Under the pieces are notes generated by a model. That model did no database searches, was not told the DNA's origin, and saw nothing but the letters and a program-made list of their open reading frames with translations. Source: Mobula hypostoma (taxonomy: Eukaryota). From it: 64,000 nucleotides of DNA. This document shows positions 1-64,000 of this stretch, piece by piece (the first letter of the stretch is position 1; every line of letters starts with the position of its first letter). Position numbers and translations under genes: made by a program. The stretch spans positions 12,214,001 through 12,278,000 of the forward strand of contig NC_086109.1 in the NCBI RefSeq assembly GCF_963921235.1. Direction: 5' to 3'.

Positions 1-824
1 ATTTAAGAGGCAATTTTTATACAGGAAGTGCATTATTATTATTACAAACTTTATTATTAGTTAAATCTGCTCACTGCTAAGTGTATTTTTCAATGTTGGT
101 CTGGATGCAATCTCACCACAGCTCTATGTAGTTGGAACATGATAACCACTCTGTTAATATTTAAATATATGAAAGAAATTGTGATTGAGGAAGGGGTGGT
201 GGGAGTGGAGTGTCAGGGTGGATATTGTACCCTGAGGGGAAAGAGCTTTTTGACATTTGCAGAGATGATCTAGCCTCCAAGAGGACCAAAAACTTGTTAT
301 AGTTTGGAGGCTTGGGTGCCTCAGTGACCCAGAGAGCTATTTTGGCTGGCTTCAAGCATTATGCTTCAGTTCTTGGTCTGGTCACCTTGCCAAACAGGTT
401 AAAGGGTAGAGGCCAGGCCAAGTGTGGTTCACAGATCCTCTAATTTTGGGGTTCAGTTCAGGGCTAAGAACTGTGACAGGTAAAACAACTCTGTTGTGGA
501 AACAGCAGTGAAGAATCATTCTGCATCTGAGTGTGATGGTATTCCTGAGTCTCAACCCAGGATTTGCATGACTAACAGTTGTGAAAACTGAGAGGAAGCT
601 ACTGACGTGATGAAGGAGGCACCGAACACCACCAGAGATGGAGGACCCTCATTGTTGCCCCAGACGCCAGTGGCGTAACAGAGATGATCTAGAGTCAGGC
701 CCTCATTTCCAATTGGTCATACTTACTGATGAAGGGGAGCTGGAAAGTGGGGCGTATGGAAGAAACAGTTCAGAAAAAAAGCTTGACAAAGTAATTAAGT
801 GGATTGATTAAGGCAGAAGAATTA

Positions 825-1644
825 TGCTCAGTGGCCACTTTATTAGGTACACCTCAGCTCATAAATGCAAATAACCAATCAGCCGATCATATGGCAACAT
901 CTCAATGCATAAAAACATGCAGATATGATTAAGAGGTTCAGTGTTGTTCAGACGAATTGAGAAGAAATGTGACATCAGTGATAAACCAAAAAAAATCTAG
1001 TGAACGTCAGTTCTGTGCGCGCAAATGCTTGATAATGAGAGATAATGTGCTGGTTTGACGCCACTCACTGGCAGAAAGCGGTATTGCAGTTAAAAGATTA
1101 TATCACCTTCCTGATTTTTCATTGGCTAAGTATCAGCCCATTACCCACGAGATGTAATTATTTTAATTATGTAGCCTATTAACTGATTTATTGCTGTGGA
1201 AGGAACTTTCCTAATCTTAACTTTAAAAGTAATATATTTTCAGATGTGCCATCTTTTTGTCTTCACATTCGCTGCTGTTCATTTACTTCTTAGGTCTTTA
1301 TTTAGCTTGCTTAGTATTTGTGTGCTTGTTTGTACTTTAAAATAAATGATCATTAGAATTAAGACTGTCCAACATTCCCGATTCCTGGAAGAACCGGAAG
1401 GATCAGTAAATAAATAAAGGCTCAATCGAGGACAATGGCCGGTTTGGTTCGAGCTGACAGAAAGGTGATAGTGACTCAAATAAACATACGTTACGACAGT
1501 GGTGTGCAGAAGAATACCTTTCAATGCACGACATGCCAACACGCATTGTTTTATGCATCAAGTTGCTGTCAGAAGAATGGCTGATTAGATATTTGCATTA
1601 ACAAACAGGTGTACAACTGTACTTAATAAAGTGGCCTCTGAGTG
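825..1644 (+). mobile_element. Non-autonomous Tc1/mariner-like element with a ~380-bp internal insert
   Basis: Inverted termini cagtggccactttatt / aataaagtggcctctgagtg, TA at 823-824 and 1645-1646. The body is homologous to 21940-22440. Confidence 0.75.
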
Positions 1645-1689
1645 TAACTGTTTTGCCTTAAATCGATCCACATAATGACTTTACCAAGC

Positions 1690-1944
1690 TTATTCTGAAT
1701 CCTGGGGAGTGCCAGGAGAGAAAGCTTTCTGTCTGGGCTTTGCAGGTTGGCTTTGAAATTTGATATCTGCATAGGTGGTGTTGTCCTCATCCATAACAGA
1801 GTGTCCTGCTCGTGACTTCCTTTTAAATTTCATGCTTGCATACACAGTTTCATTTTCATTGTTAGCTGATTGGGCAGCTGCCTCATTGTTTCGAACATGG
1901 TGTAGATCTGCATAAACGATGTTTTCTCCCAACGTGGCCGTTTC
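1690..1944 (-). CDS. Gene L terminal exon: cytoplasmic tail with ITIM (IVYADL), ITSM-like (TVYASM) and ITSM (TTYADI)
   Basis: Acceptor ctttatcatttcag, phase 0, 84 codons to TAA at 1690, three spaced tyrosine motifs. Intermediate cytoplasmic exons between 8435 and 1944 could not be resolved. Confidence 0.85.
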   Translation of the reverse strand, partial: ETATLGENIVYADLHHVRNNEAAAQSANNENETVYASMKFKRKSRAGHSVMDEDNTTYADIKFQSQPAKPRQKAFSPGTPQDSE

Positions 1945-4039
1945 CTGAAATGATAAAGAAATTCCATTATCTATTTTATTTCTGATGAATGTGGAAGGTG
2001 AGGGTGTGAAAGGTAACTGGGACAAGGCAGGATAATAGGGTGGGAAGGAAAATAAATCAGTCATGATTGAAGTGCAGAGCAGTCCTGATGGGCCAAATGG
2101 CCTAATTCTGCTCCAATACTTTATGGTCTATGGTCTTGTCCGTGGATTTATTTTTGTTACTTATCTTATGTTTATAGCTTGACTTCTGCTCCCATCTGTA
2201 AGTAGAAACATATTCACTACTCTATAAAACAATTGGATACTCTTGCCAACATCTACCAGATCACCCTCAGTTTTCTGCTTTTTAATAAACCCTAATCCCG
2301 TCATTCAGCTTGTAGAATATAATTTTTCAGAATGTTTGATAACAGTTGATGACTGAGTAGCAGTGATCCTTAGTGAGGACCCGCTACTAAATGTACAACA
2401 ACAGCATGTTGCTTTACGACACCAACACACTAAACTGGTCCAAGGTGTTTCACAGGGGTTCAGCAAGAGAAGAGGTTGAAAATGAAGTTGGGAATTATTT
2501 AGGCAAATTACAATACTTTTATGGTTTACAGTCTAGTTTGTTGTATTAAGTTAATTGATCACATGCGTGTCATTAGGTGCCTCGTGGGTTGGAAGCAGCT
2601 GTTACTCTGCTGTATCTCTAACCAACATAAGTTAAGAGGACAGAATTGCAGGAGTTCATGGAGTTGTCCAGAGGGTGGGATTTGGGCAGCTGAAGCTACT
2701 GATATTAGTGGTGGGATTCCGAGACTGGAGGATGCACAAGAGAACACACAGTTCTCTGAGGGTACAGCTCTGGGAGGGGAAGTGATGCCAACAAGGAAAA
2801 TGTACAGCAGAGCAGAATCCTCCAACAATCTCCACCCTGCAGTTACCTTTGGGAATAAGAAAGGCAAATGATAATATTGAGAAAAGAATTGAAGCTCTTT
2901 TATAATATTGAACCCAATCCTTCAATAAGGAAAAAGTTAAATCAATTAGGACATTAATTATGAAGGTAAGAATAGCAAACAAGCTGAAAATAGTGGAAAA
3001 TATCAGTAAAGAAGATTGTTGATAACAGATTGAAGAGACAATAGAATATTCATACTAGTGTCAGGATTGAGGGGTAGAGTGAGAGAATGGGTGGGTGACA
3101 TCAGCATAGAACAGATATTTACTGCACTACCCAATGAAACCCATGTGAGCAAATTAACCTACTAACTTCTTTGGAATGTGGGAGGAAACTAGAGCACCCA
3201 GAGGAGACCCACGCAGTCACAGGGAGAACATACAAACTACTTACAGTGAGGAGCGGAAGTGAACACAGATCGCTGGCACTGTATAGTCTGACACTAACCG
3301 CTGTGCTACTGTGCCATCACCAATTTATTGTTCTGATTAGACATGTCCTACTTTTTCTGATTTCACATCACAGTTTGAAACTCAGAAGGAATATACCAAA
3401 TGCAAACTGAAGTGCCATTGAACCCAAAGGGAGATTTACACAATTAGATACTCAATCTCTAACAGTAGAGAAAGGACCAATCTCACTCTTCACCATTCAG
3501 TAATGAAAATGAAGCCTGGAGCCACTTTGAAGAATAGTCACATAAAATGTTATAGATACACTTAAGGAAAAGATGGATAAACACCAGAGAAAGCGACAAA
3601 TAACTATCGGGATATGCTGATGGAATTCAATGAGAGTATCTTCGGAGGTTTCTGTAAAATATTGATACTGGAATGGCCTAGTGGGGATGGATGATGTGCA
3701 AGCTCCCCTGTAATCCAATTGTTAAACATGCTGACGCGTTCGGACAATTAATACCTAGAAACATAGAATACCAACAGCCCAATACTGGCCATTCGGCCCA
3801 CAAAGCTATGCAGAATATGTCCTTCCCTCAAATATTACCTAGGGTTACTCATAGCCCTCTATTTTTCTAAGCTCCATATACTTACCCAGGAATCTCTTAA
3901 AAGATCCTATCGTATCTGCCTCCACCACAGTCGCTGGCAGCCCGTTCCATGCACGCAGCACTCCCTGCATAAAAAAACTTACCCCTGACATGTTCTCTTC
4001 ACGTACCTCTCAGCACCTTGTCAGGAACAGATAGAAACA

Positions 4040-4102
4040 CATACATATATATGTATGTGTGTGTGTGTGTGTGTGTGTGTACATATCTCTCTCTCTCTCT
4101 CT
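4040..4102. repeat. Compound microsatellite (TA)n-(GT)n-(CT)n
   Basis: Directly visible. Confidence 0.95.
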
Positions 4103-5254
4103 TTGAGCTACCATGGCACCGAAAAAATCTCAGAACTACAGTCCACGGCAACCCCAGCTGCAACACAATAATGATCCTCCACACAGAGCAAACCTCTGCT
4201 CCGGTTACTGCACAGTATTCAGAAAGGATCATATTGTTTTATACCCCGCCTTCCGTGCTACTGAAAACTGAGTTTTTCCATCTTTGAGCATTGTAATGAA
4301 GGATTTGGATTTGAAATTTTATTTTTCTTTTTATTACTACAAATTCTGTCTGATCTGCTGAGTATTTCCTGTAATGTCTGTGCGTGCTTTCAGATAATAT
4401 TTCTCCTTCACAATATGATGGATCAGATTACCTGACAATATTCACACTGTTCAATGAACATTTCACTGATCTCTCCAGGACTCTGTGGCAGATTGTCCCT
4501 CAGGCGGAAGGAACAAACTGCCCAAAAATAAAAATCACCTTATTATCCAACAGACCATTAAAACCACCTTTTGAATTCAACATTGAGATCAACAATTTCA
4601 TACAGAATCCAAATGTCCTACCCTCAATGAACATGCTGAGCGTTCCTAGCACTTTTTCTGCCTATATCTCAGGTATTGATCATTTAGGGAATTTCTCTTT
4701 GGAAAAGAATGCACTCATTTTGTTCAGATCTTTGCAACAAGCAGTGACTGGGGAATAATACTGTGCTGAAAGCAACTGTCTGGTTTGTTGGGGGAGGGAG
4801 AGAGAGGCCTAGAACTACATCACGGGGAGCAGTTGAATTATTAGTTATAATATTCAGCCAATGAGTTATATTCTGTCAGCCAATGAGTTGAAGGCTGCTG
4901 GGGGTTTATTTTCCAGTGATCAACTCCATTTCCCCATTTGATGATAACACACAGAAGATCATTGTATGCACAGTTCTCTTCACTGGTTACAAAGTCTGTT
5001 TCAGGGACAGAAGATTATTTATTTATTTGGTGATACATTGTGGAGTAGGCTCTTCCGGCCCTTTGACCCACGTCAACTTATTAATCCTGACAAACCTGAT
5101 TAACCTTAACCTAATCATGGGACAATTTGCAATGATCAAATAACATACCTGGTATGTCTTTATACTGTGAGAGAAAACTGGAGCACCCCAGAAAAACCCA
5201 CACATTCGATGGGGAGGACGTGGAGAGTCCTTACAGAATGACAGCAGAATTGAA

Positions 5255-7845
5255 CTCTGAAATCTGCGTGGTGCTCGGACACAGTGGCACTGACAAGCTC
5301 CTGCAGCCTGGACCAGGAACACCTATCGGTGAAGTGTCGTCCCTACTATCTGCCATGGGAATTCACCTTGGTCATACTGACAGTGGTCTACATTCCCCCC
5401 CAGGCGGACGTGGAGTGTGCTCTGAACATACTGTATGCCAACATCAGTGAACTTGACACCAGGTATCCGGAGGCTTTGCTCGTTACAGCAGGGGACTTTA
5501 ACCAGGCCAACCTCCGAAAGGTGCTGGCAAAGTTATGCCAACATGTCTCCTGCGCCACTAGAGGCCCGAATATACTTGACCACTGCTATACAGCAGTCAA
5601 GGATGCCTACCGTTCCGTCCCACGACCTCACTTCAGAAAATCGGACCATCAGGCCGTACTCCTCTTCCCGGCTTACAAACAGAAACTGAAGCGGGAGGTC
5701 ACGGTGTCAAAAGCAGTGTTGCGTTGGACAGAGGAAATGGATGAGGTCCTCCGTGACTGCTTTGAATTGGTGGACTGGTTACTATTCAAAGACTCGGCAG
5801 CTAACTTTGATGAGTATGCCTCAGCTGTCACGGACTTTATTTGGAAATGCACGGAGGACTGTGTGTCTCGCAAGATGATCTGGGTATTCCCTAACCAGAA
5901 ATCTTGGATGAATTATGAGATCAAGTCCCTTTTGAAGGCTAGAGCTGCAGCTTTTAGGTCCGGGGATACCAGTCGCAACACGGAATCCAGGCGTGAACTC
6001 CGGAAAGCCATTAAGGGCGCCAAGAGGCAATATCGAGCCAAGTTGGAAGTCCAGGCTAACCAGAGGGATGCCAGTAGACTATGGCAGGGTCTAAATGAGA
6101 TTACTGGGCATAAAGAAAAGGCTGGGAATATCAATAACTGTGGCGCTTCGCTTCCTGACGAACTTAACGTATTCTACACAAGATTCGAACAGAAGAGAGG
6201 TGTCCCGCTCCCTCCGGATGAACCGGACCTGGTGGCATCGAGATTCATCGTCACCGAGGAGGACGTTAGAAGGGCCTTCCTGAAGATAAATCCATGGAAG
6301 GCGACAGGCCCAGATGGCGTCCCGGGATGGGTTCTCCGGGCCTGTGCAAGCGAGCTAGCTGGAGTGTTTGCTGACCTCTTCAACTGCTCCTTGCTTCAGT
6401 CTAAGATCCCCGCGTGCTTTAAGAAAGCAACGATAATCCCAGTGCCGAAGAAGAGCAAGGTGGCATGCCTGAATGACTATCGACCTGTGGCTCTGACGTC
6501 AATTGCTATGAAGTGCTTCGAGCGATTGGCTATGGCACACATCAACCACAGCCTACCGGTCAACCTCGACGCTTTGCAATTTGCCTACCGGAGCAACAGA
6601 TCAACGGCAGATGCCATCTCTCTGGCCCTACATTCCTCCTTAGAACACCTGGAGAATAAAGACGCATATGTAAGGCTCCTTTTCATTGACTACAACTCTG
6701 CCTTTAATACCATTATTCCAAATAAACTGATTCCTAAGCTCCGGAACCTGGGCCTTAGCACTCAGATCTGCAGCTGGATCTTCAATTTCGTCACAGACAG
6801 GCTGTAAAAATAGGGGACAAGCTCTCCTCTACAATCACTCTGAGCACCAGTGCCCCACAAGGCTGTGTACTCAGCCCCCTGCTGTACTCACTGTACACCC
6901 ATGATTGTGTAGCCAAGTTTCCATCAAATTCAATATATAAGTTTGCTGACGACACAACAATTGTAGGCCGTATCTCGAGTAATGATGAGTTTGAGTACAG
7001 AGAGGAAATTAAGAACCTGGTGACATGGTGCAAAGACAATAACCTTTCCCTCAACGTCAGCAAGATGAAGGAATTGGTTGTTGACTTCAGCAGGAGTAGC
7101 GGACCGCACGACCCAATTTACATCGGTGGTGCGCAAGTGGAACAAGTCAGAAGATTTAAGTTCCTCAGGGTCAATATCACAAATGACCTGACTTGGTCCA
7201 ACCAAGCAATGTCCACTGCCAAGTAGGCCCACCAGCGCCTTTACTTCCTGAGAAAATTGAAGAAATTTGGCCTGTCCCCTAAAACCCTCACTAATTTTTA
7301 TAGATGCACCGTAGAAAGCATTCTTCTTGGGTGTATCACAACCTGATATGGAAGTTGTCCTGTCCAAGACCGGAAGAAGCTGCAGAAGATCGTGAACACG
7401 GCGCAGCACATCACACAAACCAATCTTCCGTCCTTGGACTCACTTTACACCGCACGCTGTCGGAGCAGTGTTGCCAGGATAATCAAGGACACGACCCACC
7501 CAGCCAACACACTTTTCATCCCTCTTCCCTCCAGGAGAAGGCTCAGGAGTTTGAAGACTCGTATGGCCAGGTGTGGAAACAGCTTCTTTCCAACTGTGAT
7601 AAGACTGCTGAGCGGATCCTGACCCGAATCTGGGCTGTAACCTCCAAATATCCGGACCTCCCTCTCGGGTTTTTTTGCACTACCTTACTTCCATTCTTCT
7701 ATTTTCTGTTTATGATTTATAATTTAAATTTTTAATATTTACTATCAATTTGTAATCCAGGGAGCAGGAAGCGCAGAATCAAATATCGCTATGATGCTTA
7801 TACGTTCTAGTATCAATTGTTTGGCGACTATAGAATATAAAGTAT
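5255..7845 (+). mobile_element. Rex1/Babar-type LINE, 5'-truncated, with several stops and frameshifts
   Basis: ORF 5284-6807 (CRPYYLP, VYIPPQA, AGDFNQ, FIDYNSAFNTI); downstream QGCVLSPLLY and FADD read in another frame; 3' tail present. Confidence 0.9.
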
Positions 7846-8434
7846 AACTCCAAAATGCTCAGAGGAGTAATAATGTCACGCTAACTGCTACACTACTGTG
7901 ATGCCCAACTCAGGATCATCTCAATAAAGCGACCCATGACTTAATCTACCACAAGTTTGTACGATGAGAGCATGCAATTTTATTCAGTGATACGCAGTGA
8001 GTGGTAGATTGGTAAAAGATGCACCCTTTGTTTTGAGAATTCCACGAGAGTATGTTTTTACATATATATCGGCCAAATGATTGCATTTAATTGGAGTTTG
8101 TACTGAGGAACAGCTTATTGAATATATTTTCAAATGCAACAGCTAATTCCCCAAAACTGAGTACAACAGGTGACACAATCTAAATCTTTCTTCTACCCAG
8201 CCTCTTGGTTCTCTGCTATTCCACGCTTGGGGTGAGATTCCATTGCCTGATGTTTCGAGAATAATGGAGTCACCATGTTACAGTGGAAACCACACCATTC
8301 ATTCATGTGTTGTAAACCAACACATCAGCACTCTAATCCTGGCTTCTTGTTGACTGCGGCCAAATCAAGTTCATTAAGATTCAGCAGCTAGCTAATATAT
8401 CCATCATGAAATAAAAAGGGAAAACAAAACCTAC

Positions 8435-8525
8435 CCCTGTTTTTCTCTTCAGGTAGCAAAGTAGACAAACGGCAAGTAGTAGGAGAAGAATCCCAACGAC
8501 ACTGATCATAGTTGTGTAAGTGTAT
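8435..8525 (-). CDS. Gene L transmembrane exon, uncharged TM (YTYTTMISVVGILLLLLAVCLLCYLKRKTG)
   Basis: 91 nt, phase 2/0, acceptor tccttttctttaccgcag, donor GGG|gtaggt. Hydrophobic run followed by a KRK stop-transfer; the phase matches the stalk exon. Confidence 0.85.
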
Positions 8526-9229
8526 CTGCGGTAAAGAAAAGGAAAGGGTCAGTCCTGGGTCACCATTTACTCTTGGCCATTTGTAAAGTCTGACATTTAC
8601 ACAGCATTTTTCATGAGCTCAGGTTGTCTGCCGCTCAGAAAATTATCATTAGACACTGTTGACTGTGTAGGAACTTACAACAGTTAATCTGTTCACTCCA
8701 AAGTCTCACAAGTAGAAATGTGATCATGACCAATGATAGAGATGTAGGTTAGAAAATAACTACTATCCAGGCCATTCAGGAATCCTACCATATCCCTTTA
8801 CAAACATTTCATCAGAACTCTTGCATAAAAGAATTGATTGGCGGTTTCTTCTCTGTCAGACACCATTGCTGACCATGTAGACAAACCTGTTCTTGGAACG
8901 GCCCCCATGGTTTTCTTTGTTTCGTGGCTGTCTGGACTCTTGTTTGGCTTGGACGAGTCAGGCTGAAGGGCCTGTTGTTTTAATATATAACAATGACTTT
9001 ATGGCTCAGGACATGAGCTTCAACTTCTATAATTAAATTATGAAATATTTAGTGTAAGAAAATTATCTTTGACATCTGGACAAGAAAATCAGGAATACTC
9101 AGTTTCCAATACACGATTTCATTGAAGTTAATCATGTCAAGCATGTTTATCACGAGTTAAAGAGAAACAAAATTTCTCTCTCAGATGGGTCTGGTTGAAA
9201 CCACCTGTAGAGAGAACCTTGTACTTTAC

Positions 9230-9302
9230 ATTTTATTTGTAGATTCTTTGCTTTGTTCAGTCGTCGTTTCATTCACAGTATTTTCACAGAAATGAATCGG
9301 CC
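9230..9302 (-). CDS. Gene L stalk exon (xPIHFCENTVNETTTEQSKESTNK)
   Basis: 73 nt, phase 1/2, acceptor ctttcaacag, donor AT|gtaaag. A paralogous exon lies at 55646-55721. Confidence 0.82.
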
Positions 9303-11924
9303 CTGTTGAAAGAAAGTAAAATTCAGTTTCTTGCTTTGTACTTGCAAGAACAAGAGAGCACAATTGTTAGACCAATGGGTACCTGATCATGGTGGACCAA
9401 AAGTGATCTATTACCCAATGCGACATATAAAGATTAAAATGAGATTTATTTGCCACATGTACATCAGAACTTACAGTGAAATGCATCAATTGCATCAAAG
9501 ACCAACACAGAATTTGTTCTGGGGGCAGTCTGCAAAGTTCCATGCTTCCGGTGCCAAAGTATCTTACCTACGCATTACTAATACTAACATGTGTGTTTTT
9601 GGAGCATGGGAGGAAACCAGAGCACCTGGAGGAACCCACATAGTAACTGGGAGAACATGTGTGTAAAATGTATGTCCAGCATTTTGCGTTTGCACTTGTG
9701 ACAGATATGTCATTCTCAGAAGCCGCCATAAAATCCTGGCAACAATTTTCTACGCATATAATTTCTCTAATTTTCTTGCTGGTGGGAGAGTTTCTACCCC
9801 TCCAGTGAGCACTCAGATACTTGAATAAAGCTCTTCATTTCTGAAAGATCTGTTCAAACTGCACAGTGAAATACACTTATGTACAAGAAAAAAATGATGA
9901 TCAATATTCTCCTAGAATTGTCCCCATTCAGGACCCTGCAGACTATGAAACATCCCTTTCAACATGAACTCCATCATCCCTCAGGGAATATTTCATGCAT
10001 TAAAGTGATCCCCTCTGAAGCTTTAGATGATCAAACACAACACTCAAAACCTATCTGTGAATCAATTAGATCCAAGGAAATGTGTCATGTTCTGCAATAG
10101 CAGCAAAGCTGAGTATTTGAAGTAGTTTAGAATTCAGAACAAAACAAAGTAATCAATTAAAACATTGAAAACATGGAACGTGAGCAAGTTTGTAGGGAAC
10201 ATATGTACCTACATGAAAACTTAAATAGGCATGTGAAGAGAAGATTAATTAAAATATAGGATATCTATCAGACAGAAATGGGGGAATTTATAATGGGCAC
10301 AAAGAAACACAAGGCCAATCCAATACCTTGGTTTTGTCTTTTGTCCTCTTCACCACATTTCCTGATACCAATGTCAGGCTAATTGCTCTATCATTCCCTC
10401 TTTTCTCTGTTCATACTTTTTAAAATAGAGTGGTTAACTTCTCTCCAATCCATTGGGGAGAAATGGCCAGCAACACATCTATATTTTACTCGTGCCAATT
10501 CCTTATGTTCTCTGGGACATAGAGTATCAGAACCTGGCGATTTATTGGTTTTCAATCACATCAATTTTCCATCACCATTCCTCTATTACTGGTGATTGCC
10601 TACTTTCTGCCTTGCAATAAACCATATGATCTCCAGAAATCAGTTTGCTGATCCTTTGCTTGCCTCCTTCCATAACAATAAAATCTTTCATCAGACCAAA
10701 TCTGCACACCATATCAGTGGCTCGAGAGCAAGGAACAAGTCAAAGTCTGGTCGATTTAACCTTCGGTCCAGAATGGAAAGTTCTCGTACGAGCTGAATTG
10801 GGGCAGCAGGACCCAGGCATGAGAGTGTATTGAGAGGTAGAGACTGGGTCCGAGAACAAGGAATGACCTGCTGTTTGGCCGAATTCAGCATCTGGACAGA
10901 TTGAAAAGGTCAGGGTGTCAGGGCTGGACAAGAGGGATATTCTGATCTGGGGCTAACTGCTCTGCAAGGTTTACTCATCTCTGTGCCCTAACTGAGGCTG
11001 TGGCCTGCAACTAACAGGTCCTCGACCAGCTGTGACTGGCTTCATGGCTGTGGACTCACTTTCATAAACTTCAGCCCTGAATGATATTTGCGTACTCTTA
11101 CTATTTGCAAGATACAACTGCTTTGCATTTATGACTCATTACAGTATGAGCAAATATGGGTAAAAGTCTACAAGGAGACCTGCCATGAGAAAACAGCACC
11201 AATCATCGAGGACTGCTGCAATCCTGGCCATGTTTCCTCTCACTGCTGCCATTGAGAAGGAGGTCTCGCACCACCAGGTTGAGAAACAGTTATTATCCTT
11301 CAACAATCAGGCTCCTGAACCAATGCGCTAACTTTGCTCAATTCAACACTGTACTGATTCCACAACCAATGGACTCGTTATCCAGGACTCTGCAACTTAT
11401 GTTCTCAATATTATTTATTTATTTGCTTGTTAGTAATTTCTTTCATTTGTATTTGTACAGTTTGTCTTCTTTTGTACATTGGTTGTTTGTCCATCTTTGA
11501 TGTGTGTAGTTTTTAATTGATTCTGTCTTATTTATTTGTATCTACTGCAAAAGTTCCTACTGTGAATGTCTTCAGGAAAATGGATCTCAGGGTAGTACAT
11601 GGTGATATATACACATAATTTAAATTTACTTTGAGCTTTGAAGTGGGTTACCTTACAAGTACTATCTTAATTAATGACGTAAATATTACCAGACGAGACA
11701 CATTCACACCCAGCCAACGAGAGCAGATCAGAGGCACGAGATTCTGTGCTGAGAGGCTTACGTTTGGACTGCTGTGCCAAAAGGCGTTTCATTCTCTGAA
11801 AGGTGGTGACAACAGACACTCCATGCTCCTGAGTGAAGTTCCAACAACACAATATCCAGCACAAATCAGTCATTCAGTTGTACTCCATTGGCCATCAGAA
11901 AGAATCAAACCGTGCACCACTTAC

Positions 11925-14900
11925 CCATGCTGTTGACTTCAATGACATATCTGCAGGTGCTGGCATTGTTGGAGATGGATACATTGAATACATAGAAACA
12001 TAGAAACATAGAAAATAGGTGCAGGAGTAGGCCATTCGGCCCTTCGAGCCTGCACCGCCATTTATTATGATCATGGCTGATCATCCAACTCAGAACCCAG
12101 CCTTCCCTCCATACCCCCTGACCCCTGTAGCCACAAGGGCCAAATCTAACTCCCTCTTAAACATAGCCAATGAACTGGCCTCAACAGTTTGATGTGGCAG
12201 AGAATTCCACAGATTCACCACTCTTTGTGTGAAGAAGTTTTTCCTAATCTCGGTCCTAAAAGGCTTCCCCTCTATCCTCAAACTGTGACCCCTCGTTCTG
12301 GACTTCCCCAACATCGGGAACAATCTTCCTGCATCTAGCCTGTCCAATCCCTTTAGGATCTTATACGTTTCAATCAGATCCCCCCCTCAATCTTCTAAAT
12401 TCCAACGAGTACAAGCCCAGTTCATCCAGTCTTTCTTCATATGAAAGTCCTGCCATCCCAGGAATCAATCTAGTGAACCTTCTTTGTACTCCCTCTATGG
12501 CAAAGATGTCTTTCCTCAGATTAGGGGACCAAAACTGCACACAATACTCCAGGTGTGGTCTCACCAAGGCCTTGTACAACTGCAGTAGTACCTCCCTGCT
12601 CCTGTACTCGAATCCTCTCGCTATAAATGCCAGCATACCATTCGCCTTTTTCACCGCCTGCTGTACCTGCATGCCCACTTTCAATGACTGGTGTATAATG
12701 ACACCCAGGTCTCGTTGCACCTCCCCTTTTCCTAATCGGCCACCATTTAGATAATAATCTGTTTTCCTATTTTTGCCACCAAAGTGGATAACTTCACATT
12801 TATCCACATTAAATTGCATCTGCCATGAGTTTGCCCACTCACCCAACCTATCCAAGTCACCCTGCATCCTCTTAGCATCCTCCTCACTGCTAACACTGCC
12901 GCCAAGCTTCGTGTCATCCGCAAACTTGGAGATGCTGCATTTAATTCCCTCATCCAAGTCATTAATATATATTGTAAACAACTGGGGTCCCAGCACTGAG
13001 CCTTGCGGTACCCCACTAGTCACCGCCTGCCATTCTGAAAAGGTCCCGTTTATTCCCACTCTTTGCTTCCTGTCTGCTAACCAATTCTCCACCCACACCA
13101 ATACCTTACCCCCAATACCGTGTGCTTTAAGTTTGCACACTAATCTCCTATGTGGGACCTTGTCAAAAGCCTTTTGAAAATCCAAATATACCATATCCAC
13201 TGGTTCTCCCCTATCCACTCTACTAGTTACATCCTCAAAAAATTCTATGAGATTCGTCAGACATGATTTTCCTTTCACAAATCCACGCTGACTTTGTCCA
13301 ATCATTTCTCCGCTTTCCAAATGTGCTGTTATCACATCCTTGATAACTGACTCCAGCAGCTTCCCCACCACCGACATTAGGCTAACCGGTCTATAATTCC
13401 CCGGTTTCTCTCTCCCTCCTTTTTTAAAAATTGGGGTTACATTAGCCACCCTCCAATCCTCAGGAACTAGTCCAGAATCTAACGAGTTTTGAAAAATTAT
13501 CACTAATGCATCCACTATTTCTTGGGCTACTTCCTTAAGCACTCTAGGATGCAGACCATCTGGCCCTGGGGATTTATCTGCCTTCAATCCCTTCAATTTA
13601 CCTAACACCACTTCCCTACTAACATGTATTTCACTCAGTTCCTCCATCTCACTGGACCCTCTGTCCCTTACTATTTCTGGAAGATTATTTGTGTCCTCCT
13701 TAGTGAAGACAGAACCAAAGTAATTATTCAATTGGTCTGCCATGTCCTTGCTCCCCATAATCAATTCACCTGTTTCTGTCTGCAGGGGACCTACATTTGT
13801 CTTTACCAGTCTTTTCCTTTTTACATATCTATAAAAGCTTTTACAGTCCGTTTTTATGTTCTCTGCCAGTTTTCTCTCATAATCTTTTTTCCCCTTCCTA
13901 ATTAAGCCCTTTGTCCTCCTCTGCTGAACTCTGAATTCCTCCCAGTCCTCAGGTGAGCCTCTTTCTCTGGCTAATTTGTATGCTACTTCTTTGGAATTGA
14001 TACTATCCCTAATTTCTCTTGTCAGCCACGGGTGCACTACCTTCCTTGATTTATTCTTTTGCCAAACTGGGAAGAACAATTGTTGTAGTTCATCCATGCA
14101 ACCTATAAATGCTTGCCATTGCATATCCACCGTCAATCCTTTAAGTGTCATTTGCCAGTCTATCTTAGCTAATTCACGTCTCATACCTTCAAAGTTCCCC
14201 TTCTTTAAGTTCAGAACCTTTGTTTCTGAATTAACTATGTCACTCTCCATATTAATGAAGAATTCCACCATATTATGGTCACTCTTACCCAAGGGGCCTC
14301 TCACGACAAGATCGCTAATTAACCCTTCCTCATTGCTCAAAACCCAGTCCAGAATAGCCTGTTCTCTAGTCGGTTCCTCGACATGTTGGTTCAAAAAACC
14401 ATCCCGCATACATTCCAAGAAATCCTCTTCCTCAGCACCTTTACCAATTTGGTTCACCCAGTCTACATGTAGATTGAAGTCACCCATTATAACTGCTGTT
14501 CCTTTATTGCACACATTTCTAATTTCCTGTTTAATACCATCTCCGACCTCACTACTACTGTTAGGTGGCCTGTACACAACTCCCACCAGCGTCTTCTGCC
14601 CCTTAGTGTTACGCAGCTCTACCCATATCGATTCCACATCTTCCCGGCTTATGTCCTTCCTTTCTATTGCGTTAATCTCTTCTTTAACCAGCAACGCCAC
14701 CCCAACTCCCCTTCCTTCATGTCTATCCCTCCTGAATATTGAATATCCCTGAACGTTGAGCTCCCATCCCTGGTCACCCTGGAGCCATGTCTCTGTGATC
14801 CCAACTATATCATAATCATTAATAACAATCTGCACTTTCAATTCATCCACCTTATTACGAATGCTCCTTGCATTGACACATAAAGCCTTCAGGCGCTCTT

Positions 14901-15283
14901 TTACAACTCTCTTAGCCCTTTTTAATGCTTGCCCTGGATTTGTCAGCCTGCCACTTTTACTTTTACTTTTACTTTTCTCCTTTGTACTTTTTGCTTCTAC
15001 TCTCACTTTACACCCCTGTGTACTTATACGTCACTGGACTTCTCTCCATTAGCATTTGAGGCTTTGCAATAATACAGATGGTTGTTGTATTTTAAGGATT
15101 GGCAAAGTAGTTCCAGTTTATTGGTATTAGATATATTTAAATCCATAGATGGGGTCTTTTCATACCATGAGTACTGATTGGGAAGGGATCCATTGGCAGA
15201 CTCAGAGGACACTGACACGGAGTCCGCACAACTTGAGCCATTTATTTGTGGTGAAAATCGAAGCAAAGGAACAGACACATTTT
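11925..15283 (-). pseudogene. Gene L C2b exon, split by a CR1 insertion (parts 15030-15283 and 11925-11991)
   Basis: Removing the LINE and one ATAC copy restores exactly 321 nt in frame (...EKSSDVFNVSISNNASTCRYVIEVNSM G|gtaagt). The insertion creates TAA at 15024-15026, and the B-strand Cys is Ser here (VSVSSES). Confidence 0.9.
11992..15025 (-). mobile_element. Young CR1 LINE, near-complete ORF2 (APE endonuclease + RT), 5'-truncated
   Basis: ORF 12370-15006 (878 aa; VIMGDFN, GVPQGSVLGP, FADD) continues after one frameshift in a G7 run into 12090-12347. Has a (TTTCTATG)n tail and a 4-nt ATAC duplication at 11988-11991 and 15026-15029. Confidence 0.95.
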
Positions 15284-16436
15284 CTGTGGAAAAGAATCAG
15301 TGAACATCTGAAAATCAAGCACACAAAAGATTTCAGCAGTTCTGTATCTCAACCAGGACCCACCAGTTTGGAACCTCAGCAGCTCCTCTACCTCTCAGTG
15401 TCTCTGCATCCTCAGAGCTGCCTGAACTGCCATGTCTGACATTAATCCAGAACACAACATAACTCCAGAACAGAACAGCAGTGAAGACACTATGTCAGTC
15501 ACTCTCTCTTAGCAGTAAGGAGACAGTCTAAAAGTGGCACCTAACAGCTTGACTCTGCAAAGCAGCTTTTGTGGGTGTCCAGGAAAACTCCCCATTATGT
15601 GAAAGCAGAAAATTGTTAGATAAATACAAACTGAATGGTGACTTGAGGGAGAGAGTATAATTGTAATTGTTTCAGTGGCCTACAGCAGGAAGGGAACCTG
15701 TTAGTTCAGTACATAGGAGCAGAATTAGGCCATTCAGCCCATTGAGTCTGCTCCACCATTCCATCATGGCTGATTTATTATCCCTCTAAATCTATTCTCC
15801 TTCTTTCTCTCTGTAACCTTTGACACCCTATAATCAATAACCTATCAAACTCCACTTTAAATATACCCACAGTTTACTTTGGCAATGAATTCCACATATT
15901 CATCAGCTTCTGCCTCACAAAATTCCTCCTTAACTCTCTTTTAAAGGATGTTCGTCTATTCTAAGTCTGTGCCCTCTAGTTCTAGATGCTCGCACTATTG
16001 GAAACATCCTCTCTACATCCACTGAAATTTTCAATTCTTGATAGCTTTCAATGAGATCCTCCCTCATTCTTCCAAACTCCAGCAAGTACAGGCCCAGAGC
16101 CTTCAAACACTCCTCATACATTAGGGAAGTTTGATGTCACCTGGAATTTAATATCAGGATCCCTTTAGAAATGATGTACAGAGAGTTCTTGGGGTTCAAG
16201 TCAATTGCTCCCTGAAAGTGGCAACACAAGTGGACATAACGGTAATGAAAGCATTCTGCACATTTGCCTTCTTCATTCTACATGTTGGAGACTAAAGCTG
16301 ACAAGGCATTTTGTAGCTTCATAAAACATTGATTAGGTCACATTAGGAACATAATATGTATTTCTGGTTGCAACACTATAGGAAGGATGTTGAGGTTTTG
16401 GAGAGGGTAAGGAGGCTCACCATGATGTCACCAGGG

Positions 16437-16720
16437 TTGGCACAGTAACACGATGGTTACCACAATGCTTTACAGTCCCAGCGACCCGGGTTCAATTCCT
16501 GCCACTGTCTGTGAGCTGTTTGTACATTCTCTCCGTAACTGCAAACGTTTACTCTCGGTGCTCCGGTTTCATTCCACAGTCTGAAGAAGTACCGATTAGT
16601 GGGTTAATTAGTCATTGAAAATTGTCCAGTGTTTTGGCTTGAGTTAAATCTGGAGAAGCTGGGTGACAGGACTTGAAGGGCTAGAAAGGCCTATTCCACA
16701 CTCTTCCTCAATAAATAAAC
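16437..16720 (+). mobile_element. tRNA-derived SINE (elasmobranch HE1/V-SINE-like); duplicated at ~61262-61545
   Basis: B box gggttcaattcc at 16488-16499 and a conserved body. Related copies at ~3105-3320 (-), ~5030-5250 (-), ~53685-53900 (+), ~54498-54775 (+) and ~56360-56850 (+). Confidence 0.75.
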
Positions 16721-17107
16721 AAAACCGATAAATAGATAGATAAATAAATAAATAGTGAGCTAGCTGGATAGATTGATAGGTGATGAATTAATAAATGAAT
16801 GACTAAATAAATGTTACCAGCACTGGAGTGTATAAGCTGTGGGCAGTAGTTGGACAATCTTGCTGTGTTTTCGTTGGAGAGTCAGAGGCTGAGAAGAGAT
16901 GTGATAGAAGTTTATAAAGTTATAGAAGTCATAGATAGATGGTCAGAATCTTTTTCCCAGGGTTGAAATATCAAATAATTGTGAGCATAGTTTTAAGATG
17001 ATTAGGGGCAAGTTTAAATGATGTTTGAGAAACAAGATTTTTTTTTACAATGAGGTAGTAACTGCATGGAACACACAGTCAGACCAGCTGATGGAAGAAG
17101 ACCAGCT

Positions 17108-17283
17108 TCTTCCACACTGCTCATTTTGCCCATTTGTATTCACTAACGATGTGCATTGGTGACCCCACATGAAGCACAAATACTTTGTGTGTGAACGGTA
17201 CACTGGTGCATAGTGACAGTTGATTGTGATTGCTCTTCCCACAACTCCTCTTACTTTATCTTCTGCCTGTAAAGCACATAAAA
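17108..17283 (-). pseudogene. Gene L second V exon (V2), 3'-truncated pseudo-exon
   Basis: Acceptor ccatttccctcag, then VLCALQAEDKVRGVVGRAITINCHY...KYLC...QCGR. Homology stops there: no F-strand Cys, no donor, and the sequence runs into an old CR1 fragment. Confidence 0.85.
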
Positions 17284-18504
17284 CTGAGGGAAATGGACAG
17301 GTGAAATCAAATTTACACAAGTAGATTCAAGATGCTATGTTGTTTAATGTCATTTCCTGTACAAACGTGTAAAGAAGAATGAAATTTTTGTTACTCTGGT
17401 CCCTTGCAGCACAAAAATAAACACGAAAGATAAGGAACACAAAAATAATAAAAAGGACATTTTATTTAAATTTGTCACTGTGTTCTATGGAATCTGCCAG
17501 ACTGTCAAATGGTGTAATTGAATTCCACATTGACTGAGAAGACAACAGCATCGTCCCTCATCACGTGCTCCCAGCTCTTCAGAAGTAATGATTTTTATTT
17601 GATTGGAGTCATCATTGTCACTGCCCACTAATGTCTCAGTGTGATTCCACAATTCTGAGTCAATAGATTACTGATCCGGTCCCATTCCAGGCAGGTGAGC
17701 ATAAGATCAGTGGTGGGTAAATTACAGGCGGTGATTATATAGGACAGGATCTACTTGAATTTGCAAAGGCACGATCTGATTTTGGATAGTTAACATAATT
17801 TTGTGCATGGGAAATCATTGAAAAAAATATAATTGAGAATTTTGAAGCAATGATCAAAGGGTCTGATGAGGACAGGGCAATAGAGTTTAGCACAGCCTTT
17901 GACAAGGTCTTGCATAGTAGACTGATCTATAATGTGGGATTACATGGTAAACGACTGTAGCTGGATGGATACTGAATAGGCTTAGTGGAAGGAGTCAGAT
18001 TGTGGTAATGGGGTGTTGGTTTTATGACAACATCAGACTTTATCACCAGTGAGAGTACCATCAGGATCAGTGTTGTTATCCGTTAACCACTGTTATTTGT
18101 CATCAATAATAATAATTTGTAATGATAATGTAGGTGACACCATTGGTTGTTGATGACACTGCAATGTGATGGACAGTGGAAAGTGTTGTCCAAGTCTACA
18201 ACGAGATCTGGAAAACAAACCAGTGTTCAGCCCCATTTCTCTCTGCCAGCATGATTCCCCCACCTGAGCCCAACTCGTCTGCCTGTATTTGACCCGCCTC
18301 CCTCTCTTCTCAGTACTACCATCGAGAGGGAGGAGCAGGATCCTGGGTCCTATGCCAGGACCAGTGTCACTCTCCTCTGCACTGAACTGACACCGCAGCT
18401 GTGGACTCACTTTCGCGGACTCTGCGTCTCATGTTCCATGTATTGTTTGTTTATATATTTTTATTACTTGAATGATTCATCCTCCTTTGCACATTAAATG
18501 TTTG

Positions 18505-19545
18505 TCAGATTGGAGGCCGGTGTCTAGTGGTGTGCCTCAGGGATCTGTACTGGGTCCAATGTTGTTTGTCATATATATTATTGATCTGGATGATGGGGTG
18601 GTAAATTGGATTAGTAAGTATACAGATGTTACTAAGATAGGTGGAGTTGTGGATAATGAAGTAGGTTTTCAATGCTTGCAGAGAGATTTAGGCCAGTTAG
18701 AAGAGTGGGCTGAAAGATGGCAGATGGAGTTTAATGCTGATAAATGTGATGTGCTATATTTTGGTACAACTTATCAAAATAGGACGTACATGGTAAATGG
18801 TAGGGCATTGAAGAATGCAGTAGAACAGAGGGAGCTAGGATTAATAGTGCATAGTTCCCTGAAGGTGGAATCTCACGTAGATAGGGTGGTGAAGAAAGCT
18901 TTTGGTATGCTGGCCTTTATAAATCAGAGCATTGAGTATAGGAGTTGGGATGTAATGTTGAAATTGTATAAGGCATTAGTAAGGCCAAATTTGGAGTATT
19001 GTGCACAGTTCTGGTCACCGAATTATAGGAAAGATGTCAATAAAATTGAGAGAGTTCAGAGAAGATTTACTAGAATGTTACCTGGATTTCATCTCCTAAG
19101 TTACAGAGAAAGGTTGAACAAGTTTGGTCTTTATTCTTTGGAGTGTAAAAGGTTGAGGTAGGAATTGATAGAGGTGTTTAAAATTATGAGGGGGGATAGA
19201 TAGCGTTGACGTGGATAGGCTTTTTCTGTTGAGAGTGGGGGAGATTCAAACAAGAGGACATGAGTTGAGAGTTAAAGGGCAAAAGTTTAGGGGTAACATG
19301 AGGGGGAACTTCTTTACTCAGAGAGTGGTAGCTGTGTGGAACGAGCTTCCAGCAGAAGTGGTTGAGGCAGGTTCGATGTCATTTAAAGTTAAATTGGAAA
19401 GCTGTCTGGACAGGAAAGGAATGGAGAGTTATGGGCTGAGTGCAGTTCGGTGGGACTAGGTGAGAGTAAGAGTTCGGCATGGACTAGAAGGGCCAAGATG
19501 GCCTGTTTCCATGCTGTAATTTTTATATGGTTATATGGTATGGTT
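18505..19545 (+). mobile_element. CR1 3' fragment (duplicated at 63390-64000)
   Basis: GVPQGSVLGP and RPNLEYCAQFWSP motifs, with a (tatggt)n-like tail. Confidence 0.88.
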
Positions 19546-20929
19546 TGTCATGCATTCTATTTTGTTTCTTTGTTTTCTAGGCAACTGCAAAAAATGATTC
19601 TCTAGCTTGTTTTTAGTGCACATCTCTTGACAATAACTTTACTTTGAACTTTGAACTAGGAAAGTGGCCAAAGGAATGTCTGATGGAATTGAACTCTCCC
19701 GTTTCAGAGGTCTTGGAGGGGCAGTGTTTTCCACACAGAGCAGTGTGTACGTGGAAAAGGCTGCCAGAGGAAGTGCTCGAGGTGGGTACAAATACACTAC
19801 CTAAAATTCATTTGGACAAGTTCATTTACAGGAAAGCTTTAGAAGGATATGGGCCAAATGTAGGGAAATGGGAGAAGCTCAGGAAGACATTGTGGATTTG
19901 GGCCAAAGCCCCTGTTTCCATAACCTGTAACTCTGTGACTCTGCTGCATCCTCTCAGAACTGGACCACACTTTTGAAAGGTTAAATTCAGAATTCTATGC
20001 CATTGCATTGGTGTGACCTTTCAAACTTCAAAGTTCAAAGTACATTTAATACATAGATACATAGTATTTATACTATGTACAGCCTTAAGATTTGTCCCCT
20101 CACAGACAGCCACAAAACCATGAAACCAAATAGAATACATGAAAAATAAACTGCCAAAAACACAATGTGCAGAAAAAGAACTCATGCAAACCATAAAAGT
20201 AAGCAAATTATATTCAGAACTGAAATTCACAAAAGTGAGTCACAGACACAATGCCAGTCATCACTTCAGACGATTCAGGAGCCCGTTAATTGCAGGTCGC
20301 AGCCTTAGTTCAGCACAGAGATAAATCAGCCTTGCGGAGCGTCAAGCTGAACATCGGCCTGTCTCTCACCTACGACAGGCATTCCTCTACTCAGGAAATT
20401 ATAAAGCTAATGATGACCATAAGACAATGGGACCATAAGACATTGGAGAAGAATTAGGCCATTCGGCCCATTCAGTCTAACTGCTCCACCATTCCATCAT
20501 GGTTAGTTTATTATCCCACTCAATCCAAAATACCTGCATTCTCCCATAACCATTCATGCCCTTGCTAATTAACAAATTCACGAGCTTTACTTAAAATTAT
20601 GCAAAATACTGAATAAGTTCATCCTCCATTTCTTCGTCCCTCAAAACTACCTCTTCAGCATCATTATCCAGTGATCTGATATCCAATCTTGTTTCTCTTT
20701 ACTCTTCAAATATCTGTAATTCTTTTGGTCTCCATTTTCCTTCTTATTTCATCATTTCTTTCTTTATAGTTTTCTTGTTGCCTTCTTCTGCTTTTTAAAA
20801 GCTCCCCAATTCTCTAACTCACCATAATTTTTTGCTCTATGATATATCCTTCCTTTTGTTTTTATGACAGTGTCACCTGTCTCACAGCTCAACACTCATT
20901 CGAGCAACTTCTATGCAGAAGCTGGAAGT

Positions 20930-21317
20930 ATAGAAACATAGAAACATAGAAAATAGGTGCAGGAGTAGGCCATTCGGCCCTTCGAGCCTGCACCGCCATT
21001 TATTATGATCATGGCTGATCATCCAACTCAGAACCCAGCCTTCCCTCCATACCCCCTGACCCCTGTAGCCACAAGGGCCATATCTAACTCCCTCTTAAAC
21101 ATAGCCAATGAACTGGCCTCAACAGTTTGCTGTGGCAGAGAATTCCACAGATTCACCACTCTCTGTGTGAAGAAGTTTTTCCTAATCTCGGTCCTAAAAG
21201 GCTTCCCCTCTATCCTCAAACTGTGACCCCTCGTTCTGGACCTCCCCAACATCGGGAACAATCTTCCCGCATCTAGCCTGTCCAATCCCTTTAGGATCTT
21301 ATACGTTTCAATCAGAT
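20930..21317 (-). mobile_element. 3' fragment of the same young CR1 family
   Basis: About 5 mismatches in ~385 nt versus 11992-12379, with the same tail repeat. Confidence 0.92.
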
Positions 21318-21566
21318 AAATGAATGAAAGGCTCTCAATATGTCCGGATGTGCAAGTCCAACTATCTTTGAGATGCTCTACATGTTCCAGGAGGAAGTGA
21401 CAGACTTAACTGTTCACTACACTTTATTTCTACCCCATGATGGCTGCAATTTGTAGCTTCTACAAATGCAAAGAAATTCCTTACCCTCACGAGAAGTATA
21501 AGAGCAGCAGTAACAAAGTAACAAAATAAATATTTACATGAATCCTCTCTTGAAAGTAGAACTTAC

Positions 21567-21887
21567 TGGTGCCATTATTTTTCTGTTCATAACGACAGAA
21601 CTCTCCATTGTTGAAGATTTTCACATTTACTACTCCACTGGATTTTATTCCAAGCCTATTCGAGGCATTGCAATAATATTGATGGGCCTGGAGATCTGAG
21701 GATTGACAAGGTAGAACCAGTTCATTGGTGTCTGAGATCTTTTGATCCAGAGTTGAGTTTTTTTTATGCCATGTGTACTGAATTGGAAGGGTTCCCTGGA
21801 GAGACTCACAGGACACTAACACCGAGCCCCCGAGACGTGAGACATTTGCTGGTGACCGATATCGAAGCACAGGAACAGACACAGGTT
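21567..21887 (-). CDS. Gene L exon: C2-type Ig domain (C2a), intact
   Basis: 321 nt, phase 1/1, acceptor cctttccacag, donor A|gtaagt. Reads EPVSVPVL...VSCES...QYTW...YYCNASN...EFCRYEQKNNGT. Confidence 0.88.
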
Positions 21888-21939
21888 CTGTGGAAAGGAA
21901 TTCAACAATCAGACACTGAATGAACATCTGAAAATCAAA

Positions 21940-22500
21940 CACTCTGCCACTTTATTAGGTACACCTGTGCATCTGCTTGTTAAAGCAAATATCTATTTGG
22001 TCTATCATCTGGCAGCAACACAGTACATAAAAACGTGCAGACATGGTCAATAGTTCAGTTGTTGTTCAGACCAAACATCAGAATTGGGAGGAAATGTGAT
22101 CTTAGGGACTTTGACCATGGAATGATAGTTGGTGCCAGAAGGGGAGGTTTGAGTATCTCAGAAACTGTTGATATCCTGGGATTTTCATGGACAACAGTAC
22201 TAGAGTTTACAAAGAATGATGTGAAAAACAAGAAATATTCAGTGAGCAGCAATTATGTGAGCAAAATGCCTTGTTAATGTGAGAGGTCAGAGAAGAATGG
22301 CCAGACTGGTTCAAGCGGACAGAAAGATGACAGGAATGCAAATAAGCACATTTTATGACAGTGGTGTGCAGAAGAGCATCTGAACACACAACACATTGAA
22401 CCTTGAAAAGAATCGGCCATAGCAGCAGAAGACCATAAAGATAAACTCAATGGCCACTTTATTAGGTATAGGAGGTTCCTAATGAAGTGGCCATTGAGTG
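21940..22500 (+). mobile_element. Non-autonomous Tc1-like element ending in a double-TIR mini-hairpin
   Basis: Starts with gccactttattaggtacacct and contains transposase N-terminal remnants; inverted TIR pair at 22445-22499. Confidence 0.75.
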
Positions 22501-22869
22501 TTTAGAGACACAACTTGTGAGATACCCATCATGTGTTTGGAGGCTTTCAGGAGAAAATGAAATTGTGACTGGGTTCAGTGACCTGCCATGGACAGGGAAA
22601 CATGTGTCACTGATATTAATGCAGAGATAGTGAGGGATGGACAGGCTCTGGATAAAGACCTTGTAATCTGTGCAGAGGCTGAGAAGGAGGAGGAGGAGAT
22701 TGTTGTTCTTCAAACACATCCACAGACAGTTCTCCATTCTACAAGCTTAACCCTGGGATCTGCACATCGTCACTCCCCAGGACATCTAATGCACTGACCC
22801 TTCCCAGGGGAAACATGGATGAGACATTTGCTTTCTGGAAGGCAGAAAGTCAATCACTGAGTAACCTAC

Positions 22870-23190
22870 CATCAGATACTTGTAGATGTACATGAAACAT
22901 TGGATCGAGACCTGGTGTTGTAATTCCACAGCTGTACCATCCTGTATCTCCAGAGCGAAGATTCTCCATAGTAACAGTAAATATTCCCTGTTCTGGGTTA
23001 TCTGTGATTGACACTCGTCCACTCCGTCCGTGTTGCCCATTTGTTTCCACTAAAACTGAACAGTGACGAGTCCATCCATGGCACCAATACTTTGTGTGTG
23101 AGCGGTACGTTGCTCCATAGTGACAATCGATTGTGATCGCTCTTCCCACAACTCCTCTTACATATTTCTCTGCCCAAAATGCACCTGAAA
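22870..23190 (-). CDS. Gene L exon: CD300/pIgR-type Ig V domain (V1), intact
   Basis: 321 nt, phase 1/1, acceptor ctgcttcag, donor G|gtaggt. It has both canonical Cys (ITIDCHY, DTGWYSC) and the extra KYWC...C pair typical of CD300/pIgR V domains. Confidence 0.92.
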
Positions 23191-23999
23191 CTGAAGCAGG
23201 CATTTTCCGATTTGAGAGGAAAGGAACAACTTCGGCAAACAGATATCTTTAAACATTACTGTAAAAATATGAACAGGTCACATCTCACACATGTTTTCCA
23301 TGTTGCCACAGCCAATGATTTTGGTCTGAGGTGCAGTCAGTGCTGTTACTGTGTCAGCTGTGTCAGTGCTCTCTCCCCTGTGTCAGTACATTGTGGGTTC
23401 ACTTCCCACTCCAGAGTCCTGAGCAGAAACCCAGGGCTGATCTTCAGTGCAGTACTGAGGGAGAGGCGCAATTTTGAGTTTTCAGTTAACACAGATCATG
23501 TCAGTCTTTCAAATGTACACAAAGATACCAGTTCGTTTATTTGGGATAGATAGAGCTGCTGTACATAGAGATTTGTGTGCATATGTTTCTTGTACTCCAG
23601 GTTTGAGTCGGGGGTTGGTAGGATCATTTGAGGTTATGTTTCAATTCTCTCCATGATGGCAATGACCTGACTTCCTCCTCACTTACAGACAAGTTTATAA
23701 ACTGCAGAAAGAAACCCCTCATGATGTCTGAAACTGTGCCCTCTGGTTCTGATGGAAATTTTATATTTCGTACCTGACCAGTATTTCTCTGTGTAGTTAG
23801 AAAGTGGTGCAACAGTAGTCGTTACCACTTTAGTATCTAGAAATCCAGGTGTGATGTCAATTTCTGTTGGGATACATTGAGAGTTTAAATCTAATTAATT
23901 ATTTCTGGAATTAAAAACCACATGTCAATAATAATGAGCAACTACCAGGCTGTCAAAATCCCAACAAGATCAGAAAGGCCTTTAGGGACAGACCTCTCA

Positions 24000-24575
24000 A
24001 GTGAAGTCAAGTTGCTTTTTATTGTCATTTCGACCACAAATTGTTGGTACACAGTGAAAACGAAACAACGTTTCTCCAGGACCATGATGCTACATGTAAC
24101 AACACGAAAACTACACTGGTCTACAGACCTACACAGGACTACATAAAGTGCACAAAGCTGTGCAGGGCAGTACAATAAATAATAAACAAGGCTATAGGCA
24201 CAGTAGAGGACAAATTACAATATAATAATAAATGATGTAGATGTCAGTCTAGACTCTGGGTACTAAGGAGTCGATGGCTTGGGGGAAGAAACTGTTGCAC
24301 AGTCTGGTCGTGAAAGCCCGAATGCTTCGGTACCTTTTGCCAGGTGTCAGGAGGGAGAAAAGTTTGTATGAGGGGTGTGTGGGGTCCTTCGCAATGCTGT
24401 TGGCTTTATGGGTGCGGCGTGTGGTGTAAATGTCTGTAATGGCGGGAAGAGAGACCCTGATGATCTTCTCAGCTGACTTCACTATCCGCTGCAGGGTCTT
24501 GCGATCCGAGATGGTGCAATTTCCGAACCAGGCAGCGATGCAGCTGCTCAGGATGCTGTTGATACCTTGGACTGC
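24000..24575 (-). mobile_element. Rex1/Babar 3' fragment in intron 1 of gene L
   Basis: SILSSCIAAWFGNC...LQRIVK...HPS...SFFPQAI remnants. Confidence 0.75.
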
Positions 24576-25163
24576 ACATCTAGTAATGTCCTTTACTAAT
24601 TGCCCCACTAAAATGGCCAAGGAAAGACACTGATAACAAGAGACTAATGTTGTTTGTCATAGTGATGCCTACAGAGTAAGATCAGATTCCGGCAATGGTA
24701 GACCTGATGTTTCCACTTAACAGCCTCCAGGACTTTTCTCCACCTGGGCATATTCTCCCCCCAGGTGGCTCCACACTATTCACCTTTTCTCCTTGTCTGC
24801 TTCCACCTTTCACCCATCTCCAAACTCCCCCCCACTTTTCCTCCCCATTCCATTTGCCTGTCCAGCTTCTCCCCTCCTCAGTCCCTGACTACCTAGTGGA
24901 TCCAGTCTCACACCTCCCCGTCTCCTATTTACACTAGCTCCCTGTCCACTCACACTCGATGCAAGGTCTTGCCCCAAACCATTTACATTTTCCCTCCCCC
25001 GACAAATGCTGGTTGACCCACTGAGTTCTTCCGAGAATGAACTCTGAACTCCAGTTTCTGACATCTTTCGTATCTGCAGATATTCAAGTACTGTTCTGAA
25101 AACGGTGTACAACCCCTAAACCAACACTGATTATGCAAAGGTCCAGCACAATTTGTCACTTAC

Positions 25164-25200
25164 CAGGTAGGAAAACAATCAGAAGAATTGAAGCCCACAT
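25164..25200 (-). CDS. Gene L exon 1: signal peptide (MWASILLIVFLP + phase 1)
   Basis: ATG at 25200, 37 nt, hydrophobic codons, followed by donor G|gtaagt. Joins in frame to the V exon (VSGA|FWAEK). Confidence 0.85.
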
Positions 25201-25260
25201 TGTTTTGTTCGCAGAGACCCAGCCAGGACCTGTCTGTCCTCAGCAAGAATTAACTGTGAA

Positions 25261-25290
25261 ATAAAAATGAGGAAGAAGGCAGCAGGAAGT
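25261..25290 (-). promoter_or_regulatory. Candidate TATA-less myeloid-type promoter of gene L with two ETS/PU.1-like sites
   Basis: aaatGAGGAAGa (25269-25275) and CAGGAAGT (25283-25290), 70-90 nt upstream of the ATG. Motif match only. Confidence 0.4.
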
Positions 25291-28200
25291 TTGATCAAAA
25301 AGCAAGGGTGACATAACCGGTGTGTAGTACGTGACAATCTGGAAAGCATTTAGGTATATTTAGCAAGACAGAAATACTTAAACAATTCCTAAAGACTGAA
25401 TGAAATGGTGAAAAGAGTTGAAATATTGGACACAAGCAACAGCAGATGTTCTAATCTGAAAGAACAGTAAATGGCTGGAGGTGTCCTGAAACAGGGGATT
25501 AATCTGAAATGCTGACCACTCTGCCTCCGCAGATCCTGCATGACTCCCGAAGTTCCTCCGGAAGTTTTATTTTTTGCTTGACTTAAAATATACTCACTGG
25601 AGCTTAGCAGAATGAGGTGGGATCTTATTGAACCCGACTGAATATTGAAAGGCCTCGAGTGAGTGCATGTGAAGAGGATGTTTCCTACAGTAAGTGAGTC
25701 TGCAACCAGACGGCACAGCCTCAGGGTACATGAACTTTCCTATAGAATAGAAGTGAGGAAGAATTTCTTTAAACATAGGGTGGTGAATCTGTGGAATTCA
25801 CTGCCACAGAGGCTGTGAAGGCCAAGTCATTGGGTATACTTAAAGTGAGGTTGATAGGTTCTTGATTCGTAAAGGCATCAAAGGTTACGGGGGAAGGCAG
25901 GAGAATGGGGTCGAGAAGGTCCAATTCTGCTCCAATGCCTTTTGGGTCTTATGGTCTTCTAATACAGGCACCAGTCTGGTGAATCTCTTCTGCAACATGA
26001 ATTCTTGAATGCTCACTGATCATACAGTGTCAGGCGCTCTCTTTAACACCTACTTTACCATGTCCCACTGTTCTGAATCTCAGGGAGTTATGGACTTGCA
26101 CCCACGATTTGTACATCGTTCTGGACTTGCCTTGATAATTCAATCAAACACGACACACGAGGAAGACTTGACATGAGTCCTGATGAAGTAACTCAGCCTG
26201 AAAGGTCAGTTGTTTACTCTTTTCTATAGACTCTGCCTGGTTGGTTGAGATCCACCAGCTTTTTCCCTGTGTTGCCATAATTTTTGGGAATTTGCTGCTG
26301 AGGAGGGAGCAAAGTGGGAAATGGGTGTGATGTAGAAGGGGCTTTTCATGCAAACTCAACATTCATACTTGACTTCATCTCTCTCCTCTTTGAACCTTGA
26401 AAGCTCTTCTCTTCTGAACTCTATTCTATCTGTCAGTGTAATATCGAGACCTCTGATGGAATTTCACTTTGCTTCAGTTAGATGTGATGGGAATCCTTCA
26501 GAATGGAGTTGCACAATCACAATGGGGTAAAATCCACATCTGATCCATTCTTAAAGCAAATGAAATCCATTTGACAGTAAATGATCTGTGTGAGTAGCCA
26601 ACCCCTGTAGTTTCTATTTCCCACAGAATAATAGATCACAGTAAATGGATAGTTCACACTTGACAAAGGAGAGAACATTTCTATCTTTCCTATCTCACTC
26701 CCATGGTCTCCCTGATCCCTGAAACTGCATACCTTTGCTCACCTTCTCATTAGCTAGCTTCCCAATATCTCTGTCCACCGGGTTAGATCTTTCAATGTTA
26801 CTCAAAGTGTGATCTATCCAGATTCATGCTGTGCGATTCCCTGGGGTAGATGAAGTCTGAGTAGAGTTTCAGTATTAGGGATAACAATTCTGACATGTCA
26901 CACATATTGGAGAAGCAATTCAGAAGTAATTCAGAATCAGATCTATGAAACCTTGACTATCTTCTTCATTTCCTTAGATGCTGCCAGACCTGCTGATTTT
27001 CTCCAGCAGTTTCTGTGTGTTGCTTTTGATTTCATTGTAGTGTGAGCATTGAAGTGATCCAAGAAGGTGGATGATTTATATTTACCTGAATTTTAGTTGC
27101 TTACTCTGCTTTTGTTTATAAACACTTAATTTCACTTTGAATAAAATAGATAAATGATAAACTAATTCAGTATATATGGAGAGCTTCGGTTACATTTGTT
27201 TTCGGGGAAAACAGTGCAGTATATTAGCCGTGAATGTATATCTTCTTAAACTCTGTACATGTACAGTATGAGTGCTGACTCTATTGTATTAGTCACTGCT
27301 GCCATCTGTGTAATGTTCACCCTAAGCAAAGGATGCGGTTAGAACTTCTGTCTTCTTTATTTGCTTTACCAAAAAGAATATAGAGAAGTATGAATGGATG
27401 TTACACATTGAGAGATCATTCCAGTCTCTACGTTGAGATATGTCCCATGTGAGGAGCAGGAGACATTGAAGTGGGTTGATAGTTCACAGACATTTATGTG
27501 AACAGAGATAGAGGGAAAAACAATAATTGCTAAGCCAAACAGGGTTGTTAACTAAAAACACACAAATGAGAAAGAAAGACAACACTGTGCTGAAAGGAAT
27601 AACTGAATGTAAAACGTATACTGCTTGTCTTCAGAGTCAGTTGACTCGATAGTCCAATTTCTCAGGCTAGGCCGAATGCAAGCAAGCAAAGAAAAGTTGC
27701 TGTGCTTTGCTCAAGTCTCAACAAGCACAACGATGAAAAGAATGGATTTAAATACCATCACAATTAAATAATAATGAAGTGACACATGCATATTCATGAG
27801 CACAACTGCCGTCTTTGCTGCGATGCCGAATCCGTGGTTGTGACAACTCTGGTCTCTTCCTGCATTGCCCGAACACGTCTTGGAAAGCTTCTCAATAACC
27901 ATGGTTCAGTATACTGATGAGAACAAGTGCAGAGATACAAAGCATCTTCAGCAAAGCATTCTTGTTTCAGTAACTAGATCACTGAACAACAATAACAATT
28001 CGGTGAAGAAAATTGAATAGGAAATTGTGTTTAGTCCTAATCCCAATCCTCTGCACACCTGTAAATACAACGGTGGGATTGAAAAACATTTTCTATTCTG
28101 TTGTTGAGAAGTTATCCAAGAGCTGTAGCGTTCCAAGTTATTGGTCGGACTGGACTTGGGATATGGTGAACAGTATTGAGTTCCTTCTCTTCGAAAGGAT

Positions 28201-29222
28201 GTGCTGCAATAGGAGAGGATCCAGAGGAGATTCCTAAGAACAATCCCAGAAAGGGTTAATGTATCAGGAGTGTTTGATGGCTCTGGGCCTGTATTAGCTG
28301 AAGTTTAGAAGAATGGCAGGGAGGGGAGGGTTCTCATTAAAACCGCTGGAGTAGTAAAGGGCCAAGAACCCAGATGGAGTGTAGGGAGAAGATGTTTCCC
28401 ATAATCGGGAAGTCACTGACAGGAGGTTGCTGATATGAGGAATTCATTGTCACAGACATTTGTGGAGGGTCGGGGGCAAGTCATTTGGTACATTGAAAGT
28501 GCAGGTTTATAGGTTTTTGATGAGAAAGGGCTTGTCAAAGTTACAGGGACAATAGGATTGAGGGGGGTAATAAATCAGCCATTGTCGAATGAGGAACAGA
28601 CTCATTGGGCTGAATAGCCTAATTCTCCCTCAATATCTTATGGTCTGAAGTGATTGGGCAATGCAGGGCGAGAGTGGAGCAGTTTGTTTACGTGAGGCAT
28701 ACTTTGGTACTTCCATTTATTCTGTTTTGTAAGACAAGTAAAGAGCACAGAAGTTCTTATGGTACCCTTTGAGAATTGCTTTGGGATTCCCTGGTACAGG
28801 GAAAGTTTCTCTTTCAGAATTAGAATCAGGTTTATTTTCACTGTCTTCTGATGTGAAATTTGTTGCTTTGTAGCGGAAAAAAACAAAGCAAGATCCTTCC
28901 CTCAGAACATTAACGAGCTCAGGTTCAACAGGCCGAGATTCACAAGTGGGATCACTGGTTCTGGAATTATCTGCAGCTAATCAACAGCCATCAGATAACC
29001 CTGAGCTGAAGAGATCAAGAGCTCCAAACAGACTCTGGTGTTACTATTTCACATCCTCACATAGGAAGTGAAGGATATAATGTGATATTCCTCCTTGTGA
29101 ATGGGGCATTTCAAAATTCAAAATTGAAATTAAATTTATTATCAAAATCTATATTTGTCGCCATATACAACCCTGATTTAAATTGCAAAAATGCCGTTCA
29201 CTTTCTCTCATTTTCAAGACGC

Positions 29223-30164
29223 TTTATTGAACTTTCATGGGTCACAGTCACAGATCAGTACGAGAAAAGTTACACCTTCTATTTGCAGATTCACACCCGA
29301 ATGACCGAAGCAAGCTGCAGTAATTTCCAGCTTACTCATTTTATTCAGCAGCCAACTTTTATTTCCAATACTCATTCTCCTTTAAGACCTTTGTACAGTG
29401 ACTGGAAAATTTCATGCTTGTGTCTCTTTCTCACTCCATTTCTACAAAATGCATTGTGCTAGGTCAGTAATCATGCACCTTATCAATGTTCAAAATGTAC
29501 CTGGTACATTTATGATCAGCTACATTAATGTCACCATATCCTCCCCTGAAAGTCATTTCCTTGCAGACATTCACAGTGGGACAATGAAATACAACAGAAT
29601 CAATGAAAAACAATACACAGATATGGATAAACAAACAATGTTTAAAAGAAGACAAACTGTGCAAATACAATAAATAAATAAATATATAACACCGAGAACA
29701 TGAGTTGTAGAATCCTTGAAGGTGAGTCCAGAGGTTGTGTTCAGTGATTGTTTCAGTGTTGGGGTGACTGAATTTATCCACCCTAGTTCTGGAGCCTGAT
29801 GATCCTGAACCTATTGGCACGGGACCTGAGCATCCTGTACCTCCTTCCCATTGGCAGCACTGACAGGAGAGCATGTTTGGATGATGTGGGTCCTCGATGA
29901 TGGATTCTGCTCTCTTGTGGCAGGACTCCTTGTGCTCACTGGTGGGCAGGGCTTTGCCTATCATTTGATCAGATCAGTCTTATCCAAACTCCATACAGAC
30001 CATCCCTGAGTAAAGAATAGGTCTGTTTTTGCAGATACCTATAAGTCAATTTTGCCCATAAATCAGCAAAAACAATGAATATTACTCTATATATTATTCA
30101 TACCCCACATGGTATTATAATGAAAGGCATCAACTGCATTTAAAACTGAGATGAAAGAGTAATT
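29223..30164 (-). pseudogene. Unit 1 orphan tail module, frameshifted: 61-nt exon (30104-30164) + terminal exon from 29441 + AATAAA (29223-29228)
   Basis: NYSFISVLNAVDAFHYNTMW+G is 1 nt longer than its paralogues. The terminal exon carries a further +1 insertion (KWSEKETQA*). Confidence 0.55.
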
Positions 30165-30849
30165 CTGAAAAGTGGAGAGAAAAAAACACTAGTTCTGTTA
30201 TTTGTAGGAACATAGAACCGAGAGCAGTACAGCACAGTACAACTCCATCGGCCCACAGTGTTGTGCTAATCTAATGCCATGATCAGTCTAGTCCTTCCCT
30301 CCTACACAGCACATGATCCTCTATTTTCATACATATATGTGGATGTATATCTAGTAGTCTCGAAATGTCCTTATTGTATCAGCCTCTACCACTGTGCATG
30401 CAGTGTGTTCCAGGAACTCACCACTCTTTGTGTAAAAAACTTACCTCTTACATCTCCCCCTAGACTTTCTTCCACTCACCTTAAATGGATGTCCTCTGGT
30501 ATTGGTCATTGTCACCATGAGAAAGAAGTGCTGCCTGTCCACTCAATCTATGCCTTATACACCTCTTCTACATCACTCTATCAAATTACCTCCCACCCTC
30601 CTATGCTCCAAAGAGAAAATCCTGGCTCACTTAACACTTACTTTTCCTCATAAGATATGTTCTCTGATCAAGGAAGCATCTTGGTGAACCTCCACTGCAC
30701 CCTCTCTAAAGCTTCCACAACCTTCAGACAATGAGGCAATCAGAACTGAACTAACTTCTCCAAGTGTGATTGAACCAGAGTTGTGCAGAGTGTAGCATTA
30801 CCTTGTGCCTCATGAACTCAATACCTCGACTAGTGAAGTCCAGCATGTC

Positions 30850-31415
30850 TGACGAGTCTCATAGAATTTTTTGAGGATGTAACTAACAGAGTGGATAGGG
30901 GAGAACCAGTGGATGTGGCATATTTGGATTTTCAAAAGGCTTTTGATAAGGTTCCACACGGGAGATTAGTGTGCAAACTTAAAGCACACGGTATTGGGGG
31001 TATGGTATTGATGTGGATAGAGAATTGGTTGGCAGACAGGAAGGAAAGAGTGGGAATAAATAGGACCTTTTCAGAATGGCAGGCATTGACTAGTGGGGTA
31101 CCGCAAGGCTCCGTGCTGGGAGCTCAGTTGTTTACAATATATATTAATGACTTAGACGAGGGAATTAAATGCAGTGTCTCCAAGTTTGTGGATGACATGA
31201 AGCTGGGCGGCAGTGTTAGCTGTGAGGAGGATGCTAAGAGGATGCAGGGTGACTTGGATAGGTTAGGTGAGTGGGCAAATTCATGGCAGATGCAATTTAA
31301 TGTGGATAAATGTGAGGTTATCCACTTTGGTGGCAAAAACAGGAAAACAGATTATTATCTGAACGGTGGCCGATTAAGAAAAGGGGAGGTGCAACGAGAC
31401 TTGGGTGTCATTGTA
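30850..31415 (+). mobile_element. Internal RT fragment of the same CR1 family
   Basis: ORF 30891-31469 (YLDFQKAFDKVPH, GVPQGSVLG) closely matches the 12-15 kb element; no 3' tail. Confidence 0.88.
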
Positions 31416-31424
31416 CGCCAGTTA

Positions 31425-31818
31425 TGGAACTGTGCAAAAGTTGTAGGCGTATGTAAAAATATTCTGTAAAGTAGAGATACTATCAAAAATAATGAAATGT
31501 GAAGTTTATAACTATCAAATATTTACTGTAAAGAGCAGTAAATAGTAATAAAAAAATCAAATCAATATTTGGTGTGATGATCCTTTGTCTTTAAAACTGC
31601 AACCATTCTCTTAGGTGCATTATTGTGTAGTTTTATAAGAAAATTGTCTGGTAGGTTGCCACAGTTCTTCTCCAGACTTTGACTGCCACACTTGCTTCTG
31701 ATTCTCCAGGTAATCCCAGACAGCCTCAGTGATGTTGAGATCATGGCTCTGTGGAGGTCATACCATCTGAAACCATATAAAAACTCTTGTGTGTCTAAAA
31801 CCTTTGCACAGTATTGTA
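31425..31818 (+). mobile_element. Second Tc1-like non-autonomous family (partial copies also at ~32105-32355 and ~39840-40100)
   Basis: Inverted termini actgtgcaaaag / ctttgcacagt; internal sequence recurs three times. Confidence 0.65.
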
Positions 31819-34470
31819 CACTGGACTTTTAAATTAAGTAACATTACAGAGGTTTGTTCATATGTCGAACACAAGTCAGGAATTCAAAACCTGGGAATGA
31901 ACTGTATTGTCTTTTATCTTAAATATCACATCTCCCACCAGATCTGCTTTCTACACTGACACTCTTCCACTTTTAACCCAGATTTAAGGAGGGGTCCCTG
32001 ACCTGAAACTGGATTCAATGAAAGGTCCCTGTTATGGTGTGTAGCCCTTCAGTCACGTCTCCATAGAAAGCTTTGGGCTATTGTGCTGGAAGATTGAGTT
32101 TACATACAGTAATCTGCAAAAGTCTTCGGCACATGTAGAATAATTCACTATAATGAAGATGCTTTCAAAAATAATGAAGTGAAAAGTTTTTAAATATAAA
32201 AAACATACTATAAAGAGCAGCAAATAGCAAAAAGCTAAATCAAATCAACATTAAGTGTGACCACACTTTGCCTTTAAAACTGCATCAATACTCTTAGGTA
32301 CACTGTCGTGAGGTTGTATGAGAAAATTGTCTGGTTGGTTGTTCCAAGCATCTCAAGACCATAAGACCATAAGATACAGGAGCAGAAGTAGGCCATTTGG
32401 CCAATCAAGTCTGCTCCACCATTCAATAATGGGCTGATCCAATTCTTCCAATCATGCCCTCTCCCCTGCTTTCACCCCATACCCTTTGATGCCCTGGCTA
32501 ATCAAGAACCTATCTATCTCTGCCTTGAATACACCCAATGACTTGGCCTCCACAGCCACTCGTGGCAACAATTTACACAGATTTACCACCCTCTGACTGA
32601 AGTAATTTCTCCGCATCTCTGTTCTTTACTTGTCTTACCAAACAGAATATAGAGAAGTAACAATGGATGCTACACATTGACCCATTTCTCCAGTCTTTCC
32701 TGCATTGCACCATCAATTCTTGAAAACTTCTCAACAACCATGGTGCAGTATGCCGATGAGAAAAAGTGCAGAGATACAAAACATATTCAGCAAAGCTGTT
32801 TTGTTTCAGCAAATAGATCACTGAACAGCAACAACAATTTGGTGAAGAAAAGTAAAAAGGCCTTTTATGATTGTTTTTAATGCTAATCCCAGTCCTGTGC
32901 ATAACTGTAAATGCAATGGTGGGATATTAAAATATTTTCCATTTGGTTATTGAGATGATATCTAAGAACTGAAGCTTTATAAGGCATTAGTCAGACCACA
33001 CTTGGAATATAGTGAACAATTTTAGGCCTCTTATGTATTAAAGGATGTGCTATAATTGGAGAGGGTCCCAGGAGTGAAAGGGTCAATGTATGAGGAGTGT
33101 TTGATGGTCTGGGCTTGTACTCACTGGCGTTTAGAAGAATGAGGGGAGTTGTCAATAGTGAAGGCCCAAAACCTGGATGGCGTGTATGTGGTTAGGATGT
33201 TCCCTGAAATGTTGGTGTTTCAGAGCAGAGGGCAAAGCCTCAGAATAAAAGACATCCCTTTATAACAAGGGTGAGAAGGAATTAATTTAGCCAGAGGATG
33301 CTGAATCTGTGGAATTCATTGCCACAGACAGCTGTGGAGGCCAAGTCATTGTGTATATTTGAAATGGAGTTTGATAGCTTTTTGATTCGTAAGGGTGTCA
33401 AAAGTTACGAGCTGAATGTGGTTGAAGGTGGTAATAAAATAGCCGTTATAGAATGGCAGAGCAGACTGAATGGACTGAATGGCCTAATACTACTCCTATG
33501 TCATTTTGTTTTACGGTCTTCTGGTCTTATTGGCTTAAGAGATGGAATAATGCAGGAAGAGGCTGGTACAATTTGTTTACATGAGGCATCCATCAGCTCT
33601 TCCCTAAATTCTGTTTCGTAAGAGAAGTAAAAAGAATACAAGTTCCAAGCATCTCCTTTGTAATTTGCTTTGGGATGTTCTTGGAAAGGGACAGGGTACT
33701 TTCAGAATCAGGCTACTTTCATTGTCTTCTGATGTGAAATGTCTTTTTTTGCAGCAGAAAAAACAAAGCAAGTTTGTTCTCTCAGACCATTAAGGAGCTC
33801 AGGATTAACAGGTTGAGATCTGCAAGTCTGACCAGTGCATCTCCAGATAATCAACAGCCTTCAGGTAACACTGGGTATAGACAGAGTGAATGCAAGCAGG
33901 CTTTTTCCACTGAGGCAAGGGGAGAAAAAAACCAGAGGACATGGGTTAAGGGTGAGGGGGGGAAAGTTTAAAGGGAACATTGGGGGGGCTTCTTCACACA
34001 GAGAGTGGTGGGAGTATGGAATAAGCTGCCAGACGAGGTGGTAAATGCAGGTTCTTTGGACAGATACATGGATGGGAGGTGTATGGAGGGATATGGTCCG
34101 TGTGCAGGTCAGTGGGACTGGGCAGAAAATGGTTCGGCACAGCCAAGAAGGACCAAAAGGCCTGTTTCTGTGCTGCAGTTTTTCTATGGTTTCTATGGTT
34201 TCTATGTAACAAACTCCAAACAGAGTCTGGTGTTACTGCTTCACATCCTCACACAGCAGGTGAAGAGGCCATTTAGCCATTGTGTTAAATCCTAATCCCA
34301 ATCCTGTGCATACGTGTAAATACAATGGGGGTATTTTAAAATGTTTTCCTCCCTTATCCTGTCATATTCTTCCTTGTCAGTGAGGCATTTCAAATTTCAA
34401 AGTTCAAATTAAGTTGATTATCAAAGTATGGTACATAAAGTGCAGTTCACTTCTGTCATTTTCAAGACCC

Positions 34471-36286
34471 TTTATTGTACATTCATGGGTTACAGTCACA
34501 GATCAGTACTGAGAAAAGTTACACCTTCTATTTGCAGATTCACACCCTGATGACCAATGCAAGCTGCTATAATTTGCATCTCACTCATTTTAGTCAGCAC
34601 CCAACTTTTATTTCCATAGCTCATTGTCCTTTAAGACCTTTGTACAGTGACTGGAAATGTTCATGCTGTGTCTCTTTCTCATTCCATTTCTGTAAAATGT
34701 GTTATGAAAGGTCAGTGATCATGCACATTATCAAATTTCAAAATATACATGGTAAATTTATTATCAAAGTATGCTAATGTCACCATATCTATCTTCCCCT
34801 GACATTCATTTTCTTGCAGGCATTCATAGTAGGACCAAGAAATACAACAGATTCAATGAAAGAGGACACACAAATATGGATAAACAAATGACGTATAGAG
34901 AAAGACAAACTGTGTGAATACAGTAAATAAATAAATATATGATAGATCATAAGACGATAAGTCAAAGGAGACATTCAGTTCATTGAGTCTGCTCCACCAT
35001 TCCATCATGTCTGATCCCGGATCCCACATCCCACCCAACCCCACACACCTGCCTTCTTGCCAAATCCTTTCATGCCCTGACCAATCAGGAAACTCTCAAC
35101 TTCCACCTTAAATATAACCATGAATTTGCTTCCACCACAGTCTGTGGTAGAGCATTCCACAGATTAACTGCTCTCCGGCGAAAAAAAAATTCTTCCTTAC
35201 GTCTGACCTAAAGGGTCACACCTCAGTTTTGAGGCTGTTCCCTGTACATATGGTTACACCCACCCCATGGGAAATATCCTTTCCTCTTCCACCCTTCGTC
35301 CTTTCAGCATTCAATTGGTTTCTGTGAGATCCCCACACATTCTTCTGAATTCCAGTGAGTACAGGTGCAAAGCGGCCAAACACTTCTCCTCTGTTAACCC
35401 CTTCATTCCCGAAATCATCCTTGTGAACCACCTCTAGACTCTCTCCAATGACAACACATACTTTCTGAGACATGGGACCCAAACTGTTAACAATACCTGA
35501 AGTGTGACCCGACTAAAGGCTCAGCATTATCTCCTTGCTTTTATATTCGAATCCCCTCGATATAAATGTCAACATTGCGTTTTCCTTCTTTACCACAGAC
35601 TCAACCTGTAAATTAACCTTCTGGGAGTCTTGCATACGGACTCCTTAGCCCCTCTGATGTTTGAAACTTCTCCCCATTTAGATAGTAGTTTGCCCTATTG
35701 TTACTTTTCCAAAATGCATTATCATACATTTCCTAACATTGTATTCCACCTGCCATTGTTTTCCCCATTCTTCCAATTTGTCTGAGTCCTGCTGTAATCA
35801 CGTTGCTTCCTCAGCACGACCTTCCCCTCCACCTATCTTCATACCATCCACATACAAAGCCAGCAATTGCATTATCTAAATCATTGATGATAAACAATGT
35901 GAACAGCAGTGGTCCTAATACTGACCCCTGACAAACACCACGAGTCACCGGCAGCCAACCAGAAAAGGCCCCTTTTATTCGCACTTGCTGCCTCCTGCCT
36001 GTCAGCCATTTAGCTATCCATGCCAGCATCTTAACTGTAACGCCACAGGATTTTACCTTGTTAATCAGCCTCATGAGTGGCATCTTAGCAAATGCTCTCT
36101 GAAAATCCAAATAAATGACATCCACTACCTCTCCTTTGTCCACCCTCACAGAAACCTTGTCAGGCAAGATTTTCCTTCACTGAATGGTGGTAAGCACACA
36201 ATTATCACTGAATATGTTATCCATACCTTCACGGTATTGTAATGGTAGGCATCAAGTACATTTAAAACTGGGACAAAAGAGTTATT
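34471..36286 (-). other. Unit 2 orphan tail module: 60-nt exon (36227-36286) + terminal exon (34621-34689) + AATAAA (34471-34476)
   Basis: NNSFVPVLNVLDAYHYNTVK|gtatgg and KWNEKETQHEHFQSLYKGLKGQ*. Confidence 0.58.
35000..36150 (-). mobile_element. Degenerate CR1 RT/3' fragment
   Basis: YLDFQRAF and QGSVLGPLLF remnants (ORF 35811-36167). Confidence 0.8.
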
Positions 36287-36599
36287 CTGAAAAGTGGAGA
36301 GAATGTAAAGCAGTTCTGCTATTTGTAGGAACATAGAACTGTACAGCACAGTTTGGGGCCTTCGGCCCACAATTTTGTGCCAATCTGTACTCCATGATCA
36401 ATCTAATCCTTCCATCCTACAAAGCCTGTAACAGTCTGTTTACATACATAAATGTATGTGCCAATCTAAGAGCCTCTAAATGTCCATACTGTATCAGCCT
36501 CTGCCACCATGCCAGGAGTGCGTCCCACAACTCAGCACACTCTGTCTAAAAAAACTTGCATCTTACATCTCCCCTAGGACATAGGACACTCAAAGCTGC

Positions 36600-37245
36600 T
36601 GCACAGGTTGACTCAGATTAAGAAGGCATATGGTTCATTGGCCATCATCAAACATGGGACTGAGTTGGAGAGCTGAGGGGTAATGTTACAGGACCCTGGT
36701 CAGACCCCACTTGGAGTACTGTGCTCAGTTCTGGTCACCTCACTACAGGAAGGATGTGGAAACTATAGAAAGGGTGCAGAGGAGTTTTACAAGGATGTTG
36801 CCTGGATTGGGGAGCATGCGTTATGAGAATAGTTTGAGTGAACTTGGCCTTTTCTCCTTGGAGCGGCATAGGATGAGAGGTGACCTGACAGAGGTGTATA
36901 AGATGATGAGTGGCATTAATAGTGTGAATTATCAGAGGCTTTTGCCCAGGGCTGAAATAGTTAACATGAGAGGGCACAGTTTGACGGGACTTGGAAATAG
37001 GTACAGAGGAGCTGTCAGGGTAAGTTTTTAACGCAGAGTCCTGAAAGCGTGGAATGGGCTGCCAGCAACGCTGGTGCAGGGAGTTATAATAGGGTCTTCT
37101 AAGAGACTCCTGGATAGGTACATGGAGCTTCGGAAAATAGAGGGCTATGGGTAACTCTCGGTAATTTCTAAAGTACATACATGTTCGGTACAGCATTGTG
37201 GGCAGAAGGGCCTGTATTGTGCTGTAGGTTTTCTATGTTCTATGT
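36600..37245 (+). mobile_element. CR1 3' fragment nested in an older reverse CR1 fragment
   Basis: EYCAQFWSPHYRKDV motif and (ttctatg)n tail. The flanking fragment resumes at ~37246. Confidence 0.8.
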
Positions 37246-40200
37246 CTAAACTTCCCTCCTCTCACCTTAAATGAATGTCCTCTGGTATTGGTTATTGTCA
37301 CCATGAGAAAGAAGTGCTGCCTGTCCACTTAATCTATGCCTTATACACCTCTTCAACATCACTCTACCAAGTTACCTCTCACCCTCCTTTGCTCCAAAGA
37401 GAAAATCACTGGCCCACTCAACATTTACTTTTCCTCGTAAGACATGTTCTCTGATCCAGGCAGCATCTTGGTGAACCTCCTCTGCACCCTCTCTACAGCT
37501 TCCACAACCTTCTAACGATGAGGCAAACAGAACTGAACTAAATTCTCCAAGTGTGATTGAAGCAGAGCTTTACGGAGCTGTAATGTTACCTTGTGGCTCA
37601 CTCTTGTTCTTATGTAGAAGTGTCCACACGTCAGGAATTCTCAACTTGGGAATGAACTCTGCAGTCTTTTATCCTACACGTCACTCCTCCCACCAGATCT
37701 GCATTCTAAACTGACACTCTTCCACTTTGAACCCAGGTCTGAGGAGTGGTCCCTGACCTGAAACTGGGTTCGATGGAAGGTCCCTGTTATGTTTTGTGGC
37801 TCCAAACTGTAAAGAACTTCAACGGAATAAAGGAGAACTAAGAAATGTGAATCTTAGTTTGTATTTTTAATTTAAGTGAAGTGTGCACATATCATGTGGT
37901 AGTTTCCTGAAATATGCAATTCACGTCTTTTATTTATAAACCGTAATGAATTATTGCAACAAACAAGAATGCCTAATCAATATTTACAATATTATTCAAA
38001 TATTACACCGGCCATGCTGCACCTAGTATATATCAACAGTTTCGAGCCCATATCCCAGAAAGGATGTGTTGTCATTGGAGACAGACCAGAGTAGTTTCTC
38101 AAGAATGATTTTGGGAGTGAAGGGGTTAATATATGAGAAGCATTCTGCAAGTTAGACCTGTACTCAATGGAACTTAAAACAATGCATGGGGCTCTCATTG
38201 AAACCGACCGAATGTCGAAGGGACTAGATAGGGTGGATGTGGAGAGGGTGTTTCCTATGGTGGGGTTATCTATAACTGAAGGGCATAACCTCAAAATCGA
38301 GGGTTGTCCTTTTCGAACAGAGGTAAGGAGGAATTCCTTTTACCTAGAGAGTAGTGAATCTGTGGAATTTGCTGCCACGGACAGCAGTGGAGGCCAAGTC
38401 CGTGGGTATATTTAAGGCGGATTTTGAAAGGTTCCTGATCAGTCAAGGCATCAAAGGATATGACAGGAAGGCAGATGTATGGGGTTGAGTGGGATCTGGG
38501 ATCAGCCATGATGGAATGGCAAAGCAGACTCGATGGGCTGAATGGCCTAATTCTGCTCCTATGTCTTATGGACTTATGGTGTTATCTCTTCTTTAGCAGA
38601 GTACCAAATCTGAACACAATACTCCAGGTGTCATGTCACCAATTGTTTTGTACAACTGAAACATCACGTTCCAACTTCTCTATTCTGACTTATGCCTAAA
38701 GTCTTTTTCAATACCCTGTCTACCTCTGACTACACTTTCCAGGAACCATGTACTGTACCTGAATTCAAAGATCCTATCGTTCTTTAACACTTCCTAGGGC
38801 CTGACCAAGCTCCATGAAAGTCTTACTTGATTTGATCTTGGAAATGGAAAACTCAGCACATTTCTGAACTGAACTCTTTTTGCTATTCCATAGCCCAAAT
38901 AGCCAGCTGATCAAGATCCTGTGTAGTTCTTCAAAATTCTGTTTCCTATCTGAAAAGCTACCTGTCTGAGTGTCATCTGCAAATGATATATTTTTTTCAT
39001 TGAACCTTTGGTCAAACCAACAGCTTGTTACATTCTGCTAATTGCTCTAGCAGCAATCTGTGATTCAGTGTTGTCACGTACCCCGTGACGGGTTAAAGAA
39101 CCAGCAGAAATGGAAAACACCTTGGAGTCTGGTATTGCTGTTAACTAACACTATTTTATTAGTAACTACGCAAGTAGCTGCTCCCTTCTCTCTCTGTAGG
39201 AACTCAGAAGCTGGCAGTGTCCTTGCAGAATTCCCAAACAAACTGTGAGCAGTCTTCACCTCTCTCTCAATAACAAGTGGTTTGTGCTGTACAACTGCAC
39301 GCCCTCTCTCTATTTTTTAAAAGCACAGTCCATTATGAATAACTCAGGACAGTGTACATCAGTGAATATCACAGCAAGGGGAAGCAGTATCTTGGGGTTT
39401 GGTAAATACTCAAGCATAACTCATTTCAGAGTATGGGATGAGATTAATGATGGAGCAGTCATGGAGAATACAGCATGACAATCCTTTCAGTGTAGAAAAT
39501 GAATCTAATGTTCTAAGAATAAACATGATAAGAAGAAACTAGGACTTGCTCTTCTTGGAGCATAAGGGGTTAAGAGTGGATATGATTGAGGGGTGTAATA
39601 TTATGAGATGTACAGGTTGGATGGACGACAAGAAACTTTCCCATTCTGAGAGATGATTAGAGGTGACATTGATTGTCAGAGATGACATAGATTTGGAAGG
39701 GATTTGAATGAATTATTTTTACCCAGAGAGTTGTGGAAACAGAGTCAATTCAGTGCTTGTGAGATGCAGAATGACATCTTCAGTCACATCTACATAGAAG
39801 GCTTTGGACCATGTGTGGGAAGATAGGGTTTATATACAGTGCTGTGTAAACGTCTTTAGCACATGTAAAATAATGCTGTAAGATGAAGATGCTTTCAAAA
39901 ATAATGAAAGGAGAAGTTTCTAAATATCAAAAAAATTCTATAAAGAGCAGAAATAGTAAAAAACTAAATAAATTCAATATTGGGTATGACAACACGTTGC
40001 CTTTAAATCTGCATCAATTCTCTTAAGTACACTGTTGAGAAGTGGTACAAGAAAATTTTCTGGTAGTTTGTTCCAAGCATCACAGAGAACTTGCCACAGT
40101 TCTTAATTGGCTTGCTGACATTGCATTTACTTATAAACACTTAATTTCACGTTGTTTAAATGGATAAATGATAAAATAATTCAGTGTACACAGAGAGGTT

Positions 40201-41533
40201 TTGTTACTTTGGGTTCTTTTTACAGTTGTTATAGGAGAAAACAGTGCAATATGTTAGCAGTTAATATTTATCTGCTTAAATTCTGTATATTGTATGCTAT
40301 GAGTGCTGACTGTATTGCATCAGCCACTCCAGTCATCTGTGTAATGTTCAACTTCAGCAAAGGATGTGGTGAGAACTTCAGTCTTCTTTATTTATCTTAC
40401 CAAACAATATAGAGAAGTGCCAATGGATGCTACAGATAACTAAATTGTTCTGGCCACTTTTTGCATTTCCCCATCACTTCTTGGAAAACTTCTCAATAAC
40501 TATGGTTCAATATGCTGATGAGAACAAATGTAGAGATACAGAACATCTTTAGCAAAGCATCTTTGTTTCAGCAACTAGATCACTGACCAACAATAACAAT
40601 TTGGTGAAGAAAAGTGAAATGGCTGTTTTACCCTTGTGTTTAAACCTAATACCAATCGTGTGCACACTTATAAATACAATGGTAGGATTGTAAAACATTT
40701 ACCACTCTGTTGCTGTTAAGTTATCCAAGAACTGCAGCTTTCTAGGTTATTGATCAGACCGCACTTGGAATATGGTGAACAGATTTGGGCCCTTTATCTT
40801 CAAAAGGATGTGTTCTAATTGGAAAGGTGTCCAAAGGAGATTCCAGGGAAAGATCCAGCAATGAAAGGGTTAATGTACGAGGAACGTTTGATGGCTGTTG
40901 ACCTGTACTCACTGGAGTTTAGAAGAATGGTGGAGGTGAGGGTAGGGGTTTTCATTAATTTTCTCGTACAGTGAAGGGCCAAGAACCTAGGTGGAGTGTA
41001 TGTGGAGAGGATGTTTCCCATGGTGGGAGATTTCCTGACCAGAGGGTGCTGATTCTTTGGATTTCATTGTCACAGAAGCTGTGGAGGACAAATCATTGGA
41101 TATATTTAAAGTGGGGTTTGATAGGGTTCTGATTAGTAAGTGTGTCAAAGGTTATGGGGAAAATAGGGTAGAGGGGGGTAATAATTCAGCCATAATAGAA
41201 TGAGGAACAGACTCAATGGGCTGAATGGACTCAAGTTTCAGAGGTCCAGATTCACAAGTGGGTCCACTGCATCTCGAATTACCTCTGGCTCATCAACATC
41301 CATCAGGTAACCCTGAGCTGAAGATGTAATGAGCTCCAAACAGACTCTGGCGTTACTGCTTCACATCCTCACATAACAGCTGAAGGATATCATGTGATAT
41401 TCCTCTTTGTCAGTGAGGCATTTCAAAGTTTAAAATTCAAATTAAATTTATTATTAAACATGTGCATGTCAGCATATACTACCCTGGTTATAATGACAAT
41501 CATGCAGTTCACCTTCTCTCATTTGCAAGACCC

Positions 41534-42545
41534 TTTATTGTACACTCATGGGTTACAGCCACAGATCAGTACTGTACTGAGAAAAGTCACGCCTTCTGTT
41601 TGCAAATTCACACCTTGATGACCGATGCAAGTTGCAATAATTAGCAGCTCACACATATTACTCAGCCGCCAAGTTCATTTCCATTGTTTGTTCTCCTTTA
41701 AGATCTTTGTACAGTGACTGGAAATATTCATGATGTGTCTCTTTCTCACTCCATTTCTACAAGATGTATTTTGAAAGGTCCGTAGTCAAACACCTTTTCA
41801 AATTTCAACGTATATGTGCTAAATTTGTTATCAAAGTCCATTTAGGTCGACATATACAACCCTGAGATTCATTTTCTTACAGTAGGTCAAAGAAATACAA
41901 AAGATCAAATACAATTCACAGTAGATCAAAGAATTATAATAGAATCAATGAAAAATGACACACAAATATGCACAAACAATTTGCAAAGGAAGACACAATG
42001 TGAAAATACAATCAATTAATCAATTGATAAACAAGCAAACAAACAAACAAATAAAGAAATAAATAACACTGAGAATATGAATTGTAGAATCCTTGAAAGT
42101 GAATCCATAGGCTGTGTTCAGTGATTATTTCACTGTTGAGGTGACTGAAGTTATCCACACTGCTTCAACAGCCTAATGGCTGAACTGTTCCTGAACCTGG
42201 TGGTTTGGTATAGTACCTCCTTCCATCGGCAATGGCAAAAAGAGAGTATGTTTGGATGATGGGGGTCATTGATAATGAATGCAGCTTTCTTATGGCATTA
42301 CCCCTCTGTAGGTGTGATTACCGGTGAGCTGGGTTTTATCTATCAATTGATCAGATCAGTCTTAACCAATCTCCATACTGACCATCCCTGAGTAATGAAT
42401 GGCTCTGTTGTTACAGATGTCTATATGTCAATTTTACCCGTATGTCAGAAAACATCACTAATATCACTGAATATGGTATCCATACCTCCATGGTTTTATA
42501 ATGAAAGGCATCAACTGCACATAAAACTGAGAAGAAAGAGTAATT
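41534..42545 (-). other. Unit 3 orphan tail module: 60-nt exon (42486-42545) + terminal exon (41658-41756) + AATAAA (41534-41539)
   Basis: NYSFFSVLCAVDAFHYKTME|gtatgg and KWSEKETHHEYFQSLYKDLKGEQTMEMNLAAE*, with canonical AG/GT sites. Both are open in phase 0. Confidence 0.6.
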
Positions 42546-42989
42546 CTGAAAAGTGGAGAGAAAGAAAACTAGTTCTGTTATTTGTAGGAACATAGAAAAT
42601 AGAAAAGTACTACACAGCTCAGGTCCTTTGGCAGACAATATTGTGTCAATGTATACTCCATGATCAATCTAATCCTTCCATCATACGTAGCCCATGATAC
42701 TCTATTTTTTGTACTTCCATGTGTATGTCTATCCGAGGGGCTCTTTGATGTCCGTTTTGCATCAGCCTCTACCACCATGCCTGCATTGTATTCAAGGGAC
42801 ACCCCACTCACTGTGTAAAGAAAAACTACCTCTTACATCTCCCCTCAATGTACTTCCACTCACCTTAAATCAATGTCCTGTAGGATTGGTCACTGCCACC
42901 ATGAGGAAGAGGTGCTGGTGGCCACTCAATCTATGAGGAAGAGGTGCTGCATCCTGTCTCTATCCTGGGAATGAACTGTGTAGATTTCT

Positions 42990-44911
42990 GTGAGGGACAC
43001 CATCGCCTACGTGCAGGACAGGAGGGTGGACGCCTGCCTGGTCAGCTTGGACCAGGAGAAAGCCTTCGACAGGATATCGCACACGTACATGGCGGACGTG
43101 CTCTCCAAAATGGGATTTGGGGAGGGAATCCGGAATTGGATCAGACTGCTCTACACAGACATCCGTAGTGCGGTCCAGGTTAACGGGTGGGAAACAGACA
43201 GCTTCCCCATCAGGTCTGGAGTCAGGCAGGGCTGTCCCCTCTCCCCTGTCTTGTTTGTCTGCTGCATAGAACCCTTTGCGGAAGCCATCAGGAGGGATGA
43301 GGGCATAAGAGGGGTGACGCTGCCAGGCAGTGGAGGGACCCAAGTGAAAACCTCCCTGTACATGGACGACGTCACCGTCTTCTGCTCTGATCCGAGGTCA
43401 GTTCGCAGGTTGATTGGCACCTGCGAACAGTTCGAGCTAGCGTCGGGGGCCAGGGTCAACCGAACAAAGAGCGAAGCCATGCTCTTCGGCAACTGGCCCG
43501 ACCGATCCAGCGTCCCCTTCACCATCAGGTCTGACCACGTGAAGGTGTTGGGGATCTGGTTCGGAGGGGCGGAGGCGTGCAACAAGAACTGTCAGGAGCG
43601 GACTGCCAAGGTGAAACAGAAACTGGGACTGTGGGGAGGGCGCTCCCTGTCGATAACGGGCAAGAACCTGGTCATCAGGTGTGAGGTGCTCTCAGGGCTG
43701 CTGTACTTGGCGCAGGTCTGGCCCGTCCCCTGCTCCTACAGCTCGGAAATCACCCGGGCTGTCTTCAGATTCGTCTGGGGATCCAAGATGGAGCGGGTGA
43801 GACGGACCGCCATGCACAAGTCCCTGGACAACGGGGGCAAGAACGTCCCCAATGTCGCCCTCACCCTGATGGCCAGCTTCGTATGTGGCTGCATCAGGTT
43901 GTGTGTAGAGCCCAGGTATGTGGGCACCAAGTACCACTATGTGCCCAGGTTCTACTTGTCGCCCTGGCTACGAAGGATGGGTCTGGCCCCACTCCCGCGC
44001 AACGCCCCAGTCAGCTGGTCGTTGCCGGCATACCTGTCCTACGTAGCAAAGTTCTTCCAGGAGAACGCCTTTGACCACAGGGCCATCAGGCAGTGGTCGG
44101 CACGTAGTGTCCTGCAGGCACTTCAGGAGAAGGACGTGATGGACACAGTGGGGTGGTTCCCTGAGCAGTCTGTCCAGTTCATCTGGCAAAATGCCTCATC
44201 GCCAGATCTAACCAACAGGCACCAAGACCTCGCCTGGCTGGCAGTGAGAGGGGCCCTCCCAGTCAGAGCCCTCCTGTACGCCCGGAACGTCGTCTCCGCA
44301 CCCCACTGCCCACGGGAGGACTGCAGTGAGGAGGAGTCTGTGACCCACCTCTTTGCACACTGCCAGTTCGCAAAGAGGGTGTGGAGGAGGATGGACAGGC
44401 TAGTGTCACGGTTTATCCCCAGCAGCTGCGTAACAGAGGACTCTCTGATCTACGGGCTGTTCCCGGGGACACACACGGAGACCAACGTCCGGTGCTGCTG
44501 TCAGATCATCAACTCGGTGAAAGACGCTCTTTGGTCGGCCCGAAACTTGATGATCTACCAGCACATGGAGATGTCCGTGGGAGAATGCTGCCAACTGGCA
44601 CATTCTCGACTGCAGGAGTACGTGCTGAGGGACGCAGTGAAACTCGGTGCAGCCACCGCAAGGGCCCGGTGGGGAAGGACCACAGTATAGGTTACTCCAC
44701 CCGTGGGAGTGGGAGGGGTCGGAGGGCGGGGAGTATACCCCTCAACAATGAAATGATATGGTAAGCTGAACTACTGGAGTGCCACGTGGGTGGCTATAAA
44801 TACGGATATGTACTGTGTATAATGGAAACGTATGTAAAGGATGAAAAGTTATTGAATGGTTTATTGTATATATTTATTTTTGAATAAAGTATATTTTGAA
44901 ATAAAAAAAAA
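42990..44911 (+). mobile_element. Tx1-clade (L1-like) LINE, 5'-truncated, uninterrupted RT + C-terminal Cys/His region
   Basis: 566-aa ORF (SLDQEKAFDR, GVRQGCPLSP, YMDD, CPREDC...HLFAHC), GC-rich relative to its flanks; AATAAA at 44883 and A-tail at 44903-44911. Confidence 0.92.
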
Positions 44912-46044
44912 TCACTCTTCTGACCAGACCTGCTTTCTAAACTGACCCTCTACCACTTTTATTCCAGATCTGAGGAGGAGTCCCTGCCCTGAAACTGGAT
45001 TCAATGATAGGTCTTGGCATATCATAAACTGCTCCTGACGAAGGGTCTCGGCCCAAAAATTTGACTGTTCGTTTCCATGGATGCTGCCCGACCTGCTGAG
45101 TTCCTCCAGCGTGTTGTGTGTGTTGCACAGATACTGCCTGATCTGCTGACTCCTCCAACATTTGTGTGTGTTCCATCAGCATATAGGTGGAAGATAGAAA
45201 ATCTGGCTGAATGGTTTCACAGCTATTTCCCACTCGACATCAGCGAAACCAAGGAGCTGATTATTGACCGCAGGAGGAGTTATCCAGAGGTCCTTGAACC
45301 AGTCCTCATCAGGGCAATATCTGCATCTAATATAAAGTAATCATGCAAATTTCTTTTTAAATCAAGATTTTTTGTAATTATCTTTAATTGAGAAAAAGAT
45401 TGTGTGTATCCACCTAGATTTTTAAAAATCTAGATGCAATATGAGAATGAGAAATATATAAAATGAGCTACCTCTTCATGTCAAAGTTTTTACATTTATT
45501 GAATATGCTGTCAGAGGGAGTGGTTGAGACAGGCGCAATAGCAACATTTAAATGACACTTGGACAGCTCTCTGGACAGGGAAGGTTCAGTGGGATATGGG
45601 CCAAATGCAGGTGAATGTGTCTAGCTTAAATCAACATCTCTCTCAGCATGGTGGATTTGGGATGAAGGGCTTATTTCTGTGTTCTACTGCACTCCACTCC
45701 ATTGTGCATTCGAGTTCCAGTTACAGGTCAGCATTGAGAAAAGTATCTCCAATGATTTGTAGATTCGCCACCTGTGACTTGACCATTGCAACTCACAACA
45801 AGATACAACTCACTCATTTTAGTAGTGCAATCACTCAAGTCGAGTTACATGTTCTCCAAAGGGGTTGTCTATTGGTGGATGTCGAGGCTGATCCAGGCTT
45901 CACATATTCTGGTGCAGTGTGGGCAAGAGTAAGTGGTGGCTATGGTTAGTTGTTGGGTCTTGTGGTTGCTCATTCTCTCCTTTCACAGCTGCAGCTTGTT
46001 CTCTGCAGCACAGTGGAGGTTTACTCACATATACTAGCCCCGAC

Positions 46045-48235
46045 GAGGAGTTGAGGATGCTGAACCGTGTCTACGCCCACCTGGACAAGCCGGTGAGCAC
46101 TGTGAGGGTCATGTTTTTTGACTTCTCCAGTGCATTCAACACCATCCGCCCTGCTCTGCTGGGGGAGAAGCTGACAGCAATGCAGGTGGATGCTTCCCTG
46201 GTATCATGGATCCTTGATTACCTGACTGGCAGACCACAGTACGTGTGCCTGCAACACTGTGTGTCTGACAGAGTGATCAGCAGCACTGGGGCTCCACAGG
46301 GGACTCTCTTGTCTCCCTTTCTCTTCACCATTTACACCTCGGACTTCAACTACTGCACAGAGTCTTGTCATCTTCAGAAGTTTTCGGATGACTCTGCCAT
46401 AGATGGATGCATCAGCAAGGGAGATGAGGTTGAGTACAGGGCTACAGTAGGAAACTTTGTCACATAGTGTGAGCAGAATTATCTGCAGCTTAACGTGAAA
46501 AAGCCTAAGGAGCTGGTGGTAGACCTGAGGAGAGCCAAGGTACCGGTGACCCCTGTTTCCATGCAGGGGGTCAGTGTGGACATGGTGGAGGATTACAAAT
46601 ACCTGGGGATACGAATTGACAATAAACTGGACCGGTCTAAGAACACTGAGGCTGTCTACAAGAAGGGTTAGAGCCGTCTCTGTTTCCTGAGGAGACTGAG
46701 GTCCTTTAACATCTGCCGGACGATGCTGAGGATGTTCTACGAGTTTGTGGTGGCCAGTGGTATCATGTTTGCTGTTGTGTGCTGGGGCAGCAGGCTGAGG
46801 GTAGCAGAAACCAACAGAATCAACAAACTCATTTGTAAGGCCAGTGATGTTGTGGGGTTGGAACTGGACTCTCTCACGGTGGTGTCTGAAAAGAGGATGC
46901 TGTCTAAGTTGCATGTCATCTTGGTCAATGTCTCCCATCCACCACATAATGTACTGGGTGGGCACAGGAGTACATTCAGCCAGAGACTCAGTCCTCCGAG
47001 ATGCAGCACAGAGCGTCATAGGAAGTCATTCCTGCCTGTGGCCATCAAACTTTACAACTCCTCCCTTGGAGGGTCAGACAGCCTGAGCTGATAGGCTGGT
47101 CCTGGATTTATTTCATAATTTTGTGACGAGAATACACATAGATTAAGATGTTAGCTGTCCTGTGCTGGCACCAGTGGGGTCAGCAGTTGGTCTGCCACCT
47201 GTCTTCAGGAGAAAGATAGATAAGGAAAACAATGGAGCAGCATTTGGAGCTTTAATGAAGGGATGGGAGAGTTTAACGGAAGGAGAGCTGTCAAGATCGG
47301 CTCCCCCTTTGAACCCTGAACTGTTTGAAGTGATGGACAGGCGATACCCCAGCAGGGGAATAAAAAGGGACAGGTTCGCTAAGGCAAGACACACACGACA
47401 CCCCGAGGTAACGAGACCCTGGAAGCGGTGCGCCTCCCATAAGTCGGTGGGAAGTTTTGGACGGTTGGTCGCGGGATCAAGCCATAGACGCACAGGGTGA
47501 AAAGGCACGATCGGCGGGAACCTGGTGTGTGTCCACCCTTGCCTGGGTGCCAGGTTCACCGCAGAGAAACAATCGAATCTGGAAGCGGAGGGGTCACGGT
47601 CGGTGACCTCAGATGACATCACAAAGGGCTCGCCCGAAAGCTGACTGCGAAGAATGTCGAAGGTCTGTGTGGAAGCCGTTTGAATACTCATTTGTTTTGC
47701 TCTCTCTCTCCTTCCCCCCACTGTCCATCTCCCACGGCAGCGATTACTGCGAACTGAACTGAACTAAATTGAACTGAACTTTGCGTCACCTTGAAACTGG
47801 TCATTTACCCCTAGACAATGATAGAGCTTGATTGATCCTGTTATCTTAATTCTGTGTACATGTGTGTTTATCATTGCTGAACTGTTGCATTTATTATCCT
47901 TTTGATTAGAGTACTGTGTTGCTTGTTTCTTTAACAAAACTTTCTTAGTTCGAGTAATCCAGACTCCAACTGAGTGATCCATTTCTGCTGGTTTGGCAAC
48001 CCAGTTACAGGGTACGTAACAATTTACATATTACTTTTTAACTATTTATTACTATTTTCTATTACTATTCTATTACTATTTATTATTTCTATGACTATTA
48101 CTATTTACTATTTACTAATAGTAATATTACCATTAATATTTCTATTACTATTTATTATTCATGGTGTAACTGTAACGAAAACCAATTTCCCCCGGGATCA
48201 ACTAAGTATGACTGTGACAATGACTATGACTATAT
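46045..48235 (+). mobile_element. Rex1/Babar-type LINE 3' part, interrupted in its 3' UTR by a solo LTR
   Basis: FFDFSSAFNTI, QGTLLSPFLF and FSDDS motifs; AT-rich 3' UTR that resumes at 48022; (atgact)n-like tail. Confidence 0.85.
47122..48021 (+). mobile_element. Solo LTR (900 bp)
   Basis: TGTGACG...CGTAACA termini (TG..CA, 6/7 inverted match) and a 4-bp target duplication ATTT at 47118-47121 and 48022-48025. Orientation is assumed. Confidence 0.85.
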
Positions 48236-48339
48236 AATACATTTTCCTCTTGAACAGATTTCCTCCAAGTGAATCTGTTAAGTGCATTGTCTTCCCAGTT
48301 TTTAGATGTAATCTTGAATTTCTTCTGTGCAATTTAAAA

Positions 48340-49160
48340 TAATTTATAATAAATAGTATGTGCAACAATATAACATAGAAATACTGTTGTGTCAGCATGA
48401 GTTAAACAGACTGATGGCCTGGTGGAAGAAGCTATTCCAGAGACTGTGGTACCATTTCCTGGATGGTAGCAGCTGGAACAGTTTGTAGTTGGGGTGACTC
48501 GGATCCCCAATGATCCTGCAGGCCCCTTTTACACACCTGTCTTTGTAAATGTCCTGAAGAGTGAAAAGTTCACATCTACAGATGCGCTGGGCTGTCCGCG
48601 CCACTCCCTGCAGAGTTCTGCGATTGAAGGAAGTACAGTTCCCATACCAGGCAGTGATGCAGCCAGTCAGGATGCTTTCAGTTGTGCCCCTGTAGAAAGT
48701 TCTTAGCATTTGGAGGCCCATATCAAACTTCTTCAACCGTTTAAGGTGAATGAGGCACTGTTGTGCCTTTTTCACCACACAGCCAGTATAGACAGAGCAC
48801 GTGACATCCTCGGCGATGGTTATGCCGAGGAACTCGAATCAGTTCACCCTCTCAACCCCAGATACGTTGATGTCAATAGGGGCTAGTCTGTCACCATTCC
48901 TCCTGTAGTCCACAACCAGCTCCTTTGTTTTGCAACATTGAGGGATAGGTTGTATTCTTGACACCTCTGTGTCAGGGTGATGACTTCTCCTCTGTAGGCT
49001 GCCTGATTATTATTTGGGATTAGGCCGATCAGTGTAGTCTGATTACTACAGTGAAGGTCTCTGAACTTCTTGTCGAGCCTGGAGGGAATTATGGTGTTAA
49101 ATGTTGAACTGTGGTCCAAGATCAGCATTCTCACATAAGCATCCTTCTTCACCAAGGGTG
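48340..49160 (-). mobile_element. Rex1/Babar degenerate fragment
   Basis: YVRMLILDHSSTFNTI and ESILTGCITAWYGNC remnants. Confidence 0.75.
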
Positions 49161-49509
49161 AAAGCTAAAATGTCTAAGGGGAACATGAGGGTAATCTTCT
49201 TCACTTTGAGGGTCATGAGAATGATCTTCCAGCACAAGTGGTTCATGTGAGTTGGTTTACAATGTTTAAGAGATGTTAGAATAATTGGATTATGGTGGTC
49301 TAAGGTCCCTGTGCAGGTCGATGGGAATAAGAAGTTTAAGTGGTTTCAGCATGGACTAGATGGGCTGAGGAGCCTGTTTCGTGCTGTACATCTCCTTGAT
49401 TCAATAATGAGGTGAAGGCTGGTCGCAAAAATGATGGCAATTAGGGTAGTCGCAATGATACATCTCTATTGATGGCATTTTCCTATATCTGGCAAGCTGT
49501 GAAGATCAT

Positions 49510-51190
49510 GAGGCAGTGCAGAGGAGGTTCACCAGGTTGATTCCAGGGATGAAGGGGTTAACCTTTGAGGAGAGATTCAGTCACGTGGGACTATACTCTC
49601 TGGAGTTCAGAATTTTGAAAGGGATAGATAAGATAGAAGTAGGAAAGTTGTTTCCATTGGGAGGTGAGACTAGAGCTAGGGGACATTACCTCAAAATTCA
49701 GGGGAGAAGATTTATGATGGAGATGAAGAGAAACTGTTTTTCCCAGAGAGTGGTGAAGCTGTGGAATTGTCTGCCCAGGGAAGCAGTTGAGGCTTCCTCA
49801 CTAAATATATTTAAGAGACAGTTAGAGAGGATTTTACATAGTGATGGAATTAAGAGTTACGGGGAAAAGGCAGTTAAATGGAGCTGAGCTTACTGACAGT
49901 TCAGCCATGATCTTATTGAATGGGGGGCGGGGGGCGCACAGGCTGGCCTACTAATGGAATGATCTTAGTGAATGGGGAGGATGGCTTACTCCTGCTCCTA
50001 TTTCTTATGTTCTTATGCTCTTATTTGACAAGCTCCCACATGGGAAGTTCACCAAGAAGGTTCACTTGATTGGCGTTCAAGATGAGGAAGTAAATTGGAT
50101 TGGTCCTTGGCTTTGTGCAAGAAGCCAGAGTGTGGTAGTAGATGGTTGCTTATCTGACTGGAGGTCTGTGAATCATGGAATGGTACAGGTATCGGCGCTG
50201 GGTCATTGATATTTGTCATTTATATTAATATCTGGATGACTGACAGTGTGGTTACCTGGATCAGCAAATTTGCAGATGACACTGAGAATGGAGGTGTAGT
50301 GGACAGCTATGAAGACGATCATGGCTTGCAGTGGGTTATGAACAAAATGGAAACAAGGGCTGAAAGATGGCAGGTGGAATTTAATGCAGACAAGTGAGAG
50401 GTGTTGCACTTCAGTAGGACCAACCAGGGATGGTCTTACACAGTGAATGGTCACGCATTGAGGAGTGCTGTAGAACAAAATAATCTGAGAGTAAAAGTAC
50501 ATAATTCATTGAAAATGACATCACAGGTTGATAGGATCATAAGAAAGCTTTCGGCACATTGGCTATTATAAATTTTTAAAAATCAAAATATCGAGTACAG
50601 GAGATGGGATGGTGTGATGAAGTTGTATAAGAAATGGATAAGGCCTAATTTGGAGCATTGTCTGCAGCTTTGGTCACTTACCTCCAGGAAGGATGTAAAC
50701 AGGGCTAAAAGAGTACAGAGAAAATGTACACAGATGTGGCCGGGTCTGGAGGTCCTGAGTTTTATGGAAAGATTGAAGAGGCTACAACTTCAATTCTTGG
50801 AATGTAGAAAATCGAGAGATTTGATAGAGGTATACAAAATTTTGAGCTCTAAAAATAGGGTAAATGCAAGCACGCTTTTTCCACTGAGGTTGGGTGGGGC
50901 TACAACTGGATGTCATGGGCTAAGGGTGAAAGGTGAAAGGTTTAAGGTTAACATTCGGTGAAACCTATTCACTCAGAGGGCCGTGAGAGTCCGGAATGAG
51001 CTGCAGAGCAAGTGTGCAAGCAGGCTTAATTTCAACATTTAAGAAAAGTTTTGATAAGTTCATGTATGGTTGGGATATGGAGGGCGATGGTGCTGGTGCA
51101 AGTAGATGGGAGTAGGCAATTTAAATGCTTTGGCATGGGCTAGATGGGCTGAAGGGCCTGTTTATGTGCTGGATTTTTCTATGACTATGA
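49510..51190 (+). mobile_element. Two adjacent degenerate CR1 3' fragments (~49510-50005 and ~50020-51190)
   Basis: QRRFTRLIPG, SKFADD and RPNLEHC remnants. Confidence 0.78.
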
Positions 51191-51429
51191 CATGGAGGAC
51201 GGGTCTGCCTACAATCTGTCCAGCTGTCATCTTTGCCAGTCATCACCTTTGTCATATATAGATCATGGCAGTCCCTAGCTCAGAGAGTGACATAATCAAT
51301 GGGATACCACTATTTAGATCAGGCTTGCTGCCAAGATGCCTTGAATTTATTTTTCTGGTGGAAGAAAGTGTTTATGATGAGAAGATTGTGCTCAGCACAT
51401 ATGGTGAGTAGTCAGTCGCACATATAATA

Positions 51430-51528
51430 TTATTCAGTACCCGGCATTACTTTCCATTGGTCAGTGTACGCAAGACCTTTGTACAGTGACAACAATTGTG
51501 CACACAGTGAATAACATTGCAGTATTCT
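51430..51528 (-). CDS. Gene R probable terminal exon (phase 0 reading RILQCYSLCAQLLSLYKGLAYTDQWKVMPGTE*)
   Basis: Acceptor attattacacag. It shares the gtcactgtacaaaggtctt core and its position relative to the acceptor with three downstream copies; minus-strand AATAAA at 51346-51351. The reading frame is ambiguous (see findings). Confidence 0.6.
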   Translation of the reverse strand, partial: RILQCYSLCAQLLSLYKGLAYTDQWKVMPGTE

Positions 51529-51974
51529 CTGTGTAATAATATTCCTAAATACATAAGGAAAATATATGCTTATCAGAAATGAAATCTGGCAATGATGGAA
51601 ATACTCCACAGGTCAGCAGCAACTACAAGGAGAACAACAAAACTAATAATTCAGGTCAACATGTTTCAATAAAATCATTCCATTGGGATGTCTTAATCTG
51701 AAGATTATTTGATTCCCTCTCCAAAAAATTTTCTGCCATTGACACCTTAAGGAAAATTGAGTCCTGTGAATTCATGAGTGAAGTCATATTCTAAACAGAA
51801 TGAATTGATGCATTTTTTTTATTGAAAACAAACTTTATGATGAAGCATTTTCATTAATATATTTATAATTGTTTATTGAACTAACCAACAGTGAAGACAG
51901 TAATTTGAATATAACAGAACAGATTTTAACATGAAAAAGAATCTACCGCTTTCCTGACATATATGACGAATAAA

Positions 51975-52135
51975 CTTTTCTCGTGCTTCAAACGGGTACA
52001 GGTATTGATCATAACCAAAGTTTCGATGACAAACTCTGCCATCTTCTTCAGGGATGATGAAGAAGATGGCAGAGTTTGTCATCGAAATGTTGGTTATAAT
52101 CGATACCTGTACCTGGATGGAAGCCTGAGAAGAGA
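51975..52135. repeat. Long inverted repeat: two Penelope-type hammerhead-like termini joined back to back
   Basis: Perfect 30-bp arms at 52021-52050 and 52058-52087 with a 7-nt loop, extending 26 bp further with 4 mismatches and more loosely beyond. Confidence 0.85.
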
Positions 52136-53257
52136 TGTTAACATTGTAAAAGAATTCTGAGCAGTTCATGATCATAAAAAGGTTAAGGCTAAAGTTAAAT
52201 GTGTTGCAAGTGGATTTCCATTAACCAAAGCCAGTATCTTGAAGCATGACAAGATTATTTTGTTTGATTTCACCTTCATTAAGTCAATGATTTAATGACT
52301 AGAGATTAATTCTGTATAAAAGTTCCACAGGGCTTGAACAGTGACACTTAATCTTGGTGCAAAACTCCCCCACAGTCGGTGTAATCTGGGATCATTCACT
52401 TTATCTCAAGGACGAGGCTGTGAGGATCTGATTGATCAAGTCTCTGTAAAAGCAAAAGTGAAGTTATCAGATTGTTCAACACCGGGAACTATGCAATACT
52501 GTATGATGCTGTGTGCCTGCGATGTTGCACTCAAGTGTTGTGTATGCAACAGGTTGAGCATTGGGAATAAAGTGGTCACTGACTTTGATTTACATTTCAT
52601 GCAGGCACCTCACAACAGAATTCTGTGTGAAGCACAGTGTCCAATATATTTTCTTGTAGAGCACTGGACTTCATTCTACACATGGACAAAGCGTGAAAGC
52701 CTACTTACAGTATATCATCTTCATGGAACTTTAGTTTGACAAAAGGTTAAAAGTTCATATGAGAATGCTTTTTTTTTCCTTCAAATGATCAGCATATTTG
52801 AATGAATTTGCAGTGAAGGAGAATGAGAGGTACAGTAACTCGATAGATATGTACAAGAAGATTGCAGGTAAAAAATTGAATGCACAGCCAGAGACACTTT
52901 CCAAGGCAGAAATGTTTAACATGAGGGGGCATAATTTAAAGAGATTGGAGAAATGCATTGGGGGAATGTCAGAGGCAAGTTCTTTTTACACAGAGAGCTG
53001 TGAATGAGTGGTACCTACTACCAGGGTTGGTGGTGGAGGCAGATACGTTAGCGACATTTAAGAAACTCTTACAAAAATGCATGGATCACAGAAAAGTTGA
53101 AGGCTATATAGGACAGAAAGGTTAGTTTGATCCTCGAGTAGGTTAAGAGGTCAGCACAACATGGTGGGCCAAAGGGCATGTACTGTGTTGTACCATCGGA
53201 TGTTCTATGCTCCAATTCATGGAAACCTTTTGGGAGCATCTACTAACCTAGGCTTAC

Positions 53258-53348
53258 CTTTTTGTCTCTCCTGAACCATGTGACAGCGATGGTCCAGATC
53301 CCCAGCAGAGCAAAGAACAGCCAGCGCCCCACTTTCCATATCATGTAA
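53258..53348 (-). CDS. Gene R transmembrane exon with basic residues (YMIWKVGRWLFFALLGIWTIAVTWFRRDKK)
   Basis: 91 nt, phase 2/0 (same length and phases as the gene L TM exon), acceptor ccactttgttcag, donor AAG|gtaagc. Confidence 0.85.
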
Positions 53349-54779
53349 CTGAACAAAGTGGAAGAGATACAGAATCAGTGGGAGGAGAAGAGACACCTTT
53401 GTATTTGAAATATTTACCTCCTGGTTCCTCTGTGAAATTAGTGAAGTGGAGCAATAAAAGCAGCAAGGCCAGGGAAGTTCAGCTGGGAGATTAATCTCAT
53501 GCTGGACTGAGGGAGGGAAGATAACCTATGATCATCATTTGGAGAAATAATTACTGAAACACAACTGCAGATACTGTATGTCGCAACAGTGGATAATGCA
53601 GATAGATTTAGTAATGGCAGGAAAGGAAATAATGCGGTTGTGTAACGACTAGTCTGGGGATAACCTAATGTCATTGAGATGGTCTGTTGTGGTTAACACA
53701 ATGATTTACAACAGTCAGCTCTAACATTGGGTTCAATTCCTGCCTGTTTGTAAGGAGTTTGTACATTCTCCCAGTGACTGCATGAGATTCATCCGGGGGC
53801 TCCGGTTTCCTCCCAGGTTCCAAAGACATATTGGTTAGGGTTGTGGGCATGCGAAGTTTGCACTGGAAGCATGCCAAAACTTGTGGGATGCCCAGCACAA
53901 TCTTTGCTGACTTGATTTCATGCAAAATGATACATTTGTCAGGAAAAGTAGACGAGGCTTGACCAAAATCGAGCAGCAGAGACAATTTAGCAGTAAACGA
54001 TACTCTACTGATAGACTACAAAATAACAAGTCATGATGGGCCACAGAACAAGAAAGAACAGAAAAAAAACACAGCAGGCATCAAGGTAAACTTTATGCAT
54101 GGAGAGTGAAGGCCAGTCGGTTTGACGAGTGAACAAGGACTGTGGATGATAACTGGGGTTAAATAGGCTGCAGGTAATCAGTCTAGAATGAGGGGCAGGT
54201 GAATTCTATTAGTCAGGTGGAGATTGGGAGGTTCCTGCAGGTGCAGGCCTGACAGCATTTCAACGTATGTTTCAATGTACATGTGACAAATATAGACAAT
54301 CTTGCCGAAAGAGGACACAGATCTTCAGAAGTTTGACAATGAAACCTCACAGACAGATACTGTGTGAAAACTGATAAATGATCCAGAATTAATTGAAGAA
54401 AGGAGTTGGGGATGAAATACACAGATAAATAAGGACAAATTTTTAAAAATCCAGAAAATTAATCAGGAAGGTGATATCAAAAATCTCAGTATCCCTTGGG
54501 CAGCACGGCAGCGTGGCAATTAGCATGACTGTATTACAGCTTGGGGTGTCAGAGTTCAATTTTAATTTTTTCTGTAAGGAGTCTATTTGTCCTCCTCATG
54601 GAATGCGTGGGTTTTCCCTCGGTGCTCCAGTCTCCTCCCAGAGTCCAACAATGTATCAGTTGGTTGACTAGTTGCTCGTTGTAAATTATCCTGTGATTAA
54701 ATTGGGGGTTGCTAGGCAGTGTGGTTTGAAGGGCCGGAAGGCCCTATTCCATGTTGTTTCTCAGCCAATAGAATAAATT

Positions 54780-54857
54780 AAGGGTTCCAAACTTTTTTAT
54801 GCCATTGACCAACACCATTAAGGAAGGAGTCCATGGACCCCTGGTTGGGAACCCCTG
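54780..54857. mobile_element. ~78-bp MITE, probably hAT-like
   Basis: Inverted ends agggttccaaac / ggttgggaacccctg; no clear TSD. Confidence 0.5.
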
Positions 54858-55645
54858 ATTTAGAGGGTAAACAACTAGAACATCTAGGAAAAGTGAGATG
54901 AAATGAGCAAAATGCACTTTATGATGATAACAGAGAAGGAAACGAATAAGAAGAAAATCAAATACTTAAGGGAAAAGCACATAGAAGATAGAACAGTACA
55001 GCAAAGTACAGGCCTACCAGAATCAATATAAAACTGCAAAACCTGCATGTTCAAACAGAGTGTAGGAGACAGCAAAGTGTGCAAATACAAAAAGAGAGAA
55101 ATAATAATAATTAAATAAGAAATAAATACTGAGAACATGAGTCAAAGAGTACTTGAAAGTGAGAATATTGGTTGTGGAAAAAAGCCAAGGGAAAAAGGTG
55201 CTGGCTATTCAATCTACTTATGTTTCCTATCATCTTGTACACCTCTATCAAGTCCTCTCTTATTCTCCTTCTGTCCAAAGAGAAATTACATAGCTCATTC
55301 AGCCTATCCTCATAAAACATGTTGTCTGTACCAGGAAGCATCCTGGTAAATCTCTTTTCATGTTGCTACTTCCTACGATAATGAAGTGACCAGAACTTAA
55401 CAAAATACTCCAACTGTTATGCATAAATTATTAAATGTTTAGGGTAAGAAGATTAACTTTGATCTCAGGTTTGACACCTTTACTAGAAAATCAGGAATAC
55501 TCAATTTCCAGTACCTGATTACACTGAAGTTAATCATGTCAAATGTGTTTAACACCAGTTAAAGAGAAACAAATTTCTCTCCCAACTGGCTCTATTTGTA
55601 AGCGGAAGCAGTGAAGCCACCTGTGGAGAGAAACTTATACTTTAC

Positions 55646-55721
55646 ATTTTATCTGATGATGATTCTTTCCTTTGTGCAGTTGTAGTTTCTTTCACGGTAT
55701 TTTCACAGAAATGGATTGGCC
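55646..55721 (-). CDS. Gene R stalk exon (GPIHFCENTVKETTTAQRKESSSDK)
   Basis: 76 nt, phase 1/2, acceptor ttcttttaacag, donor AT|gtaaag. Homologous to 9230-9302. Confidence 0.82.
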
Positions 55722-56544
55722 CTGTTAAAAGAAAAGAAAATTCAATTTCAAACAAGAGAAAATCTGCAGATGCTGGAGATCCAATAAACACGCACAAAAT
55801 GCTGGAGGAACTCATCAGGCCAGGCAACATCTATGGAAAAGAGTAAACAGTCAGCATGTTGGTCCGAGACCCTTCGTCAGGACTGCTGAAATTCAATTTC
55901 ATCTGCTTTGTAACTGCAAGGACAAGAAATCACAATTGCTGGACCAATAGTTACTTGGGCGTGGTGGACCAAATGTGATCTGTTACTCAATGAACACTTA
56001 AAGATTAAAGATGTGATTTATTTGTCACATGTACATCAGAACATACAGTGAAATGCATCATTAACAACAACGACCGACACAGAGTATGTGCTGGTGGCAG
56101 CTTGCAGGTCTAGTACTGAGGAAACTATAATCCTATTTAAACGTGTGAAATCGTAAGAGAAAGGTCCTGCCAGGGAGCTGGCCTCAGCCTGCATGGGGAG
56201 ATCTCTTTCTGGGGTTCCATCACTCTGTACAGACATGAGGTTAGCTGTACCTGAGTATACAGCGAAACAATGTTTCAAGTAGACTTTTTATCCAACAGGA
56301 TAATGCAGGATTTCTCAATGAAAAGGCAATGACGTTTAAAACAATATACAGAGAAACAGAACACCGTGGGTGCCACGGTAGGGTAGTGTTTATAGCAACA
56401 CTGTCACAGTTCTGGCATTTGGGAACTTGGAGTTCAATTCCGGTGCCATTCTGTGAGGAGACTCTGTATTACGTGGGGTGTGTGGGTTTTCTCCGGATGC
56501 TCTGGTTTCTTCCTAAAGTCCAAAGACATACCAGGTAGGTTAAT

Positions 56545-56740
56545 TGGTTGTTGTTGCTCTCCGTGCCTGAGGCACATCAGGCAGCAACTTTACTGTTTGG
56601 TCAGCATTTGTCTACTTCTTACGAAGACCAGTTTTTAACTCGACACTCAACCTCGCATAGATGGAAAGCGTGCTGGGAGCCGGACGGATTTGAACCTCGG
56701 ACCGTTCGCCAGTGCTGATGTCACTACATCACCGGTCGGC
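56545..56740 (-). mobile_element. Second tRNA-derived SINE with (CAA)n tail, nested in a SINE
   Basis: Minus strand shows an A-box-like tgatgtagtg, B box ggttcaaatcc and a 3' caacaacaac. The host SINE continues on both sides. Confidence 0.6.
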
Positions 56741-59700
56741 TCAGTTAATCGCAGGGTTAGGTTAGGGTTAATTGAGGTTGTTGGGGGTTGCTGAGCCTGT
56801 GTGGTTTGAAGGGCCGGAGGGGCCTAGAACACACTGTATTGCTAAATGAATAAATATATATATTGTAAAAGTCTAACTTTTACATTGTTCTCTCATTCTG
56901 TTCCTCTTACCCAGCTCTGGCTTTCTGCATTTGCACTACTGACAGAAACCTTGACCATTCCCAGAATCTGTCATAAAATTCTGGCAACAATTTTCTATGC
57001 ATATAATTTCTTTGATTCTCTTGCTGGTGGGAGAGTTTCTACCCCTCCACTGAGCACTCAGGTATTTTAATAAAGCTTTTCATTTTTGAAACATTTGTTC
57101 AAACTGCACAGAGTTACAAACTGAAGTACAAGAAAAAAATGATGTTCAATATTCTCCTGGAATTGTCCCCATTCTGGACACTGCAGCCTGTGAAACATCC
57201 CTTTCAACATGAACTCCATCCATTCCTCAGGGAATACTTCATGCATTAAAGAGATCTATTGTGAATCAATTAGAGCCAAGAAAATGCATCATGTTCAGTA
57301 AAAGCAGCAAAGCTGAGTATTAGAATTAGTTCAGAATTCAAAACAAAACAAAGTAATTGATTAAAACATTGAAAATATAGAACGTGAACAAGTTTGTAGA
57401 ATAAATATATATCAACATAAAAACTTCAATAGGTATGCAAAGAGATTAATTAAAATAAATGTAGGATATCTAACAGACTGAAGTAGACAATTTACTATGG
57501 GACAACCAATTCAACACAATGGTTTTGTCTTTTGTCCTTCATCACATTTCCTTCTACCAATGTCAGGCTAATTGCTCTATGATTTCCTCTTTTCTCTTCA
57601 CCTCCTTTTAAAATAGCTTGTTTAGCTTCTCTGCAATCCATTGGAAAATTTAAAATGGCCAGCAATGCGTCTCTATTTTTCTCATGCCAATTCCTTATTT
57701 TCTCTGGAATGTAGAGTATCAGAACCTGGTGATTTCAGTCACATCTGCTTTCCCAATCCATTCCCCTATTATTGGTGAATAACTACCTTCTGTCTTTCAA
57801 CAGGCCCTATGACATTCCAGAAACCAGTCTGCTGATCCTTTGCTCACCTCCTTCCATACCAAGATCCTCTTTCGTCAGACCAAATCTGCACACCATATCA
57901 GTGGCCCGAGAGAAAGGAACAAGTTTAAGTTTGACCGATTTAACCTTCAGTCCAGAATGGAAATTTTGAGTATGAGCCAAATCGGGGCACCAGGTCCCAG
58001 GCATGAGAGTGTATTGAAGAGGCAGGGACTGGGTCCAAGAACGAGGAACGAGCTGCTGTTTGGCTGAATTCAGCACCCGGCCAGATTGGAAAGGTCAGGG
58101 TGACAGGACTGGACCTGAGGGACAGTCTGATCTGGGGCTAACTGCTGCTCAAGGTTTACTCATCTCTGTGCTGAACTGAGTCTGTGGCCTGCAACTAACG
58201 GGTCCTAGATCAGCTGTGACTGGCTTCATGGCTGTGGACTCACTTTCATGCACTTCAGTCCTGAATGTTATTTGCATGATTTGTTTTTTTTCCCCTCTGC
58301 ATTTTGGGTGTTTAACGGTCTTTTTTCAATAGGTTCTATTGCATTTTTGTTTGGCGGCTGTTTGTAAGGAGACAGATTTCAAGGTTGTATATTGTGTGCA
58401 TACTTTGATAATAAAAGTATTTTGAACTTTAAACTTTGGTCCTAACTGATAAAAGCCCTGTAACCTTACAGTGTTTCATGCTTGTTCCTTTACTCAAATC
58501 TGCTTTCGAAAGTCCAGATACAATTTGCATTCATTATGCCCTGCTGCATCTGCATGTTTACCTTCAGTGAAAGATGTACAAAGACACCCAAAACTCATTA
58601 TCATCCCCCCTTTTCTATTCTATTGTCATCCAGGTAATTACCTACATTCCTGTCATTGCCATAGTCTTAAAAATACTAATTTATTTTGCCTAAGTATTTC
58701 CATTTTGCTGAATAGGGGAAATAGTAAGACCCAATTCAAATTATTCAAGCCTCCAGTGGTTTAGTAGTCAAATGTTTCCAATAGAACCCTACCCTGTTCA
58801 ATTAATTTTCTTTGCCTGAAACTGATCATCATAAAATTAATTTGAGTTCAATCTTTCTACACTTTTGCTTGGAGACCCAGTGAACAAGGATACACAGATT
58901 TTTGAGGTCACATCTGCAATTCCATCTACAAGGATAAGATATGTGGGTTTTCAGGACACAGACATTCACGATCCATGTGGTCTCTGTACTTTTTATCAAG
59001 ATACAACTGCTTTGATTTTATGACTCATTACGGTATGAGAAAATATGGATAAAATTCTACAAGCAGCCCTGCCATGAGAAGACAGCACCAATCTTCAAGG
59101 ACTGCTGCAATCCAGACCATGTTTCCTCTCACTACTGCCATTGAGAAGGAGGTCTCGCACCACCAGGTTGAGAAACAGTTATGATCCTTCAACAATCAGG
59201 CTCCTGAACCAATGCGGATAACTTCGCTCACTTCAACACTGCACTGATTCCACAACCAATGGACTCGTTATCCAGGACTCTGCAACTTATGTTCTCAATA
59301 TTATTTATTTATTTGCTTGTTAATAATTCTTTCATTTGTATTTTTACAGTTTGTCTTCTTTTCTACATTGGTTGTTTGTCCATCTTTGATGTGTGTAGTT
59401 TTTAATTGATTCTGTCTGATTTATTTGTATCTACTGTAAAAGTTTCTACTGTGAATGTCTTCAGGAAAATGAATCTCAGGGTAGTATATGGTGACATATA
59501 TGTAATTTAAGTTTACTTTGAGCTTTGAAGTGGGTTACCTTACAAGTACTATCTTAATGACATAAATATTACCAGACGAGACACATTCACACCCAGCCAA
59601 CGAGAGCAGATCAGAGGCACGAGACCCTGTGCTGAGAGACTTACGTTTGGACTGCTGTGTCGAAAGGCTTTTCATCCTCTGAAAGGTGGTGACAACAGAC

Positions 59701-59806
59701 ACTCCATGTTCCTGAGTGAAGTTCCAACAACACAATATCCAACACACATCAGTCATTCAGTTGTACTCCATCAACCATCAGAAAGAAATAACCCTGCACC
59801 ACTTAC

Positions 59807-60127
59807 CCATGCTGTTGACTTCAATCGCATATCTGCAGGTGCTGACACTGTTGTAGATGGACACATTAAGTACTTCACTGGACTTTTCTCCATCAGCATT
59901 TGAGGCTTTGCAATAATATAGATGATTTTTGTATTTTAAGGATTGGCAATGTAGATCCAGTTTATTGGTATTAGATATGTTTAAATCCATAGATGGGGTC
60001 TTTTCGTACCATGAGTACTGAATGGGAAGGGATCCATGGACAGACTCACAGGACACTGACACGGAGTCCGCACAACTTGAGCCACTTGTTTGTGGTGAAA
60101 ATCGAAGCAAAGGAACAGACACATTTT
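59807..60127 (-). CDS. Gene R C2b exon, intact
   Basis: 321 nt, phase 1/1, acceptor ttcttttccacag, donor G|gtaagt. Reads ENVSVPLL...VSCES...YSW...YYCKASN...STCRYAIEVNSM. Confidence 0.9.
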
Positions 60128-61957
60128 CTGTGGAAAAGAATCAGTGAACATCTGAAAATCAAGCACACGAAAGATTTCAGCAGTTCTGTATCTCAAGCAG
60201 GACCCACCAGTTTGGAACCTCTGCAGCTCCTCTACCTCTCAGTGTCTCTGCATCCTCAGAGCTGCCTGAACTGCCATGTCTGACATTAATCCAGAACACA
60301 ATATAACTCCAGAACAGAACAGCAGTGAAGACACTATGTCAGTCACTCTCTCTTAGCAGTAAGGAGACAGTCTAAAGTGGCACCTAACAGCTTGACTCTG
60401 GAAAGGCAGCATTTGTGGGTGTCCAGGAAAGCTCCCCATTATGTGAAAGCAGAAAATTGTTAGATAAATACAAACTGAATGGTGACTTGAGGGAGAGAGT
60501 ATAATTGTAATTGTTTCAGTGGCCTACAGCAGGAAGGGAACCTGTTAGTACAGTACATAGGAGCAGAATTAGGCCATTCAGCCCATTGAGTCTGCTCCAC
60601 CATTCCATCATGGCTAAATCTATTCTCCTTCTTTCTCTCTGTAACCTTTGACACCCTATAATCAATAACCTATCAAACTCCACTTTAAATATACCCACAG
60701 TTTACTTTGGCAATGAATTCCACATATTCATCAGCTTCTGCCTCACAAAATTCCTCCTTAACTCTCTTTTAAAGGACGTTCGTCTATTCTGAGTCTGTAC
60801 CCTCTAGTCCTAGATGCTTGCACTATTGGAAACATCCTCTCTACATCCACTGAAATTTTCAATTTTTGATAGCTTTTGATGAGATCCTCCCTCATTCTTC
60901 TAAACTCCAGCAAGTACAGGCCCAGAGCCTTCAAACACTCCTCATACATTAGGGAAGTTTGATGTCACCTGGAATTTAATATCAGGATCCCTTTAGAATT
61001 GATGTACAGAGAGTTCTTGGGGTTCAAGTCAATTGCTCCCTGAAAGTGGCAACACAAGTGGACATAACGGTAATGAAAGCATTCTGCACATTTGCCTTCT
61101 TCATTCTACATGTTGGAGACTAAAGCTGACAAGGCATTTTGTAGCTTCATAAAACATTGATTAGGTCACATTAGGAATATAATATGTATTTCTGGTTGCA
61201 ACATTATAGGAAGGATGTTGAGGTTTTGGAGAGGGTAAGGAGGCTCACCATGATGTCACCAGGGTTGGCACGGTAACACGATGGTTACCACAATGCTTTA
61301 CAGTCCCAGCGACCTGGGTTCAATTCCTGCCACTGTCTGTGAGCTGTTTGTACATTCTCCCCGTGACTGCAAGCGTTTACTCTCGGTGCTCCAGTTTCAT
61401 CCCACAGTCTGAAGAAGTACCAGTTAGTGGGTTAATTAGTCATTGAAAATTTTCCAGTGTTTTGGCTTGAGTTAAATCTGGAGAAGCTGGGTGACAGGAC
61501 TTGAAGGACTAGAAAAGCCTATTCCACACTCTTCCTCAATAAATAAACAAAACCGATAAATAGATAGATAAATAAATAAATAGTGAGCTAGCTGTCTAGA
61601 TTGATAGATGATGAATTAATAAATGAATGACTAAATAAATGTTACCGGGACTGGAGTGTATAAGCTGTGGGCAGTAGTTGGACAATCTTGGTGTGTTTTC
61701 GTTGGAGAGTCAGAGGCTGAGAAGAGATGTGATAGAAGTTTATAAAGTTATGGAAGTCATAGATAGATGGTCAGAATCTTTTTCCCAGGGTTGAAATATC
61801 AAATAATTGTGAGCATAATTTTAAGATGATTAGGGGCAAGTTTAAATGATGTTTGAGAAACAAGTTTTTTTTTACAATGAGGTAGTAACTGCATGGAACA
61901 CACAGTCAGACCAGCTGGTGGAATGGGAGATCATAACAATATTTTAGCTCTGGGAAA

Positions 61958-62175
61958 TTATTCACTTTTTCCCTGGTATGTAGTATCTCTCATTGTCATT
62001 CTTCCACACTGCTCATTTTGCCCATTTGTATTTACTAACGATGTGCATTGGTGACCCCACATGAAGCACAAATACTTTGTGTGTGAACGGTACACTGGTG
62101 CATAGTGACAGTTGATTGTGACTGCTCTTCCCACAAATCCTCTTACTTTATCTTCTGCCTGTAAAGCACATAAAA
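61958..62175 (-). pseudogene. Gene R V2 exon, truncated with premature stop (…QCGRMTMRDTTYQGKSE*)
   Basis: Near-identical to 17108-17283. It extends a little further into the V fold, then stops; no F-strand Cys; KYWC is KYLC. Confidence 0.82.
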
Positions 62176-63389
62176 CTGAGGGAAATGGACAGGTGAAATC
62201 AAATTTACACAAGTAGATTCAAGATGCTATGTTGTTTAATGTCATTTCCTGTACAAACGTGTAAAGAAGAATGAAATTTTTGTTACTCTGGTCCCTTGCA
62301 GCACAAAAATAAACACGAAAGATAAGGAACACAAAAATAATAAAAAGGACATTTTATTTAAATATGTCGCTGTGTTCTATGGAATCTGCCAGACTGTCAA
62401 ATGGTGTAATTGAATTCCACATTGACTGAGAAGACAACAGAATTGTCCCTCATCACTTGCTCCCAGCTCTTCAGAAGTAATGATTTTTATTTGATTGGAG
62501 TCATCATTGTCACTGCCCACTAATGTCCCAGTGTGATTCCACAATTCTGAGTCAATAGATTACTGATCCAGTCCCATTCCAGGCAGGTGAGCATAAGATC
62601 AGTGGTGGGTAAATTACAGGCGGTGATTATATAGGACAGGATCTACTTGAATTTGCAAAGGCACGATCTGATTTTGGATAGTTAACATAATTTTGTGCAT
62701 GGGAAATCATTGAAAAAAATATAATTGAGAATTTTGAAGCAATGATCAAAGGGTCTGATGAGGACAGGGCAATAGAGTTTAGCACAGCCTTTGACAAGGT
62801 CTTGCATAGTAGACTGATCTATAATGTGGGATTACATGGTAAACGACTGTAGCTGGATGGATACTGAATAGGCTTAGTGGAAGGAGTCAGATTGTGGTAA
62901 TGGGGTGTTGGTTTTATGACAACATCAAACTTTATCACCAGTGAGAGTACCATCAGGATCAGTGTTGTTATCCGTTAACCACTGTTATTTGTCATCAATA
63001 ATAATAATTTGTAATGATAATGTAGGTGACACCATTGGTTGTTGATGACACTGCAATGTGATGGACAGTGGAAAGTGTTGTCCAAGTCTACAACGAGATC
63101 TGGAAAACAAACCAGTGTTCAGCCCCATTTCTCTCTGCCAGCACGATTCCCCCACCTGAGCCCAACTCGTCTGCCTGTATTTGACCCGCCTCCCTCTCTT
63201 CTCAGTACTACCATCGAGAGGGAGGAGCAGGATCCGGGGTCCTATGCCAGGACCAGTGTCACTCTCCTCTGCACTGAACTGACACCGCAGCTGTGGACTC
63301 ACTTTCGCGGACTCTGCGTCTCATGTTCCATGTATTGTTTGTTTATATATTTTTATTACTTGAATGATTCATCCTCCTTTGCACATTAA

Positions 63390-64000
63390 ATGTTTGTCAG
63401 ATTGGAGGACGGTGTGTAGCGGTGTGCCTCAGGGATCTGTACTGGGTCCAATGTTGTTTGTCATATATATTAATGATCTGGATGATGGGGTGGTAAATTG
63501 GATTAGTAAGTATACAGATGTTACTAAGATAGGTGGAGTTGTGGATAATGAAGTAGGTTTTCAATGCTTGCAGAGAGATTTAGGCCAGTTAGAAGAGTGG
63601 GCTGAAAGATGGCAGATGGAGTTTAATGCTGATAAATGTGATGTGCTATATTTTGGTACAACTTATCAAAATAGGACGTACATGGTAAATGGTAGGGCAT
63701 TGAAGAATGCAGTAGAACAGAGGGAGCTAGGATTAATAGTGCATAGTTCCCTGAAGGTGGAATCTCACGTAGATAGGGTGGTGAAGAAAGCTTTTGGTAT
63801 GCTGGCCTTTATAAATCAGAGCATTGAGTATAGGAGTTGGGATGTAATGTTGAAATTGTATAAGGCATTAGTAAGGCCAAATTTGGAGTATTGTGCACAG
63901 TTCTGGTCACCGAATTATAGGAAAGATGTCAATAAAATTGAGAGAGTACAGAGAAGATTTACTAGAATGTTACCTGGATTTCATCTCCTAAGTTACAGAG
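63390..64000 (+). mobile_element. CR1 3' fragment, paralogue of 18505-19545, cut by the window edge
   Basis: Near-identical nucleotide sequence to the 18.5-19.1 kb region. Confidence 0.88.

Follow-up and report, generated by a model that had tools for sequence, protein, structure and literature searches.

Two probable MDIR-family receptor genes in tandem, with partly dead common exons, in the lesser devil ray Mobula hypostoma

The stretch of lesser devil ray DNA that we analysed (64,000 nucleotides, hereafter the window) carries two tandem genes on the same strand, L and R, which, judged by their sequences, most probably belong to the elasmobranch family of modular domain immune-type receptors (MDIR). 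We consider it likely that L is an MDIR2-like inhibitory receptor and that R is a gene ending in an MDIR5-type activating module. PMC3031540 describes the MDIRs as multigene families that comprise both activating and inhibitory receptors and whose V domains are CD300/pIgR-like, and it credits the skate family to Cannon et al. 2006 (Immunogenetics 58:362). The pair is not a new assembly of parts. The preliminary description of this DNA had proposed a novel combination of a CD300 V, an FcR-like C2 and ITSM tails, but a V plus C2 ectodomain, ITIM/ITSM-like tails and short-tailed forms with an arginine in the transmembrane (TM) segment are already the published MDIR make-up in that paper, and the novelty has to be given up. 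What stands of that interpretation is the presence of one inhibitory-type and one activating-type 3' module, both of them typical of the skate MDIR family by sequence comparison; its choice of the skate MDIRs as the nearest family was correct and can be put more strongly, as both genes look like members. The pair is a slightly damaged version of the known MDIR arrangement, in which the exons common to both genes are partly dead. The relatives go by the RefSeq name 'pIgR-like', and their ectodomains are laid out as V-C2 or V-C2-V-C2.

Gene L and its predicted product

The intact exons of L are the following, in the order of transcription.

25164-25200, minus strand: L leader exon, with the ATG at 25200, MWASILLIVFLP and a phase-1 GTAAGT donor (sequence read)
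22870-23184, minus strand: L V1 exon, an intact V of the CD300/pIgR type, 315 nt, phase 1-1 (splice sites read)
21567-21887, minus strand: L C2a exon, an intact FCRL-like C2, 321 nt, phase 1-1, ending in ...EFCRYEQKNNGT (splice sites read)
9230-9302, minus strand: L Cys-stalk exon, GPIHFCENTVNETTTEQSKESTNK, 73 nt, from phase 1 to phase 2
8435-8525, minus strand: L TM exon, 91 nt, an uncharged TM MISVVGILLLLLAVCLLCYL followed by KRKTG
1690-1944, minus strand: L last coding exon, with the stop; IVYADL at 1920-1903, TVYASM at 1848-1831 and TTYADI at 1779-1762

L has an ATG of its own, in a leader that starts in the manner of a signal peptide and that matches, in tblastn, the leader of the family protein P0035. 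The V1 domain is recognised by Pfam as a V-set (4.3e-13) and shares 76% identity with the V domain of skate MDIR2 (E 9e-58), while its PDB matches are pIgR, which is the best one, CLM-1 (~7e-23, a single-domain chain), NKp44 and TREM. C2a is recognised as Ig_2 and Ig_3 (~1e-6), with FCRL5 as its best PDB match (1.3e-36 over five repeats). The CD300-type V and the FcR-like C2 announced for this locus are both present, in exons that lie upstream of the block common to L and R.

The TM segment contains no charged residue and has a mean Kyte-Doolittle value of 2.96 over 19 residues, and the tail is homologous to those of MDIR2 and MDIR3 (E 5e-15 against the latter). When it is aligned with 55 retrieved family tails, including those of skate MDIR2 and MDIR3, the three tyrosine positions recur. 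IVYADL reads as an ITIM, TTYADI as an ITSM-like motif and TVYASM as a Y-x-x-M motif, so that the neutral TM and the three-motif tail described earlier are confirmed. The SLAM-type ITSM has the form T-x-Y-x-x-V/I and binds SAP or EAT-2; as a reading of the sequence only, TTYADI matches this consensus, whereas TVYASM, with its methionine at +3, does not.

Joined in the order leader-V1-C2a-stalk-TM-tail, these exons give an open reading frame of 1092 nt (363 aa) with canonical splice sites. Between C2a and the stalk, a long intron holds a V2-C2b cassette that must be skipped for this predicted protein to stay open, and all phases permit the skipping. Aligned from end to end, the model is 68% identical to P0207 and P0209, and 47% identical to MDIR2 over residues 1-362. 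The cytoplasmic mini-exon of its closest relatives (16-18 residues) is absent from L.

The 3' module of gene R

Four exons of R (536 nt) are in frame with canonical sites, and P0230, a protein of M. birostris, is collinear with them.

59807-60127, minus strand: R C2b exon, intact, 321 nt, phase 1-1, with both cysteines
55646-55721, minus strand: R Cys-stalk exon, GPIHFCENTVKETTTAQRKESSSDK, 76 nt, GPIHFCENTV
53258-53348, minus strand: R TM exon, 91 nt, YMIWKVGRWLFFALLGIWTIAVTWFRRDKK; Lys at 53335-53333, Gly-Arg at 53329-53324
52396-52443, minus strand: R last coding exon, RLDQSDPHSLVLEIK then stop, ending ...SLVLEIK-stop; short and without tyrosine

The C2b domain is 86% identical to that of P0230 and is found by Pfam as Ig_2 (1.8e-4). 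In the TM segment, YMIWKVGRWLFF..., Lys and Arg stand at the outer end, as had been claimed together with a short tail, and both features are verified. The segment shares 57% identity with the TM of skate MDIR5 (E 5e-11) and carries the motif W-x-V-G-R-W, which in the form W-x-x-G-R-W is found in 35 retrieved family proteins; in rays, skates and sharks, 35 proteins keep this type of TM together with the short tail. The tail has 20 residues and shares its end point with P0175, P0217 and other members of the family. An ITIM-like tail was found in none of the 24 proteins with the TM motif in the first set of 241 retrieved proteins. The TM exons of the two genes are unrelated to each other, but, in keeping with the preliminary description, they have the same length and identical phases: each lies between an AG acceptor and a GT donor, contributes one nucleotide to the incoming codon and leaves in phase 0. 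The 5' (membrane-distal) exons of R would lie beyond base 64000, outside the window.

The common block, its dead exons and rival readings

L and R are connected by a segmental duplication (9068-19108 in L versus 55470-64000 in R) that contains paralogous V2, C2b and stalk exons. The two copies are 99.8% identical at the 5' end of the block, and the identity falls to ~78% at the 3' end. The duplication ends ~160 nt beyond the stalk exon, and the TM and tail exons of the two genes are therefore located in unrelated DNA. Paired receptors in the strict sense (those of the KIR, LILR, PIR or SIRP type) have near-identical ligand-binding ectodomains on the inhibitory and the activating partners; here, the near-identical part of the block (99%) comprises, within the window, only the dead V2 and introns.

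55470-64000, minus strand: R copy of the segmental duplication, running past the window end
17049-17283, minus strand: L V2 remnant (pseudo-exon), 58 good codons and then a deletion of 50-65 nt, with the ancestral donor out of phase
61876-62175, minus strand: R V2 remnant (pseudo-exon), with 70 good codons behind the ancestral acceptor, followed by indels
15027-15283, minus strand: 5' part of L C2b, truncated by a CR1 insertion, with the canonical Cys of the B strand changed to Ser
11986-15026, minus strand: CR1-type LINE inside the L C2b exon, oriented as the gene is, with a short target-site duplication
11925-11985, minus strand: 3' remainder of L C2b, NVSISNNASTCRYVIEVNSMG, with a GT donor; tblastn matches P0009 and P0035

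In both genes, V2 begins soundly, with its ancestral acceptor and 58-70 good codons, and the 3' half is broken by several frameshifting indels. The first 58 codons of the L copy resemble the intact V2 of paralogues, and family proteins align only to 17275-17108; the R copy has indels of 11, 1, 3, 1, 2 and 3 nt, and in-frame stops precede its ancestral donor. No Pfam V-set match at E<=1 was obtained for either V2 reading frame. V2 thus reads as a dead exon in L as well as in R, predicted to be unable to fold as a V domain. The LINE within L C2b (~3 kb, with an open 886-aa frame at 12373-15030) forms a break in the alignment of L and R; a copy of its 3' end, 98.7% identical, is found at 20930-21317. 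Polarised against P0230, the amino-acid changes in C2b are ~11 specific to L versus ~2 specific to R, and this scarcity of changes of its own suggests that the R exon remained under selection. The V2, C2b and stalk exons that were put forward as common to the pair do exist and are paralogous, and both stalks and the R C2b are intact. With a V2 that cannot fold and a dead C2b in L, the exons taken to characterise the pair are for the most part pseudo-exons, and the common ectodomain is not the one that had been supposed.

Such decay might be general. It is possible, if doubtful, that one or both genes are degenerating pseudogene copies in a large MDIR cluster with a fast turnover, and that their intact-looking exons are young remnants that no longer encode a functional receptor. 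The dead V2 of both genes, the L C2b with its CR1 and the missing mini-exon of L would fit such a history, as would the database searches: no protein with at least 95% identity to the exons of the window was retrieved (protein database searches covering 183-1794 aa), so L and R may be unannotated or called pseudogenes, and no M. birostris protein exceeded 93% identity, hence no annotated orthologue was seen. Depth over the R TM exon was also zero in four RNA runs, in which neither stalk-to-TM nor TM-to-tail joints appeared, and the expected R stalk-to-TM junction thus went unseen, although these four libraries are small and a coverage hole in them proves nothing. Against decay, the six L exons (1092 nt) and the four R exons (536 nt) are open, with their canonical cysteines, tyrosines and splice sites, and stay so while the skipped L C2b has drifted by ~3.5%; the R C2b has few changes of its own, and skipping the dead exons yields the architecture of MDIR2, which has been published and also occurs in annotated relatives. 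Moreover, of the 31-mers sampled from the L tail, 25-35% occur in four RNA runs of M. hypostoma, a higher share than in related species; part of it could stem from paralogues, whose tails are 89-91% identical at the protein level.

That L and R form a functional pair with a common V2 + C2b ectodomain, mixing in a new way a CD300 V, an FcR C2 and SLAM-like ITSM tails, is very improbable. The paralogy of V2, C2b and the stalk speaks for it, and with a cryptic in-phase donor in R (AAA|GTGAAT at 61966) the frame would stay open across a half V of 70 residues; but this half V, deprived of strands D-G and of the second Cys, could not fold as an Ig domain, the sole in-phase donor of L creates a TAA stop when joined to C2b, CR1 splits the L C2b, and the combination is that of the known MDIR family. 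We give hardly any credence to a single read-through gene for a multi-domain pIgR-like protein with the L ITIM tail, in which the R TM and tail would be skipped or serve as an alternative 3' end, for although in RefSeq P0268 (M. hypostoma, 1350 aa) residues 606-638 form an R-type TM and the protein ends in an L-type tail, and P0035 has an R-type TM ahead of a leader, L possesses its own signal-peptide-like ATG leader, 27 kb of transposon-rich DNA separate the R stop from the L leader, and a TM helix within an ectodomain is not credible, so that such RefSeq models look like annotation fusions.

Likeness to known receptors and proposed mechanism

The two probable MDIR genes share with those of skates the V of CD300/pIgR type combined with C2 domains and the multigene clustering of activating and inhibitory forms. 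L resembles the inhibitory MDIR2 and MDIR3 in its uncharged TM and its tail exon with three tyrosine motifs, and R resembles MDIR5, the Arg-TM form, in its W-K-V-G-R-W TM and short tail. They differ in that the species and the paralogues are others, that the devil ray copies have a dead V2 (both genes) and a dead C2b (L), that L is devoid of the cytoplasmic mini-exon, and that the middle tyrosine motif ends in Met in L but in Val in skates.

Further away, the CD300/CMRF35-like receptors have the same V subtype, with its extra C-C' disulfide, and they also associate members with ITIM tails (CD300A, CD300F) and members with a charged TM (CD300C, CD300LB, CD300E). CD300F carries ITIM and Y-x-x-M motifs together. 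However, CD300 proteins consist of a single V and a mucin-like stalk with no C2, whereas the ectodomain of L includes V1 and C2a, and in R the stalk is preceded by C2b; their activating members have a Lys or Glu in mid-membrane, unlike the outer-leaflet Arg. pIgR provides the best PDB sequence matches of L V1, but it is made of tandem V domains only, with no C2, no ITIM and no charged TM, and its long tail carries sorting signals for the transport of polymeric Ig; the devil ray genes have C2 domains, an ITIM tail in L and an Arg TM in R. In FCRL, of which FCRL5 is the best solved relative of L C2a, the tails also carry ITIM or ITAM-like motifs, but there is no CD300-type V, and the resemblance is confined to the C2 domain. 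Finally, the Arg-TM receptors that use FcR-gamma (LILRA, GPVI, NKp46, Fc-alpha-RI, PIR-A), whose surface display and signalling depend on an Asp-bearing ITAM adaptor, resemble R in that the TM has a basic residue close to its outer end and the tail is short and free of motifs. Their ectodomains are unrelated, and the feature of such coupling that R shows is the conserved Arg of its TM. A 2014 survey in which Fc-alpha-RI is mentioned (PMC4016189) found neither pIgR nor an FcR-gamma homologue in those shark genomes that were available at the time.

Upon engagement of the L ectodomain, Src-family kinases would phosphorylate the tyrosines of the tail, which could then recruit phosphatases of the SHP-1/SHP-2 type, and possibly SAP-family or p85 adaptors, to dampen signalling. 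R, which has no signalling motif of its own, may pair through its outer-leaflet Arg with a TM Asp in a putative ITAM adaptor dimer resembling FcR-gamma or DAP12. L and R share a 5' block, recently duplicated or homogenised, attached to two unrelated 3' modules, which is how activating/inhibitory receptor pairs are usually put together.

Exon structure of the two genes

An HMMER scan with V1, the first CD300/pIgR-type V exon, returned 2664 relatives. The best 150 of these, together with later matches, were placed on the window by tblastn, and every exon was located in this way. All the receptor exons of the window are on the minus strand.

Features of genes L and R
L, ATG at 25200, minus: leader exon
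L, 23184-22870, minus: V1, intact, upstream of the shared block
L, 21887-21567, minus: C2a (FCRL-like C2 exon), intact, upstream of the shared block
L, 11986-15026, same orientation as gene L: CR1-type LINE with an uninterrupted 886-aa ORF, within the C2b exon
L, 9302-9230, minus: Cys stalk exon, GPIHFCENTV..., short
L, 8525-8435, minus: TM exon, 91 nt, AG acceptor, GT donor, uncharged
L, 1944-1690, minus: last exon, with IVYADL, TVYASM and TTYADI
R, 55721-55646, minus: stalk exon, GPIHFCENTV..., short, with Cys
R, 53348-53258, minus: TM exon, 91 nt, AG acceptor, GT donor; reads YMIWKVGRWLFFALLGIWTIAVTWF, then RRDKK
R, 52443-52396, minus: last exon, adds RLDQSDPHSLVLEIK and the stop

When the leader, V1, C2a, stalk, TM and tail of L are joined through their canonical splice sites, they give an open 363-aa protein, which aligns end to end with P0207 and P0209, relatives annotated as two-domain proteins (68%), and, over residues 1-362, with skate MDIR2 (47%). 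In R, the C2b, stalk, TM and tail exons are in frame with canonical sites, and they are collinear with P0230, a related protein from M. birostris. The stalk exon of both genes shifts the phase from 1 to 2, so that it fits the TM exons, in which one base at the start completes a codon and the exit phase is 0. Once splice sites and phases are read, the 91-nt TM exons of the preliminary description are found where it had placed them and with the identical phases it had claimed. The neutral TM of L and the three tyrosine motifs of its tail are also borne out.

The closest relatives of L have 16-18 additional cytoplasmic residues (…RESKHNTSHGEGNNEIQ…) between TM and tail. The cytoplasmic mini-exon of these relatives (…ESKHNTSHGEGNNEIQ…) was sought in the TM-to-tail intron of L (8435-1944) with a regular expression and a BLOSUM sliding window, and nothing above the level of a control region was found. 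A LINE lies in this intron, its reverse-transcriptase ORF being at 5254-7700 on the plus strand. A conserved ORF (11090-10992 in L, 58274-58176 in R) was considered as a stalk exon and rejected, as it is matched by no family protein.

Membership of the MDIR family

The MDIRs (modular domain immune-type receptors) were named as the nearest described family in the preliminary description, and the sequence matches agree with this. V1 of L taken alone is 76% identical to the V domain of MDIR2, the L tail matches MDIR3 with an E value of 5e-15, and the R TM shares 57% identity with the skate MDIR5 TM. In a passage of PMC3031540 citing Cannon et al. 2006, the MDIRs are described as receptors, both activating and inhibitory, that form multigene families and are similar to CD300, TREM, FCAR and pIgR. 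Together, these matches and this description lead us to assign both genes to the family by sequence, L as an MDIR2-type and R as an MDIR5-type member, and every feature of MDIR membership that could be tested was found in them. They fall outside CD300 because of their C2 domain, and they differ from pIgR by their C2 domains and by the ITIM tail or Arg TM; their likeness to FCRL is limited to the C2 domain. L and R thus add copies to a known family and reveal no new kind of receptor.

Conservation from skates to devil rays is high in the two signalling modules, namely the tail exon with ITIM/ITSM-like motifs and the W-x-V-G-R-W TM with its short tail. The three tyrosines recur when the L tail is aligned with 55 others, which come from rays, skates and sharks, and 35 retrieved proteins carry the W-x-V/M-G-R-W motif with a short tail ending at the same point. 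None of the 24 proteins with the R-type TM motif in the first set (n=241) has an ITIM-like tail; later exceptions that have both, such as P0268 from M. hypostoma, look like annotation fusions. Within the most hydrophobic stretch of 19 residues, the Arg of R occupies position 3. The preliminary description had put Lys/Arg at the outer end of this TM; the Arg is invariant across relatives, but the Lys position is not conserved and can be K, N, S, T, E, Q or M.

Of the tail motifs of L, IVYADL matches the consensus for an ITIM and TTYADI that for an ITSM. TVYASM is Y-x-x-M, a p85-type motif; skates have Val in place of its Met. By analogy with established ITIM and ITSM receptors, the phosphorylated tyrosines of L would recruit SH2 phosphatases and thereby dampen signalling. 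R, if it behaves as other receptors with an Arg in the TM, would signal via a putative Asp-bearing ITAM adaptor held by this Arg. FcR-gamma was not found in the shark genomes available to a 2014 survey (PMC4016189).

The duplicated block and its damaged exons

Comparison of the window with itself shows a single duplicated block, with its copies at L 9068-19108 and R 55470-64000. Its identity is 99-99.8% at V2 and upstream, 96.5-99% as far as C2b, 93-95% directly past C2b, then 88%, and finally 78-82% near the stalk. The homology stops about 160 nt past the stalk exon, so the TM and cytoplasmic exons lie in unrelated DNA, as the preliminary description had held for the TM exons. It had also given the two genes shared V2, C2b and stalk exons. 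The paralogous block is indeed there and the stalk is present in both genes, but V2 is broken in both and C2b is dead in L.

In R the ancestral acceptor of V2 is kept at 62175 and in L at 17283, and the first 58-70 codons of V2 are 80-87% identical to the intact V2 domains of relatives. When the 3' half of R V2 is aligned to V1 as DNA, it has indels of 11, 1, 3, 1, 2 and 3 nt, and stop codons precede the ancestral donor at 61876; L V2 has an additional deletion of 50-65 nt, after which the ancestral donor is no longer in phase. A Pfam V-set match was sought for the V2 ORFs of both genes and none was found at E<=1, V1 matching at 4e-13. The C2b exon of L is split after ...EKSSDV by the 3-kb CR1 element. 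With P0230 as the outgroup, about 11 of the amino-acid differences in C2b arose on L, the lost canonical B-strand Cys among them, and about 2 on R. These lesions make pseudo-exons of both V2 copies and of C2b in L, whereas C2b of R looks to be under constraint. The excess of differences in C2b over the upstream intron could be taken for diversifying selection, a reading that we reject because the exon sits at the boundary between the 99% and the 93-95% blocks. Gene L also has a second copy of the CR1 3' end (20930-21317, 388 nt), whose 98.7% identity indicates a young element family, which may still be active.

The 99% block ends within the V2 exon (61999/17107), precisely at the site of the L deletion. 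The well-kept 5' half of V2 and its decayed 3' half may have different histories, for instance through a conversion tract ending mid-exon. What is distinctive at this locus is the association of damaged copies with a steep identity gradient, which suggests a recent duplication, or a conversion ending inside V2. The membrane-distal exons of R are situated past base 64000, outside the window. A stronger reading is that the 99% block continues upstream over R's own V1 and C2a, and that L and R are an actively homogenised paired receptor, with near-identical ligand-binding domains and opposite signalling modules, kept alike via gene conversion. We consider this unlikely. If true, the pair would show in a cartilaginous fish the mode of evolution seen in the mammalian KIR, LILR and SIRP pairs, and it would be a natural case of exon skipping tolerating two dead Ig exons, one of them killed by a young CR1. 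The feature first noticed is real, its observation being confirmed in part and its interpretation supported in part. The locus has modest value for the turnover of activating and inhibitory receptor clusters, for how far identity gradients indicate gene conversion, and for the tolerance of exon death in modular Ig genes with symmetric phases; no long-standing question is made newly testable by L and R.

Transcripts, annotation and repeats

Sampled 31-mers of the L last exon and 3' UTR are present at 25-35% in four M. hypostoma RNA runs, and at 4-16% in most runs of other organisms (21% in one unclassified run). This hints that L, or a very close copy of it, is transcribed. RNA contigs from the four runs, which are small libraries with 89-241 Mb of contigs, were also placed on R 51001-57000. 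The stalk-to-TM junction of R implied by the preliminary description was looked for in these runs, and neither it nor a TM-to-tail joint was found, the contigs there being just short repeat-derived pieces and non-canonical joints. The bin of the R TM exon has zero depth in all four, which does not show R to be silent, since the libraries are small and their tissues are not stated. In each of the four runs, short repeats at 55750-56000 and 51001-51200 have summed contig word depths between 5,000 and 34,000, far exceeding the rest of the stretch, which suggests a repeat family with high transcription.

Proteins were searched with word-index queries from three MDIR-related sequences (P0015, P0230 and P0151, region 441-1025), and all 276 retrieved proteins were compared with the window by tblastn. 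Among the top candidates scored (183-1794 aa), none is at least 95% identical to the window exons. The best near-matches are P0230, with 93% over 30 residues that are translated out of frame, and P0268, whose tail reaches 91%; neither is the window's own product. L and R are thus apparently without a public protein model, and the lesser devil ray's MDIR cluster gains two more copies that are apparently unannotated.

Several gene models of relatives look fused or mis-started. In P0268 (1350 aa), which ends in an ITIM tail, residues 606-638 are an activating-type TM. P0035 (H. akajei) has an activating-type TM ahead of its leader, the start of P0230 is a V exon translated out of frame, and in P0067 (Rhinoraja longicauda) TRIM E3-ligase domains are linked to an MDIR V domain and an Arg TM. 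Transposons abound in the window, which has several ORFs for LINE reverse transcriptase. Three minus-strand copies of one repeat, at 29348-29443, 34597-34680 and 41676-41747, match the C-terminal 24-32 residues of two other M. hypostoma proteins, P0044 and P0194, at 56-75%, and the last exon of these two models is probably derived from a transposon.

Follow-up and report, generated by a model that had tools for sequence, protein, structure and literature searches.

What are the three tail exons that lie behind gene R of Mobula hypostoma, an activating-type receptor gene, each with a tyrosine motif and a poly(A) signal of its own and each without an ectodomain? An initial annotation of the window (the whole stretch of 64,000 nucleotides analysed here, GCF_963921235.1 NC_086109.1:12214001-12278000) offered two answers: either one ectodomain can be given alternative tails by the choice of last exon, or the exons are 3' relics of deleted paralogues that kept their splice sites. 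We lean, with a confidence somewhat above even, towards a different explanation, in which the units arose when the optional long-tail 3' module belonging to an activating-type V+C2 receptor was copied in tandem; they would now be stranded, with the first unit (U1) and a fourth (U4) dead. Read in this way, the array makes visible in the DNA itself how tail remodelling of paired immune receptors proceeds in cartilaginous fish. A mini-exon gives the activating-type gene an early end, and the family's optional exon with the tyrosine motif persists beyond it as an orphan module in several copies.

Gene R and its receptor family

Gene R and all exon-like blocks of the units lie on the minus strand, as established by eye and by script (Table 1). 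The 3' exons of R and their phases agree with those of P0003 (tblastn and reading), as does the stalk/TM junction codon AT|T (Ile), which matches 'YKIYMIW' in the same protein. The TM exon is identical to that of Hemitrygon akajei P0026 in 29 of 30 residues and is followed by a mini-exon that the initial annotation overlooked when it took the exon at 51528 for the end of the gene. P0032 and P0152-P0155 terminate at the same position as this mini-exon, which with its TGA is the probable end of the main product of gene R; the sole GT within it (AA|GTGAAT) stands in phase 2. The exon at 51528 had been credited with three homologues in the array, and it is indeed related to them, but the resemblance found by blastn is restricted to 65 nt (51490-51427; 74-77% identity), and a 1-nt deletion follows the motif relative to the units. 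Further upstream, the membrane-proximal V exon of R (62179-61970) is homologous to its counterparts but truncated.

With the C2 exon of R as query, phmmer returned 81 proteins (E<=1e-10), a single one of which may contain as many as 6 C2 stretches. V-C2-V-C2 sequences are found among the relatives, which come from sharks, skates, electric rays, stingrays and Mobula. The V exon of the neighbouring paralogue (22853-23248) is a CD300/pIgR-like V-set (Pfam V-set, E 4e-13). Paired forms are present in the window, R having a GRW TM and a mini-exon and the paralogue P an uncharged TM (8524-8441) and a VYADL/VYASM tail (1947-1693). On sequence grounds, the R family is one of elasmobranch V+C2 modular receptors, MDIR/CD300-pIgR-like, its probable link to skate MDIR being drawn from the description in PMC3031540 and from skate RefSeq relatives. 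None of the first 47 phmmer representatives, nor of P0151-P0155, is encoded by the window.

Homology shows a family plan that leads from an Arg TM exon ending in phase 0 to a mini-exon of 13-15 codons (R.D.SDPH..LV..K), in which the product of most members stops. In some members, the TM exon or the mini-exon is instead joined to a last exon, EKET.HE.FQS.Y.GLKGE, carrying an ITIM-like S-x-Y-x-x-L. Of these parts, gene R possesses the TM exon and a stop-bearing mini-exon, and its last exon is present as a copy that has diverged badly.

Table 1. Positions of the gene R exons, the units of the array and neighbouring features in the window
Feature	Position	Strand	Remarks
C2-type Ig exon of gene R (phases 1 and 1)	59807..60127	(-)	Pfam Ig_2/Ig_3; 86% identical to Mobula birostris P0003
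Gene R stalk exon (G)PIHFCENTVKETTTAQRKESSSDK, phase 1 to phase 2	55646..55721	(-)	tblastn with P0003/P0012; boundaries by reading
Gene R TM exon YMIWKVGRWLFFALLGIWTIAVTWFRRDKK, Arg (GRW motif)	53258..53348	(-)	donor AAG|gtaagc, phase 0
Gene R mini-exon RLDQSDPHSLVLEIK + TGA	52396..52443	(-)	coding 52443-52399; tblastn with P0003/P0026/P0032; ATTAAA 52296-52291
Gene R's own diverged long-tail last exon copy (..SLYKGL..)	51346..51528	(-)	AG acceptor; AATAAA 51351-51346
Fourth-unit relic (U4)	45701..45823	(-)	3'UTR part alone remains, AATAAA gone, between LINE fragments; blastn 71% over 125 nt, E 1e-11
Whole array	27097..45013	(-)	blastn block maps; CR1 ORF2 C-terminus seen in translation
Unit 3 (U3)	~39778-45013	(-)	
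Reverse-transcriptase ORF of a LINE, an insertion in the upstream portion of unit 3	42984..44687	(+)	Pfam RVT_1 E 2e-25, zf-RVT
Unit 3 60-nt exon-like block NYSFFSVLCAVDAFHYKTME	42486..42545	(-)	..HYKTME; ~50 nt downstream of CR1 3' end
Unit 3 last exon KWSEKETHHEYFQSLYKDLKGEQTMEMNLAAE	41534..41756	(-)	stop 41660-41658, 3'UTR, AATAAA 41539-41534
Unit 2 (U2)	~32047-37800	(-)	
Unit 2 60-nt exon-like block NNSFVPVLNVLDAYHYNTVK	36227..36286	(-)	..HYNTVK
Unit 2 last exon KWNEKETQHEHFQSLYKGLKGQ	34471..34689	(-)	TGA nine codons ahead of family stop, 3'UTR, AATAAA 34476-34471
Unit 1 (U1)	~27097-32045	(-)	
Unit 1 61-nt block	30104..30164	(-)	..HYNTMW; one extra base, frame broken
Unit 1 last exon	29223..29441	(-)	1-nt insertion (KWSEKETQA*), SLYKGL core out of frame, AATAAA 29228-29223
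Leader exon of next gene (inhibitory paralogue P), downstream bound of array	25165..25236	(-)	tblastn with P0014 residues 95-118, 75% identical

Layout and exons of the tandem units

Behind gene R stand three to five head-to-tail copies of the family's optional last exon. U1, U2 and U3 are mutually 75-87% identical over 0.4-1.7 kb, far above chance (blastn), and the block maps give them a common order: upstream repeat E, CR1 3' part, 60-nt block, intron, last exon, and downstream C, B and A, with a second transposon tail inside the intron between the 60-nt block and the last exon in all three. An extra fragment of block A lies at 31430-31658. The relic U4, flanked on both sides by RT ORFs, is new relative to the initial annotation. 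U1 and U4 must be regarded as dead because U1 has two frame-breaking indels and U4 is shattered by LINEs. That the units hold no signal peptide, Ig or TM exon, as originally reported, was borne out: tblastn with the V, C2 and TM exons of R and the C-termini of 12 family proteins found no Ig, TM or leader exon at 25.3-51.3 kb, and a hydrophobicity scan for a hidden TM exon gave T-rich transposon tails only. An Rfam search of the whole window returned no matches.

The coordinates, splice dinucleotides, SLYK(G/D)L cores, phases and AATAAA signals reported for the units were all found in place by reading and by script. The equal distance of the core from the acceptor holds for three of the exons, TCACTGTACAAAG (SLYK) starting 39 nt past the acceptor in R, U3 and U2, but not for U1, where a 1-nt insertion makes it 40 nt. 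The identification as a last exon is upheld by homology to the terminal coding exon of two RefSeq proteins of Mobula hypostoma, P0007 and P0151; tblastn with the P0007 tail matches U2 (E 7e-11, 75% identical over 28 aa), U1 (E 6e-8) and U3 (E 1e-7). Among the 150 best family representatives, P0007 alone matches the tail peptides, and in the last exon alone. In the unit last exons a phase-0 AG acceptor is followed by a stop and a poly(A) signal, with the frame broken in U1; a premature TGA is common to U1 and U2 relative to P0007 and U3. The predicted motifs SLYKDL (U3), SLYKGL (U2 and R) and SQYRGL (P0007) fit the ITIM consensus (S/I/V/L)-x-Y-x-x-(I/V/L). By its sequence relationships, the last exon of the units is thus a true coding exon belonging to the elasmobranch V+C2 (MDIR/CD300-pIgR-like) family.

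The phase-0 TM donor of R and its compatibility with U3 and U2 were likewise confirmed, provided that the mini-exon is skipped, and U1 is out of frame. The direct join of TM and last exon that had been proposed is the one made in the P0151 model, while the P0007 model runs from TM through a 13-codon mini-exon to the last exon.

The block of 60/61 nt upstream of each last exon had been described as a conserved exon. In each of U1-U3 it does have an AG acceptor behind a strong tract of pyrimidines, and its donor is gtatg, but its status as a coding exon finds no support from any related protein, with no match in the 150 best family representatives. The hand count on the alignments gave 10 nonsynonymous and 2 synonymous changes, and the acceptor region is conserved at 81% against a background of 60% (p 0.003). 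Comparison with the mini-exon of R gave best local scores of 17-22, which were reached by 20-177 of 300 shuffles, and is taken as no homology; scores against family TM exons also fell within those of shuffles. A tblastn match, 'DAFHC', at 9470-9502 and again near 56040, was considered as an upstream copy of the block and dismissed as chance, comprising ~17 nt within a transposon tail.

Origin and possible use of the copies

Across the first 63 nt of the last exon, the three units agree at 58 of 63 positions, against 368 of 529 in the flanks (binomial 1.7e-5); K2P is 0.05-0.07 there and 0.22-0.27 in the flanks, roughly four times less divergence, with sharp edges at the acceptor. The well-kept 63 nt, the surviving signals (AG, GT and AATAAA are kept in all three units) and the above-background conservation around the acceptor of the 60-nt block suggest constraint after duplication, unlike what would be expected of plain neutral relics. 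However, by a hand count on the alignments, every one of the six substitutions within these 63 nt is nonsynonymous. Silent sites have been kept no less than replacement sites, and with no synonymous change this pattern fits constraint on the nucleotides, or gene conversion over short tracts, better than protein selection.

The explanation that we favour would begin with a ~5-kb segment containing only the last exon, 3'UTR, poly(A) signal, 60-nt block and two older transposon tails, which unequal crossing-over may have copied at least four times downstream of R. All units have a common architecture without space for Ig or TM exons, and this argues that an already orphan 3' module was duplicated in tandem. 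At present, the normal product of R would end in the mini-exon and leave the copies stranded; U2 and U3 may have kept their competence for splicing, but an in-frame join would demand that the mini-exon be skipped, and such use would probably be minor. The unit copies are most likely stranded and decaying.

The second answer of the initial annotation, in which each unit is the 3' end of a once-complete paralogue that lost its Ig/TM exons by separate deletion, has some appeal: clusters of this kind commonly turn over by birth and death, a period within complete genes would account for the conserved coding part, and the extra block A fragment hints at more lost copies. In all three units, however, the same blocks (CR1 part, then E) lie upstream of the 60-nt block, and E abuts block A of the preceding unit with nothing but unit-specific transposon insertions between. 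We consider this origin improbable because independent deletions would not give identical borders. Even less credence can be given to a dispersed repeat or a transposon-borne sequence (e.g. by 3' transduction) in place of gene exons. Each exon-like block does lie 50-80 nt downstream of a retrotransposon 3' end, and beyond the poly(A) signal comes another tail of that element; yet the other copies of these tails in the window (11170-11642, 59059-59529, 58399-58438, 20011-20051) stop before any exon-like sequence, and in RefSeq receptors the last exon codes for protein. A dispersed repeat had also been named as the finding that would overturn the original proposal, and no copies occur outside the array and gene R within the 64 kb.

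A working tail-swapping cassette is a more serious alternative, possible although doubtful in our judgement. U3 and U2 would then be alternative terminal exons of R, reached by skipping the mini-exon as in P0151, and an Arg-TM receptor would optionally carry an S-x-Y-x-x-L tail. The units lie downstream of R in the same orientation, U3 and U2 are compatible in phase with its TM donor and have intact acceptors, donors and AATAAA signals, the low divergence of the coding 63 nt ends sharply at the acceptor, and annotated precedent exists in the paralogue models for both TM>last (P0151) and TM>mini>last (P0007) splicing. Against this, splicing must pass over at least two poly(A) sites and span 10-18 kb rich in LINEs, the proximal exon copy of R itself is the most decayed, U1 and U4 are dead, the membrane-proximal V exon is truncated, and none of the six changes is synonymous, silent sites being no less conserved than replacement sites. 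The mini-exon of R moreover ends in a stop, as in most short-tailed relatives, and an in-frame unit requires that it be skipped. No database protein with these exons was found, which is weak evidence as the search covered short proteins only: the junction peptide (TM end + 60-nt block + last exon) gave no candidate against 5.8 billion proteins, where only proteins of 35-112 aa were seen. Among database proteins 183-581 aa long that have 5-residue words in common with a related TM/tail, none was found with the tail of R or an R-like TM. The fuller proposal, that the array consists of working interchangeable terminal exons giving one ray receptor an Arg TM with or without an ITIM-like tail, and that duplication of terminal exon and poly(A) site tunes the choice, is more tentative still.

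Either outcome has its significance. If the copies are used, one ectodomain could signal in two ways, which would bear on the origin of activating/inhibitory pairs. If they are unused, the array is a dated example of birth-and-death debris and a warning to annotators that splice-competent, ORF-bearing exons can persist outside genes even where the flanks have diverged by 0.2-0.3 substitutions per site.

Comparison with known systems

In the clearnose skate, the modular domain immune-type receptors (MDIR) make up a CD300/pIgR-like multigene family with activating and inhibitory forms, according to the summary in PMC3031540. Compared by description, the likeness to the ray locus lies in a CD300/pIgR-like V-set combined in modules with further Ig domains, in a multigene cluster, and in charged TM or ITIM tails; that summary mentions neither a last exon with S-x-Y-x-x-L as an option nor such exons in tandem. 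Close parallels are XP_062921369.1 (P0007) and P0151 of Mobula hypostoma itself, with the same GRW TM type, a homologous last exon EGREKETRHEHFQSQYRGLKGEQGMEIKAGC and tail isoforms distinguished by whether the mini-exon is included. Both are computed gene models from another locus, 67% identical in the TM and ~70-75% in the last exon, and they have no 60-nt block.

In human KIR2DL4 and NKp44, a charged TM residue and a cytoplasmic ITIM occur in one receptor, and a unit-spliced product would similarly join the TM Arg with an S-x-Y-x-x-L motif. If the cassette is real, the ray locus would be an elasmobranch counterpart of such dual receptors, achieved via 3' cassette choice, whereas the human tail is fixed in a single gene rather than being one of several duplicated terminal exons, and the sequences are unrelated. 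Tail choice by alternative splicing is known from CEACAM1-L/S, Fc gamma RIIB1/B2 and the tail exons of PECAM-1, where, as would be the case here, inclusion of a 3' exon decides the tyrosine motifs. Those are single-copy cassette exons in one gene, whereas the ray array multiplies a terminal exon together with its poly(A) site, for putative use.

Receptor family and the 3' end of gene R

The window is rich in transposons and carries all relevant genes on the minus strand, and protein searches found the nearest relatives of its receptor exons in Mobula and stingrays. A V-set domain was recognized in the V exon of paralogue P, the neighbouring inhibitory-type gene (Pfam, E 4e-13), while the C2 exon of gene R, the activating-type receptor gene, gave Ig_2/Ig_3 matches that were weak and fell below threshold (E 1.5e-4 and 8.5e-4). 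Used as a phmmer query against 1.84 billion representatives, the R C2 exon retrieved 81 proteins at E<=1e-10, the best ~47 of which are receptors built of repeated V + C2 modules; the sources looked up by name were sharks, skates, electric ray, stingrays and Mobula. The family agrees in its general description with the MDIRs (PMC3031540), multigene families of CD300/pIgR-like receptors that comprise both activating and inhibitory members.

Comparison of family C-termini revealed two tail types. The inhibitory type combines an uncharged TM with a long ITIM tail, and the activating type has a TM with a (V/M)GRW motif and the end ..TR..K, and behind it comes a short exon, R.D.SDPH..LV..K. Of the activating-type proteins, most (P0032, P0152-P0155) end directly after this short exon, P0003 (Mobula birostris) and P0026 (Hemitrygon akajei) have a few extra residues beyond it, and the M. 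hypostoma RefSeq models P0007 (XP_062921369.1) and P0151 run on into EGREKETRHEHFQSQYRGLKGEQGMEIKAGC, which P0007 reaches via the mini-exon and P0151 straight from the TM exon. RefSeq models P0014 (Hemitrygon akajei) and P0018 read the TM exon homologous to R 53253-53348 in another frame, as a non-membrane peptide (LHDME.GAL..L.SAG.L..), which is either a mis-annotation or a real soluble/frame-shifted isoform.

The 3' half of R was annotated by homology with P0003 (see table); the codon split between stalk and TM exons, AT|T, encodes Ile in both. The initial annotation took the block at 51528 as R's last exon, and an exon-like block after an AG does lie there, but an upstream mini-exon with a stop was overlooked. 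Because this mini-exon with its TGA matches the family and ATTAAA follows at 52296-52291, the R protein most likely ends there, as P0032 does. The sole GT at its end, AA|GTGAAT, is in phase 2, so the tyrosine motif of any downstream last exon would be readable only with the mini-exon skipped. The 51528 exon resembles the array units over just 65 nt (74-77%, blastn), bears a 1-nt deletion past SLYKGL in the alignment with them, and is the most decayed copy of the last exon. In the intron between it and the mini-exon, 52000-52125 (minus) forms a near-perfect inverted repeat of ~120 nt, a MITE-like hairpin whose two strands have ORFs for the same peptide (..MTNSAIFF..EEDGRVCHRN..).

The membrane-proximal V exon of R (62179-61970; region 61923-62179) ends prematurely at ..RDTTYQG, with both the F/G strands and the second Cys missing; the other 5' exons lie outside the window. 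The P copy of this truncated exon (17096-17287, minus) is cut 65 nt further, and a GT at 61965 (AAAAA|GTGAAT), used as donor of the R exon, would preserve phase 1.

Features of gene R, paralogue P and the downstream array (U1-U3, array copies; unit 4, a relic)
Feature	Position	Strand	Remarks
R C2 exon	60127-59807	minus	phase 1 to 1
R stalk exon	55721-55646	minus	phase 1 to 2
R TM exon	53348-53258	minus	phase 2 to 0; donor phase 0
R mini-exon	52443-52399	minus	starts in phase 0; RLDQSDPHSLVLEIK, then TGA
R 'last exon'	starts 51528	minus	after AG; AATAAA 51351-51346
Unit 4 relic	45701-45823		123 nt of UTR, all that survives, between LINE fragments
LINE RT	42984-44687		unit-specific insertion
U3 60-nt block	42545-42486	minus
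U3 last exon	starts 41756	minus	after AG; AATAAA 41539-41534
Retrotransposon tails around U3 last exon	41413-41470, 41790-41870		homologous sites in U1 and U2
~2 kb insertion	37801-39777		unit-specific
U2 60-nt block	36286-36227	minus
U2 last exon	starts 34689	minus	after AG; AATAAA 34476-34471
Young CR1 piece	30844-31429		unit-specific insertion; 93% identical to 12680-13265
U1 61-nt block	30164-30104	minus
U1 last exon	starts 29441	minus	after AG; AATAAA 29228-29223
Paralogue P TM	8524-8441	minus	tblastn, inhibitory type
Paralogue P ITIM tail	1947-1693	minus	tblastn, inhibitory type

Architecture and origin of the array

Reading and script extraction confirmed the exon-like blocks, poly(A) signals and 60/61-nt blocks reported earlier, and the units are 75-87% identical to each other over hundreds of bases (blastn). 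The SLYK core, described as equidistant from the acceptor, lies 39 nt from it in R, U3 and U2 but 40 nt in U1. The units lack Ig, leader and TM exons, as had been noted: tblastn revealed no such exon between 25.3 and 51.3 kb when the queries were the V, C2 and TM exons of R, the V and C2 exons of a paralogue and twelve family C-termini, and a hydropathy scan gave only T-rich transposon tails. The unit last exons bear an S-x-Y-x-x-L motif and are homologous to the P0007/P0151 terminal exon (U2: 75% over 28 residues, E 7e-11, tblastn), with the likeness running beyond the U2 stop (..AMEIKVGC* versus ..GMEIKAGC*); the earlier reading as cytoplasmic tail modules thus corresponds to a genuine terminal coding exon that is optional in this family.

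Block maps and blastn gave an identical block order in the three units, 5' to 3' on the minus strand: repeat E; the 3' part of a CR1-type LINE (ORF2 C-terminus seen in translation, tail end ..ttctatgttc); the 60-nt block, ~50 nt from the CR1 end; an intron with the 3' end of a second retrotransposon; after ~80 nt, the last exon with UTR and AATAAA; a second tail of that retrotransposon; and blocks C, B and A. U2 block A directly adjoins U1 block E (32047/32045), and the remaining junctions are interrupted by unit-specific transposon insertions alone. An extra block A copy at 31430-31658, between U1 blocks E and D and beside the young CR1 fragment, hints at a fifth unit, since deleted, of which it may be the final remnant. 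The last exon is flanked on both sides by tails of one retrotransposon family (..gataataaatttaatttgaa..), ~350 nt apart in equal orientation, both older than the unit duplication. As the repeat period has no room for Ig/TM exons and the borders are shared, this layout strongly indicates that an already-orphan module gave rise to further copies through tandem duplication or unequal crossing-over. Judging from flank divergence (K2P 0.22 for U1-U2, 0.27 for each versus U3), the array is old, with U3 the first to branch off.

Conservation and decay in the unit exons

The acceptor of the 60/61-nt block is very good and its donor (GAG|gtatgg) fair. Support for the proposal that it is a coding exon is lacking, the block being absent from all of the 150 best family proteins. 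Homology to the R mini-exon or to TM exons was rejected for want of similarity. The U3 block (42486-42500, minus) has at its end a Kozak context that is perfect, aaaACCATGGag|gt, probably by chance; the ATG is kept in U1 and is GTG in U2.

Over the 63 nt that open the last exon and run to ..KGLKG, 58/63 sites are identical in U1-U3 versus 368/529 elsewhere (binomial 1.7e-5; Fisher 2e-5 versus intron, 0.007 versus UTR). The K2P of this core is 0.05-0.07, ~4x below the flanks, and the edge of the conserved block falls at the acceptor. For the 60-nt block, the region of the acceptor is 81% kept versus 60% upstream (p 0.003), the block itself being 75% identical, and AG, GT and AATAAA signals are retained in all three units. 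The survival of core, acceptor region and signals argues against purely neutral decay since duplication. Hand counts on the alignments gave six of six nonsynonymous substitutions in the core (S/N, H/Q, Y/H/I, D/G) and no silent ones, with ~5 silent expected at the flank rate, and ~10 replacement versus 2 silent changes in the 60-nt block, a pattern that on these alignments differs from what simple purifying selection on the protein leaves. It would be equally compatible with short-tract gene conversion in which expressed exons of the family are the donors, and also with constraint on sequences for exon definition. The cluster clearly undergoes gene conversion, as shown by the 99% identity of R and P over 17107-19108 / 61999-64000, which drops to 76% further 3'. 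Across the duplicated segments (9018-19108 versus 55408-64000), identity runs 99%, 96%, 92%, 80% and 76% from 5' to 3', a gradient suggesting that the ectodomain exons of an activating/inhibitory pair were recently converted.

Decay is evident as well: in U1 the block measures 61 nt and a 1-nt insertion leads to KWSEKETQA*, U1 and U2 have a common TGA nine codons ahead of the family stop, and unit 4 is destroyed.

Possible use of the array and comparison with known systems

On this sequence evidence we lean towards a mainly short-tailed R product, closing at the mini-exon, with the orphan long-tail modules left stranded downstream and partly dead. That U2 and U3 serve R as alternative tails is possible but rather doubtful; it would draw on the conserved last-exon core, the intact signals of U2 and U3 and the annotated precedent for a TM-to-last-exon splice in the paralogue P0151. 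The earlier suggestion that the units are relics of deleted paralogues, taken here as independent trimming of each whole gene, fits poorly and is improbable, since block order and borders are identical in three units that have no room for Ig/TM exons. A repeat carried by transposons is more improbable still, as further copies of the flanking transposon tails occur in the window without the exons.

The importance of a stranded array would be modest unless its copies turn out to be used in transcripts. The case belongs to known phenomena, namely partial-gene duplicates and the optional tyrosine-motif exons of paired-receptor clusters; unusual here are the multiplication, as an orphan module, of a terminal exon together with its poly(A) signal and the good preservation of its coding core.
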